From positions 23,746,001-23,810,000 of the forward strand of contig NC_088807.1 of NCBI RefSeq assembly GCF_011386835.1: a stretch of DNA of 64,000 nt, read 5' to 3'. Shown here in pieces: positions 1 through 64,000 of this stretch (position 1 is its first letter; the number at the start of each line of letters is the position of its first letter). The translations under genes were made by a program, and so were the position numbers. The stretch is from Chrysemys picta bellii (taxonomy: Eukaryota). The notes under the pieces are model-generated. The model was not told where the DNA came from and made no database searches. It saw only the letters and a program-made list of their open reading frames with translations.

Positions 1-215
1 CCAGGGAGAGAACCCAGGCGTCCTGCCTCCCAACCCCCCCGGCTCTAACCACCAGCCCCCACTCCCTTCCCAGAGCCAGGGAGAGAACCCAGGCGTCCTG
101 GCACCCAGCCCCGCCCTGCTCCAACCACCAGCCCCCACTCCCCTCTCAGGGCCAGGGAGAGAACCCAGGCGTCCTGGCTCCTAGCCCCCGCCCCCGAAGC
201 AGTGGGGTCTCTCAC

Positions 216-2298
216 GGGGTGAAGGCGCGGATGTCCTGGCTGGTGACGGAGACGTAGGGCTCCAGACGGCTCAGAACCGCCCCGTCGCGGACGTAGAAGA
301 CGGATCCGGCCAGGGGCTTGTTCTCCGTGCTGCCCACCATGGACTGGAGTGCCGGGGGAGATGGAAATTAGGGTTCACCCCATTCTGGGGACCCCAGCCC
401 CTCCCCCCACCCCATCTGCCATCTCCCTGGGAATCTGACCTCTCTCCCCACCCCATCGGCCTCCTGGGGAACCCCAGCCCCTTCCCCCCCAACCAGAGAG
501 CCCCCCCACCCCCATCTCTGGGGTCCCTACCTTGGAGGCGCCGTCACTGTGGTGGGCAGCCAGGCCGAAGGGCTGGGGGCCAGCGTGGTGGGCGGGCTCG
601 GGGGGCAGGTTGGGCCAGCCGCAGAATCGGTGCCGGGTCTCGCTCGGCCGCCCCCCCCGGGGTCAGCGGGACCCGCCAGGCGCGGAGCTGCAGCTGGGGG
701 ACAGAGCACCAGGGGTGGGGGGAGGTGGGGGTCAGTGCAGGGGGGAGGGAGACAGGCGCCCCCATGTTCTAAGGAGCCCCCACCCCTGATCCATAACCTT
801 CCTCCCCCTGCCCCCAACAGCCAGTGGGGGACACGAGAGCAGATCCCAAAAGCCACCCTGGGGGGCGAGAGACAATGTGTGACCCTCAAACGCCTCCACA
901 GCATCACCGCCCCCCCCCCCACCTGGGAGCAGGCGCTGAGCCATGGAACCCAGGCATCCTGGCTCCCAGCCCCCGCACCCCGCTCTACCCACTGCACCCC
1001 ACTCCCCTCCCCTAGCTGGGGATGGAACCCAGCGTCTTGGCTCCCAGCCCCCCCCCCTCTAACCACTAGACCCCACTCCCCTCCCAGAGCCATGGAGAGA
1101 ACCCAGGCGTCCTGGCTCCCAGCCCCCCTGCTCTAACCACTAGTCACCACTCCCCTCCCAGAGCCGGGGATAGAACCCAGGCGTCCTGGCTCCCAGCCCC
1201 CCCCCCCCCTCTAACCACTAGACCCCCACTCCCCTCCCAGAGCCGGGGATAGAACCCAGGCGTCCTGGCTCCCAGCCCCCCTGCTCTAACCACTAGTCCC
1301 CACTCCCCTCCCAGAGCCGGGGATAGAACCCAGGCGTCCTGGCTCCCAGCCCCCCTGCTCTAACCACTAGTCCCCACTCCCCTCCCAGAGCCGGGGATAG
1401 AACCCAGGCTCCCAGCTCCCCCCTCCTTGTGCCTTGTCCCGGAGGTCCTTGTTGCAGTGGACTCTCCACAGCGGGGCGGGCAGGAGGTAGCCGGGCTGCC
1501 CCAGGACCCCTCCGTGGGTTTTCACGTCATGGCAGAGCCCCGTGGTGGTCGCTAGGCGCTGGATCAGCTCTTCCCGCGGGGGCCGCTCCGCGCCGGGGGG
1601 CAGGGGCTCATGGACTGTGGACTGGAGGGGAGACAGAGAGAGCCTGTAACCCCCCGCCCCACACAGCTGGGGAGAGAACCCAGGCGTCCTGGCTGCTGCC
1701 CCCCCCACCCCGACCTCCCATCCCAAATCAGGAGGGAACCCACGCGTCCTGGATGCCAGCCCCTCCCCTCCAACCACTAGGCCCCACTCCCCTCCCAGAG
1801 CCAGGATTAAACGCAGGCATCTTGGCTCCAGTTTCTCCCAGCCCCAGGTCTAACCACCGGACCCCTCTCCCCAAGCCAGGAGGGAACCCAGGCGTCCTGG
1901 CTGCCAGTCCCCTCCCCTCCAACCTCTAGGCCCCACTCCCTGCCCAGAGCCAAGATAGAACCCAGGCGTCCGAGCTCCTAGCCCCCTGCCCCCACTCTAA
2001 CCACGAGACCCCACCCGCCTCCCAGAGCCAGGATAGAACCCAGGCATCCTGGCTCCTGTTCCCCCCCCAGCTCTAACCACCAGACCCCCACTCCCCGAGC
2101 CAGGAGGGAACCCAGGCGTCCAGGCCGCCGGCTGGCACTCACGCGGGCAGCAGGGGGCGGGAAGGGCTGTGGGGGCCAGTTCTCCAGCCCCACTCCACTG
2201 CTGGTGAGGGGCCAGTCCCGGCTGTGGTGCCATTGGGCCCCCTCGACGCCCCAACCCAGGTCGGTGCCCGCGGGCGCGGGCAGGACGGTGCCAGCCAT
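216..2298 (-). CDS. SAXO3: SAXO3-like (stabilizer of axonemal microtubules 3), copy A, exons 1-4; exon 3 frameshifted; last exon lies outside the window
   Basis: Exons 2298-2143 (MAGTVL…PPQPFPPPAAR), 1621-1433 (STVHEPLPP…KTHGG…KDLRDK, GC donor), 693-531 (163 bp, net +1 versus 162 bp in B) and 343-216 (SMVGSTENKPL…QDIRAFTP). Splice sites are phase-compatible. The peptide resembles mammalian SAXO3 as I recall it, and the position between LHB and NTF4 is syntenic. Confidence 0.75.
930..1420 (-). repeat. Tandem array of ~75-bp tRNA-like SINE-head units (SAXO3-A intron 2)
   Basis: Repeated unit, reverse complement of ggggtctagtggttagagcagggggctgggagccaggacgcctgggttctatccccggctctgggaggggagt. The same unit recurs throughout the window. 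Confidence 0.8.
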
Positions 2299-2809
2299 GC
2301 CAGCCTCTGCCCTGGCCCTGCCCCCAGGGGGGGGGTGTTTGTGACTTGTTACCATGGAGCTGGAACCCAGCATATGTGACCTGGCACGGAGCCCAGGGAG
2401 CAGCTGGCAACCCGGATGCCTGGGTTCTCTCCTGGCTCTGGGAGAGTAGTAGGGTAGAGTGGCGGGGGAGGGGCTTAGAGCTAGGACGCCTGGGTTCTCT
2501 CCCCAGCTTGGAGGGGGGGGGGGTGACAAAGTGGGGGCTTTTCATAGTGTGCATGAACACGGTGTGTGCCTCAGTTTCCCTGTGTGCTGGGGGTGTAACT
2601 GGGGGCAGCAGAGGGGGGGTTGTTGCTGCAGGGGGCCAGGTGTGACCTCGCCCAGCAGCCGAGACCCCGACGACAGCCAGGCGATGGGGGACCCAGCGAC
2701 TGGTGCCCGGGAGGCCCCCCCAGCTCGGGAGCAGCCGGTTCCAGCCATTGGGGGAACAAGGGGCTGAGGGGAGGGGCCCAGGTGACCTGCTGGACGACAA
2801 AGGGGTGGT

Positions 2810-3560
2810 GTGGGGCCCAGCTGGAAGGGGGGCCTGTGGGGAGGGGATATAGGGGTCCCGGATGGAAGAGGAGGGCTGTGGGGAGGGGATATAGGGGGCC
2901 TAGCTGGAAGGGGGGGATGTGAGGAGGGGATATGGGCCCCGGTTGGAAGGGGGGGCTGTGGGGAGGGGATACGGGGCCCAGCTGGAAGGGGGGGGCTGTG
3001 GGGAGGGGATATAGGGGGCCTGGCTGGAAGTGGGGGGATGTGAGGAGGGGATATGTGCCCCGGTTGGAAGGGGGGTGTGTGGGGAGGGGATATGGAGTCT
3101 GACTGCACGGGGGGGGGCTGTGGGGAGGGGATATAGGGAGCCTGGCTGGAAAGGGGGGATGTGGGGAGGGGATATGGGCCCCGGTTGGAAGGGAGGGGCT
3201 GTGGGGAGGGGATATAGGGGGCCTGGCTGGAAGGGGGGGCTGTGGGGAGGGGATATAGGGGGCCTGGCTGGAAGGGGGGCGTGGAGGAGGGGATATGGGG
3301 CCCGGGTGGAAGGGGGGGCTATGGGGAGGGGATATAGGGGGCCTGGTTGGAAGGGGGGCATGGGGGAGGGGATATGGGGCCTGGTTGGAAGGAGGGAGGG
3401 CTGTGGGGAGGGGATATAGGGGGCCTGGTTGGAAGGGGGGCATGGGGGAGGGGATATGGGGCCTGGCTGGAAGGGGGGGGCTGTGTGGAGGGGATATGGA
3501 GTCCGACTGCAAGGGGGGGTTGGGAGGGAGGAGATACAGGGCCTGGCTGGAAGGGGGGGC
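2810..3560. repeat. G-rich ~40-bp minisatellite upstream of SAXO3-A
   Basis: Tandem gggggctgtggggaggggatatagggggcctggctggaag variants. In copy B this array is split by LTR element 1. Confidence 0.9.
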
Positions 3561-4049
3561 TGGGGGGCCGAGGAGCAGGTGGAGCCCATGGGGCCGGGCC
3601 ACGGGGCGGGGACTGGCCAAGCCGGGCCCCTGAGAGCTGCCTGGGCTGGGGGGGACGTACGATAACACCCCCCTTTGCACTGGCTGAGGGTTGCTGCGGG
3701 CTGGAGCCCGGGGGGGGGGGCTGCCAGAGCTAGGGGACCCCCGAGGGGCCCGGGGCAGAGCCAGGCACTGGGGGCTCAGGGCTGGCCCCCCAAGAGCGAT
3801 GCCGCTGGATTAACGGCACACTGACACATTTCTGTTCGGGGCCAACGAACGGCCCAGCACGGAGCCCGGATTCGGCCCGAGCGTTCGCCAGAAACAGGCT
3901 CTGGGCGCCAATCGACACCGGCCGGTGCGTTTCCAAGGTGGGGGGAGCAAGTCCCGAGACAACAGCTCTGTTCTAAAGCGAGGAGGGTCCCGGGCAGGAC
4001 AGCGGCTGCTCCGGCTCTTTTTTAGCCGGGTGAGTCGGTATCCGCCCAA

Positions 4050-4180
4050 GAACAGGCTCCTCGCGGCACCACAGTTATTTGGGGAGAAGCTTTCGTGGGC
4101 TACCGCCGATGAAGGGGCTGTAGCCCACGAAAGCTGATGCTCAAATACATGCGTTAGTCTCTAAGGTGCCGCAAGTACGG
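4050..4180. mobile_element. Penelope-like element terminal remnant with inverted repeat and degenerate hammerhead (copy A)
   Basis: Perfect 16-bp inverted repeat agctttcgtgggctac (4088-4103) / gtagcccacgaaagct (4120-4135), followed by gatgctcaaatacatgcgttagtctctaaggtgcc, which resembles reptile PLE ends. Confidence 0.65.
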
Positions 4181-4392
4181 GGCCGGCTTTAGGCCGATTC
4201 CCCCGATGCCCCGGAATCGGGCCCCACGCCTCAGGCACCTTTTAAATTTTTTTTACGCACCTGGCGGTGGTCCGCTCGGGGTCTTCAATGCCGCGGAAGA
4301 CCCGGAGCCAAGTGAAGGACACACTCTCCCCCCCCTGCTGAAGTGTCGCCGAAGACCCGGACCACCGCCGGATATTCGAATCGGGCCCCGCA

Positions 4393-4514
4393 TAGGGTGA
4401 CCAGATGTCCCAATTTTATAGGGACAGTCCTGATTTTGGGGTCTTTTTCTTATATAGGTTCCTATTACCCCCCCACCCCCATCCCGCTTTTTCACACTAC
4501 GTCTGGGCACCCTA
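4393..4514. mobile_element. hAT-type MITE (copy A)
   Basis: TIRs tagggtgaccaga…tctgggcacccta. Flanks gccccgca / gccccgcg match 7 of 8, consistent with an 8-bp TSD. Confidence 0.8.
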
Positions 4515-4645
4515 GCCCCGCGGGTCCTAAAGCCGGCCCTGCCCAAGTACCTCTGGTCTTGCTACGACGCCGTTTTCCCGCACGCAGGAATGCGATCTGG
4601 TAACCCCCACGCCTGCATTTTCCCCTCGCTTGTTTCCTTTTCCCA

Positions 4646-5483
4646 TGTAACAAGTGGTATGACTGGGTCTATGGGAGCCGGCCGTGCCCCAGTGAATTTA
4701 GAAGGGTTTTGTTAAAGGACGACGAGGTAATAACATGGAGACGTAGGGTGACCAGATGTCCTGATTTTATAGGGACAGTCCCGACGTTTGGGTTTTTTTC
4801 TTGTATAGGCTCCTATTACCCCGCATCCCCATCCCGACTTTTCACCCTACGTCTGCTCACCCTACGTAGATGTGATGAGAACAATGTGACGTGGAATAGA
4901 CTGAGTGCGGGTGCGTGGCTGATGTTTGGATGGATAATAAAAGGTCGAGGCGCCGGCCTGAGAATCATAATAAACGACCCCACATCTGGAGGAAGAAAAA
5001 CCACCACCCTCCGGCAGGGCCGTTTGGCCGCAGAATGGGCTGGGGGATAACCCCGAGGGCACCCCCGGAAACACCCCCCAACCGCCCCCGAGGCCGGGAG
5101 GGCCGGAGAACCCAACGACCAGCCGCGATGGATGTGATTGATTCTCACGTCAACCCCGAGACCGGCCTGAACAACCCCCCGAGACGTGTCCCAGGCCGGA
5201 TCCCTATAAAGACAGACCCTAAAGACTGTGGACTTCGGGGCTGGTTCTGCCACCAACTTCCAGGAGCCTCGGACGAGGCCCAGCTCCGTCCCCGTGTCCA
5301 GGCCGGTGCGCGAGCAACTCCTAGGCCGGGAACTAGAATAAGGACCCGGCCGAACGTGCGTGTGTGAATGTGTGAGCGAACGGGTGTTCACCGGCCGCTG
5401 GCTCTAAGTCTGTCTGTAGCCACAATAAACGCAGCGTGTGGCCGTAGCCCCGAGTAACATCCTACGGGGTTTTATTTTCAACA
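4646..5483 (+). mobile_element. Degenerate solo-LTR-like element with nested MITE (copy A)
   Basis: Begins tgtaac, has TATAAA at 5205-5210 and AATAAA at 5424-5429, and ends ttttcaaca. No TSD was found, so the boundaries are tentative. Confidence 0.45.
4744..4864. mobile_element. hAT-type MITE, same family as 4393-4514 (copy A)
   Basis: TIRs tagggtgaccagatg…gtctgctcacccta, with interior similar to the first MITE. Confidence 0.75.
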
Positions 5484-5585
5484 ACCGCCCCCCCCGGGAA
5501 GGCGTCGCAGGGACGGGCTCCTCCCAGGGGCCGTAGGGAGCCGAGCAAACGCGGGGCCTGGGACACAGGGTGTAGCAGTCAGAGC

Positions 5586-5900
5586 AGGGGGGGCTGGGAG
5601 CCAGGATGCCTGGCTCCGGGACGGGAGTGGGGTCTAGTGGTTAGAGCGGGGGGGGGGCAGGACTCCTGGGTTCTCTCCCTGGCTCTGGGAGGGGAGTAGG
5701 GTCTAGTGGCTGGAGCAGGGAGGGCTGGGAGCCAGGACTCCTGGGTTCTCTCCCTGGCTCTGGGAGGGGAGTGGGGTCTAGTGGTTAGAGCAGGGGGGGC
5801 TGGGAGCCAGGACTCCTGGGTTCTCTCCCTGGCTCTGGGAGGGGAGTGGGGTCTAGTGGTTAGAGCAGGGGGGGCCGGGAGACAGGACTCCTGGTTCTAT
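5586..5900 (+). repeat. Tandem tRNA-like SINE-head array (copy A; B equivalent ~26595-26935)
   Basis: About four ~76-bp units containing tagtggttagagca and ctgggttctctccc. Confidence 0.8.
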
Positions 5901-6834
5901 TTTCAGCTCAGCCGGTGGTGGGGGGGTGTTTTGGACTCACCCCTTGCTGTGCCCCCTCCCCCGCCCCAGTGCGGGCTGCCCCTCGCCCGGCTGAGGTTGC
6001 TTGTCCCCTCTGGGAGTGTCATGGGGGGGTCTTGGCCATGAACAGTCTGGGTTCCATTCGGGGGGTGCCAGGGGCTGTTTCCACACTGGCCCTGCTCCGT
6101 TGTTAACCCGTGGGACCCCCCGCTGCAGGACACGCCCCATCCAGAGTTGGGAGTGCAGGGGTGTGGGGCAGTTTGGGGGCCAATTACTCTCTCCCACACA
6201 CATACCCCAGAGAAGTGTGTGCATGTGGGGCAGTTAACGGGGCTGGATGGGTCCATGGGTGTGATTCTGCCCCAGGGTTGGGGGCAGCTACCAGATCAGG
6301 GAGCCCTTGAATATCCCTGTCCCTGCCACAAGGTGGCGTCAAACCCCAGGAATCCCCCCAGCTCCCCCCTCAACCCGGGGCACGAGTGGGGGCCAAACTA
6401 CCCCCCCCAGGGAGCAGAGAGGGGTCAGTCAGGAGGTGTACCTCCCTCAACTGGGGGGGGGGGCTGCGGGTCGGGAGTGAGGGGCACCGGCAGGGCTGGG
6501 GGGGCACTTTGATGGCTGGCCGTGGGACTCATGGGAATCGCAGGGCTCCCAGACTCCTGTGGGGTGGGTGCCCCACATGTGGATCCCGAGGGTCGTGTGT
6601 CCCCCCCGGGAAACAGGCCATGACCCCAATGAACGACGCGGAGACTCTGGGTTTTGTTTCCTTCGGTCTTTTTCGGGTACAAGGAACCGTTCAAGCGGGT
6701 CACGGGGGGGGGATGTCAGGAATAATTTAATTCGGGGGGGGCGGAATGGATCAGAACCGGGGAGAGGGGGGTAATAAATATGGGAAGAAACAGCGAACAG
6801 CCACAAAAGGCAGAAACCCCCTGGAGGCCACAGT

Positions 6835-7235
6835 CCTCAGCCCCCGGGCTGACCCACGGCGCCCACAGCCTCCAGCCCCACAGCTCAGTCTCCGAGCCTG
6901 GCCCCCAGCCCCGAGGGCTGACCCACGGCCCCCAGCCCCACTGCTCAGTCTCCGAGCCTGGCCGCCAGACCCCGGGCTGACCCACGGCGCCCACAGCCTC
7001 CAGCCCCACAGCTCAGTCTCCGAGCCTGGCCCCCAGCCCCGAGGGCTGACCCACGGCTCCCAGCCCCACTGCTCAGTCTCCGAGCCTGGCCCCCAGATCC
7101 TGGGCTGACCCACGGCGCCCACAGCCTCCAGCCCCACAGCTCAGCCTCTGAGCCTGGCCCCCAGGGCTGACCCACGGCCCCCAGCCCCACAGCTCAGTCT
7201 CCAAGCCTGACCCCCAGCCCCAGGCTGAACCCCAG
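6835..7235. repeat. Minisatellite 3' of NTF4-A (B equivalent ~27870-28270)
   Basis: Tandem gggctgacccacggc…cagctcagtctccgagcctggccccca units. Confidence 0.85.
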
Positions 7236-7329
7236 CGTCCATGTGCGTGCCAGTGTCTGAGTCGCTCGGGTTCCCAAGCAGAGCCCAGCGGGCGGGGGCC
7301 GGGGGCTCCATCCCTCAGCCCCCCCCCGG

Positions 7330-7730
<401 letters not shown>

Positions 7731-8230
7731 NNNNNNNNNNNNNNNNNNNNNNNNNNNNNNNNNNNNNNNNNNNNNNNNNNNNNNNNNNNNNNNNNNNNNN
7801 NNNNNNNNNNNNNNNNNNNNNNNNNNNNNNNNNNNNNNNNNNNNNNNNNNNNNNNNNNNNNNNNNNNNNNNNNNNNNNNNNNNNNNNNNNNNNNNNNNNN
7901 NNNNNNNNNNNNNNNNNNNNNNNNNNNNNNNNNNNNNNNNNNNNNNNNNNNNNNNNNNNNNNNNNNNNNNNNNNNNNNNNNNNNNNNNNNNNNNNNNNNN
8001 NNNNNNNNNNNNNNNNNNNNNNNNNNNNNNNNNNNNNNNNNNNNNNNNNNNNNNNNNNNNNNNNNNNNNNNNNNNNNNNNNNNNNNNNNNNNNNNNNNNN
8101 NNNNNNNNNNNNNNNNNNNNNNNNNNNNNNNNNNNNNNNNNNNNNNNNNNNNNNNNNNNNNNNNNNNNNNNNNNNNNNNNNNNNNNNNNNNNNNNNNNNN
8201 NNNNNNNNNNNNNNNNNNNNNNNNNNNNNN
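7731..8230. other. Assembly gap (500 N)
   Basis: Run of exactly 500 N, typical of a scaffolding join of unknown true size. Confidence 0.99.
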
Positions 8231-8720
8231 GCCTGGGTTCTGTGCTTGGCTCTGGGAGGGGGCTGGGGGGCCTTGGAGCCCGGACGCCTGGGTTCTGTGC
8301 TCGGCTCTGGGAGGGGCTGGGGGCCTCGGAGCCCGGATGCCTGGATTCTGTGCTTGGCTCTGGGAGGGGGCTGGGAGTCTTGTGTGGGGGTGGGAGACGG
8401 CTGGGAGCCCGGATGCCTGGGTTCTGTGCTTGGGGCTGGGAGTCTTGTGTGGGGGGTGGGAGACGGCTGGGAGCCCGGATGCCTGGATTCTGTGCTTGGC
8501 TCTGGGAGGGGGCTAGGAGTCTCGTGTGGGTGTGGGAGACGGCTGGGAGCCCGGATGCCTGGGTTCTGTGCTTGGCTCTAGGAGGGGGCTGGGAGTCTCG
8601 TGTGGGGGGTGGGAGACGGCTGGGAGCCCGGACGCCTGGGTTTCTGTGCTTGGCTCTGGGCGGGGGTTGGGGGGCTAGATTCCTTGGTTCTGTGCCTGGC
8701 TCTGGGAGGGGGCTGAGGTC
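8231..8720. repeat. Minisatellite downstream of LHB
   Basis: Tandem gggagcccggatgcctgggttctgtgcttggctctgggagggggct variants. Confidence 0.85.
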
Positions 8721-8888
8721 TAGTGGGTTGTGGGGAGGGGCTGGGAGCCCGGAGCCCCCCCAGGTTCTGTGCCTGGCCCTGGGGGCCAGTGGTCACAACG
8801 AGGCCCTGCTCTGCGCCCCCCCCCCCCCCACCCACACACACACGCACGGAGCCGAGGGCGTGGCCATGGCGTTTATTGCCCCCCGCCC

Positions 8889-9635
8889 CTAGGCGAATCC
8901 CCCCCCGGGGCGCTGCAGAAGTCGGGCCCCCAGGCTGTGCACGGTGCAGTCGCTGGAGTCCATGGGGCACAGGCTGCAGTGGCAGCTCAGTGCCACCGGG
9001 AAGGTGAAGGCCGGGTCCACGCCGGGCGGGCAGCCGGGCAGCGCCAGCGTCTCGTAGCGCACGGCCCGGTAGCTGCAGACGTGTTGGGGAGACGGGCGCC
9101 AGGGCGCTCTTGTACACCGGCTCCTGGGGAGAGAAGGGTAGGGCAGGGGGGCAGGCGGGCAACCCCCCCCGGGGCCTGTGCCCCCCCTCCCGCCGGTGCC
9201 CCGCCCACCCCCCGGGTGCGGGGGTCCCTGCCCGCTGGGCCGCCGCCCCGCCCCGGCCCCCGCCCTCACCTTGGTCTGGCAGTACCCGCTGCAGATGGCC
9301 GTGGCCACGGTGACGCAGACGGGGCAGTCGTCCTTCTCGGCCGCGATGGTGGCGTTGACGGGGCGGCGGCAGAAGCGGCGCCCGCGGGCGGCCCCCAGGG
9401 CCCCCCCGGCCCAGCAGCAGCGGCCAGCACCAGAGCCTGCAGCCCCGCGCTGGGGGAGAGGACAGAGCGGGGGGCAGATGGGGGCCGGCTCGGGGAAGGG
9501 GGCACTGTTAGCTGGGGCCCGGACCCTCCCCAGCAGGGACCCATGTGCCCCCACGCCCCCCCCTGGCCAGCGCACGGCTCCCTGCCCCCCCCATTTCCAG
9601 CCCCCCACCGCTGCTCTCACCTGTGGGGGTCCCAT
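8889..9635 (-). CDS. LHB: Luteinizing hormone beta subunit, 3 exons, with homopolymer frameshifts as assembled
   Basis: Exon 1 9635-9621 (MGPPQ|gtgag). Exon 2 9449-9270 (…[32 protein letters not shown]|gtgag). Exon 3 9123-8889 ([12 protein letters not shown], then +1, [52 protein letters not shown]). Cystine-knot glycoprotein hormone beta motifs CAGYC-type and PVALSC are present. AATAAA at 8877-8872. Syntenic position. Confidence 0.92.
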
Positions 9636-9685
9636 GCTGGCGTTGGTGCCCGAGGAAATCAGCACCAGGCGTTCCCCGCTGCCCC

Positions 9686-9816
9686 TCTTATACCAGCAGC
9701 TCCTGCCCCCCCCAGTGCCCATGTCCCCCCCCCACCCCACTCCAGCTGGCGGCAGCGAGGAGCCAAGGCCACACCCCCCCCGGCACAGGGAGGGGGCGAC
9801 TTCAAGGCCAACGTCA
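9686..9816 (-). promoter_or_regulatory. LHB proximal promoter: TATA box, two SF-1 (NR5A1) sites, one Egr-1-like site, half-CRE
   Basis: TATAAGA 9692-9686; ccaaggcca 9763-9771 and tcaaggcca 9802-9810 (YCAAGGYCR); gagggggcg 9790-9798; acgtca 9811-9816. Confidence 0.7.
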
Positions 9817-10499
9817 CTAGGGCGCTCGGCCCACGCGGCCTGTTTGCCAGGGTTGAACCCAGGGGTCCGAGCAGCCAGCCCCTTCGCGTGCCACAGCCCC
9901 TGGGGACTCCTGGGTTCTCTCTCCAGTTCGGGGAGGGAGGGGAGCTGGGGGTGAGAGCAGGGGGGGGGCTGGGGCGCAGGACTCCTGGGTTCTCTCCCGG
10001 CTCGGGGAAGGGGCTGGGGCGCAGGACTCCTGGGTTCTCTCCCGGCTCGGGGAAGGGAAGGGGCTGGGGCGCAGGACTCCTGGGTTCTCTCCCGGCTTGG
10101 GGAAGGGAGGGGGGAGAGCAGTTCACCCTCTCGGCTCATGTCTCCTGTGCCAAGGGCAACCCGGGCTCCCCCCCGGAAGCCGGGGGGCTGGCGCCAGCTG
10201 CGTTGCCAGGTGAGAAATCCCCACATCCTGCAGGCCACAACAGCGGCGCCCCCGGACAAATCCCCCCCAAGGGCACGAGGGAGGGGGGCTGGGAGTCAGG
10301 ACACCTGAGTCCTCTTCTGAGAATCATACCTGGCAGCCCCTCCCTCCCCCCAAATAGAACCCAGGTGTCCTGGCGGCTGGGGGGGCAGAGAAAGGGACCA
10401 GGCCTCAGCGAGCCCCCTGCCCCCCAAGGAGGACAGACCAGAGAACACAGGGGTGACGTATTGTAGCATGTTGGGGTGCACAGTATGGGGGGCCCCCCC

Positions 10500-13321
10500 T
10501 CAGACAGGCCTGGGTTTGCTGCTCCCATAACATTGGCTCTCCGTGCGGTACATCAGGGGCACTGCCAGGATCTGGGGCCCGGCTGCGGGGGGGCAGACGG
10601 TGGGGGGCCGGGCTGGGGGCCCCCGGGTGCTGGGGGTGCGGCGGGGGGACCCGTAGGACTCCTGCGCCAGGGCTCAGCGCCCCCCGGTGCGGGACAGCAG
10701 GGGCCAGCATGGGCAGGCGGGGAGGGTGGGTGGGACTCGGGAAGAGGCTGGGGTCGCGTGGGGGGGCCGGGGAGCCGGAGGGGGGGCACCGCGTCCTTGC
10801 CCAGGGAGGGGTCCCTCAGGCCGTGCCCCCAGGCCTTCGGGTAACCCTCAAACTGCCAGTAGGTGAGAGCGTCTTTCCGGGCGTAGCCCTGCAGCTCCTG
10901 CCTGGGGGAGAGACGGGGGGGGGTGTGAAACCACGGATCCTTCTGCCCCCCGACTCGGTCAGCCCTGCCCGCACCCCCCCAACCCCTCCCTCTTCCAATG
11001 GGCCCCAGGCAGCCTGCCTCCCAGCCCCCCCCGGCTCTAACCACTAGACCCCACTCCCCTCCCAGAGCCAGGAGAGAACCCAGGCATCCTGCCTCCCAGC
11101 CCCCCCCCCCCCGGCTCTAACCACTAGACCCCCACTCCCCTCCCCAGAGCCAGGGAGAGAACCCCAGGCGTCCCTGCCTCTCAGCCCCCCCTGCTCTAAC
11201 CACCAGCCCCCACTCCCCTCCCAGAGCCAGGGAGAGAACCCAGGCGTCCTGCCTCCCAACCCCCCCCGGCTCTAACCACCAGCCCCCACTCCCTTCCCAG
11301 AGCCAGGGAGAGAACCCAGGCGTCCTGGCACCCAGCCCCGCCCTGCTCCAACCACCAGCCCCCACTCCCCTCTCAGGGCCAGGGAGAGAACCCAGGCGTC
11401 CTGGCTCCTAGCCCCCCGCCCCCGAAGCAGTGGGGTCTCTCACGGGGTGAAGGCGCGGATGTCCTGGCTGGTGACGGAGACGTAGGGCTCCAGACGGCTC
11501 AGAACCGCCCCGTCGCGGACGTAGAAGACGGATCCGGCCAGGGGCTTGTTCTCTGTGCTGCCCACCATGGACTGGAGTGCCGGGGGAGATGGAAATTAGG
11601 GTTCACCCCATTCTGGGGACCCCAGCCCCTCCCCCCACCCCCATCTGCCATCTCCCTGGGAATCTGACCTCTCTCCCCACCCCATCGGCCTCCTGGGGAA
11701 CCCCAGACCCTTCCCCCCCCCAACCAGAGAGCCCCCCCCACCCCCATCTCTGGGGTCCCTACCTTGGAGGCGCCGTCACTGTGGTGGGCAGCCAGGCCGA
11801 AGGGCTGGGGGCCGGCGTGGTGGGCGGGCTCGGGGGGCAGGTTGGGCCAGCCGCAGAATCGGTGCCGGTCTCGCTCAGCCGCCCCCCCGGGGTCAGCGGG
11901 GACCCGCCAGGCATGGAGCTGCAGCTGGGGGACAGAGCACCAAGGGTGGGGGGAGGTGGGGGTCAGTGCAGGGGGGAGGGAGACAGCCCCCCCCATGTTC
12001 TAAGGAGCCCCCACCCCTGATCCATAACCCTCCTCCCCCTGCCCCCAACAGCCGGTGGGGGACACGAGAGCAGATCCCAAAAGCCACCCTGGGGGGGCGA
12101 GAGACAATGTGTGACCCTCAAACGCCTCCACAGCATCACCGCCCCCCCCCCCCCACCTGGGAGCAGGTGCTGAGCCATGGAACCCAGGCATCCTGGCTCC
12201 CAGCCCCCGCACCCCGCTCTAACCACTGCACCCCACTCCCCTCCCCTAGCTGGGGATGGAACCCAGGCGTCCTGGCTCCCAGCTCCCCCCTGCTCTAACC
12301 ACTAGACCCCCACTCCCCTCCCAGAGCCATGGAGAGAACCCAGGCGTCCTGGCTCCCAGCCCCCCTGCTCTAACCACTAGTCCCCACTCCCCTCCCAGAG
12401 CCGGGGATAGAACCCAGGCGTCCTGGCTCCCAGCTCCCCCCCCCTCCTTGTGCCTTGTCCCGGAGGTCCTTGTTGCAGTGGACTCTCCACAGCGGGGCGG
12501 GCAGGAGGTAGCCGGGCTGCCCCAGGACCCCTCCGTGGGTTTTCACGTCATGGCAGAGCCCCGTGGTGGTCGCCAAGCGCTGGATCAGCTCTTCCCGCGG
12601 GGGCCGCTCCGCGCCGGGGGGCAGGGGCTCATGGACTGTGGACTGGAGGGGAGATAGAGAGAACCTGTAACCCCCCACCCCACACAGCTGGGGAGAGAAC
12701 CCAGGCGTCCTGGCTGCTGCCCCCCCCACCCCGACCTCCCACCCCAAATCAGGAGGGAACCCACGCGTCCTGGATGCCAGCCCCCTCCCCTCCAACCACT
12801 AGGCCCCACTCCCCTCCCAGAGCCAGGATTAAACGCAGGCATCTTGGCTCCAGTTTCTCCCAGCCCCAGGTCTAACCACCGGACCCCTCTCCCCAAGCCA
12901 GGAGGGAACCCAGGCGTCCTGGCTGCCAGTCCCCTCCCCTCCAACCTCTAGGCCCCACTCCCTGCCCAGAGCCAAGATAGAACCCAGGCGTCCGAGCTCC
13001 TAGCCCCCTGCCCCCACTCTAACCACGAGACCCCACCCGCCTCCCAGAGCCAGGATAGAACCCAGGCATCCTGGCTCCTGTTCCCCCCCCAGCTCTAACC
13101 ACCAGACCCCCACTCCCCGAGCCAGGAGGGAACCCAGGCGTCCAGGCCGCCGGCTGGCACTCACGCGGGGCAGCAGGGGGCGGGAAGGGCTGTGGGGGCC
13201 AGTTCTCCAGCCCCACTCCACTGCTGGTGAGGGGCCAGTCCCGGCTGTGGTGCCATTGGGCCCCCTCGACGCCCCAACCCAGGTCGGTGCCCGCGGGCGC
13301 GGGCAGGACGGTGCCAGCCAT
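10500..13321 (-). CDS. SAXO3: SAXO3-like copy B, 5 coding exons, frameshifts in exons 1 and 5 as assembled
   Basis: Exons 13321-13165 (157 bp, +1 versus A), 12642-12454 (189 bp, GC donor), 11924-11763 (162 bp, LQLHAWR…GPQPFGLAAHHSDGASK), 11571-11444 (128 bp, ends in phase 2) and 10901-10500 (QELQGYARKDALTYWQFEGYPKAWGHG… AVPHRGALS/LAQESYG… MYRTESQCYGSSKPRPV*, read across shifts). Phases join correctly. Confidence 0.8.
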
Positions 13322-14199
13322 GCCAGCCTCTGCCCAGGCCCTGCCCCCGGGGGGAGGGAGGGTGTTTGTGACTTGTTACCATGGAGCTGGAACCCAGCAT
13401 ATGTGACCTGGCACAGAGCCCAGGGAGCAGCTGGCAGCCCGGATGCCTGGGTTCTCTCCTGGCTCTGGGAGAGTAGTAGGGGTAGAGTGGCGGGGGAGGG
13501 GCTTAGAGCTAGGACACCTGGGTTCTCTCCCAGCTTGGCGAGGAGGGTGTGACAAAGTGGGGGCTTTTCATAGTGTTGTGCATGAACATGGTGTGTGCCT
13601 CAGTTTCCCTGTGTGCTGGGGGTGTAACTGGGGGTGGCAGACGGGGGGGGTCATTGCTGCAGGGGGCCAGGTGTGACCTCGCCCAGCAGCCGGGACCCCG
13701 ACGACAGCCAGGCGATGGGGGACCCAGCGACTGGTGCCCGGGAGGCCCCCCCAGCTCGGGAGCAGCCGGTTCCAGCCATTGGGGGAACAAGGGGCTGAGG
13801 GGGAGGGGGCCCAGGTGACCTGCTGGACGACAAAGGGGTGGTGTGGGGCCCAGCTGGAAGGGGGGCCTGTGGGGAGGGGATATAGGGGTCCCGGATGGAA
13901 GGGGAGGGCTGTGGGGAGGGTATATAGGGGGCCTAGCTGGAAGGGGGGGGATGTGAGGAGGGGATATGGGCCCCGGTTGGAAGGGGGGTGTGTGGGGAGG
14001 GGATATGGAGTCTGACTGCAAGGGGGAGGCTGTGGGGAGGGGATATAGGGAGCCTGGCTGGAAAGGGGGGATGTGGGGAGGGGATATGGGCCCCGGTTGG
14101 AAGGGAGGGGCTGTGGGGAGGGGATATGGGGTCCGGCTGGAAGGGGGGGCTGTGGGGAGGGGATATAGGGGGCCTGGTTGGAAGGGGGGCATGGGGGAG

Positions 14200-14662
14200 T
14201 GTCACGGAGTATTGGGGGACTCAGGGCCCTGCACCCCCGGCTTCCTGCGATTCACCATGACTCTCAGCCAGCCAGTAAAGCAGAAGGTTTATTTGGATGA
14301 CAGGAATACAGTCCAAGACAGGTCTTGCAGGCACAGACAACAGGGACCCCCTCAGTTAGGTCCATCTTGGGGTCCCAGGGCATCCCAGCCCAGCCCCCCT
14401 TGGGAGGTCAGAGCCATCTCTGACCCCCAGCCATCTCTCCAGCCTGCTTCCAGCACTCTCGCTTCAGCGACCCCTCCCACAGCCTTTGTTCAGTTTCCCG
14501 GGCCCCGGAGTCATCTGACCTCCAACCCCCTCCTGGGCTCTCATGTTACAAGCTCAGGTATGTTCCCTTGGGCCGGCTCCCATCCCCCGATGCAGACCAT
14601 CCTAGTCACACTCCCCTGTCAGCATTCACACACCCCAGCAAGAACAGTCCCAGTTCGTCACA
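14200..14662 (-). repeat. 3' LTR of element 1
   Basis: Direct repeat of 17844-18306. AATAAA on the minus strand at ~14289-14294. Confidence 0.95.
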
Positions 14663-14728
14663 TCTCTCCCCCCTTCGAGACCGAACTGAGCAGGGTCACT
14701 TTAGCCAGTGACCCGGGGAAGTTCGAAC

Positions 14729-17518
14729 CTACCCCCGTTCCCATGGATGCCCCCGCATCCCTCCAGTTCCTTGGTGGGAGTTACACCAGGCCCCTTCCGT
14801 TCCACGCCCCCCCTTAGTTCGGGGGTGCTTGATGGCACTCGCAGTTCGCATGTGGGAAGGTTTATGCGGCCTGTGCCCTTTTCCCACCCCCATACCTCTG
14901 GGGTTCCAACTGGGCTGTGGTCTTCTCCCAGCGCTCCAGTCTGGAGGTCTGTGCTTTGGGCTCTCTTGGTTTAGAGCCGCCCTTTTTACCTTGGCCACCC
15001 TCCGGAAAGGATCCTTTATGCTGGGCAAGGGTCCTAAAGCTGTTTTCCCCTTGTCCCAGGCCTTCCTCCCCCTCTGACAGGGGTCACAGGATCCGCAGTA
15101 CTGTCGGACAGTAACAAAGACCCCAGGCCAGTAAAAGCTCCGTAGCAGCCTCTGCTGGGTACGCCAGGTTCCCTGGTGCCCTGAGAGGGGAATGTCATGG
15201 GCCCGGCACAGCAGCTGGCGGCGATACTTCTGGGGTACCACCAGCTGCCTCCTGATCCCCCCTGACTCCATTTTCCCTGGGGGAGCCCATTCTCGGTACA
15301 GGAACCCCCTCTCCCACAGGAACCTTTTCCGGCCACCTCGTTCCAGGGTCTGTACCGCATTGAGGTCGGCCAGGTCCCTTATCTTCCGCAAGGAGGGGTC
15401 TCTCTGTAACTCGGCCTGGAACTCAGCAGCTGGGACAGGGATGGCCACCTGCTCTTTCTCGCCCGCTGGGTCCGAAGCTGCAGCCTCCCTGAGCCGCGTC
15501 CCTGGGCGTTCCCTCCCCACCAGGTTAGGGTCCTGCGCCTCAGGCAAGGCACCCCCCCCAAGGCCAGGGCGCAGGGCCCCTCGCCGGCTCTGACTGCGGG
15601 TCACAACCAGTGCCTTTTGGGGGTTGCTTGGCCAGTTCTCCAGGTCCCCCCCCATCAATATCTCAGTGGGCAAATACGGGTGTACCCCCACATCCTTGGG
15701 GCCCTCCTTGGCCCCCCACTTCAGGTGTACCCTTGCCACGGGCACTTTGACTGGTGTTCCGCCCACCCCCGTCAGGGTCAGGTAGGAGTTGGGCACCACC
15801 TGATCTGGGGCCACCACCTCGGGCCGGGCCAGCGTCACCTCTGCGCCCGTATCCCAGTATCCATTGACCTTCCTCCCATCCACCTCCAGGGGAACAAGGT
15901 ACTCTCTCCGGAGGGACAGCCCCGCGCCCACCGTATAAACCAAAAACCCCGAGTCTGGGGCATCCAGCCCCCTAGAGGAGCTGGCCTGGGGCCCTTCTCT
16001 CTCTTGAGCAGTTGATAAGCTGCCAGCCCCTCTTGCGTGAGAAGCCTGCCCCTCGTCCGTCTGGGCCTCTACCAAGTTAACCCTATGCGGGTTCGGTCTG
16101 CTCAGTCTGTCCTTGAGCTTGGGGCACTGGGCCCGAACGTGGCCTCTTCGGCCGCAGTAATAGCAGCTCATGTCCTGTGGGTCCCCTCGAGCCGGTCGGT
16201 TGTCCCTGACGCTGGGCATTTCCCGGGGGAGGGGATTCCCAATATTCCCCCTTTGGGAGGTCCCAGGGTGACTCTCTCTCTGCATCGCGGCGGGCCTGTT
16301 CCTTTGGGGCTCCTCCCTGCCAGCCCCTGACCGGCTCTTTACAAACTCATCAGCCAGCTGCCCGGCGTGTCGCGGGTTCTCTGGCTTTCTGTCCACCAAC
16401 CACAGCCTCAGGTCGGATGGGCACCGCTCATACAGTTGCTCCAGTACCAGCAGTTTAATCAGGTCCTCCTTCGTCTGGGCCCCACCAGCCCACTTGCTGG
16501 CGTATCTTTCCATGCGGACGGCTAGTTGCAGATATGAGATCTCAGGGGCTTTATCTTGACTCCGGAACCTTTCCCGGTACATCTCAGGAGTCAGCCCAAA
16601 CTCACGTAGCAGGGCCTTTTTGAATAGTTCGTAGTCCCCTTTCTCTGCCTCTCCCAGTTGGCGGTACAATGCCACGGATTTGGGGTCCAGTAAGGGGGTA
16701 AGGACCCGGAGTCTGTCCGCGGGATCAACCCGGTGCAGCTCGCAGGCCGTCTCAAAGGCCTCCAGGAAGTCGTCCATGTCCTCCCCCTCCTTGTATGGGG
16801 CCATGATGCACTTATCAAAGCTCCGTGCAGTCCTGGGTCCCCCCTCACTCACCGCAGCCGGGGGTTCGCTGCCCTTCAATCTCGCCAGTTCCAGGTCATG
16901 CTGACGCTGTCTCTCATTCTCCTGTCTCTGTCTCTCTTTCTCCTCCCGTTCACGCTGATGCTGTCTCTCATTCTCCTCCCGTTCATGCTGTCTCTGTCTC
17001 TCTTCATGCTGATGCTGTCTCTCTTTCTCCTCCCGTTCATGCTGACGCCGTCTCTCTTCATGCTGTCTCTGTTGTTCACGATCCTCCAGCTCTCTCAGTT
17101 TTAGCTCTTTCTCCCATTCCAGCCAATTCCGCTCCCCGGATGCCGAACGTTGCCGGGAGGATCCTCTGCTGGCCGGCGGGCTTCGCCGGGGGGACCCCCT
17201 GCTGGCCGGGGGGGTCACGGCGCCTTCGGTATTTGCTGGGCTCCTCCCCACCCTTCCCCTAGGCATAGGAAGGAGGGGTCTCGGGAAGCCCTCAGCAGCC
17301 GGCTGACCACTCCCAGCTGGGACAGACACTGGTGCCTGCGCTGCATTTGCCAGGCTGCTTCCCTGAGACACAGGGATCAGTTCATTCGCGCGATCTTCCG
17401 CCTCCAGCTGGGCAATGAGCTGTTCTTTGGTGAGCCTCCCAATGCGCAGCCGCCTCTGCTTGCACAGCTCCACCAGGTCGCTCTTAAGCCGCTTGGCATA
17501 CATCTTCCTGCTGGCCAC
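14729..17518 (-). CDS. Gag-protease polyprotein with truncated integrase Zn-binding domain (929 aa)
   Basis: E/R-rich coiled coil; SCAN-like capsid segment (LLVLEQLYERCPSDLRLWLVDRKPEN); CCHC knuckle CYYCGRRGHVRAQC; aspartic protease WDTGAEVTL; integrase H-H-C-C (AHDIPLSGH…CGSCDPC). Similarity stops after PFRRVA. No DDE core, YxDD or RNase H. Confidence 0.9.
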   Translation of the reverse strand: MASRKMYAKRLKSDLVELCKQRRLRIGRLTKEQLIAQLEAEDRANELIPVSQGSSLANAAQAPVSVPAGSGQPAAEGFPRPLLPMPRGRVGRSPANTEGAVTPPASRGSPRRSPPASRGSSRQRSASGERNWLEWEKELKLRELEDREQQRQHEERRRQHEREEKERQHQHEERQRQHEREENERQHQREREEKERQRQENERQRQHDLELARLKGSEPPAAVSEGGPRTARSFDKCIMAPYKEGEDMDDFLEAFETACELHRVDPADRLRVLTPLLDPKSVALYRQLGEAEKGDYELFKKALLREFGLTPEMYRERFRSQDKAPEISYLQLAVRMERYASKWAGGAQTKEDLIKLLVLEQLYERCPSDLRLWLVDRKPENPRHAGQLADEFVKSRSGAGREEPQRNRPAAMQRESHPGTSQRGNIGNPLPREMPSVRDNRPARGDPQDMSCYYCGRRGHVRAQCPKLKDRLSRPNPHRVNLVEAQTDEGQASHARGAGSLSTAQEREGPQASSSRGLDAPDSGFLVYTVGAGLSLRREYLVPLEVDGRKVNGYWDTGAEVTLARPEVVAPDQVVPNSYLTLTGVGGTPVKVPVARVHLKWGAKEGPKDVGVHPYLPTEILMGGDLENWPSNPQKALVVTRSQSRRGALRPGLGGGALPEAQDPNLVGRERPGTRLREAAASDPAGEKEQVAIPVPAAEFQAELQRDPSLRKIRDLADLNAVQTLERGGRKRFLWERGFLYREWAPPGKMESGGIRRQLVVPQKYRRQLLCRAHDIPLSGHQGTWRTQQRLLRSFYWPGVFVTVRQYCGSCDPCQRGRKAWDKGKTALGPLPSIKDPFRRVAKVKRAALNQESPKHRPPDWSAGRRPQPSWNPRGMGVGKGHRPHKPSHMRTASAIKHPRTKGGRGTEGAWCNSHQGTGGMRGHPWERG

Positions 17519-17843
17519 TCACCGGCCTGTGTGCTCACAGCTCCCCACAGTTCCCAGGGGGCCCCCTAGTGTGCCAGCCCTTCTCGAGGTCACCACCTCT
17601 CTGCCAGGGTCGAGCTGCAGACTCCTCCGCCCCTGGGACCACTCGCTGCGATCCCCCCGGGGGACCCTGTTACTGCAAAAGTCCTTCTCGCTGGTCACAC
17701 ACTCCCAGGGGTAATAACCGTCTCTCTCTCACTCTTCAGCACGCCTGGTCCCCGTCAATCCCCCTTCGTTTTACTGCTCCCCAGTCACTTACTGCAGGAA
17801 GCGCCGTCCACGGGGTGCAGTAGATCCCACCGCTGCCACCAGT

Positions 17844-18306
17844 TGTCACGGAGTATTGGGGGACTCAGGGCCCTGCACCCCCGGCTTCCTGCGATTCACC
17901 ATGACTCTCAGCCAGCCAGTAAAGCAGAAGGTTTATTTGGATGACAGGAATACAGTCCAAGACAGGTCTTGCAGGCACAGACAACAGGGACCCCCTCAGT
18001 TAGGTCCATCTTGGGGTCCCAGGGCATCCCAGCCCAGCCCCCCTTGGGAGGTCAGAGCCATCTCTGACCCCCAGCCATCTCTCCAGCCTGCTTCCAGCAC
18101 TCTCGCTTCAGCGACCCCTCCCACAGCCTTTGTTCAGTTTCCCGGGCCCCGGAGTCATCTGACCTCCAACCCCCTCCTGGGTTCTCATGTTACAAGCTCA
18201 GGTATGTTCCCTTGGGCCGGCTCCCATCCCCCGATGCAGACCATCCTAGTCACACTCCCCTGTCAGCATTCACACACCCCAGCAAGAACAGTCCCAGTTC
18301 GTCACA
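17844..18306 (-). repeat. 5' LTR of element 1
   Basis: Direct repeat of 14200-14662, adjacent to the tRNA-Leu PBS. Confidence 0.95.
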
Positions 18307-18931
18307 GGGAGGGGATATGGGGCCTGGGTGGAAGGAGGGAGGGCTATGGGGAGGGGATATAGGGGGCCTGGCTGGAAGGGGGGGGCTGTGTGGAGGGGAT
18401 ATGGAGTCCGACTGCAAGGGGGGGTTGGGAGGGAGGAGATACAGGGCCTGGCTGGAAGGGGGGGCTGGGGGGCCAAGGAGCAGGTGGAGCCCATGGGGCC
18501 GGGCCACGGGGCGGGGACTCGCCAGGCCGGGCCCCTGAGAGCTGCCTGGGCTGGGGGGGACGTATGATAACCCCCCCTTTGCGCTGGCTGAGGGTTGCTG
18601 TGGGCTGGAGCCCGGGGGGGGGGGGCTGCCAGAGCTAGGGGACCCCCGAGGGGCCCGGGGCAGAGCCAGGCACTGGGGGCTCAGGGCTGGCCCCCCAAGA
18701 GCGATGCCGCTGGATTAACGGGACAGACACGTTTCTGTTCGGGGCCAACGAACGGCCCAGCACGGAGCCCGGATTCGGCCCGAGCGTTCGCCAGAAACAG
18801 GCTCTCGGCGCCATCGACACCGGCCGGTGCGTTTCCAAGGTGGGGGGAGCAAGTCCCGAGACAACAGCTCTGTTCTAAAGCGAGGAGGGTCCCGGGCAGG
18901 ACAGCGGCTGCTCCGGCTCTTTTTAGCCGGG

Positions 18932-19980
18932 TGTGACGTTATTGATATACTCTGGGACCATATAGATCATTGTTGCAACCAAGGTCCTGTAGTGGCACCC
19001 AGATCTTGTGTAAAGGGGGTCAAATGGGGTGTCTAAGACAAGGCTATGGTTTACTGGTTATAATTATGCTGTCTATATGTATGTATCAATTTTGTAGTTG
19101 AAGTTAGGAATATTGGCTCTATACTGTCTGTATTTCAAACTTAGGCTATGCTGCTGGGTGACATCCCAGACAACATGGTGTTAGCTCTGCCTAGCCTGCT
19201 TGATGGCCCATTAAAGGACCATCAGCTATACAATGGACCCATTGAGAGAAGGCGGATACGCCTTGTAACTCAGCAAAGTATGCAGGGACTGGCCCATGTG
19301 ACTCCAGACTCCATTTGCTGTTCTTACACCTGGAAAAGACTATATAAGGCTGATGCCTCATCTCCATCTTGTCTTCAATCCTGCTTCTTACCTCTGGAGG
19401 GACTTTGCTACAAGCTGAAGCTTTGAACAAAGGACTGAGGACCCATCCCAGCGGGGGATGTTCCAGAGACTTGATTTGAACCTGCAGTTTATTCCATCGC
19501 TGCTGCAAGCCTGAACCAAGAACTTTGCCATTACTGTATGTAATTGATTCCATTTAACCAATTCTAACTCTCATCTCTATCTTTTTCCTTTTATGAATAA
19601 ACCTTTAGATTCTAGATTCTAAAGGATTGGCAACAGCGTGATTTGTGGATAAGATCTGATCTGTATATTGACCTGGGTCTGGGGCTTGGTCCTTTGGGAT
19701 CAGGAGAACCTTTTTCTTTTACTGGGGTATTGGTTTTCATAACCATTTGTCCCCATAACGGGTGGCACTGGTGGTAATACTGGGAAACTGGGGTGTCTAA
19801 GGAGATTGCTTGTGAGACTTGCGGTTAGCCAGGGGGTGAGACCGAAGTCCTCCTAGTCTGGCTGGTTTGGTTTGCCTTGGAGGTGGAAAAACCCCAGCCT
19901 TGGGCTGTAACTGCCCTGTTTGAGCAATTTGTCCTGAGTTGGCACTCTCAGTTGGGTTCCACCAGAACCGCATTGTCACA
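18932..19980 (+). repeat. 5' LTR of element 2 (1049 bp)
   Basis: Contains tatataa (~19342) and aataaa (~19596). Both ends are identical to the 3' LTR. Confidence 0.92.
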
Positions 19981-20098
19981 GTGGCGTAGTCGTGCTTGGA
20001 TCCACAGAACCAGGTCAATTAAGCTTTGGGTCAGAACCCCACGCTGTCCAAATTTGAATTTTGGGATTGAGAGTTTTGTTGGTTAAAGAGCTGCTGCA

Positions 20099-22330
20099 AT
20101 GGCTGAGCAAAGAGCATATGAGGGACTTGGCAAAAAAGCCCTGGAAAATTTGTGTTCAGAAAAGAGGATAAGCTTTAGAAAGAAAGCTACAAATCAGGAA
20201 CTGAGAAATCTGTTAATAGCCAGTGATCAGGGGGCAAGAGCACAGCCCTTACCTGAGGCTGCAGAAGAGGCAGAAAAAATTAGAATGCAAAGGGTGACAA
20301 GTCAACTGCAATTTGAGCATGAACAGAAGCTAGCAGATCTTCGATTGCTGGAGAAGCAAAAAATAGCAGAATTAGAAAGTGAGAGAGAGAAGGAGGCTGC
20401 TGAGAGAGAGAAAGAAGCCGATCAAAGAAAGAAGGAGGCTGATGAGAGAGAAGAGAGAGCTCGTAAGGGACGTCTAGAGCTGCTCGCTGCTGAGCAGGAG
20501 ACTCACAGGATGGAGCAGGAGACTCACAAGATGGAACAGGAGACGGCCAGACTTCAGCTCCAAGTACTGGAAGAGCGGAGAAAGTCATCCCCACCTGGTA
20601 CTCCACTTCCCCCACGCCATGAGAAAAACTGGGAAAGGATGTGTCCCATTTACAACGATACTGAGGATATAGAGGAGTTTTTGTCTACCTTTGAACGCCT
20701 CTGCAATCTGTACCAGATCCCTGAGGGTCAGCGAATGCCTGTCCTGCTGACCAGACTGACTGGAAAAGCCAGGGAGGTATTTAATGACTTGGGGGAACAA
20801 GAAGCCTTGGATTATGGGCAGTTTAAAGATTCTGTGTTAAGGCGATTCAAGGTTACTCCTGAATCTTACAGAGTTAAGTTTAGAGAGTTTAAAATGCCTA
20901 AGGATTGTACTTTTGTAGAATGTGCTCATAAGCTGATGGGTTTTGTTAAAAAGTGGGTTGTGGGAGCCAAGGCGCATGGGAGTTTTGAAAAACTGCTGGA
21001 TTTAATAACTTTGGAACAGTTCTTAGATATTGTGCCTGACCATGTGAGAGCAGCTGTGTGTGACAGGGACCCTGAGTCAGTCCTACGGGCAGCAGAGATT
21101 GCGGATGCCCATACCCAGAACAGGGCTCGAGAAGGGTGTAAAACCCCGGGGAAAACTAATCACCATTCTCCCCAGTTCAAGAGGAGGGAGGGATTTAAAA
21201 GTAAATCTGTCCCTGACTCTTCTAGAGGAGTTCAAGGGGGCCCGGAGGGTAGGAACTCTCATCCCAGGACGGAACAGATTACATGCTATCACTGTGGTAT
21301 GCTGGGCCACATGAGACCAGATTGCCCGACCCTGAAGGGCAGCCCAAAGCCAGCAACCCCAAATGCCACGATAAATGCCAACTCCATTACCCTGAGCACT
21401 CAGGCTGAACCAAGCCACAACAGCTCCACCTTAAGTTCAGGTGCAAGCACAGCAGTAGCTAATGTTAACCCCATCGTCTCCAGTGGCATGGGAGGAGGTG
21501 ATAAGCTCACCAGTTATGTCAGGACTGAGGCGTGGCAGGGGAGTGAGAGGTTTATCATGGAGGCAAAGGTCAATGATGTTGAATGCACGGGATGGCGAGA
21601 CACTGGCTCGGATGTAACTATAGTCAAGGGACATCTGGTGAAGCCGGAGGACATGCTGCCGGGGGAGTATGTGACGGTAGTGGCGTTATCCGAGTACTCT
21701 GTGGACCTGCCAATGGCTAGAATCCACCTGGAGTGGGATGGCTTTAAAGGGGACGTGAAGGCTGCTGTCCGGGATTTGATTCCGGCTGATGTGTTGGTAG
21801 GAAATAACATATTGGGGGTGCCTGGCCAAGTTAATGTAGTGACCAGGTCACAGAAAGAATTTGGGGCTGTGGCAGATACCCTGACTGATGGCAGTGAGGG
21901 GGGCAGCAAACAGACAGAGAGTGCCTCTCAAGATGGATCAGGTGAGGGTTTGTCTGAAATATCAGAGATGATTCTGAATCCGACCAAAACCCAGAGTGAA
22001 TTCATTGTGGCTCAGCAGAGTGATGTATCTCTAGAGAGGGCCAGGAATGATGCTCAGAGTCAGGTCCCAGCCTGTGAAGAGAGAGGCAGGTTTTTTATGC
22101 AGGATGGGCTGTTGTATAGGGAACCACCTAGGGGAAAGAAGCATTCCCAAGCAGCAGCTCGCAAACAGCTTGTGGTACCTGAGAGTTACCACAATGATTT
22201 GTTGAAGTTGGCTCATGATAGTCCCTTTGCAGGACATCTGGGTGTAGGCAAAACGTGTGACAGGCTAGAGCAGAATTTCTACTGGCCCCACCTTTTTGGG
22301 TCGGTGAGAGATTACTGCAGGAGCTGTTAG
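20099..22330 (+). CDS. Gag-protease-integrase N-terminus (743 aa), ended by an in-frame TAG
   Basis: SCAN-like segment (ITLEQFLDIVPDHVRAAVCDRDPES), CCHC CYHCGMLGHMRPDC, protease WRDTGSDVT, integrase Zn motif AHDSPFAGH…CRSC*LC. Confidence 0.9.
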   Translation: MAEQRAYEGLGKKALENLCSEKRISFRKKATNQELRNLLIASDQGARAQPLPEAAEEAEKIRMQRVTSQLQFEHEQKLADLRLLEKQKIAELESEREKEAAEREKEADQRKKEADEREERARKGRLELLAAEQETHRMEQETHKMEQETARLQLQVLEERRKSSPPGTPLPPRHEKNWERMCPIYNDTEDIEEFLSTFERLCNLYQIPEGQRMPVLLTRLTGKAREVFNDLGEQEALDYGQFKDSVLRRFKVTPESYRVKFREFKMPKDCTFVECAHKLMGFVKKWVVGAKAHGSFEKLLDLITLEQFLDIVPDHVRAAVCDRDPESVLRAAEIADAHTQNRAREGCKTPGKTNHHSPQFKRREGFKSKSVPDSSRGVQGGPEGRNSHPRTEQITCYHCGMLGHMRPDCPTLKGSPKPATPNATINANSITLSTQAEPSHNSSTLSSGASTAVANVNPIVSSGMGGGDKLTSYVRTEAWQGSERFIMEAKVNDVECTGWRDTGSDVTIVKGHLVKPEDMLPGEYVTVVALSEYSVDLPMARIHLEWDGFKGDVKAAVRDLIPADVLVGNNILGVPGQVNVVTRSQKEFGAVADTLTDGSEGGSKQTESASQDGSGEGLSEISEMILNPTKTQSEFIVAQQSDVSLERARNDAQSQVPACEERGRFFMQDGLLYREPPRGKKHSQAAARKQLVVPESYHNDLLKLAHDSPFAGHLGVGKTCDRLEQNFYWPHLFGSVRDYCRSC

Positions 22331-24754
22331 CTGTGCCAGAAGCGTAAGGGGTTAAGGGGGCCTAGCAAGGTGCCCCTCCAGCCTCTGCCCATTATTGGGG
22401 AAGCTTTTGCCAGAGTAGCTGTGGATATTGTGGGGCCACTCCCTAAACCTTCCAGAAATGGGAAGAAATACATCCTGGTGTTGGTAGATTTTGCTACCAG
22501 ATATCCGGAGGCTGTAGCCTTGGCTAATATCGAGGCAGAGACAGTGGCAGTGGCCTTGTTCTCTATTTTCAGCAGAGTGGGTTTTCCCAAGGAAATATTG
22601 TCTGACCGTGGGTCTAACTTTATGTCTGTGGTTTTCAAACAGTTGTGGGAGTTATGTGGGGTGAAGCACCTGAAAGCTGCTCCCTACCACCCCCAGACTA
22701 ATGGTCTAGTGGAGAGGTTCAATGGAACCCTGAAGTCTATGTTGAAAATGTACGTGGATAGACGCCAGAATGACTGGGATGTTATGCTGCCGTATCTATT
22801 GTATGCATACAGGAGTGTGCCCCAAGAGTCTACAGGGTTTGCTCCCTTTGAACTGCTCTATGGGAGGCAGGTCCGGGGGCCCCTAGATTTGGTTCGTGAC
22901 TCGTGGGAAGGTAATGTGGAGGAGGCAGAGCAGCCGGTGGCCGAGTATGTGGCTCAATTCAAGGAGAGTTTGCAGGAGATGATGAAGTTGGTTGAGCAGA
23001 ATCTGAAAGAGAGCCAGGATACGCAGAAAGCCTGGTATGACAGAGATGCTAAAGAGAGAGCGTTTGAAATAGGGGACATGGTGTTGGTGCTAGATCCTGT
23101 CAGGAAGAACAAAATGAAAGATGTTTGGTCTGGACCCATGGAGGTAGTGGAAAGGATTAATGAGGTTACCTATGATGTGAGGAAGCCCCAGGTACAGGGA
23201 AGTGTGCAGACAGTGCATGTGAACAGAATGAAGGCTTACCATGCAAGGGAGGTAAATGTGAACACAATCTGTTATGCTGAGGAAGAGGCAGGATCTGCCC
23301 CTTTAATTGACATGGTTGCTGAAAGCCAGGAGGAAACGCCGCTTGAGAGCATTGAGATGGGGGAGGATTTAACCCCCCCTCAAAGAAAGGAACTGCTGAG
23401 GCTGTTAAAACACCACAAACAAACATTCTCCAATAGGCCAGGGCTCACAGATAGGATGACACACTCCATTCAGACGGTGGGTCCCCGCCCAGCCCCTAGC
23501 AGAGCTTACAGGGCCAAGGGAGAGATGCAAAGACAGATCCAGGAAGAGGTGGAGAGCATGTTGACAATGGGAATAATCACCAGATCCCAGAGCCCCTGGG
23601 CCTCTCCCATTGTGATGGTGCCAAAAAAGGATAAGACCATGAGGTTTTGTGTGGATTACAGGAAGCTAAATGCTATCACCCAGCCTGACCCTTACCCCAC
23701 ACCCAGAATAGAGGATCTACTGGATACGCTGGGAGGGGCAAGGTTTATAAGCACCCTGGACCTGACTAAGGGGTACTGGCAAATACCCCTAGATGCCGAG
23801 GCACAAGGAAAATCCGCTTTCATAGTGGAATCGGGCCTATATGAGTTCAAAGTGCTGCCCTTTGGGATGCGAAATTCAGGGGCTACGTTCATGAGACTTA
23901 TAAATGAGGTCCTACGGGGATTAGAATCTTTTGCGAGGGCCTATATAGACGACCTGGCCGTATTCAGCAGTTCGTGGCAAGATCACCTGAACCACATAGG
24001 GATTGTGCTGCACCGGCTCAGGGAGGCCAATCTAACGGTTAAGGTTTCTAAATGCAGAATGGGAGCTGCTGAGGTGACCTACCTGGGGCACAGGGTGGGC
24101 AATGGGCAACTGCGCCCAGAGCCTGTAAAGGTAGAGGCCATTAAAAACTGGCCAACCCCTAGAACTAAAAAGCAGGTCCAATCCTTCATTGGTCTGGCCA
24201 ACTATTACAGGAGATTTGTGCAGGGATTCAGCGACATTGTTGCTCCCATCACAGACCTGACGAAAAAGGAAAAACCAGACCGGGTGCTATGGACGGAGGC
24301 CTGTGAGCAGGGTTTTCAAAGCATAAAGAGCGCTTTGGCCAAGGAGCCTGTTTTGGCCAGCCCAGATTTTGAAAAGCCCTTTTTATTATGTACAGACGCT
24401 TCCAATATTGGGCTGGGGGCAGTGCTAATGCAAGAGGGGGAAGGAGGGAAGAGACATCCCGTGGCATATCTAAGTAAGAAATTGTCCCCCACTGAGCAAA
24501 ATTACGCTACCATTGAAAAGGAATGTTATGCCATTGTCTGGGCTGTCAAGCAACTTAAGCCCTATTTGTACAATAAAAAATTCACTGTGTTGAGTGATCA
24601 TGCCCCTCTGGTCTGGCTGCACAGGGCCAAGGGCAACAACTCCAGGTTGCTGCGTTGGAGTTTAGCCCTTCAGGAGTATGAAATGGATATAGTCCACATA
24701 AGGGGAAAGGAAAATATTGTAGCTGATGCATTGTCCAGAGTGGAGAGCTCTTAG
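22331..24754 (+). CDS. Integrase core, reverse transcriptase and RNase H (same frame, after the TAG)
   Basis: DDE: VDIVGPL, LSDRGSNF, GLVERFNGT. RT: RFCVDYRKLN, LDLTKGYWQI, MPFG-like LPFGM, YIDD. RNase H: CTDAS, EKECYAI, SDHAPL, ADALSR. Confidence 0.9.
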   Translation: MCQKRKGLRGPSKVPLQPLPIIGEAFARVAVDIVGPLPKPSRNGKKYILVLVDFATRYPEAVALANIEAETVAVALFSIFSRVGFPKEILSDRGSNFMSVVFKQLWELCGVKHLKAAPYHPQTNGLVERFNGTLKSMLKMYVDRRQNDWDVMLPYLLYAYRSVPQESTGFAPFELLYGRQVRGPLDLVRDSWEGNVEEAEQPVAEYVAQFKESLQEMMKLVEQNLKESQDTQKAWYDRDAKERAFEIGDMVLVLDPVRKNKMKDVWSGPMEVVERINEVTYDVRKPQVQGSVQTVHVNRMKAYHAREVNVNTICYAEEEAGSAPLIDMVAESQEETPLESIEMGEDLTPPQRKELLRLLKHHKQTFSNRPGLTDRMTHSIQTVGPRPAPSRAYRAKGEMQRQIQEEVESMLTMGIITRSQSPWASPIVMVPKKDKTMRFCVDYRKLNAITQPDPYPTPRIEDLLDTLGGARFISTLDLTKGYWQIPLDAEAQGKSAFIVESGLYEFKVLPFGMRNSGATFMRLINEVLRGLESFARAYIDDLAVFSSSWQDHLNHIGIVLHRLREANLTVKVSKCRMGAAEVTYLGHRVGNGQLRPEPVKVEAIKNWPTPRTKKQVQSFIGLANYYRRFVQGFSDIVAPITDLTKKEKPDRVLWTEACEQGFQSIKSALAKEPVLASPDFEKPFLLCTDASNIGLGAVLMQEGEGGKRHPVAYLSKKLSPTEQNYATIEKECYAIVWAVKQLKPYLYNKKFTVLSDHAPLVWLHRAKGNNSRLLRWSLALQEYEMDIVHIRGKENIVADALSRVESS

Positions 24755-24809
24755 GATGCAGTCAGTGGTGTTTGTGACATCCCTTCCTGCATCAATTTTG
24801 CGTTGGGGG

Positions 24810-25047
24810 TGTGACGTTATTGATATACTCTGGGACCATATAGATCATTGTTGCAACCAAGGTCCTGTAGTGGCACCCAGATCTTGTGCGGTTAGCCAGG
24901 GGGTGAGACCGAAGTCCTCCTAGTCTGGCTGGTTTGGTTTGCCTTGGAGGTGGAAAAACCCCAGCCTTGGGCTGTAACTGCCCTGTTTGAGCAATTTGTC
25001 CTGAGTTGGCACTCTCAGTTGGGTTCCACCAGAACCGCATTGTCACA
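24810..25047 (+). repeat. 3' LTR of element 2 with an 811-bp internal deletion (238 bp)
   Basis: Equals 18932-19010 joined to 19822-19980, with no mismatches seen. Confidence 0.92.
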
Positions 25048-25063
25048 CCGGGTGAGTCGGTAT

Positions 25064-25200
25064 CCGCCCAAGAACAGGCTCCTCGCGGCACCACAGTTAT
25101 TTGGGCAGAAGCTTTCGTGGGCTACCGCCGATGAAGGGGCCGTAGCCCACGAAAGCTGATGCTCAAATACATGTGTTAGTCTCTAAGGTGCCGCAAGTAC
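25064..25200. mobile_element. Penelope-like terminal remnant (copy B)
   Basis: Inverted repeat 25110-25125 / 25142-25157, homologous to 4050-4180. Confidence 0.65.
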
Positions 25201-25406
25201 GGAGCCGGCTTTAGGCCGATTTCCCGGAATCGGGCCCCACGCCTCAGGCACCTTTTAAATTTTTTTTACGCACCCGGCGGTGGTCCGCTCGGGGTCTTCA
25301 ATGCCGCGGAAGACCCGGAGCCAAGTGAAGGACACTCTCCCCCCCCCCCCGCTGAAGTGTTGCCGAAGACCCGGACCGCCGCCGGGTATTCGAATCGGGC
25401 CCCGCA

Positions 25407-25528
25407 TAGGGTGACCAGATGTCCCAATTTTATAGGGACAGTCCTGATTTTGGGGTCTTTTTCTTATATAGGTTCCTATTACCCCCCCACCCCCATCCCG
25501 CTTTTTCACACTACGTCTGGGCACCCTA
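25407..25528. mobile_element. hAT-type MITE (copy B)
   Basis: Homologous to 4393-4514, with the same TIRs. Confidence 0.8.
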
Positions 25529-25659
25529 GCCCCGCCGGTCCTAAAGCCGGCCCTGCCCAAGTACCTCTGGTCTTGCTACGACGCCGTTTTCCCGCACGCA
25601 GGAATGCGATCTGGTAACCCCCATGCCTGCATTTTCCCCTCGCTTGTTTCCTTTTCCCA

Positions 25660-26497
25660 TGTAACAAGTGGTATGACTGGGTCTATGGGAGCCGGCCGTG
25701 CCCCAGTGAATTTAGAAGGGTTTTGTTAAAGGACGACGAGGTAATAACATGGAGACGTAGGGTGACCAGATGTCCTGATTTTATAGGGACAGTCCCGACG
25801 TTTGGGTTTTTTTCTTGTATAGGCTCCTATTACCCCGCATCCCCATCCCGACTTTTCACCCTACGTCTGCTCACCCTACCTAGATGTGATGAGAACAATG
25901 TGACGTGGACTAGACTGAGTGCGGGTGCGTGGCTGATGTTTGGATGGATAATAAAAGGTCGAGGCGCCGGCCTGAGAATCATAATAAACGACCCCACATC
26001 TGGAGGAAGAAAAACCACCACCCTCCGGCAGGGCCGTTTGGCCGCAGAATGGGCTGGGGGATAACCCCGAGGGCACCCCCGGAAACACCCCCCAACCGCC
26101 CCCGAGGCCGGGAGGGCCGGAGAACCCAACGACCAGCCGCGATGGATGTGATTGATTCTCACGTCAACCCCGAGACCGGCCTGAACAACCCCCCGAGACG
26201 TGTCCCAGGCCGGATCCCTATAAAGACAGACCCTAAAGGCTGTGGACTTCGGGGCTGGTTCTGCCACCAACTTCCAGGAGCCTCGGACGAGGCCCAGCTC
26301 CGTCCCCGTGTCCAGGCCGGTGCGCGAGCAACTCCTAGGCTGGGAACTAGAATAAGGACCCGGCCGAACGTGCGTGTGTGAATGTGTGAGCGAACGGGTG
26401 TTCACCGGCCGCTGGCTCTAAGTCTGTCTGTAGCCACAATAAACGCCGCGTGTGGCCGTAGCCCCGAGTAACATCCTACGGGGTTTTATTTTCAACA
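25660..26497 (+). mobile_element. Degenerate solo-LTR-like element with nested MITE at 25758-25878 (copy B)
   Basis: Homologous to 4646-5483. Confidence 0.45.
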
Positions 26498-28367
26498 ACC
26501 GGCCCCCCCGAGAAGGCGTCGCAGGGACGGGCTCCTCCCAGGGGCCGTAGGGGGCCGAGCAAACGCGGGGCCTGGGACACAGGGTGTAGCAGTCAGAGCA
26601 GGGGGGGCGGGGAGCCAGGACGCCTGGGTTCTCTCCCTGGCTCCGGGAGGGGAGTGGGGTCTAGTGGTTAGAGCGGGGGGGGCTGGGAGCCAGGACTCCT
26701 GGGTTCTCTCCCTGGCTCTGGGAGGGGAGTGGGGTCTAGTGGTTAGAGCAGGGGGGGCTGGGAGCCAGGACTCCTGGGTTCTCTCCCTGGCTCTGGGAGG
26801 GGAGTGGGGTCTAGTGGTTAGAGCAGGGGGGGCCGGGAGCCAGGACTCCTGGGTTCTCTCCCTGGCTCTGGGAGGGGAGTGGGGTCTAGTGGTTAGAGCA
26901 GGGGGGGGCGGGAGACAGGACTCCTGGTTCTATTTTCAGCTCAGCCGGTGGTGGCGGGGTGTTTGGACTCACCCCTTGCTGTGCCCCCTCCCCCCCCCAG
27001 TGTGGGCTGCCCCTCGCCCGGCTGAGGTTGCTTGTCCCCTTTGGGGGTGTCATGGGGGGGGTCTTGGCCGTGAACAGTCTGGGTTCCATTCGGGGGGTGC
27101 CAGGGGCTGTTTCCACACTGGCCCCGCCCTGTTGTTAACCCGTGGGACCCCCCGCTGCAGGACACGCCCCATCCAGAGTTGGGAGTGCAGGGGTGTGGGG
27201 CAGTTTGGGGGCCAATTACTCTCTCCCACACACATACCCCAGAGAAGTGTGTGTGTGGGGGGCAGTTAACAGGGCTGGATGGGTCCATGGGTGTGATTCT
27301 GCCCCGGGGTTGGGGGCAGCTACCAGATCAGGGAGCCCTTGAATATCCCTGTCCCTGCCACAAGGTGGCGTCAAACCCCAGGAAACCCCCCAGCTCCCCC
27401 CTCAACCCGGGGCACGAGTGGGGGCCAAACTACCCCCCCAGGGGAGCAGAGAGGGGTCAGTCAGGAGGTGTACCTCCCTCAACTGGGGGGGGGGGGCTGC
27501 GGGTCGGGAGTGAGGGGCACCTGCAGGGCTGGGGGGGCACTTTGATGGCTGGCCGTGGGACTCATGGGAATCGCGGGGCTCCCAGACTCCTGTGGGGTGG
27601 GTGCCCCACATGTGGATCCCGAGGGTCGTGTCCCCCCCGGGAAACAGGCCGTGACCCCAATGAACGACGCGGAGACTCTGGGTTTGTTTCCTTCGGGTCT
27701 TTTCCGGGTACAAGGAACCGTCAAGCGGGTCACGGGGGGGGGGGATGTCAGGGAATAATTTAATTCGGGGGGGGCGGAATTGGATCAGAACCGGGGGGAG
27801 GGGGGGTAATAAATATGGGAAGAAACAGCGAACAGCCACAAAAGGCAGAAACCCCCTGGAGGCCACAGTCCTCAGCCCCCGGGCTGACCCACGGAGCCCA
27901 CAGCCTCCAGCCCCACAGCTCAGTCTCCGAGCCTGGCCCCCAGCCCCGAGGGCTGACCCATGGCTCCCAGCCCCACTGCTCAGTCTCCGAGCCTGGCCCC
28001 CAGATCCTGGGCTGACCCACGGCGCCCACAGCCTCCAGCCCCACAGCTCAGTCTCCGAGCCTGGCCCCCAGCCCCGAGGGCTGACCCACGGCTCCCAGCC
28101 CCACTGCTCAGTCTCCGAGCCTGGCCCCCAGATCCTGGGCTGACCCACGGCGCCCACAGCCTCCAGCCCCACAGCTCAGCCTCTGAGCCTGGCCCCCAGG
28201 GCTGACCCACGGCCCCCAGCCCCACAGCTCAGTCTCCGAGCCTGACCCCCAGCCCCAGGCTGACCCACAGCGTCCATGTGCGTGCCAGTGTCTGAGTCGC
28301 TCGGGTTCCCAAGCAGAGCCCAGCGGGGCGGGGGCCGGGGGCTCCATCCCTCCAGCCCCCCCCCCGG

Positions 28368-28991
28368 CTACGTCCGCCCGGCGCGGCTCAGCAGGGTGCA
28401 GACGCAGGCCGTGTCGATGCGGATCCAGCGCCAGCCCACCAGCTTGTCGGCGTCGGCGGTCAGGGCCCGCACGTACGACTGCTTGGCCTTGCACTCGGAG
28501 AGCCAGTGGCGCCGGTCCACACCCCGGCACCCGCCCGCCGTCCCGCCCGCCGGGTTGCACTTGGTCTCGAAGAAATACTGCTTGAGCGGCCCGGTGAGCG
28601 TCTGCACCTCGGACAGCACCGACACCGCCTTGCCCCGGATGTCCACGGCCGTGCGCTTGTCCGTCACCCACAGGCTGACGCTGTCGCACACGGACATCTC
28701 GCCCCGGCGGGCCGCCTCCGGCCCCCCGGCCCGCCGCGCCCGTCGCGTCCCGTTGGCCGGCCCCGCCTGCACGCCCGGCTCCTCCTCCAGGAGCAGCAGC
28801 AGGGGGGGCCCGGCGGGGGCTCGGCTGGCCAGGGCCACGCGGGGGGACGACAGCTCCCAGTCGCCCGGGGAGGAGGGCAGCGCGGCCCAGGGGACCCCGG
28901 CGTCCGGGACGGCGGGGGAGGGGAGGCGGAGCGGCACGGCATGGAGGGCGCAAAGGAACGAGGTGACCATAGCCTGGAGCCGAAAGAGCAT
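28368..28991 (-). CDS. NTF4: Neurotrophin-4 precursor (207 aa), single coding exon, intact
   Basis: [18 protein letters not shown] signal peptide; furin site RRARR; mature NGF-family domain [21 protein letters not shown]…QYFFETKC…[24 protein letters not shown]…[14 protein letters not shown]. Acceptor at 29005-29004. Next to KCNA7, as in mammals. Confidence 0.96.
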
Positions 28992-30970
28992 CACCACGGG
29001 GACCTGGGGGGAGAACGGGGCGGGGGGGTTAGAGCTGGCAGGTCCTGCCCCCCCCCCATTAAATCCCCACAGCACAGAGACAGAGACCGATCCGCAGGTC
29101 GGGAGTGAGGGGCATGGGCAGGGCTGCGGGGGGCAGGGCCGGGCTAGCAGGGGCTGTGGGTTGGGAGTGAGGGGCACCGGCAGAGCTGGGGGGACAGGGC
29201 TGGGCTGACAGTGGGCTGCGGGTCGGGAGTGAGGGGCACCGGCAGCGCGGGGGGGGGGGGGCAGGGGCTGTGGGTCGGGAGTGAGGGGCACCGGCAGCGC
29301 AGGGGGGGGGCAGGGGCTGCGGGTCGGGAGTGAGGGGCACCCTGGGTGTTACCTGCAGTGTCAGCGTCTCCTGCAGCGTGGGGGGGCCAGTTCCCCGCAG
29401 AGCCAGCCCTGGGCTCGATTCATGACCCTCCTGCAGCCGTGGCCCCTTCCTGCCCCCACCGGGCGCTGGGCGACTCCTACCAGGAGCAGGGTGTCTTCGG
29501 CGCGATCCCAGCCCAGAGCCCCGCACCCCTGGGGGGCTCCCGGCCCCGCTGCTCCATGGCTCCGCAGTGGGGAGGCTCAGGGGAAGCGCAGGGCTGGCGC
29601 CCCCTCCCTGGGAGGCGCGACGCTCATGCTGCAGGCGTCTGGTTGGGACTAGGGTGGGAGGTTTGGGTCACAGCAGCTGGGGAGGGGGGAGTCGCTCAAA
29701 AGACCTGAGGGGAAAGAGAAATACATCGATTAATGTTAACTGGGAAGAGAACCCAGGAGTCCTGGCTCCCAGCCCCGCCCGCTCCAACCACTACACCCCA
29801 CTCCCCCCCAGATATGCAGGTTTTAGGGAGGTTCTGAGTTCTGGAACATGGGGAGCCTAGAACCGCTCTCCTGAGCTGTCGGGTCAACGTGCTCTAGAAA
29901 AGGTGCCGACACGTGGGCGGGCCTAGAACTCGCCCCAGACACATTTGGCTCTAGAACGTGCCCCATGGCAAACACTGGGATCTAGATCGTGCCCAGCAAT
30001 GAAAGAACCCGCATCACGGCCTAGGGGGCGGGGGGTCGCGAATGGCGCCGAATTCCTCCGGTGCCGCATCGCACCAGGGTCTGGAGCAGCCAGCGAAAGG
30101 GCAGTGTGATCTAGAACATGATGCTGGCCACCGGTTCTAGAACCCACGGGATCCAGACCCTCGGTATTTAAAAAGCTGACGCCAGGGTCTGGAACTGGGA
30201 TCTAGAACGTGGCCAAACCCCTCCCCCCGCAACGTGACCCTCTAGAGCCAAGCACCGGCTATTGACACCTCCCGGTTCTCGAGCGCGGTGCCCCTGGGTT
30301 CTAGCTGCAGATTCCGGAACTGGCGGCTGGGGAGGGAGGCGGGGATGGGATCCAGATGCAGGAACATCTGGGAAGGGGAGGGGGGCGGCTAATGCGCTCG
30401 CCTTTGAAACCGAAACCTGAAACCCACCTGCCCTTCCCCCCCTGCCCCTCCCCCACAGAGAGCCTCCCACATCCCGGCACTGAACTGCCCGTTCTCATCA
30501 CCCTGGGGGGCGGCGGGCTGGGATTGAGTGTTCAGAGCGGCGGGGGGGGGGGCTAGGAGCCTGGATGCCTGGGTTCTCTCCCCGGCTCTGGGAGGGGAGT
30601 GTGGTCTGGTTGTTAGAGCAGGTTGGCTGGGAGCCAGGACTCCTGGGTTCTCTCCCTGGCTCTGGGAGGGGAGTGGGGGCTGGTGGTTAGAGCAGGGGGG
30701 CTGGGAGCCAGGACTCCTGGGTTCTCTCCCTGACTCTGTGAGGGGAGTGGGGGCTGGTGGTTAGAGCAGTGGGGGCTGGGAGCCAGGACTCCTGGGTTCT
30801 CTCCCTGACTCTGGGAGGGGAGTGGGGGCTGGTGGTTAGAGCGAGGGGGGGCTGGGAGCCGGACGCCTGGGTTCTCTCCCGGCTCTGGGAGGGGGGTGGG
30901 GCTAACAGAATATAACCAGTTTTTAGAGGGATCAGATTCTGACCCCGAGGCTATTTGCATAAAGTATTAC

Positions 30971-31058
30971 CCACAATCCCAGGCGCCGTGACCTCCTGTG
31001 CAGGAACCAGCCCCTGTTGCTGAACAGGTATGTGTAGCTGAGCCAGACGTGCGCCAAC
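30971..31058 (-). other. Candidate upstream NTF4 exon (88 nt, open and in frame with the main exon)
   Basis: Unique-sequence island between repeats: ctggcag|G TTG GCG CAC…GGA TTG TGG|gtaata. It ends in phase 0, matching GTC CCC GTG GTG ATG. Confidence 0.4.
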
Positions 31059-32749
31059 CTGCCAGTGCAGGGAACAGCCAGCGCAGCGGTGCCCCTCACT
31101 CCCGACCCGCAGCCCCCGCTCGCCCGGCCCTGGGCTCCCCCCGACCCTGCCGGTGCCCCTCACTCCCGACCCGCGGCCCTGGGCTCCCCCCGACCCTGCC
31201 GGTGCCCCTCACTCCCGACCCGCAACCCCCGCCCGCCCGGCCCTGGGCTTCCCCCGACCCTGCCGGTGCCCCTCACTCCCGACCCGCAGCCCCTGCCAGC
31301 CCGGCCCTGGACTCCCCCTAGCCCTGCCGACGCCCCTCACTCCCTACCCGCAGCCCCTCCCCCCCCATTGGTGCCCCTCACTCCCGACCCGCAGCCCCCT
31401 GTGGTGTTCTAACAGCAAAATTCTATCCAGGGGCAGGTTGGGGTCCTAGGGGTTGGAGGACCAAGTAAAACTGGGCCTGTGATCTGTGTGTCCCCAGTCT
31501 GGATCCCCCCTTCTCCTGTCACTGGAGCACTGGGCACCTCATCCCCGGCTCTTGGAGGGGAGGGGAGTCTAGTGGTTAGAGTGCGGGGGGAGGGGGGTGG
31601 GCTGAGAGTTGGACTCGTTCTAATCCAGTAGCCCCTGCTCCCCTCCCAGAGCCAGGGAGAGAACCCAGGCGTCCTGGCTCCCAGCCCCCCCTGCTCTAAC
31701 CACTAGACCCCGCTCCCCTCCCAGAGCCAGGGAGAGGACCCAGGCGTCCGGCACCCGCCCCCCCAGAGGGAGGCAGTGGCAGGCTGTGCCGGCGGTTGGG
31801 AGGGGGCAGCGCGGCCGGTCCGTGCCCCGGCTCTTGGCTAATGGAATCCAGGCTCCGCAACATCTAGGTGGATGGGGATGGGGGTGGGGGTGGGGGGTTC
31901 CCCTGCCCTGGGAGCTCCCTGCCCCCTCCTTGTTCACAAGCAGCCCCCCCTCCACGGGGCATCCCTCAGCCCCCACCTCTGCAAAGAGCACCTCTGCCGG
32001 TGCCCCTCACTCCCAACTTGCAGCCCCCTGCCAGCCCAGCTCTGCCCCCACAGCCCTGCCGGTGCCCCTCACTCCCGACCCGCAGCCCCCCGATGGCCCA
32101 GCCCTGCCGGTGCCCCTCACTCCCGACCCGCAGCCCCTGCTATTCCACCCACCTGACGTTGCAAGGCCCCTGTGCAGACAAACGAGGTCCCCGCGCCGTC
32201 GATCCTTCCCCCACGCGCCTTCGGGTTTCAACATGAGAAGTTAATCAGCCGTCGCAGCGCGCGGGGCTGGAATTTGCGTTTCCGGGCTGCCAGGGAATGG
32301 CAGGCCTGGGGGGGGGAGGGAGCGTGTGCGGGGGGGGGACGACACCGCCCCCTTCCATCGCTGAGCTATTGGGGCCCAGCAGGGTGGGGTGGGGACCGCC
32401 AGCAGGGAGGGCGAGGGGCCGGGCGGGGAGCCGGGGGAAGGGGGGCTGGAGCCAGGTAGACAGGCAGCCTGCAGCCGGAGAGGGGGAGGGTGGAAATCTG
32501 CCGGGGGGGGGAGGAGGCAGGAGAGGCCCCCCCTTTCCCCGCACGCCCCTCACCTGATCCAGGTCTGGCTTCAATTACAGGCAGGCATCCCCCCCCAGCC
32601 ACCTAGACACGTGTGGGGGCGGGGGGTAACCGGCTCCTTTGTGTGTGAGCCCAGCCCTGGGCTGGGGGGCTGGCTGTAAGGGGCAGATCCCAATACCAGT
32701 CCCAATCCAGAGTCAGCCCCCTCCCCGCCATCTGCCACAAGGGCAGGGT

Positions 32750-33110
32750 TGGGTTCTGATCTCAATTCCCCCCAGGGTCAATCTGGAGTTACTCCTCTTC
32801 ACAGTGGGGTCAGGGCTGGGTTCTGATCTCAGCTCCACCTGGGGTCAATCTGGAGTCACTCCTCTTCACAGTGGGGTCAGGGCCGGGTTCTGATCTCAGC
32901 TCCACCTGGGGTCAATCCAGAGTCACTCCTGTTCACAGTGGGATCAGGGCCGGGTTCTGATCTCAGCTCCCCTGGGGTCAATCTGGAGTCACTCCTGGTC
33001 ACAGTGGGGTCAGGGCCGGGTTCTGATCTCAGCTCCACCTGGGGTCAATCCAGAGTCACTCCTGTTCACAGTGGGGTCAGGGATTGGTTCTGATCTCAGC
33101 TCCCCTGAGG
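32750..33110. repeat. ~63-bp tandem repeat (5-6 copies)
   Basis: gggttctgatctcagctccacctggggtcaatctggagtcactcctcttcacagtggggtcagggcc units. Confidence 0.85.
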
Positions 33111-35376
33111 TCAATCCAGAGCCACCCCAGGCTGCACTGGGAGCGAGGGTGGGCTCTGATCTCAGCCTCCCCACCCCCTCTGCCCGGGTGTCGTCCCTCA
33201 GCCAGGCGGTGACCCGGCCCCCACTCCCAAGCCCAGACTCCCCCCGCACGGTGCTGGAGCCGGTTACGCTCAGGTCCCTGGCGCGGCTGATCTGTGACCC
33301 ACAGCCTGGCAGGCCCAGCGAGCGGCAGGTGGGTGCAGGGAGGCGGGAGGGGGAGATACAAAGACTCTGGATTAGCTCAGGTTGCAAAAATGCAGGAAGG
33401 AAACTGGCTTATCCCCTCCCCCCCACCCCCAACAGCCAGGCTCCCCCCTGCTGTGGGGCCAGATGGGAGCCAGCGCCCCCTAGAGGGGACAAGCCCCATG
33501 CCCCATTCTCCGCCCCCCCCCCAGCCAGGCCTCAACAAAGCAACCACCTGCTTTCAGTCCCAGCCACCTGCCTGGAGGCCCCAACCCTGCCCGGCTCCCG
33601 CTTTTCACCTCCCTTTTGTGCTCTGAACACCGGCTGTTCGCGGGGCCGGGCGTCTCCGATGACTCAAGGGAGGCCGGGAGACTCGAATCAGGCTAAAACC
33701 CCCTTTGCAGACAATGCAGCGCTGAGCCGGGCTCGTCAGCAGTTCCAAAAAGCCAAGCGAGGAACCTCGGTGCAAGCAAAAAGTTGGTTCAGAGAACCTC
33801 AGAGCGCCCGGCAACCGGGAAACGCAGGCGGGACCTTTGCAAATACCCACCGAGGCCGCGGCACCAGCATCTGTCATTGGCAAAAGGCCTGGGACCTTCC
33901 ACGCCAAAGACTCCGTTGAAAAGACCGTCCGAGCGCTCGCAAATCCGGAGAGGTTGCAAATGAACGATCTCACGGCACGGCGACAATTCGCCTTCTGCGA
34001 GCGGCGTGTTTATCTCCCGCTTGAAAAACCTAGGAAATCACCAGCCCAAAAACTTCGTTAAGAAAAAGAAAAAGAAAAAGCCACGCTTGCAAAACGCTCG
34101 GCAGCCTGAGAGTCGGAGATTGCGAATTAACGCCCCGTCTGTTTTCTACGCTCTGCCGGTGTTTGGCTGGTTGTTCCCTTTCGGCTGTCAGTTTTACCTC
34201 AAACCTAGGCACCGGCGAACGGGAATGTGTTTAAAAGACCATTGGCACAGAAGTAAGGGGGACTCGCAACAGCTGGATGGTTTCTATTAGTTTTTTCGCC
34301 GTCCGCTTTTCATTTAAAAAAAAAAACAACAACAAAAACCTAGGAAATCCCGAGGCCAAAACATTGTGAAAGAAACCTCAGAGCTGCAAAGTGAAGGCAG
34401 GAAAACGGCAGATTAACTTGCGGGCGGCAGAGCTGGCCAATTCTGCTCTTGTCTGGCCAGGTTTTTATTTAATTGCTTGGTTTCTAGTCTTTTTTTCCCC
34501 CTCTTTTCTTAAAAAAAACCAACCCAACCCCAAACCCATAGGAAGTTCCCTGCCACACACTTTGTTATAAGGAGATTTAGGCTGCAAAGCAGCAAGACAC
34601 CGGGAAATGCCAGTGTGGAGGGGGCAGATTAATTCCCGGTCTCTTTGGCATGGTCTTGACTGGTCTCACCAAGCCGCGTTTCTCACCATGTGTGTTTTGC
34701 CCTCTCCTTGTGTGGCGGGGCCGGGGGAGCAGTGCATTTCAATGAGGGCGGGGGGGGGGGGGGATGAGTGCTTCTCTTGTGGGAGGGGTTGCGCGGGTGG
34801 GGGGCTGGGATGTGAACGCAGCGTGTTCCGTTGGTGGGTGCGGTGGGATGTTTAGGTATATTTGTGTGCGACCCTGTTGTGGGTTGGATTGGCTGGGATG
34901 TGTGTGAGCCGTTGGGGTGCGTGGGTGTGGTGTGTTGGGTGGGACGTGTTGTCGTGTGTTCAGTTGTGGGGGGACCCTGAGAACCCCTCAATGGCAGCTG
35001 TCCTGTAGCAGGACGTCCTGTCCGAGGCCTGACAAAGTAGCCGCACTTAACTCCCTGGTTCAAGAGGTTACGGGAAAAACCTTTTGCAGCCAGGCGCTGA
35101 CCAAAGGGGCCACACAGGTCTCTGCAGGGGGGAGGCAAGCGAGACGTGTCCCTCTGGGAATCCACCCTCGCCCGGCAGCCTAGAACAGAGATACTGGCTC
35201 CAAACAGCTGCTTCAGTTACTGAATCCGTGGGGTTGAGGCCCCTCAAGTCTGGACCCCGATCGTCCCATAAGGGGTCGGGAGAAAAGGCCGTTTGGGGGC
35301 GTCGTCCGGCAGGCTCCCGGCCTGTTGGGTCTCTGTGAAGCATGGTCGGATTTTGGTTTCTGGGTAACCCTCTGGC

Positions 35377-35545
35377 CAGGGCTGGCTCCAGGCACCAGCT
35401 TAACAAGCAGGTGCTTGGGGCGGCCAAGGGAGAGGGGTGGCACCTGCGGCAATTCGGGGGCGGCAGGTCCCTCACTCCCTCTTGGAGTGAAGGACCTGCC
35501 GCCGAACTGCCGCCGCTGATCACAGAAATGCTGGAGCCGGCCCGG
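35377..35545. mobile_element. hAT-type MITE
   Basis: TIRs cagggctggctccag…ctggagccggcccgg. Flanks cctctggc / cctctggt match 7 of 8. Confidence 0.75.
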
Positions 35546-35749
35546 CCTCTGGTGTCGCTGTGATGAGCTCGTCCGGTTGCCCCACAGCCCAGCCACTCGC
35601 ACTGCCCCTGACCCCATCCCCTGGCAGCACCCCCTCCCCGCCCGCCAGGGCCTGAGCTGGGATCCGCGTGGATTATTTCATAGCCCTCTGGGAATGAGGT
35701 TTTCACAGATTCACAGCGGAGCATCTCCCCTGCACCCACACACGTTAAA

Positions 35750-36610
35750 CCACCGGCAGGGCTGGGGGAGACTGGGCCGGTGGGAGCAGGGGCTGTGAGT
35801 CGGGAGTGAGGGGCACCGGCAGGGCTGGGGGGGGGGCAGGGCTGGGCTGGCAGGGGGCTGCGAGTCGGGAGTGAGGGGCACCGGCAGGGCTGGGGGGGGG
35901 GCAGGGCTGGGCTAGCAGGGGCTGTGAGTCGGGAGTGAGGGGCACCGGCAGGGCAGGGCTGGGGGGGGCTACGGGTCGGGAGTGAGGGGCACCGGCAGAG
36001 CTGGGGGGACCCAGGGCTGGGCTAGCAGGGGGCTGTGGGTCGGGAGTGAGGGGCACCGGCAGAGCGGGGGGCTGGACTGGGCTAGCGGGGGGCTGCGGGT
36101 CGGGAGTGAGGGGCACCGGCAGAGCGGGGGGCTGGACTGGGCTAGCGGGGGGCTGCGGGTCGGGAGTGAGGGGCACCGGCAGAGCGGGGGGCTGGACTGG
36201 GCTAGCAGGGGGCTGCGGGTCGGGAGTGAGGGGCACCGGCAGAGCGGGAGGCTGGACTGGGCTAGCAGGGGGCTGCGGGTCGGGAGTGAGGGGCACCGGC
36301 AGAGCGGGAGGCTGGACTGGGCTAGCAGGGGCTGTGGGTCAGGAGTGAGGGGCACTGGCAGAGCTGGGGGGTAGGGCTGGGCTAGCAGGGGCTGCGAGTC
36401 GGGAGGGAGGGGCACCGGCAGGACGGGGGGCAGGGCTGGGCTGGCAGGGGGCTGCGGGTCGGGAGTGAGGGGCACCGGCAGGGCTGGGGGGGGGGGGCTG
36501 GACTGGGCTAGCAGGGGGCTGCGGGTCGGGAGTGAGGAGCACCGGCAGAGTGGGGGGGGGCTGGACTGGGCTAGCAGGGGGCCGCGAGTCGGGAGTGAGG
36601 GGCACCAGCT
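35750..36610. repeat. gtcgggagtgaggggcaccggcag-family minisatellite (also ~29090-29340, 31090-31400, 32000-32130)
   Basis: Many tandem ~60-bp units. Confidence 0.9.
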
Positions 36611-38019
36611 AAGGACCCAGACCGTCCTAGGGAATCCAGGGAGGCGGTTTCCATGGCGCCCCAGGGAGCCCCCCCGCCCGTTACCATGACGAACGAGGTC
36701 GGTTTCCTTCCCCATCCAGGAGTTTCCTCCCTGCAGGGCCCCAGCTGGGGGCCCTGACCTCTGACCTCCAAACCCAGAGCACGGTGAAGGCAGAGGTGGG
36801 CGAGGGATCCCGGCAGCCCGCAGGGGTCCCCCCAACCCCCAGAGGGGCCACGTCCCGGTGCCGGGTGAGGGGTCCCCATTACACAGCTTCCCTGCAGCAG
36901 TCCCCCCTGCGGGTGGGGGGGCTGGGCTGTGGGGAGCTGGGTGGGGGTCAGTAGGGGGTGCCGGGCTGTGGGGAGCAGGGGGCGTTGGGCTGTGGGGAGG
37001 GGGGAGGGGTGGGGGCCAGTAGGGGGGCGCCGGGCTGCAGGGAGTGGGGAGGGACGGGGGTCAGCAGGGGGCTCTGGGCTGCGGGGAGCGGGGCGGGGGG
37101 TCAGCAGGGGGCGCTGGGCTGCGGGGAGCGGGGCGGGGGTCAGCAGGGGGCTGTGACAGGGAATCCCCTGCGGCTGGAGCGGCGCAGGGTCTCAGACACA
37201 CGGTTCTGATCCCAGCCGGCTGAGGAACCTCCCAGCCAGATGTGCTTCCCCCGGCCCGCTCACCTCAGGGGCCGCCCAGATGTTCTGCAGATGCTGCGAG
37301 AAACCGCTGGCTTCCAAACCTGCTCATTGTCTCAGGGGCTCCCTCCCCCTCCCCCGCCAGCCCCACAGCCACGTCCCCCCCAACTAGGGACTGGGGGAGG
37401 GGAGTCATGGGTTACAGTGGGGGAGGGGGGCTGGGAGCCAGGACTCCTGGGTTCCATTGCTGATCTTGATTTGAGTAACCCCCAGGCCCCCACCCGGATC
37501 CACTTATCCAGGGGAGCAGTGACGGGCCCCACCTGCTGTGGGTCATGGCTTTCACCGCTGCCATCCCCTGGTGTGGGGCTGGAGGAGGGAAGGGTGGGTG
37601 AGCTCACGACGCCAGGGGGCACTGATGTGGGGAAGCTCACAGCACTGGGCCCCCTGACTGAACACTGCTGGGATGCCGGGGTTCTGGGCTCCTGGCTTCT
37701 TCCCCCCCCCCCCGCCCCGCTGGTTACACCCTCCCCCCAGGTAATGACCCCCAGCCGGGCAGACCGGGGCGGGGGGAGCGAATGTTGGGTCTTTATGGCC
37801 GGAAATCCCAATCTGGCCCGTAAAAGCACCAGACGCAGGAATGGAGGGTAGGGGGAGTGGTAGCTGCGGGGACCTGGGAGCCAGGACTCCTGGGTTCTCT
37901 CCCCGGCTTGGGGAGGGGGGGTCTAGTGGTTAGGGCAGGGGGGGAGGGCACCACAGGGAAACGGGCACAGCAGTAAATTACCCCCGATGGGGACTGGAGC
38001 AATCAATACCTGCTACCTA

Positions 38020-39044
38020 GTGATCCCCATACGCCCCATCCAGTTACCCCCATAATCCCCCCTGCTCCCCACACCCCATCCAGATATCCCCCTGCTCCCC
38101 CACCCCATCCAGTTACCCCCATATCCCCCTGCTCCCCCCACCCCGCATCCAGTTACCCCCATATCCCCCCTGCTCCCCCACCCCATCCAGTTACCCCCAT
38201 AATCCCCCCTGCTCCCCACACCCCATCCAGATATCCCCCTGCTCCCCCACCCCATCCAGTTACCCCCATATCCCCCTGCTCCCCCCACCCCGCATCCAGT
38301 TACCCCCATAATCCCCCCTGCTCCATACACCCCATCCAGATATCCCCCTGCTCCCCCACCCCATCCAGTTACCCTATATCCCCCTGCTCCCCCCACCCCG
38401 CATCCAGTTACCCCCATATACCCCCTGCTCCCCCCACCCCATCCAGTTACCCCCATAATCCCCCCTGCTCCTCACACCCCATCCAGTTACCCCCATAATC
38501 CCCCCTGCTCCTCACACCCCATCCAGATATCCCCCTGCTCCCCACACCCCATCCAGATATCCCCCTGCTCCCCCACCCCATCCAATTACCCCATATCCCC
38601 CTGCTCCCCCCACCCCGCATCCAGTTACCCCCATATACCCCCTGCTCCCCCCACCCCATCCAGTTACCCCCATAATCCCCCCTGCTCCTCACACCCCATC
38701 CAGATATCCCCCTGCTCCCCCCACCCCGCATCCAGTTACCCCCATATACCCCCTGCTCCCCCCACCCCATCCAGTTACCCCCATATCCCCCTGCTGCCCC
38801 CACCCCGCATCCAGTTACCCCCATATCCCCCTGCTCCCCCCACCCCGCATCCAGTTACCCCCATATACCCCCTGCTCCCCCATCCCATCCAGTTACCCCC
38901 ATAATCCCCCCTGCTCCTCACACCCCATCCAGATATCCCCCTGCTCCCCACACCCCATCCAGATATCCCCCTGCTCCCCCACCCCGCATCCAGTTACCCC
39001 CATATCCCCCTGCTCCCCACACCCCATCTACCCATCCCCCCACC

Positions 39045-39085
<41 letters not shown>
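38020..39085. repeat. C-rich minisatellite followed by a (TATC)n microsatellite
   Basis: ccccatccagttacccccata…cctgctcc units; ctatctatct… at ~39045-39085. Confidence 0.9.
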
Positions 39086-41719
39086 CCCATGTATCTATCC
39101 ACCCCATTTATCTATCTATCTCTCCAGGGCCTCACACCCTTGGGGGCAGCGTTTGGGGGGCAGATCTCGGCTGACGCGCCCATGGGGCACCGAGGCTGGT
39201 GGGTTGGGATGGGAGGGGCCCAGCCGGGTGGGGGCTCGCGCGGCCCAGATCTGCCATGGCCAGTCTGGCGGGGGCTCACGCCCTTCTGCCCTTCCCCCCA
39301 TCGCTTGACCCACCACCCTCCCTGTCCCTCCGTCTGTCCCTGCCTCTGGCCACTCCCTCCACCGCCCCCTCCCTGCCCCCCCTCTTAATGCCGCCCACCC
39401 CCCACTCCGGGCAGGGGCACAAACTGGCCCCTGCGTCTGCCCCATGGGGCGACCCACTGTCCCCCCCCCCGGCCAGGCCACGGTGCTGTACCTTTAAATA
39501 CCCCCCTCCCTCCGGCCTCTGGCATCCCTACTATTTTGCTAGCCTAAATTTAAACCCTGCCACCTCAGCAGGACAGACGGACGGACCCCACCCCCCAGCA
39601 AAGAGCAAGGGAGGAATTGGTCACCCTGGATGCCCTCTGCGCCCCTCCCTGCCCGGGCACCAGGCCGGGCTGCAATCGTTGCTTGAACTCCTCAGGTCCC
39701 TTTGCCCTGGCTTGGCCGATTTACCCCAGCCGGGGGGCGGCAGGGGGCAGCTCTGGGGCTGCGTGGGGGGCGTCCCTCCCGGGTTACGCCAGCCGCGGAA
39801 ATGGAGGCTGGGGGACATGGAGCGGTGCCATGGGGTTACTCCTGATTTCCACCCCTATCCCGGCCGGGGCAGGCCGCGGGAGTGTGGCTGGATCCCACCC
39901 CCGGTTTCCGTTCAGGCCATGGGGCGGGCGGGGGGCAGGCAGTGAGACAGCAGACGCTCCCATCCCTCCTTTGCAATAAATAACGGGGCGGGCGGGTTTA
40001 TTGGCGATCAGGGCAGGCCAGTGTCTTCACACCGAGAGACAGGAGAGTCGGGGGGTAGAGGGGGAGGGTCCAGGGGAAGGGGGGCGCGCGGGAGGAAGTC
40101 TCTTGAAGTCCAGAGGGGAGAATCCGGCCCTGTGAGATCCAGAGCCTCGCAGAGGAGAGGTACAAACTCTGCATCCGGCCCCTCTCCCCATCCCTGCCCC
40201 CCAACTCTTCAGGGCCAAGCATGAGTCCCCATGGAGTCGGGAAGTCACTGCACCGTTCTATGCCTCGGTTTCCCCATCGGTAAAGTGGGGAGGATGAGCC
40301 TTCTCCTTAGTCCGCTCAGACCGTGAGGTCTTCAGGGCGGTAGCTGTTTCTTGTGGTTGGTCTGGGCAGCGCCCGGCACAACAGGGCCCTGATCTCGGCC
40401 GGGGTCCGTGCAGCGCCCGGCACGACAGGGCCCTGATCTTGGTCAGGGTCTGTGCAGCACCTGGCGCGACAGGGCCCTGATCTTGGTTGGAGTCTGTGCA
40501 GCGCCTGGCGCGATGGGGCCCTGATTTTGGTCGGGGTCTGGCAGCGCATGGCACCTCAGCGCCCTGATCTCGGCCACAACTCTCTTCCGAGAAATAATCT
40601 GCAAATAAAAATAAATAAAGCGCGAAGCTCAGGGGCCGACGTACGAAGTCCTGCAGGCACTGCGGGCGTCGGGGGGAGACCTTTCTGTGCAAAGCCCCCG
40701 CGTCTGGAGAAGACCCGGATCGGCCGGGCTGCAGGCCCCTGCGGCTGGAGCCCCTTTTAAGAAGCGGCCGTTCTTTGCAAAGCGCCTGGGAAGCGGAGAC
40801 CCAGCGCCTGGGACCTTGCATCCTGCAGTCCAGAGTCCAGCGTCTGCTTTAACTGTCCTGGCGGGACAGCAGTTCCCGGGACGTTCGGGGCTGGGCAGGA
40901 AGCGCTGGCTGGGGTCCCTCCGGAGTAGCCGCTCGGAGCGAGGCCCTGGTGGGGTGGCCCTGGGTCCCTCCAGGAAGGGGGCACCATGCGAGAGACCCGT
41001 GGCTGCCCCTGGGTGCATTGCGGGTCTGGGTGGTGTGGTCCACGTTGCTTTCGGGGTGGCCCAACAGATGTGCTGCTCGCCCGGACAATACACCAGCCGT
41101 GACACCACGGGGGACTGCGTGGTCATACAATGGTTAGAGCAGTAACTACTCATGGGCCCACATGCACTGTTGTTCCTGCACGCTTGCACCGTAATTGTGC
41201 TGTAGGCCCCACCTGCCCCTCGCACACACACCCCCGACAGGCCTTTCTCCTCACATTTACATTCATGCCTGTTCCTGGTGCCACTGTCCTCTCCGACCCA
41301 GCATTTAAGACCATTGAAACGAAAATTAAGACAACGAATGAGGGAGGTGGCCTGTAGCCAGGAGGACAATGGGGAAGGGGGGGGACGGAGATTTCTCCCT
41401 CTCCATCCCATGTCCCTCTTCTCCTACTCTATGCTGCCCTCCAGCTCGCTGGGCGTTTCTGTGTGTGGCAAACACCAATGTTTAAGACTTGGGACTCCCC
41501 TGAGCTTCTCTTTCCCCGCCTCAGGTTACCCATTAGCTTGGGACAAGCTGGAGGTATCTGATTCTGGGGGTACGGCAAGCCGGGGACACCTGGGTGGCTC
41601 CCGAACTCCTGGTGGATGCAACTGCACTCTGCGGGAGGTGTCAGCTTTGCAGGGTTTGGGGGAAAACATTTGATTGGAAGGGGTTTGGAGTGGGTTGGAA
41701 AAGGACCAGAAGGGGACTG

Positions 41720-42320
41720 AGTTGGGTTGGGGGATTGAGTAGAACTGAGTTGTGTTGGGTTAGGAGGGGACTGGACTGCGTTGGGTTGGGTTGGGAACGG
41801 GCTGGGCTGAGTTGGGAGGGGATTGAGTTGTGTTGGGTTAGGAGGGGACTGGACTGCGTTGGGTTGGGTTGGGAACGGGCTGGGTTGAGTTGGGAGGGGA
41901 TTGAGTTGTGTTGGGTTAGGAGGGGACTGGACTGCGTTGGGTTGGGTTGGGAACGGGCTGGGTTGAGTTGGGAGGGGATTGAGTTGCGTAGGGTTGCGGG
42001 GGACTGGACTGCGTTGGGTTGGGTTGGGAACGGGCTGGGTTGAGTTGGGAGGGGATTGAGTTGCGTAGGGTTGGGGGGACTGGACTGTGTTGGGTTGGGT
42101 TGGGAACGTTCTGGGTTGAGTTGGGAGGGGATTGAGTTGCGTAGGGTTGGGGGGACTGGACTGCGTTGGGTTGGGTTGGGAACGGGCTGGGTTGAGTTGG
42201 GAGGGGATTGAGTTGCGTACGGTTGGGGGGACTGGACTGGGTTGGGAACGGGCTGAGTTGGGAGGGGATTGAGTTGCGTAGGGTTGTGGGACTGGAGGGT
42301 CCTGGACTGCGTTGGGTTGG
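41720..42320. repeat. ~80-bp GT-rich tandem repeat in the KCNA7 3' region
   Basis: Units of gggttgagttgggaggggattgagttg…ggactggactgcgttgggttgggttgggaacgggct. Confidence 0.9.
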
Positions 42321-43161
42321 GGACAAGCTGAGTGACCCACTGACTGAGTTAAGTCGAGACTGAGCCGGGGCAGCAGTGTGGAGCTTGCCCTTATGGAAGC
42401 CGTGAGCCAAGTTTTCTTCTCTTTGCTTGGCCGGTTTTGTGGAAGGGCTGACGCCTTTGAGCCCAGCTTACCAGGCAAACGTCTCCAGGGGAGATCCGCC
42501 CTGCACCTGGTGGGGGCAGGAAGGAGACACACTCGGCAGAAACAACCGTCCCGGCCCCAGCTTTGAATCTGCCAGCATGGGAGAGGCCGGGTGGGCTGGG
42601 CATGTCCCTAGTTGAGATCTGGAGCTGATGGGAAGGATGGCTCCCGAAGTGGGACACTGGGGTGGGAGACAACCCCAGTCCAGCACATGAAACATAGTCA
42701 CAGTGTCCCTGGGGCTCTGGCCGCCTCCCCGGCCCCTGCCCCTGGCCCTCCACCTCTCCAACGGCTGAGATTGTATTGCCCTGCAAAGCTCACTCAGATA
42801 CCTTGGCAAGACGCCTTCCCTTATTTATCCCCACGCTTGCTATTTGGGGCTCGGTGGCGCGGGGTATGTTCCAGGGCGCTCTCCAGCAGATGTAACCCGA
42901 GAACATGCTGAGGTGAGCTGCTCTCAGTCAGGGAGCGGGAGACGGGACTGGGGGCGGGGGAGGCCTTGGTACCGGGCCGGCTGCAGCCAGAGCTTTCTGG
43001 CCAGGCGAGGGGGGCAGTATCCGTGCCAGGAGACACCCCCCATTCCCTCGCCCCACTCTGGTTAGAGACAGAGTGGCCAAACCCAGCACCCAATCTCGTC
43101 TCCCACCGCCCAAGAGAGGCGCCGAGGAGGGGTGGGGGCAGCAGGTTGGAAGTTGGGTGGG

Positions 43162-45995
43162 TCACACCTGGGTCACCAAACCCCGGTTCGGTTGCTGGGT
43201 CTCCAGCAGGACCGGCTGGCTGCTGGCCGAGGCCACCATCCCGTCCAGGAGCCGGGAGCTGGGCAGCGCCAGGGCCCCATCTCCACAGTATGTCTCCTCC
43301 TTCCCGCAGGCCTTCTCCTGGCGGGCGGTCAGCAACGGGGAGGGCAGGCGGCCAGGGCAGCCGGCCACGTGGGTGTACTGGCCCTGCTCCTCGCCTTCCG
43401 TCTCCCGGTGGTAGAAGTAGGAGAAGTTGGAGACGATGACGGGCACCGGGAGGGAGATGGTGAGGACCCCGGCGATGGCACACAGCGAGCCCACAATCTT
43501 CCCGCCCACCGTCACGGGGGACATGTCCCCATAGCCCACCGTGGTCATGGTGACCACGGCCCACCAGAAGGCCTCGGGGATGCTGGTGAAGTTGGTCTCG
43601 GCGTGGTCGGCCTCGGCGAAGTAGACGGCGCTGGAGAAGAGGATGACGCCGATGAAGAGGAAGAAGATGAGCAAGCCCAGCTCCCGCATGCTGGCCTTCA
43701 GCGTCTGGCCCAGAATCTGCAGCCCCTTGGAGTGGCGCGAGAGCTTGAAGATACGGAAGACCCTGACCAGCCGGATGACGCGGAGGATGGCCAGCGACAT
43801 GGCCGGCTGGCCTACCCCCCGCTGCCGGGCGAACTCCGTGCCCAGCGCCACGAAGTAGGGGATGATCGCCACGAAGTCGATCATGTTCATGATGTCCTTG
43901 AAGAAGGCCGGCTTGCTGGGGCTGGCCAGGAACCGCACCGCCAGCTCGAAGGAGAACCAGCAGATGCAGATGGTCTCCACGATGAAGAAGGGGTCATCCA
44001 GCTGGCTCTTGGGGGTGTGCACGTGGCTGCTGTTGGCCCGGTGATGGGGGACCTGGCGGGGACACGTGATGGAGGAAGGGGTCAGGGGGAAACCCAGCTG
44101 GGGAGGCAGTCTGGCCCCACGGGGAGGAGGTGGCATGCAGCCCAGGTCATCCCCGCCTCCCCGCAGGGAATCCCCCGCCACCCCCCCAGCAGCGTCAGCA
44201 AATTTACATGAATTATCCGCCCCCGCCAGGCGCCAGCAGCCTGGGAGCGAGGTGGGGGGAGGTCACCCAGCCCAGGGGGTGGGAGGGGGCAGAGGGGGCT
44301 GGGTGGCTGGCACCGCACAGGGCTGATAATCTGCAGGCTGCTCCTGGACAGGGCCCACACAGCCAGGCCAGTCAGCACCATCCCTGACCCAGTCTGCCAG
44401 GAACCAGGCCCCCCGCAAGCAGGCCGCGCTCCGGGGCTCTCACCCAGCTCTGGGGGGGGAGTTGCAGGGGGTGCTGGCATTTTAGGGGTCCCCCTTTCCT
44501 CCCACCCACCGGCAGCGAGATGTCCGTCTTGTCCCAGAACTCGAACAGGATCTCCAGGCAGAGGGGAGGCTGGGTTGGGGTTGGTGGTGGGGTGAAGGGA
44601 ACGCAGGGCCGGGAAGGGGGCGCACAGCAGGGTGGTGGAGCCGCGGGGCCGGGCAGCGGGTGCACAGCAGGGCAGGGGAGCCGCGGGGGGGGCAGCGGGT
44701 GCACAGCAGGGCGGAGGAGCCGCGGGGGGGCCAGCGGGTGCACAGCAGGGCAGGGGAGCCGCGGGGGGGCAGCGGGCACACAGCAGGGCGGTGGAGCCCA
44801 GGGCTGGGCAGCGGGCGCCCAGCAGTGCGGTGGAGCTGCGGGAGCGGCAGCGGGCACACAGCAGGGCAGGGGACACAGAGCAGGGCAGGGGAGCCGCAGG
44901 GGGGGCAGTGGGCACACAGCAGGGCGGTGGAGCCGTAGAGCCGGGCAGGGGGCACACAGCAGGGCAGGGGGCACACAGCAGGGCAGGGGAGCCGCAGGGG
45001 GGGCAGTGGGCACACAGCAGGGCGGTGGAGCCGCGGCGGGGGCAGCCGGCGCACAGCAGTGTGGTGGAGCTGCCGAGCCGGGCAGCGGGCACACAGCAGG
45101 GCGGTGGAGCCGTGGGGGGGCAGCGGGCACACAGCAGGGCAGCAGAGCTGCGGGGGGGCAGCGGGCACACAGCAGGGCGGCAGAGCCGCGGGGGAGGGCA
45201 GCGGGCACACAGCAGGGCAGCAGAGCTGCGGGGGGGGGCAGTGGGCACACAGCAGGGCGGCAGAGCCGCGGGGGGGGGCAGCGGGCACACAGCAGGGCAG
45301 CAGAGCTGCGGGGGGGGCAGCGGGCACACAGCAGGGCGGCAGAGCCGCGGGGGGGGGGCAGCGGGCACACAGCAGGGCGGTGGAGCCACAGGGCCGGGCC
45401 CGCGGCCCCCCTCGCTCACCGGCAGCGACATGTCCCGCTCATCCCGGAACTCGGGCAGCGTCTCGAGGCAGAAGATGACGATGGAGATGAGGATGACCAG
45501 CACGGAGATGATGGCGATGATGCGGGCGGCCTGCGAGCTCTCCGGGTACTCGAAGAGCAGCCAGACCTGCTTGAGGAACTCGGGCCCGGGCAGCGGGCGC
45601 TGCTCCTCCGTGACGAAGCCCTCGTCTTCCCGGAACTTGCTGAGCGCCTCCTCGCCCAGCTGGTAGAACTTCAGCTCCTCCAGGAAGATGTCGAGAGGGA
45701 CGTTGGCGGGGCGCCGCAGCCGCCCGCCCGACTGGTAGTAGTAGAGGATGGAGTCGAAGCAGGGCCGGCTGCGGTCAAAGAAGAACTCGCCCCGCAGTGG
45801 GTCGTAGTAGCGGAGCCGGCGCCGGGGGTCGCCCAGCAGGGTGTTGGGGAACCGGAGCAGGGTCCTGGCCTGGGTCTCGAACCGCAGCCCCGCCACGTTG
45901 ATCACCACCCGCTCGCAGCAGTCCCGGCGCAGGCACGGGACGTAGGGGCCGGGCACCTCGGCGGGTCCCCCCGCTGGCAGCGCCGGCTTCTCCAT
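43162..45995 (-). CDS. KCNA7: Voltage-gated potassium channel Kv1.7 (488 aa), 2 coding exons
   Basis: Exon 1 45995-45420 (MEKPALP…, T1 domain [16 protein letters not shown]1, …DMSLP|gtgag). Exon 2 44052-43162 (S2-S6, S4 [18 protein letters not shown], filter TVGYGD, PVPVIV, C-terminal VTQV*). An intron in the S1-S2 loop and the synteny identify KCNA7 among Kv1 genes. Confidence 0.96.
44510..44569 (-). other. Diverged duplicate of the KCNA7 exon 1 3' end inside the intron; candidate 60-nt cassette exon
   Basis: cccag|CCT CCC CTC TGC CTG GAG ATC CTG TTC GAG TTC TGG GAC AAG ACG GAC ATC TCG CTG CCG|gtggg. It matches the exon 1 end at 42 of 54 nt and 11 of 18 aa. Confidence 0.7.
44630..45390. repeat. 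~39-bp GC-rich minisatellite in the KCNA7 intron
   Basis: gcagcgggcacacagcagggcggcagagccgcggggggg units. Confidence 0.9.
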
Positions 45996-46099
45996 GGCGG
46001 GGGAGGTCAGGGCCCGGCGACGGTGGCCATGGGCCGGGACGGGGGGGTTCCCCACCGTGGGTGCCCCTGCTTTGCTCTCCACTGATTCGTTCCCTCCCT

Positions 46100-46440
46100 C
46101 ACACCGTGTTCCCACCTCCCTTGGCCCCAATTCGCTTCCCCTTTCCTGCACTCAGCCCGTACCCCCTCCTCCAGCCCCTATTCGGTCCCCCCTTCTCACA
46201 CTCAGCCCGTACCCCCTCCTCCGGCTCCGATTCACTCCCCCCTTCCCACGCTCAGCCTGTACCCCCTCTTCCAGCCCCGATTCGCTCCCCCCTTCCCACG
46301 CTCAGCCAGTACCCCCTCCTCTGGCCCTGATTCGCTCCCCCCTTCCCACGCTCAGCCCGTACCCCCTCTTCTGGCCCCGATTCGCTCCCCCCTTCCCACG
46401 CTCAGCCTGTACCCCCTCCTGCTCCGGCCCTGATTCGTTC
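46100..46440. repeat. ~60-bp pyrimidine-rich tandem repeat upstream of the KCNA7 ATG
   Basis: gattcgctcccccttcccacgctcagcc(c/t)gtacccc units. Confidence 0.8.
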
Positions 46441-47724
46441 CCACATTCACACCATATCTCCCCCCACATACACTCTCTTCTATTCTCACCCTTTCTTTTC
46501 TGCTCTGACAATTCCCTGCACCCCTCTTCTGCACCCCCCCGGCCCACCCTGCCTTCTGAGCCCAGGATCTGTCTGTCCGTCCGTCCCTGAGGCCAAGGGC
46601 CGGGATCTCTGGCTGTAAACACGTTCCCAGCCCGGGGAGGTGTCATGTTCTCAGGACAGCTCTGACTTCCAGCGCCCCTGTGCCAAACCCCAGTGCCCGC
46701 CCCTACCCCGCTGCCCCTTCGGCTCCGAGGGCACTAAAAATAACAGGGGGCAGACAGCTCCCAGGGATGATATGGAGGCAGGGGGTGGGAGCCGGGGCTC
46801 CTGGGTTCTATTCCCAGTTCTGAGAGGGGAGGGGAGTCTAGTGGTTAGAGCAGGGGGCTGGGAGCCAGGACTTCTGGGTTCTATCCCTGGCTCTGAGAGG
46901 GGAGAGGGGTCTAGTGGTTAGAGCGGGGGGGCTGGGAGCCAGGACTCCTGGGTTGTAACCCTGGCTCTTGGAGGGGAGTGGGGTCTAGTGGTTAGAGCAG
47001 GGGGGCTGGAAGCTAGGACTTCTGGGTTCTAGTCCCGCCATTTGTAAAATCAGAGAATAATTAACAAGCATAAAACTGAGATGCCAACGCCCAAGGGGAT
47101 GAGCGCTTCCCTTTGGGGCGTCTCCCTCTGGGCCTCCTGTTCCTGGATTCGAATGGAAGCTCGTTAACCGAGATGGGGTTAATTAATCTAGTGTCAGGAG
47201 GAGAGAGGTAATCACGCCCAAGTAACAAAGCGTTAGGGATCAAGAGATAACTGTGTAATAAGAAAATAATCTGTTAATAGGTATGACATAAGTGCCCAGG
47301 AATGGCTGGTGTTAACCTGCCTGGAGAGAGTGGGGGTGTGATCAACAGAGTTAATTAATTTATTAATTAGTGGGGTGTCTTCTGCCCTTACCTGAATTAT
47401 AGGGACTGTGCCAGCTTCCCTGTGTGTATGCAATACACCAGGCTCTAACCATTAGACCCCACTCCCCTCCCAGAGCCGGGGAGAGAACCCAGGCGTCCTG
47501 GCTCCCAGCCCCCCTGCTCCAACCACTAGACGCCTGTCCTCTCCCTGAGGAGAGAACCCAGGAGTCCTGCTCTAACACGCCCGACATCCCTCACCACCTC
47601 ACACTCCCATCCCTGGTCCTTCTCCTAGTCCTGTTGGGTTTCTGTCCAGGGGCGTCTGTGCCCCTCACACAGCCTACCAGCGCCATCTGCTGCTCCTCTG
47701 TGGGCATCTCTGCTCCAGATCCAT

Positions 47725-49882
47725 CTGCGGTGCCAGGCCTGGGGCGTACGGGCCCCCGGTGACCCTGCGGTGCCAGGCCTGGGGCGTACGGCCCCCCGGA
47801 GACCCTGCGGTGCCAGGCCTGGGGCGTACGGCCCCCCGGTGACCCTGCGGTGCCAGGCCTGGGGCCTACGGGCCCCCGGTGACCCTGCGGTGCCAGGCCT
47901 GGGGCGTACGGGCCCCTGGTGACCCTGCGGTGCCAGGCCTGGGGCGTACGGCCCTCCCGACCCTGCGGTGCCAGGCCTGGGGCGTACGGGGCCCCCGGTG
48001 ACCCTGCGGTGCCAGGCCTGGGGCGTACGGGCCCCCGGTGACCCTGCGGTGCCAGGCCTGGGGCGTACGGGCCCCCGGTGACCCTGCGGTGCCAGGCCTG
48101 GGGCGTACGGGCCCCCGGAGACCCTGCGGTGCCAGGCCTGGGGCGTACGGGCCCCCGGTGACCCTGCGGTGCCAGGCCTGGGGCCTACGGGGCCCCCGGT
48201 GACCCTGCGGTGCCAGGCCTGGGGCGTACGGGCCCTCCCGACCCTGCGGTGCCAGGCCTGGGGCGTATGGGCCCCTGGTAACCCTGCGGTGCCAGGCCTG
48301 GGGCGTACGGGCCCCCCGGTTACCCTGCGGTGCCAGGCCTGGGGCGTACGGGCCCCCGGTGACCCTGCGGTGCCAGGCCTGGGGCGTACGGGCCCCTGGT
48401 GACCCTGCGGTGCCAGGCCTGGGGCGTACGGCCCTCCCGACCCTGCGGTGCCAGGCCTGGGGCGTACGGGGCCCCCGGTGACCCTGCGGTGCCAGGCCTG
48501 GGGCGTACGGGCCCCCGGTGACCCTGCGGTGCCAGGCCTGGGGCGTACGGGCCCCCGGTGACCCTGCGGTGCCAGGCCTGGGGCGTACGGGCCCCCGGTG
48601 ACCCTGCGGTGCCAGGCCTGGGGCGTACGGGCCCCCGGTGACCCTGCGGTGCCAGGCCTGGGGCGTACGGCCCCCCGGTGACCCTGCGGTGCCAGGCCTG
48701 GGGCGTACGGGCCCCCCGGTAACCCTGCGGTGCCAGGCCTGGGGCGTACGGGCCCCCCGGTTACCCTGCGGTGCCAGGCCTGGGGCGTACGGGCCCCCGG
48801 TGACCCTGCGGTGCCAGGCCTGGGGCGTACGGCCCCCCGGAGACCCTGCGGTGCCAGGCCTGGGGCGTACGGGCCCCCGGTGACCCTGCGGTGCCAGGCC
48901 TGGGGCGTACGGGGCCCCCGGTGACCCTGCGGTGCCAGGCCTGGGGCGTACGGGGCCCCCGGTGACCCTGCGGTGCCAGGCCTGGGGCGTACGGGCCCTC
49001 CCGACCCTGCGGTGCCAGGCCTGGGGCCTACGGGGCTCCCGGTGACCCTCCGGTGCCAGGCCTGGGGCGTACGGGGCCCCCGGTGACCCTGCGGTGCCAG
49101 GCCTGGGGCGTACGGGCCCTCCCGACCCTGCGGTGCCAGGCCTGGGGCGTACGGGCCCCCGGTGACCCTGCGGTGCCAGGCCTGGGGCGTACGGGCCCCC
49201 GGTGACCCTGCGGTGCCAGGCCTGGGGCGTACGGGGCCCCGGTGACCCTGCGGTGCCAGGCCTGGGGCCTACGGGGCCCCGGTGACCCTGCGGTGCCAGG
49301 CCTGGGGCGTACGGGGCCCCCGGTGACCCTGCGGTGCCAGGCCTGGGGCCTACGGGGCCCCCGGTGACCCTGCGGTGCCAGGCCTGGGGCCTACGGGGCC
49401 CCCGGTGACCCTGCGGTGCCAGGCCTGGGGCGTACGGGGCCCCGGTGACCCTGCGGTGCCAGGCCTGGGGCGTACGGGCCCCCGGTGACCCTGCGGTGCC
49501 AGGCCTGGGGCGTACGGGCCCCCGGTGACCCTGCGGTGCCAGGCCTGGGGCGTACGGGGCCCCCGGTGACCCTGCGGTGCCAGGCCTGGGGCGTACGGGC
49601 CCTCCCGACCCTGCGGTGCCAGGCCTGGGGCGTACGGGCCCTCCCGACCCTGCGGTGCCAGGCCTGGGGCGTACGGGCCCCCGGTGACCCTGCGGTGCCA
49701 GGCCTGGGGCGTACGGGGCCCCCGGTGACCCTGCGGTGCCAGGCCTGGGGCGTACAGGCCCCCGGTGACCCTGCGGTGCCAGGCCTGGGGCGTACGGGCC
49801 CCCGGTGACCCTGCGGTGCCAGGCCTGGGGCGTACGGGCCCCCGGTGACCCTGCGGTGCCAGGCCTGGGGCGTACGGGGCCC
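47725..49882. repeat. Homogeneous ~40-bp CpG-rich VNTR (about 54 copies) between the KCNA7 and SNRNP70 starts
   Basis: Unit ggtgaccctgcggtgccaggcctggggcgtacgggccccc, head-to-tail with no spacers. Confidence 0.97.
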
Positions 49883-49939
49883 TGCCCTCGGGCGGAGGAG
49901 GCTGTATCCCAAGCCCAGCTGGGGTCAGAGTCGTTACCC

Positions 49940-50600
49940 AGCTGCTATGGCGCGGGTCAGGGGCCATATCCCTGGTTGCTATGGAGCACGTCTGGATCAT
50001 CAGCATGAGGGTGAGTATTATGGTCTGCCTTCCCCATGTTCAGGCTGCTATGGCACAGGTCGAGGTCATGGGCCCAGTTTGCCATGGCGCAGCTCAGGGG
50101 CCATATTCCTGGTTGCTATGGCACAGGTCAGAGGTCATGGCCTGGTTGCTATGGCGCAGGTTGGGGGTCATGGGCCCGGTTGCTATGGGGCAAGTCAAGG
50201 TCATGGCCCCAGTTGCTATAGCGCAGGTCAGAGGTCATGGCCTGGTTGCTATGGTGCAGGTCGGGAGTCATGGGCCCAGTTGCTATGAGGCAAGTCAAGG
50301 TCATGGGCCCAGTTGCTAATCATGGGCCCAGTTGCTATGGGGCAAGTTGAGGTCATGGGCCTGGTTGCTATGGCGCAGGTCGGGGGTCATGGGCCCAGTT
50401 GCTATGGCGCAGGTCTGGGGGTCATGGCCCTGTTGCTATGGCGCAGGTCTGGGGGTCATGGCCCTGTTGCTATGGAGCAGGTCAGGGGTCATGGGCCCGG
50501 TTGCTATGGGGCAACCTATGCTGAGGGTGAGTATTATGGTCTGCCTTCCCCATTTTCACACTGCTATGGTGCAGGTCAGAGGTCATGGCCCGGTTGCCAT
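49940..50600. repeat. Degenerate ~34-bp tandem repeat
   Basis: ttgctatggcgcaggtcgggggtcatgggcccag variants. Confidence 0.8.
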
Positions 50601-50619
50601 AGCGCAGGTCGGGGGCGAG

Positions 50620-50856
50620 TATTATGGTCTGCCCCTGCCCCGCGCTCGGGCACTACTTTCCCTGCCGGCGGCGGAGGGATCATCCCGCCGATGGGGGCGG
50701 GGAGGCTGCGCGGTCTCGCGCCTCCTTCCCCCGCCCCCGAGCGAGTCCCGGCGGCGCAGGGATCCGGACGCAGTGACGGGGCTGCGCATGCGCAGAGCGG
50801 GCAGGGAGCAGGCCCCGACCAGGCGGCAGCGGGAGGAGCCGAGCGCGGCGCGGCCG
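50620..50856 (+). promoter_or_regulatory. SNRNP70 CpG-island promoter and non-coding exon 1
   Basis: CpG-dense region with a gcgcatgcgc palindrome (NRF1-like) at ~50784-50793 and a donor ccg|gtgag at 50857. Confidence 0.6.
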
Positions 50857-51552
50857 GTGAGCGAAGGGCGGGGGGGGGTCACGCGGCGCCCCGGGAGCGA
50901 GCGGGGGGAGGGGTGTGGGGCAGCCTGCGGGGGGGGCAGTGGGGGGAGCTGGGCGCGGGGGGGTCCGGGCAGCCCCGGGGGGGGGCAGCTGGGGGGAGGG
51001 GCTGGGAACGGGGGGGGCGAGAGTCAATGGCCACAGGGGCTTGAGGTGAGCAGTGGGGGCTATGGGGGGGCGGGGCTGTGGGGGGAGCTGGGGCCGGGGG
51101 GGCAGCAGGAGGCTCTAGGGGGAGGGGGGCCTGTGCGCGAGCTGGGGGAGGCCCAGGGGGAGCAGTGGGGGGGAGGGGTTGGAGTGAGGGGGGAGGGTGT
51201 GCCAAGGGGTGTGGGGGATGTGTGGGGGGGCAGAGTCCAGAAGTAACAGTAGGGGGTGGACCAGGGGGGTTACCCCAGGAGCGTGGGGGGGGGGCATGAG
51301 GAACCCTATGGTGGGGGGAGCAGAAGAAGAACATGGGTTGCCCAGGAACTGGCTGCTTCCATGGGGGAGATGGGGGGGGGGGGGGGCTGCTGGGAAGCAG
51401 AACCCCACAAAAGGAGGAGGGAGGGGCTTAGCTGCCCCCTAAGTTGGCAGCGCTTGGAGGGGGTGTGACCCCACACACTTGGGGGGGGCGGGGATGCACT
51501 TGTTGTGGGATCTAACGATCTGGCATCTCCTCCCCCCAGCAGATTTCCCAAG

Positions 51553-54500
51553 ATGACGCAGTTCCTGCCCCCCAACCTGCTGGCGCTCTTCGCCCCCCGA
51601 GACCCCATCCCTTACCTGCCCCCTCTGGAGAAGCTGCCCCATGAGAAACACCACAACCAGCCCTACTGCGGCATCGCGCCGTACATCCGGGAGTTCGAGG
51701 TGAGCTCGGCCTCCCCAGCAGGGCGGCGCTGGCTGGAGGGGGGGGGGGGAGAGCTGCTTGCCTCATCACCTCTGTTCTCTGCTCCAAAGCCGCCAGGCTC
51801 CCCCCCCCCCCTTCCGCCCATCTCTGTGCCACCCACCCGCCTGATGTCCTGCTAACGCGCTTCTCTCCCCCGCCCAGGACCCACGCGATGCCCCTCCACC
51901 CACCCGCGCTGAGACCCGTGAGGAGCGCATGGAGCGGAAGGTACGGCTCTCTGCCAGCATGGGGGTCAGCCCATCCTTCTAGGGACCTGGGCAACTGGGG
52001 GATGTTGTCTGCGTGCGCCCCCCAGATAGCCAGCTCTGGACTGTGTGGGGAAGGGGCAAGCTGGGGAGGCGCTCTGCTGCAAGATACCCAAGGGAGAACA
52101 GAAGAGAATCCCTTCTCCCATATAGTCTGGTGATTGACTCTTGGGGCTGGGAGCCAGGACTCCTGGGTCCTCTCCCCGGCTCTGAGAGGGGAGTGGGGTC
52201 TAGTGGTTAGAGCGGTGGGGGGAGGGGGGAGCTGGGAGTTCTCTCCCCGGCTCTGGGAGGGGAGCAGGGAAGGATTTGGCAGCCAGGACTCCTGGGTTCT
52301 CTCGCTGGTAATTCTGTCACTAACTCCCTGTGTGAACTTCGCGGGGAGTGCCTGGGTGTCCCCATCTGTGAATTGGGGGTAACGGCCCTGTGGAAGGCAG
52401 TGAGGACGAAGCAGTGAGTGCAGTGGTGCTTTGAGAGCCTCAGGGGTGCTAGTGACGGAGAGCCCCCCTGGAATCCTGTCCTGGGGTCCCTCTCTGGAGA
52501 GTCGCTGCCAGGAGTCCAGAGCCCGTCACCCCTTCCCTTTCCTTCCCGCAGAGACGAGAGAAGATTGAGCGGAGGCAGCAGGAGGTGGAGAACGAGCTGA
52601 AGATGTGTGAGTGTGGGGGGGCTATCACCATGGGGGGCGGGGGATTGATCTAACTCCCACCTGCTGGGAACGTCTGGGAGGGTGAACGTGGGCTGGGGGG
52701 GCATCAGCCTTTGCTGTTTCCACGTGCCTAGCCCTGTTCTCTCCCCATCCAGGGGACCCGCACAACGACCCCAACGCCCAGGGAGACGCTTTCAAAACCC
52801 TCTTCGTGGCTCGAGTGGTAAGTTCCCTCCTGCTGCCTGGGAGCCCCTTCCCGGGGCACCTGCTTCTACCCCCCACCTGCCCGCCAGCAGCAGCTGGTTC
52901 ACCAGCCTGTCTTCTGCCCCGCAGAACTACGACACGACAGAATCCAAGCTCAGAAGAGAGTTCGAGGTCTATGGCCCCATCAAACGGGTAAGAGGCATTT
53001 CCCCCTCCCCTCCCCCCGGCACAACTGGCCAGATGTGGGCTGGGTTTTCCCTTCCTGTGAAGGATCAACTACAGCTGGAGATGGGACACGGGCCGGGGTG
53101 AACCACTGCTCTGAGGTGGTCCCCAGTCCCCTTGCTGTCTAGCTGGTGGGGCCTGTTCATATGCTCAGGGTCTAACTGACCCCCAGGTTTCGGGTTGGGA
53201 AGTTTCCCCCTGGGTCTGCTTGACAGGGCCCTTGTGGGGTTTCACACGGGTGAAGGGTGTTCCTGGCTCTCCCTAACCTGGTGGTGCCCTGTTGGGACCA
53301 GGCTACCCCCTGGCCAGGAAGGCTCTGATGAGGCTGCCATCTTGGTGTGTCAGACCCCAATCGGTGCATGAGCGCCCCCTGCTGGTCTGCGGCGAGTTAA
53401 CCAGCACAACGAAAGGTGCTGTGGGACAGTGGCTTGTGTCAGACTGAAGCCGGGGCTAAGCAGTGCGCGCGTGTGTGGGAGGGGCCGCGTCTGGGTCATT
53501 AACCTGCCCCCCACCCTCCCCAGATCTACATGGTGTACAGCAAGCGTTCCGGAAAGCCGCGCGGCTACGCCTTCATCGAGTATGAACACGAGCGAGACAT
53601 GCACTGTAAGTACCGCCCCAGCCCGGGCCTCTTTGCCTCTCCCTAAAGCGCATGTTTTCCATCTCCGTGCCGGCCCGCTCCCGGAGGTAAGTAACGGAGC
53701 GCAGGGCCGGCGCGGGGCCAGCGCAAACCCAGGTTCCATTATTCTGCTCCCTCCCCCCCACGGAGCTCGACGTGAACGCCGGAGGCGGGGCTGGGGGCTG
53801 GCCATCAGAGGGTTAACGCCGAGGTGACCCCCGCAGGTGGGGTGCCCCTCCCTCCCGTAACTGCAGATTAATGTAATCAGGGCGCTGCTGGTCGTGGCGT
53901 GTGAGTGAGAGGGTGCGTGTGCTCCGACGGGCTCAGCGCTGTGTGTGTCCCCCCCCCCCTCCGAACCACTGAGCGTCACGAGCTGCCCCCACCCCAGGGC
54001 TGAGCCCAGAAGCGGCGAAGCTGCGGGAGCGGCTCGGCTCCAGTGTGTGGGGGGGGGCAGGTGCGTCTTGGCTCTAGTGACTGTTGTGAAGGATGCCGGC
54101 GGGAGAGGGGTGTATTAATTCTGTGTTCTTATTGTCACTGCAGCCACCTTTCTCATGGCTATTGCCACTGCTGGCTTGCAGCTGATGCTAATGCTCCCCC
54201 CATACAACACCTCAGTGTATGGTTGGTATAAGGGTTTGTATGTTGGTAAGATTTCACAGCACCCCTACACCTATACACGAGCCAGGCCCCGGCAGCGGCA
54301 GGCACCTAGCGTGGTCAGAGCAGCTCCCGGTGGGGGTGGGGACCGGAGACGCTTGCTCTCTCGTCCGGCTTCCACTCTCTTGCCGGGCGGAGACCGGACG
54401 GGGGGGGGCGCAGGCTCCGAATTCCCGCCGGAGGTAGCGAGGGGACGTCACCCTGGGTAGGGCGCTTCCCCGCAGCGGACGAAGCAGGACTCGAATATGT

Positions 54501-57500
54501 CCCAGGGCTGGGTTTCGGTCCCGCCCGCGCGCCAGTGCCGGCACTGCTGAGGGGGAGCTCGCAGCGCTGGCTGCATCTGTCCGACTCTTAATCGCCCCAA
54601 TGAAACCGCAACCCAGGCGACTTCCTGAGCCCCTCCCAGTCCCTCCGTTGTGGCTCCGCCTCTCCAGCCAGGGGCGCTCTCTGCTCGAGCTACCCCATCT
54701 CCCTTCGGGCATCTCGCTGCCCGGGGTGGGCCGTGCCGTGGTGGGCTCTGAGCTTTCAGTCACGTCTGAGCGGGGCAGGGAATATTCGAGTCCTGCCTTT
54801 AGCCTTTCCCACCAGGCTGCCGAGGTGAGGTAGAATAGCTCCTCTGGTGCCCCCGGTGCAGCCAGCCACTCCGTGGCCCACGCCCGGGGCTCGGTTGGGG
54901 CGTCAGTCTCGGCTGAGCCTCGCACCGGTGCCCCGCTGCTCACAGAGACAGGTCCCCCACCCCGCGGGCAGCCGGCACGCAGCGACACTAGCCCAGGGCA
55001 GCGTTAGTCACATCACACTCCCGGCTTCTCAACCGCGCCCGCCCCGTAGAACTGCCCGTGGGTGCTGAGCCGGGCTGGGCTTGGCGAACCCGCCTGCCCC
55101 ATGCAGGGATGGGGTCCGGGCGCTGGCTGCTGAGCTCTCTGGCAGAGCCGCCCTGCCACGCAGGCCACCGGCCTCGAGAGGCGTCGCCGAGGGCCCTAAA
55201 CCCAGCCCGGCTCCAGTCCCTAATGAGCCCTCTGCATCAGACCGTGTAAGGGGACGGGTCTGCCCCCGTTTGTGTAGGACCTACAATATCTCCCTGCGTG
55301 AGCCCTGAAGTCCTGTCCCCAGCAGCCACGCTGCCGACCTCTGGACCCGGGGGAGGGCGCAGGGCTAGGCTGAACTTGGGTCCCAGTTGGCCAGCGACCG
55401 GAAGGCCGGGGATCTGTGACGGGTGGTGTCAAGGGAACAGAGCCCTGCTGATCTCAGGGATCGAGCGTCCCTTTGAGCCCTGGCCCAGGGCGCTGGGGGT
55501 GGAGCAGACAGCCCCGGGGCTCTCCCTGATGGGGGTCAGCAGTTAGGGGGAGAGGTTCTGTCTAGGGTGGCTTGGTAGAAAGGTGACAATAGGTTGGTCT
55601 CAGGTAAGCCACGGCCTCTCCTGGCCGGGACCAGCACCACGGACAGACACGGCCCTGGGACGGAACTGGGAGCCCGGCCCGCTCGAGCAGCATCTAGGCC
55701 CCGTTCTAGCCAGGGCAGCGCAGGATCTGCCTCTCCCCGGGGGGGTGCTCTGTTGGCATGGGGGGCTCTCGGGGGGCTGGGTTTCCCCACAAGTGCCTTG
55801 GACGGAGGTGGTCTGGGGGGCCCGTCTCTGTGGCTAGGGTGCTCTGCCCTGCCCCCTCGGGGTTCTGGCTGAGTGGACAGCCAGCTGGCAACGAGGGGGC
55901 AGGGGAGGAATCCTGCCCCGGCCCCCCCGGCCAGGCCAGGCAGGGGCTCCAGTTGAGCCATTGTGGGGCTGGTAAGTGTCCCCTCAATGCCGTAGTGCCC
56001 CAGCTCCTGCGGGGGGCAGGAGGGCGGGCGGGGCCAGGGGGACCGTACCTCCCGTGGGGGGTGCACCTACGCCGCTGCCGAGACAGGTAAGGCAGCGAGG
56101 TGTCGCTTGGCAGCCACGCCACCCCCCCCAAAATGCCAGTGCCCCGGCCGGGGGCACGGGGGCGGAGCCCGGCCTCTCGCGCCCACGCTAGCAGCCTGAT
56201 GCGTTGAGTTGAGGCGCTAAGTTGAAATGTTTTGTAAGTAGTTTCTCCAGGTAAACGCTTTTATTTCCTTCTCGTGAGCGGTGCCCGTCTAGCGCCCCCT
56301 CCTCCCCCCCTGTTGCCTCGGTGCCATCCGTAGCCGCCACGTAGGGATCTGTACTCTGTTCCTCTGGTGACGACAGGCGGGGGGGCGGCAGGGGCGTGAC
56401 TGGCGGGGGGCGGCGGGGGGAGTGCCAGCCGGGTACCAGACTGGAAAACGTTTGCGCGTACCACCCCTGGTTGTACACAGATTCCTCTCCCTCCTTCCTG
56501 TAGGTGTAATACCTCCTGCTTTGGGGGGGATGCATGGCGGATTCGGGGTTAGCTAGCTGGCTGGCTGGGGCGGGGGGTGGGCAGCAGCGGTGGGCGGTAT
56601 ACCCCCATCTCGTAGGGGTTTACCCCCCACGGGGCTGCCCGGGTCCCACGCAGCGAGCGTGGCATTGGGGAGGAGGCAGGGGGCAAATGCAGGTATTTGA
56701 CTTGTCGGTAACGTTCCTTTCCTTGCAGCTTTGGGGGGCTGGCTGGGGGGCGAGGGGCTGCTCCATTCAACCCAGCAGCCGTGGCTTGCGAATCTCCGGC
56801 CTCGACGGGGTCGGGGCGTCCTGTGCTCTGGCGTGGACCCAGCTGCTGAAGTCTAGGCAGCACGGGGGGGGCGGGAACCTCGGGGCAAGCTACCCCACGG
56901 CAGGGTGGGGCAGCCCCTCGGCCGGCTCTGGGGAGCCACGGGGCAGGTGGGGGGAGCTGTGTGTGTCCGGTGGGGGGCGGGCGGGCTTGTGTGTGAGCTC
57001 CGTGCCTAACAGAAGCGCCCTCCCCCCCCCGCCCTTGTGGACACCCCAATCTGTTACAGCGGCATACAAGCACGCAGACGGAAAGAAAATTGACGGCAGG
57101 AGGGTGCTGGTGGACGTGGAGAGAGGCCGGACAGTCAAGGGTTGGCGTCCCCGCAGGCTGGGTGAGTAAGGACACCCCCCACCCCCCCCTCGCCGCCCTG
57201 CACCTCACTTCCTGCACCTGCCTTGCCGGAACACAGAGCGGGGAGAGCGACCCCATGTCAGGCCTGCGGCGCCGTGGCATAACCTGGAGGGAATCAGCAC
57301 ACCCCTCGGCGTCCCCTGCCGGGAGCTCCCCACCCACCCTGTGACGGGTTCCCCAGGGGTACCGCTGAGCCCTCTGTCTAACCAGCCCAGGCTCCCTTGG
57401 ACAAGCTGCGAACCCCTCCAGGTCCTGCACTCACCCAGCCACCCGCAGGCGGGGGAACACCAGCCAGTTCTCCCCAGCCTAGGACCCCAGAGCTCTACGG

Positions 57501-59465
57501 TCCTGCCCTGGTCAGAAGTCTTTCACAGACGTCACGGATTCTGGGCCCTCCGTGGCTTCTGCAGTGGCCGGTGTGGGCCCAGACAGCTGGTCCTGGGCGC
57601 TGCCCCGGGCCACCGCCCTCCCACCGCAATCTGAGTTCCATAAACCAGACAGGGTTGGAATCGAGCATCATCTCACCCTGATGGCAGATTCTCCTTTCCA
57701 GCCTGGGACCACCTCCCCCATTCCAAGTCTTTGTTGTCCAGATGTTCTTCCAGGTGTTGAGGTGTGAGCAGGGCCAGATTAGCTCTCCTGTGGGCCCGGG
57801 GCTATTAGATTTTGTGGGGCCCCTGGCGCTCGCAGCTCCAAGCCCGGGGAGGTGCCGAGGCTCGGGGACTTGCTGGGCCGGATGAAAAGAAGCAGCAGGC
57901 CACATCCAGGCCTGCGGGGGCCCCCCTTAGCCCGAGGCCCTGGGCTGCAGCCCCTGCATTAATCCAGCCCGGGGAGTGAGGACAACTGATGTCACTTCCC
58001 CTCCGTTCTAGGTTCCTCCAGCTTGCTGGAAAGGTCTTGTGCTAGGACGTGAGTCAAGCAACCTCCCTTGTGTCTTCATTGGCCACGGATCCCGTGACGG
58101 TCCTAAGCCGTGTGGATTCCCCTTCCCGGGCCGGCCACGCTGTGGTACCTGAACGGCTGGTTGTGGGTGTTCCCAACCTCGCAACCTATTTCAGTAACAC
58201 CCCCCTAGCCAACTTCCTACAGTCCAATAGGATTTTAATGGTCAGCAGAGCGAGACCTCACCAGGCAGTACACAGCCGAGCAGAAGTACAGGGCAGTGGT
58301 GAATATGGGGGTGCCAGCGTACTGTTTTGAGGTGTATAGTGCCCCCCCTTCCCTCCGCTGGGGGTGTTGAGTTGGTCCCGTAGATCCCTGCCGGGGGCAG
58401 GGGGTTGAAGTGCTGCGCTTTCTTTGTAGGTGGTGGCCTGGGGGGCACCCGGAGGGGTGGTGCAGATGTCAACATCAGGCACTCCGGCCGAGACGACACC
58501 TCCAGATACGACGAGCGGTGAGTGGGGGGCAGACTGTGCCCCAGGGGACCCCGTGTCCCCAGCCCATGTTGGCCAGACCCCCTGCCAAGGGGTATGGTGG
58601 GGTGGGGCCTAGAGGAGAGTTTGGGGGAAGGACAGTGATGACCCAGTGCATTGTGGGAGCGTGGAGGGCTATGGGTGTCTGCAGTGCCCCCTATCCCAGT
58701 GCATTGTGGGAGCGTGTGGGCCATGGGCATGTCTGCTGCCTTGCCCTGCAGAGATGGGGTGCCTGGATGGCCCAGGGGCTGGGCCAGCTGTGTGACGCCC
58801 GGGGCCCCTCTCCCCGCAGGGACCGGGAGCGTGAGCGGGACCGGCGGGACCGGAGCCGGGAGCGGGACAAGGAGCGGGAGCGCCGGCGCAGCCGGTCCAG
58901 GGAGCGCCGGCGCCGCACCCGCAGCCGGGAGAAGGAGGAGCGGAAGCGGAGCCGGGAGCGCAGCAAGGATAAGGACAAGGAGCGGGAGCGGAAGCGGCAC
59001 AGCCGCAGCCGGGAGCGCAAACGGGACCGGGACCGGGAACGTGACAAGAAGGAGGAGCTGCCCGAGGGGGGGGATGCCCAGGCCGAGGAGGTGGCGCTGG
59101 GCGAGCTGGGCCTGGACAGGCTGGAGCTGAAGCTGGAGGGCGAGGAGAAGGGCAGGGACAGGGACAGGGACAGGGAGCGGGACCGCCGGCGCAGCCACCG
59201 GGACCGCGACAAGGACAGGGACAGGGAGAGGGACAGGGAGCGCCGGCGGGAGCGGGACCGGGACCGGGAGCACAAACGGGAGCGGGGCGAGCGCGGCGAG
59301 CGGGGGGCCGAGAAGCGGGACGAACGGGCCGGCCAGGACAACGGCATGGCCGAGCCGCTGGAGGAGACCAGCCAGGACATGTTCCTGGACCAGGAGTCCA
59401 TGCAGTCCGGAGACGGCTACATGTCCACGGAGAACGGGTACCTGCTGGAGCCGCCCCTGGAGTGA
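51553..59465 (+). CDS. SNRNP70: U1 snRNP 70 kDa protein (436 aa), 9 coding exons
   Basis: Exons 51553-51699, 51878-51940, 52552-52606, 52753-52817, 52925-52987, 53524-53605, 57060-57161, 58430-58517 and 58820-59465 sum to 1311 nt in frame. [18 protein letters not shown]…, RRM (KTLFVARV…RGYAFIEY), RD/RS-rich tail. AATAAA at 59644-59649. Confidence 0.98.
54125..54252 (+). promoter_or_regulatory. SNRNP70 intron 7 alternative 3' splice site with a cluster of 5' splice sites (exon 7a-like autoregulatory element)
   Basis: Acceptors ttattgtcactgcag (54143) and ggcttgcag (54181). Closely spaced donor-like motifs GTATAA 54226, GTTTGT 54234, GTATGT 54238 and GTAAGA 54246. Confidence 0.6.
57769..57973. 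mobile_element. hAT-type MITE in SNRNP70 intron 8
   Basis: TIRs cagggccagatta…taatccagccccgg. Flanks ggtgtgag / ggagtgag match 7 of 8. Confidence 0.7.
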
Positions 59466-60716
59466 GGGGCGTCCCCTGCCCCCAGACGGGGGGCCAGCCC
59501 CCAGCCCGGCCTGGCCACCTCCCTTTTTTTTTTTTTTTTAGGTGGGTAAGTTTTTGTCCCCCCAGTTTCTGTAGTGTGCCCCCCCCCCATGCCACATGTC
59601 TGTATAAAGCCCCGCGCGGCTACATCTGCTTTTCTTTAACCACAATAAAAGGGTTTTAATGGTTCTGCCGCGAGGTGCTGTTATGGGGGGGCTGGGCTAG
59701 GACTGGCCAGAGCAGCGGGCCCTGGGACCCGGGGGTCAGCCCTATGCCTTGGCAGGTCCCTCCTGGCCCCACACTTTCTCCTCAAGGAGCAGCCTCGAAT
59801 GGTGGGCACCAGAACTGGGCCCAGGGTCCAGCCACATCGCACCAGGGCCAAACCGCCTCTGGCGGGGCTCGGGATTCCCCCGTGCGGCATCGTCCAGGGT
59901 CCCTGCCTCCGAGGAGCGTCCCCGTCCCCCCCACGGTCACTGCGCTCTGCCCCCCCCCTAAGGCAGCCTTAGCCAGCGGCGCCCCCCACCCCAGTCTCTG
60001 ACCCATCCTCTGCCGTGTTCCCGCCACCCCCAGGCAGGCGCGGGGCCCACGGTGTTTCCAGCCGGGCCACTGCTGTCTGGCCAGGCCCCCTGTCGGGGGG
60101 GGGGGGCGACTCCTTTCCACCCCCCAGCTGCTGAGGGGTTTGACCCTGAGCCTCACCAGCCAGGGGCTCTGACCCCCCCATAGCGGATCTCCCCCCCCCC
60201 CATAGCGGATCCCCCCCCCCCCAGCCCTTTGGTGCCCTGTGGAGGCAGGTCTGAGGCTCGCCCCAAGAAATCCCCCACGCTGGGGTTGGCCTGGGGAACT
60301 CGCTGCCCCTGGACGTGGCCGGGGAAGGGTCCGAGCACCGAGGGGGGGACCCCAGAGAGAGGGGCACCATGGAGGTGCTGCAAGGACCCCCCAGACTGGA
60401 GTGGAATGGGGGGGCTTTGCTCCTTCCCCTCCCCCCCTGCTCTCAATGTGTGCGGGGGGGGGGCGGCTGGGAGGGGTTGGGGGCAGGAGCCTGGGGCGGG
60501 GGGGGGGGGGACGTGCTCTGTCAGGCGGGAACACACGGGGGGGGGGGAGGAGGCCGCGTGCACAGACGTCGTGCACACGCCCGGAGCTCCGGGCACGCGC
60601 GTGCACACACGCGCCCGGCCCCACGTGCGCGCAGGCACATTTCCCCCCCGCGCCGTGCCCCCCCCAGCCCCCCATCACCCCCCCCGTGCAACGTGGGGCG
60701 GGGCCGGTGCGTGAAG

Positions 60717-63004
60717 ATGGCAGCGCTGAGCAGCGAGCCGCTGGGGCTGGAGCGGGGTAAGGGGGCTCGGGGCGGGGGGGCAGGAGTCAGATGTGGGGGG
60801 TGATGTGGGGGGCAGGACAGGTGGTGGCCGGGGGGGCGATGTGGGGGGGCAGGACAGGTGGTGGCGGGGGGGCAGGTGGTGGCTGGGGGGGTGATGTCGG
60901 GGGGCAGGGCAGGTGGTAGTTGGGTGGGCAGGTGGTGGCTGGGGGGATGATGTCGGGGGCAGGGCAGGTGGTGGCTGGGGGGTGATGTCGGGGGCAGGGC
61001 AGGTGGTGGCTGGGGGGTGATGTGGGGGGGCAGGACAGGTGGTGGCTGGGGGGGTGATGTGGGGGGGCAGGGCAGGTGGTGGCTGGGGGGCAGGTGGTGG
61101 CCGGGGGGTGATGTGGGGGGGCAGGGCAGGTGGTGGCTGGGGGGCAGGTGGTGGCTGGGGGGGTGATGTCGGGGGCAGGGCAGGTGGTGGCTGGGGGGTG
61201 ATGTGGGGGGGCAGGGCAGGTGGTGGCTGGGGGGGGTGATGTGGGGGGGCAGGGCAGGTGGTGGCTGGGGGGCAGGTGGTGGCCGGGGGGTGATGTGGGG
61301 GGGCAGGACAGGTGGTGGCTGGGGGGTGATGTGGGGGGGCAGGGCAGGTGGTGGCTGGGGGGCAGGTGGGGTGGCCGGGGGGTGATGTGGGGGGGCAGGG
61401 CAGGTGGTGGCTGGGGGGCAGGTGGTGGCCGGGGGGTGATGTGGGGGGGCAGGACAGGTGGTGGCTGGGGGGTGATGTGGGGGGGCAGGACAGGTGGTGG
61501 CTGGGGGGGTGATGTGGGGGGGCAGGACAGGTGGTGGCTGGGGGGTGATGTGGGGGGGCAGGACAGGTGGTGGCTGGGGGGGTGATGTGGGGGGGCAGGG
61601 CAGGTGGTGGCGGGGGGGTGATGTCGGGGGCAGGGCAGGTGGTGGCCGGGGGGTGATGTGGGGGGGCAGGGCAGGTGGTGGCTGGGGGGCAGGTGGTGGC
61701 TGGGGGGTGATGTCAGGGGCAGGACAGGTGGTGGCTGGAGGGCAGGTGGTGGCTGGGGGGTGATGTGGGGGGGCAGGACAGGTGGTGGCTGGGGGGGTGA
61801 TGTGGGGGGGCAGGACAGGTGGTGGCTGGGGGGGTGATGTCGGGGGGCAGGACAGGTGGTGGCCGGGGGGTGATGTGGGGGGGCAGGGCAGGTGGTGGCT
61901 GGGGGGGTGATGTCGGGGGGCAGGACAGGTGGTGGCTGGGGGGGTGATGTTGGGGGGCAGGACAGGTGGTGGCCGGGGGGTGATGTGGGGGGGCAGGACA
62001 GGTGGTGGCTGGAGGGCAGGTGGTGGCTGGGGGGTGATGTCGGGGGGCAGGACAGGTGGTGGCTGGAGGGCAGGTGGTGGCTGGGGGGTGATGTGGGGGG
62101 CAGGTCAGGTGGTGGCCAGGGGGGTGATGTGGGGGGCAGGTCAGGTGGTGGCCGGGGGGGTGATGTCGGGGGGCAGGGCAGGTGGTGGCCGGGGGGCAGG
62201 TGGTGGCTGGGGGGTGATGTGGGGGGCAGGTCAGGTGGTGGCTGGGGGGTGATGTGGGGGGCAGGTCAGGTGGTGGCCAGGGGGGTGATGTGGGGGGCAG
62301 GTCAGGTGGTGGCCGGGGGGGTGATGTCGGGGGGCAGGGCAGGTGGTGGCTGGGGGGCAGGTGGTGGCCGGGGGGGTGATGTCGGGGGGCAGGGCAGGTG
62401 GTGGCTGGAGGGCAGGTGGTGGCCAGGGGGGTGATGTGGGGGGGCAGGGCAGGTGGTGCCTGGGGGGTGATGTGGGGGGGCAGGGCAGGTGGTGGCTGGG
62501 GGGGTGATGTCGGGGGGCAGGGCAGGTGGTGGCTGGGGGGCAGGTGGTGGCCGGGGGGTGATGTGGGGGGGCAGGGCAGGTGGTGGCTGGGGGGGTGATG
62601 TCGGGGGGCAGGGCAGGTGGTAGTTGGGGGGCAGGTGGTGGCTGGGGGGTGATGTGGGGGGCAGGGCAGGTGGTGGCTGGGGGCAGGGCAGGAGTTAGAT
62701 GTGCGGGGGCAGGGAAGGTGGTGGCTGGGGGCAGGGTAGGAGTTAGCTGTGGGGGGGCAGGAGGGCAGGGCAGGTGGTGGCTGGGGGGGGGCAGGGCAGG
62801 AGTTAGATGATGTGGGGCAGCGGCAGGCAGTGAGTTTTGGGGGGTTCTCCCTGTCCCCTCATGTGACCCCCCCATCCCGTGGCAGACGTGGCGCGCGCCG
62901 TGGAGCTGCTGGAGCGGTTGCAGCGAAGTGGGGAGCTGCCCCCCCACAAACTGCAGGCTTTGCAGCGGGTTCTGCAGAGCAAGTTCTGCTCGGCTATCCG
63001 TGAG
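60717..63004 (+). CDS. LIN7B: Lin-7 homolog B, exons 1-2 (L27 domain); the gene continues beyond the window
   Basis: Exon 1 60717-60756 ([13 protein letters not shown]|gtaag) and exon 2 62886-63004 ([40 protein letters not shown]|gtgag). Phase 1 junction. Syntenic after SNRNP70. Confidence 0.95.
60800..62700. repeat. G-rich ~34-bp minisatellite filling LIN7B intron 1
   Basis: gggggtgatgtggggggcagggcaggtggtggct units. Confidence 0.95.
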
Positions 63005-63029
63005 GTGAGACCCCCCCCGGACCCCGAAA

Positions 63030-63660
63030 CCCCTGTGTGCCCAAAGGCACCCACACAAGCACCCCCCACATCCAGTCCTGCACCCCAAACCCCTGTACTG
63101 TACTCCCACATCCACTCCACATCCCAACCCCTGTACTGCATCCCCACAGACACCCCTGTACCCCCATATCCACCCTGCCCCCCAACCCCTGTACTGCATC
63201 CCCACAGACACCCCTGTACCCCCATATCCACCCCACACCCCAACCCCTGTACTGCATCCCCACAGACACCCCTGTACCCCCATATCCACCCCACACCCCA
63301 ACCCCTGTACTGCACCCCCACAGACATGCTTGCACCCCCACATCCACCCTGCACCCCAACCCCTGTACTGCCCCCCACATCCACGCCACACCCCAAACCC
63401 TGTACTGCACCTCCACAGAAATCCCTGCACCCCAACCCCTGTACTGCACCCCTACATCCACTCCTGCACCCCTACCCCTATACTGCACCCCCACATACAC
63501 CCCTGCACCCCAACCCCTGTACTGCGCCCCACATCCCCCTGCACCTCCACATCCACCCCTGCACCCCAACCCCTGTACTGCACCCCCACATCCCCTGCAC
63601 CCCCACATTCACCCCTGCACCCCAACCCCCTGTACTGCATGCACCCCCTGTACATTCCCT
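63030..63660. repeat. C-rich minisatellite in LIN7B intron 2
   Basis: ccccaacccctgtactgcacccc… units. Confidence 0.9.
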
Positions 63661-64000
63661 GTACCTCCAGACACCCACAATCCTCCAGGCCACCTCCAAC
63701 ATCTCTGGGACCCCCCTGCTCTGCACCCCCAGTCCCTCTGGCCCCCCAAAGAGGGTTCTGTAGTTCAACTTCTGCTTGGCCCTCTGGGAGACGAGATCCC
63801 CCCAAGCCCCCTCCCTGGTCACCCCCCACCACACCCACCCTGACTCCCTGGGGATCCCCTACAATGACCCTCCATGGCCTTGTCTCCTGCTGCGGCCCCC
63901 CCAGACACCCCCCCGCCCCCCAAGCCCTGAATCACCTGGGAGCCCCATGGCCTGGCTCAACCCCCACTGCCCCCGCCCCCATCTCCCCCAGCCCGGCCGG

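What the first reader, a model, noticed from the sequence alone, without database searches (positions are those of the whole stretch)
1..28767. Tandem duplication of the (LHB)-SAXO3-NTF4 block: possible independent parallel of the primate LHB/CGB/NTF6 cluster, or a false duplication
Seen: 1-7730 repeats 11227-28767, so the order is SAXO3-A, partial NTF4-A, gap, LHB, SAXO3-B, NTF4-B, KCNA7. Known: in simian primates this same interval duplicated to give the chorionic gonadotropin beta genes interspersed with NTF4-derived NTF6 pseudogenes. Inference: if the unit extends left of the window it would include a second LHB. A reptile would then have independently duplicated the same gonadotropin/neurotrophin unit, with frameshifted NTF4-A as an NTF6 analogue. 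Against: the copies are separated by a 500-N scaffold gap, differ by only roughly 1-2% (my hand estimate), and carry homopolymer indels that cluster near the gap and vanish further right. That pattern is typical of two haplotypes left unmerged because of heterozygous LTR insertions. I rate the artefact as somewhat more likely.
Basis: partly seen in the sequence, partly recalled or inferred. Interest (0 to 1): 0.7.

Follow-up and report, generated by a model that had tools for sequence, protein, structure and literature searches.

The report
False LHB-NTF4 duplication in turtle assembly
Two near-identical copies of a turtle's luteinizing-hormone and neurotrophin-4 genes sit on either side of an assembly gap, and they are most likely the two parental versions of one region written out twice, not a real parallel to the primate pregnancy-hormone gene cluster.

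Summary
The repeat is in the assembly and is larger than reported. Copy A runs from -2900 to 7730 and includes a second, intact LHB left of the window; copy B runs from 8231 to 28767. Each copy ends on the base next to the 500-N gap. Copies differ at 102 of 7105 non-array columns (1.44%); B carries two young LTR elements. The broken genes lie at contig ends: LHB-B (LHB-A intact) and NTF4-A (NTF4-B intact). Contigs of four public runs lack 7-8 of NTF4-A's 8 indel bases. The best-matching sample carries both letter sets, and a second letter set continues into single-copy DNA. Contig depth over the unit is 0.78-1.23 times the flank, against 1.64-1.85 expected for four copies. Three other samples differ from A as much as B does. 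The next gap to the left shows the same edge-to-edge overlap (about 28-30 kb). Verdict: unmerged haplotypes, about 94%. The error has reached public annotation as extra 'LHB-like' and 'SAXO3-like' models. No raw or long reads could be laid, so a heterozygous real duplication is not fully excluded.

The parts
1..7730 (.). Copy A, in-window part (right end of the left contig). The unit continues left to -2900 (G000:C17:23743100) and there holds intact LHB-A (about -2265 to -1537) and the last SAXO3-A exon (-713 to -321).
209..2298 (-). SAXO3-A exons 1-4; one frameshifting homopolymer base in exon 3 at 651
   Evidence: tblastn with Mauremys protein P0121
7333..7730 (-). NTF4-A, 3' part of the coding exon, cut by the gap; indels against NTF4-B at 7397, 7483, 7628 and 7691
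   Evidence: contigs of 4 of 4 runs lack 7-8 of the 8 indel bases in 7115-7730
7731..8230 (.). 500-N scaffold gap; both ends of the repeat unit lie on its edges
8231..28767 (.). Copy B (left end of the right contig), collinear with -2900..7730 plus two LTR elements
8889..9635 (-). LHB-B, frameshifted in exons 2 and 3; source of the public 'LOW QUALITY PROTEIN: lutropin subunit beta-like' model P0143
10503..13321 (-). SAXO3-B with five coding indels (10670, 10760, 11866, 11898, 13167); source of the public 'SAXO3-like' model P0134
14200..18306 (-). LTR retroelement 1, present in B only; LTRs identical at 462 of 463 bases; 5-bp target duplication
18932..25047 (+). LTR retroelement 2, present in B only; SCAN, zinc-knuckle and integrase domains; 3' LTR internally deleted, 237 of 237 shared bases identical; 5-bp target duplication; empty site at A 4027-4031
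   Evidence: X15 and X17 contigs cross the empty site
28368..28991 (-). NTF4-B, intact 207-aa coding exon
28768..35700 (.). Single-copy flank used as control; a second set of letters continues here in sample S1
43162..45995 (-). Potassium-channel gene (KCNA7 by synteny), single in the 604 kb examined

Best explanation
The two copies flank a 500-N gap edge to edge and are most likely the two alleles of one single-copy LHB-SAXO3-NTF4 region, assembled as the ends of two contigs and scaffolded in tandem instead of merged. Shown: the geometry, the 1.44% divergence, the two B-only LTR insertions, and where the broken frames lie.
For: (1) Both unit ends lie exactly on the gap edges. (2) 2 of 6 gaps in the 604 kb examined have such an overlap; the neighbour is also edge to edge, about 28-30 kb, with 270 mismatches in 16968 columns. 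(3) LHB-A is intact and 99% identical to Malaclemys and Terrapene LHB while LHB-B is broken; NTF4-B is intact while NTF4-A is broken. (4) Contigs of 4 of 4 runs show 7-8 gaps against NTF4-A; an X15 contig keeps B's LHB letters at 9084 and 9389 yet has 17 gap bases against B, where A and B differ by 18. (5) In sample S1, 20 of 20 listed X2/X3 differences from B inside the unit are A's letter, with no third type; 20 more listed differences lie in the single-copy flank, 16 shared with another sample (40 of 90 rows shown). (6) Depth ratio unit/flank: X1 1.23, X2 1.02, X3 0.84, X17 0.78; expected 0.82-0.93 for alleles, 1.64-1.85 for four copies. (7) Samples S10, S11, S12 differ from A at 9, 12 and 8 sites over about 820-860 bases where B differs at 10. 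(8) X15 and X17 contigs carry B letters and cross the empty LTR-2 site. (9) Gap between copies, haploid depth and raised heterozygosity are the published signs (PMC9516828, passages).
Against: All runs are Logan contigs: depth is one mean per contig, which the tool says is no copy number; contigs drop variants and do not keep phase. In X1 the right half of the unit is deeper (9.7-12.1) than the flank (5.5-7.6); the left half is shallower (4.35-5.9). S1 shows about three times more differences per base in the unit (X2 17 of 1656, X3 22 of 1986) than in the flank (10 of 3381, 11 of 3484). The pooled X2+X3 ratio, 0.93 (bootstrap 0.74-1.20), overlaps the low end of the three-copy range, 1.12-1.50.
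Confidence: 0.94

Rival explanations
1. A real but heterozygous or polymorphic tandem duplication in the sequenced animal (three copies per diploid genome), with its junction hidden in the gap.
For: The gap could hide the rest of NTF4-A and a junction. X1 is about 1.5 times deeper over the right half of the unit than over the flank. The three-copy range (1.12-1.50) overlaps the intervals of X1, X2 and, barely, X3. Differences per base in S1 are higher in the unit than the flank.
Against: No third letter type among 20 listed sites in the unit (10 letters counted in the pieces are not shown). X1 is shallower than the flank over the left half. X3 (0.84) and the pooled estimate (0.93) sit at the allelic value. 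It needs both contigs to break by chance at the same gap, and the neighbouring gap shows the same pattern. Copies 1.44% apart with two private insertions are as far apart as alleles of different samples.
Confidence: 0.04
2. A fixed tandem duplication in the species, parallel to the primate LHB/CGB/NTF6 cluster, with NTF4-A and LHB-B decaying or diverging.
For: Both letter sets are real and occur in several samples. The same interval did duplicate repeatedly in primates (PMC2478647, passages), and a rhinoceros LHB duplication is in print (title in the reference list of PMC9176407). The LHB-B model ends in a frameshifted tail, superficially like the origin of the CG-beta tail (CG-beta origin recalled).
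Against: Expected depth ratio 1.64-1.85 lies above all four bootstrap intervals (upper limits 1.53, 1.48, 1.19, 0.99). The frameshifts are not in public contigs. X1 contigs match B letter for letter in 3 of 3 pieces on the right and match A's difference counts on the left, which equal-dose paralogues would be unlikely to give. No related turtle shows a second distinct LHB locus among 15 of 17 members listed in the main cluster (weak, identical copies merge).
Confidence: 0.015
3. A homotype false duplication: one haplotype assembled twice because of sequencing error alone.
For: 49 of 74 indels are 1-2 bp homopolymer changes; a few letters (A 3817, 3828, 3903; B 8898) are contradicted by 4 of 4 runs.
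Against: A letters reappear in X2 and X3 and in other samples; 71 of 102 substitutions are transitions; the LTR insertions have intact target duplications and the empty site exists in other samples.
Confidence: 0.005

Closest known systems
Heterotype false duplication (Ko et al. 2022, PMC9516828; passages seen)
   Same: Gap between the pair on one scaffold, no doubling of depth, two real letter sets, raised heterozygosity, erroneous bases, and false gene gains in annotation.
   Different: Linked-read discordance and k-mer multiplicity could not be measured here; depth comes from contig means, not mapped reads.
Primate LHB/CGB/NTF6 cluster at 19q13.3 (PMC2478647, PMC2954307; passages seen)
   Same: Same syntenic interval between RUVBL2 and NTF4 (NTF5)/KCNA7; the apparent unit carries an LH-beta gene and part of NTF4.
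   Different: The primate cluster has sequenced junctions, 6-7 genes at 85-99% identity, NTF6 pseudogenes and Alu repeats at the junctions. Here the only junction is a gap, the lesions are not in public contigs, and depth is not raised.
White rhinoceros LHB duplication (Lund and Sherman 1998; only the title seen, in the reference list of PMC9176407)
   Same: Shows that LHB can duplicate outside primates, so the idea was reasonable.
   Different: I saw nothing of its structure; it gives no support for this turtle locus.

Membership tests
Heterotype false duplication (PMC9516828) | Gap between the duplicated pair on the same scaffold | tested here: met
   8231 aligns to -2900 and 7730 to 28767; 500 N between
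Heterotype false duplication (PMC9516828) | Haploid depth on each copy (no doubling when collapsed) | tested here: met
   Coarse test on contig means: ratios 1.23, 1.02, 0.84, 0.78 against 1.64-1.85 for four copies; three copies not fully excluded
Heterotype false duplication (PMC9516828) | Both copies carry real, haplotype-specific letters (not errors alone) | tested here: met
   20 of 20 listed X2/X3 differences from B in the unit are A letters; both sets in other samples
Heterotype false duplication (PMC9516828) | One-copy k-mer multiplicity of the copy-specific words | not testable with these tools
   Only contigs were served; no k-mer counts per allele
Heterotype false duplication (PMC9516828) | Discordant linked pairs or long reads not spanning the join | not testable with these tools
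   24 of 24 runs listed are kept as contigs
Primate-type LHB/CGB/NTF6 segmental duplication | Sequenced junction between tandem units | tested here: not met
   The junction is the gap; no breakpoint sequence in the assembly
Primate-type LHB/CGB/NTF6 segmental duplication | NTF4-derived pseudogene with real disabling lesions | tested here: not met
   4 of 4 runs lack 7-8 of NTF4-A's 8 indel bases; an X2 contig with three A letters has 0 gaps against intact NTF4-B
Primate-type LHB/CGB/NTF6 segmental duplication | Second LH-beta-derived gene with real sequence change | tested here: not met
   Contigs over LHB-B show 17-31 gap bases against it; LHB-B's in-frame parts differ from LHB-A by one signal-peptide residue and an extra Arg
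Primate-type LHB/CGB/NTF6 segmental duplication | Raised copy number shared by individuals | tested here: not met
   X17 (another sample) ratio 0.78, interval 0.60-0.99
Primate-type LHB/CGB/NTF6 segmental duplication | Distinct expression of the derived copy | not tested

The most novel reading that the evidence does not exclude
This turtle carries a real, young, still-segregating tandem duplication of the whole LHB-SAXO3-NTF4 block, the same interval that gave the primate CGB/NTF6 cluster, with the junction hidden in the gap: a living first step of that kind of event in a reptile.
Probability: 0.05. Interest if true: 0.65.

Novelty: not a real feature. Interest (0 to 1): 0.1.

Why it matters
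As an artefact it matters for curation. Public annotation of this contig lists two LH-beta models (XP_065427053.1 intact, XP_065427055.1 'LOW QUALITY') and two SAXO3 models (XP_065427179.1, 174 aa; XP_065427056.1, 310 aa, frameshifted), so anyone counting gonadotropin genes in reptiles would score a false gain, and neither SAXO3 model has the 344-aa length of its relatives. It also shows a region with about 1.4% allelic divergence and two young insertions between LHB and NTF4. If the duplication were real, it would be an independent start of the event that produced chorionic gonadotropin; the evidence makes that unlikely.

Tried and rejected
Joints and loose ends (tables 5 and 7) were swamped by genome-wide minisatellite and small-transposon families and showed no usable junction either way; they are not used as evidence. 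Most depth bins (table 2) are inflated by repeats, so depth was taken from single long contigs (tables 3 and 8): 10+6 pieces for X1, 4+6 for X2, 4+7 for X3, 11+7 for X17; X15 and X18 had no flank data and were left out of the ratio. Pfam found no family for the last SAXO3 exon; the name comes from homologues. Four of six gaps in 604 kb showed no overlap beyond minisatellite matches within 40 kb. tblastn of LHB proteins on copy B printed no rows at my identity filter, so LHB-B frames rest. Earlier-findings look-ups gave nothing on this locus. One paper search for a duplicated turtle LHB (12 of 44 listed) showed none in the listing; this is not proof of absence. I considered reading 1.44% as too high for alleles and rejected it because other samples differ from A as much as B does. 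I considered the LHB-B tail as a CG-like extension and rejected it because it sits in the error-rich first 700 bases of the contig and 4 of 4 runs contradict the letter at 8898.
Full report
Observation. The window is G000:C17:23746001-23810000. Window 1-7730 aligns collinearly with 11227-28767, apart from two insertions in the right copy and minisatellite unit counts. The only N run is 7731-8230. A search of the genome with the in-window LHB gave 2 matches, the second 96% identical just left of the window; NTF4 gave 2 matches here plus one distant 66-base hit on another contig. With the flanks fetched, the unit is A = -2900..7730 and B = 8231..28767 (negative numbers continue window coordinates leftwards). 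The first base after the gap aligns to -2900 and the last base before it to 28767. Left of A lies the 3' end of a gene that I recognise as RUVBL2 from its translation (recalled, no call names it; it is the expected neighbour in PMC2478647, passages). It and the potassium-channel gene occur once in the 604 kb examined.

Organism and genes. NTF4-B is an intact 207-aa frame whose best relatives are turtle NTF4 proteins (93% to Pangshura). Named painted-turtle (Chrysemys picta bellii) records lie on a contig of the same length as C17 and correspond to the two copies: LHB XP_065427053.1 (139 aa) and 'LOW QUALITY' LHB-like XP_065427055.1; SAXO3 XP_065427179.1 (174 aa) and SAXO3-like XP_065427056.1. 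So the repeat is already annotated as gene gains.

Divergence. Outside tandem arrays the copies differ at 102 of 7105 columns (1.44%; 71 transitions, 31 transversions) and by 74 indel events, 49 of them 1-2 bp in homopolymers. Indels are densest at the two contig ends (27.9 per kb at B's start, 12-14 per kb at A's end) and rarest at A 4100-6100 (2-4 per kb), though most bins over A -1900 to 4100 still hold about 9-13 per kb. B has two LTR elements that A lacks, each with a 5-bp target duplication; their LTR pairs are identical at 462 of 463 and 237 of 237 shared bases, so both are young.

Where the genes are broken. LHB-A is intact, with normal splice sites, and 99% identical to Malaclemys and Terrapene LHB; LHB-B, 660-1400 bases from its contig start, is frameshifted in exons 2 and 3. 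NTF4-B is intact; NTF4-A, in the last 400 bases of its contig, has four coding indels. SAXO3-B has five coding indels and SAXO3-A one. Each badly broken copy is the one at a contig end. The SAXO3-A lesion at 651 is the exception and is unexplained; X17's gap count (7 where A and B differ by 8) suggests it too is an error.

Public runs. One search listed 24 runs, all kept as contigs. I laid 6 of them. On window 3568-13843, contigs of X1, X15, X17 and X18 show 8, 7, 7 and 7 gap bases against NTF4-A, where A and B differ by 8, and all four run on past 7730. Over LHB-B they show 29, 17, 31 and 31 gap bases; the X15 contig keeps B's letters at 9084 and 9389, so a B-type LHB allele exists almost without B's indels. 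Over about 820-860 bases near A 4800-5600 the other samples differ from A at 9, 12 and 8 sites; B differs at 10; one listed letter (4934) is neither A nor B. X15 and X17 contigs carry B letters and cross the empty LTR-2 site. On window 25880-35700, X1 matches the window with 0 substitutions in 8 of 8 pieces. X2 and X3, from the same sample S1, differ from B inside the unit, and 20 of 20 listed differences are A's letter. They also differ at 20 listed sites in the single-copy flank, 16 shared with X17 (40 of 90 rows were shown). So S1 holds two sequence types on both sides of the 28767 boundary, as alleles would. S1 behaves like the source animal, so it is the right sample for the depth test but not independent support; S10-S12 are other samples.

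Depth. Mean contig depth, unit over flank: X1 1.23 (bootstrap 0.95-1.53), X2 1.02 (0.76-1.48), X3 0.84 (0.60-1.19), X17 0.78 (0.60-0.99); X2 and X3 pooled 0.93 (0.74-1.20). My simple model of collapsed contigs expects 0.82-0.93 for alleles, 1.12-1.50 for three copies and 1.64-1.85 for four. Four copies fall outside every interval; three copies do not. The tool warns that these means are no copy number, the pieces are few, and GC runs from 0.54 to 0.75, so the test is coarse. Against my reading: X1 is deeper over the right half of the unit (9.7-12.1) than over the flank (5.5-7.6), though shallower over the left half (4.35-5.9), and S1 shows about three times more differences per base in the unit than in the flank. 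X1 follows A on the left and B on the right. One inference is that X1 is a long-read run in which A reads thin out rightwards and B reads leftwards, which would also explain why each contig ends where it does; the library is not on record, so this is untested.

Control. In 604 kb there are 6 gaps of 500 N; 2 have a tandem overlap. The neighbour, 116 kb left of the window, is also edge to edge: the first base after the gap maps to -146359 and the last before it to -88817, with 270 mismatches in 16968 columns. Two real duplications 90 kb apart, both broken exactly at their junction and both about 1.5% diverged, are far less likely than one assembly habit.

Mechanism. Most likely each contig followed one haplotype of a heterozygous, GC-rich, minisatellite-rich region. 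The 1.4% divergence and 10 kb of B-only insertions kept them from merging, scaffolding placed them in tandem, and thin support left homopolymer errors at the ends. Geometry, divergence, insertions and lesions are shown; the assembler's behaviour is inferred.

Comparison. Ko et al. (PMC9516828, passages) list half depth, a gap between the pair, discordant linked pairs and one-copy k-mers as signs of false duplication, with 1.5-1.8 times higher heterozygosity; two were met here, real haplotype letters were shown, and two could not be tested. The primate cluster (PMC2478647 and PMC2954307, passages) lies in the same interval but has sequenced junctions and NTF6 pseudogenes; none of its tested features is met. 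A rhinoceros LHB duplication is known to me only as a title. Other papers were seen as search listings only. No supplements were opened.

Verdict. Not a real feature: heterotype false duplication, about 0.94. Interest 0.1. A real segregating duplication keeps about 0.05 and would deserve 0.65.

Noticed in passing
G000:C17:23599642-23657184 (window coordinates -146359 to -88817; loci L055-L059, L012, L011): A second edge-to-edge tandem overlap of about 28-30 kb across the next 500-N gap to the left, about 1.6% substitutions; probably another unmerged haplotype pair. Its genes were not identified.
   Followed up: partly
window 18932-25047: LTR element with SCAN and zinc-knuckle domains and the integrase ahead of the reverse-transcriptase-like part (a Gmr1-type order; label recalled); one in-frame stop in the long frame; 3' LTR lacks about 810 internal bases although the shared parts are identical.
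   Followed up: partly
window 14200-18306; related copies at -78843 to -74789 and around the gap at 77726-78225 (L010, L014, L015): The LTR-1 family has several 94-97% copies nearby; the copy around the gap at 78226-86389 has an internal repeat that may also be an assembly effect.
   Followed up: no
window 9389 (LHB exon 2): Signal-peptide Thr/Ala difference: A, X1, X17 and X18 have Thr; B, X15 and 7 of 7 other turtle proteins aligned have Ala. Probably a segregating allele.
   Followed up: partly
window 651 (SAXO3-A exon 3): One extra C breaks SAXO3-A far from a contig end; the public model of this copy starts downstream (174 aa against 344 aa in relatives). Error or real loss-of-function allele not settled.
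   Followed up: partly
protein P0135 (Carettochelys insculpta record): A 494-aa public model joins SAXO3 to LH-beta in one chain; read-through or annotation error.
   Followed up: no
window 47725-49882 and 60771-62800: Long GC-rich minisatellites (40-bp unit about 54 times; 36-bp unit); a 74-76-bp unit recurs throughout the region and gives depths above 100,000 in the laid runs.
   Followed up: no
window about 52000-64000: Frames that read like SNRNP70 (minus strand) and LIN7B (plus strand) follow the potassium-channel gene, as in human 19q13.33 (names recalled, not tested).
   Followed up: no
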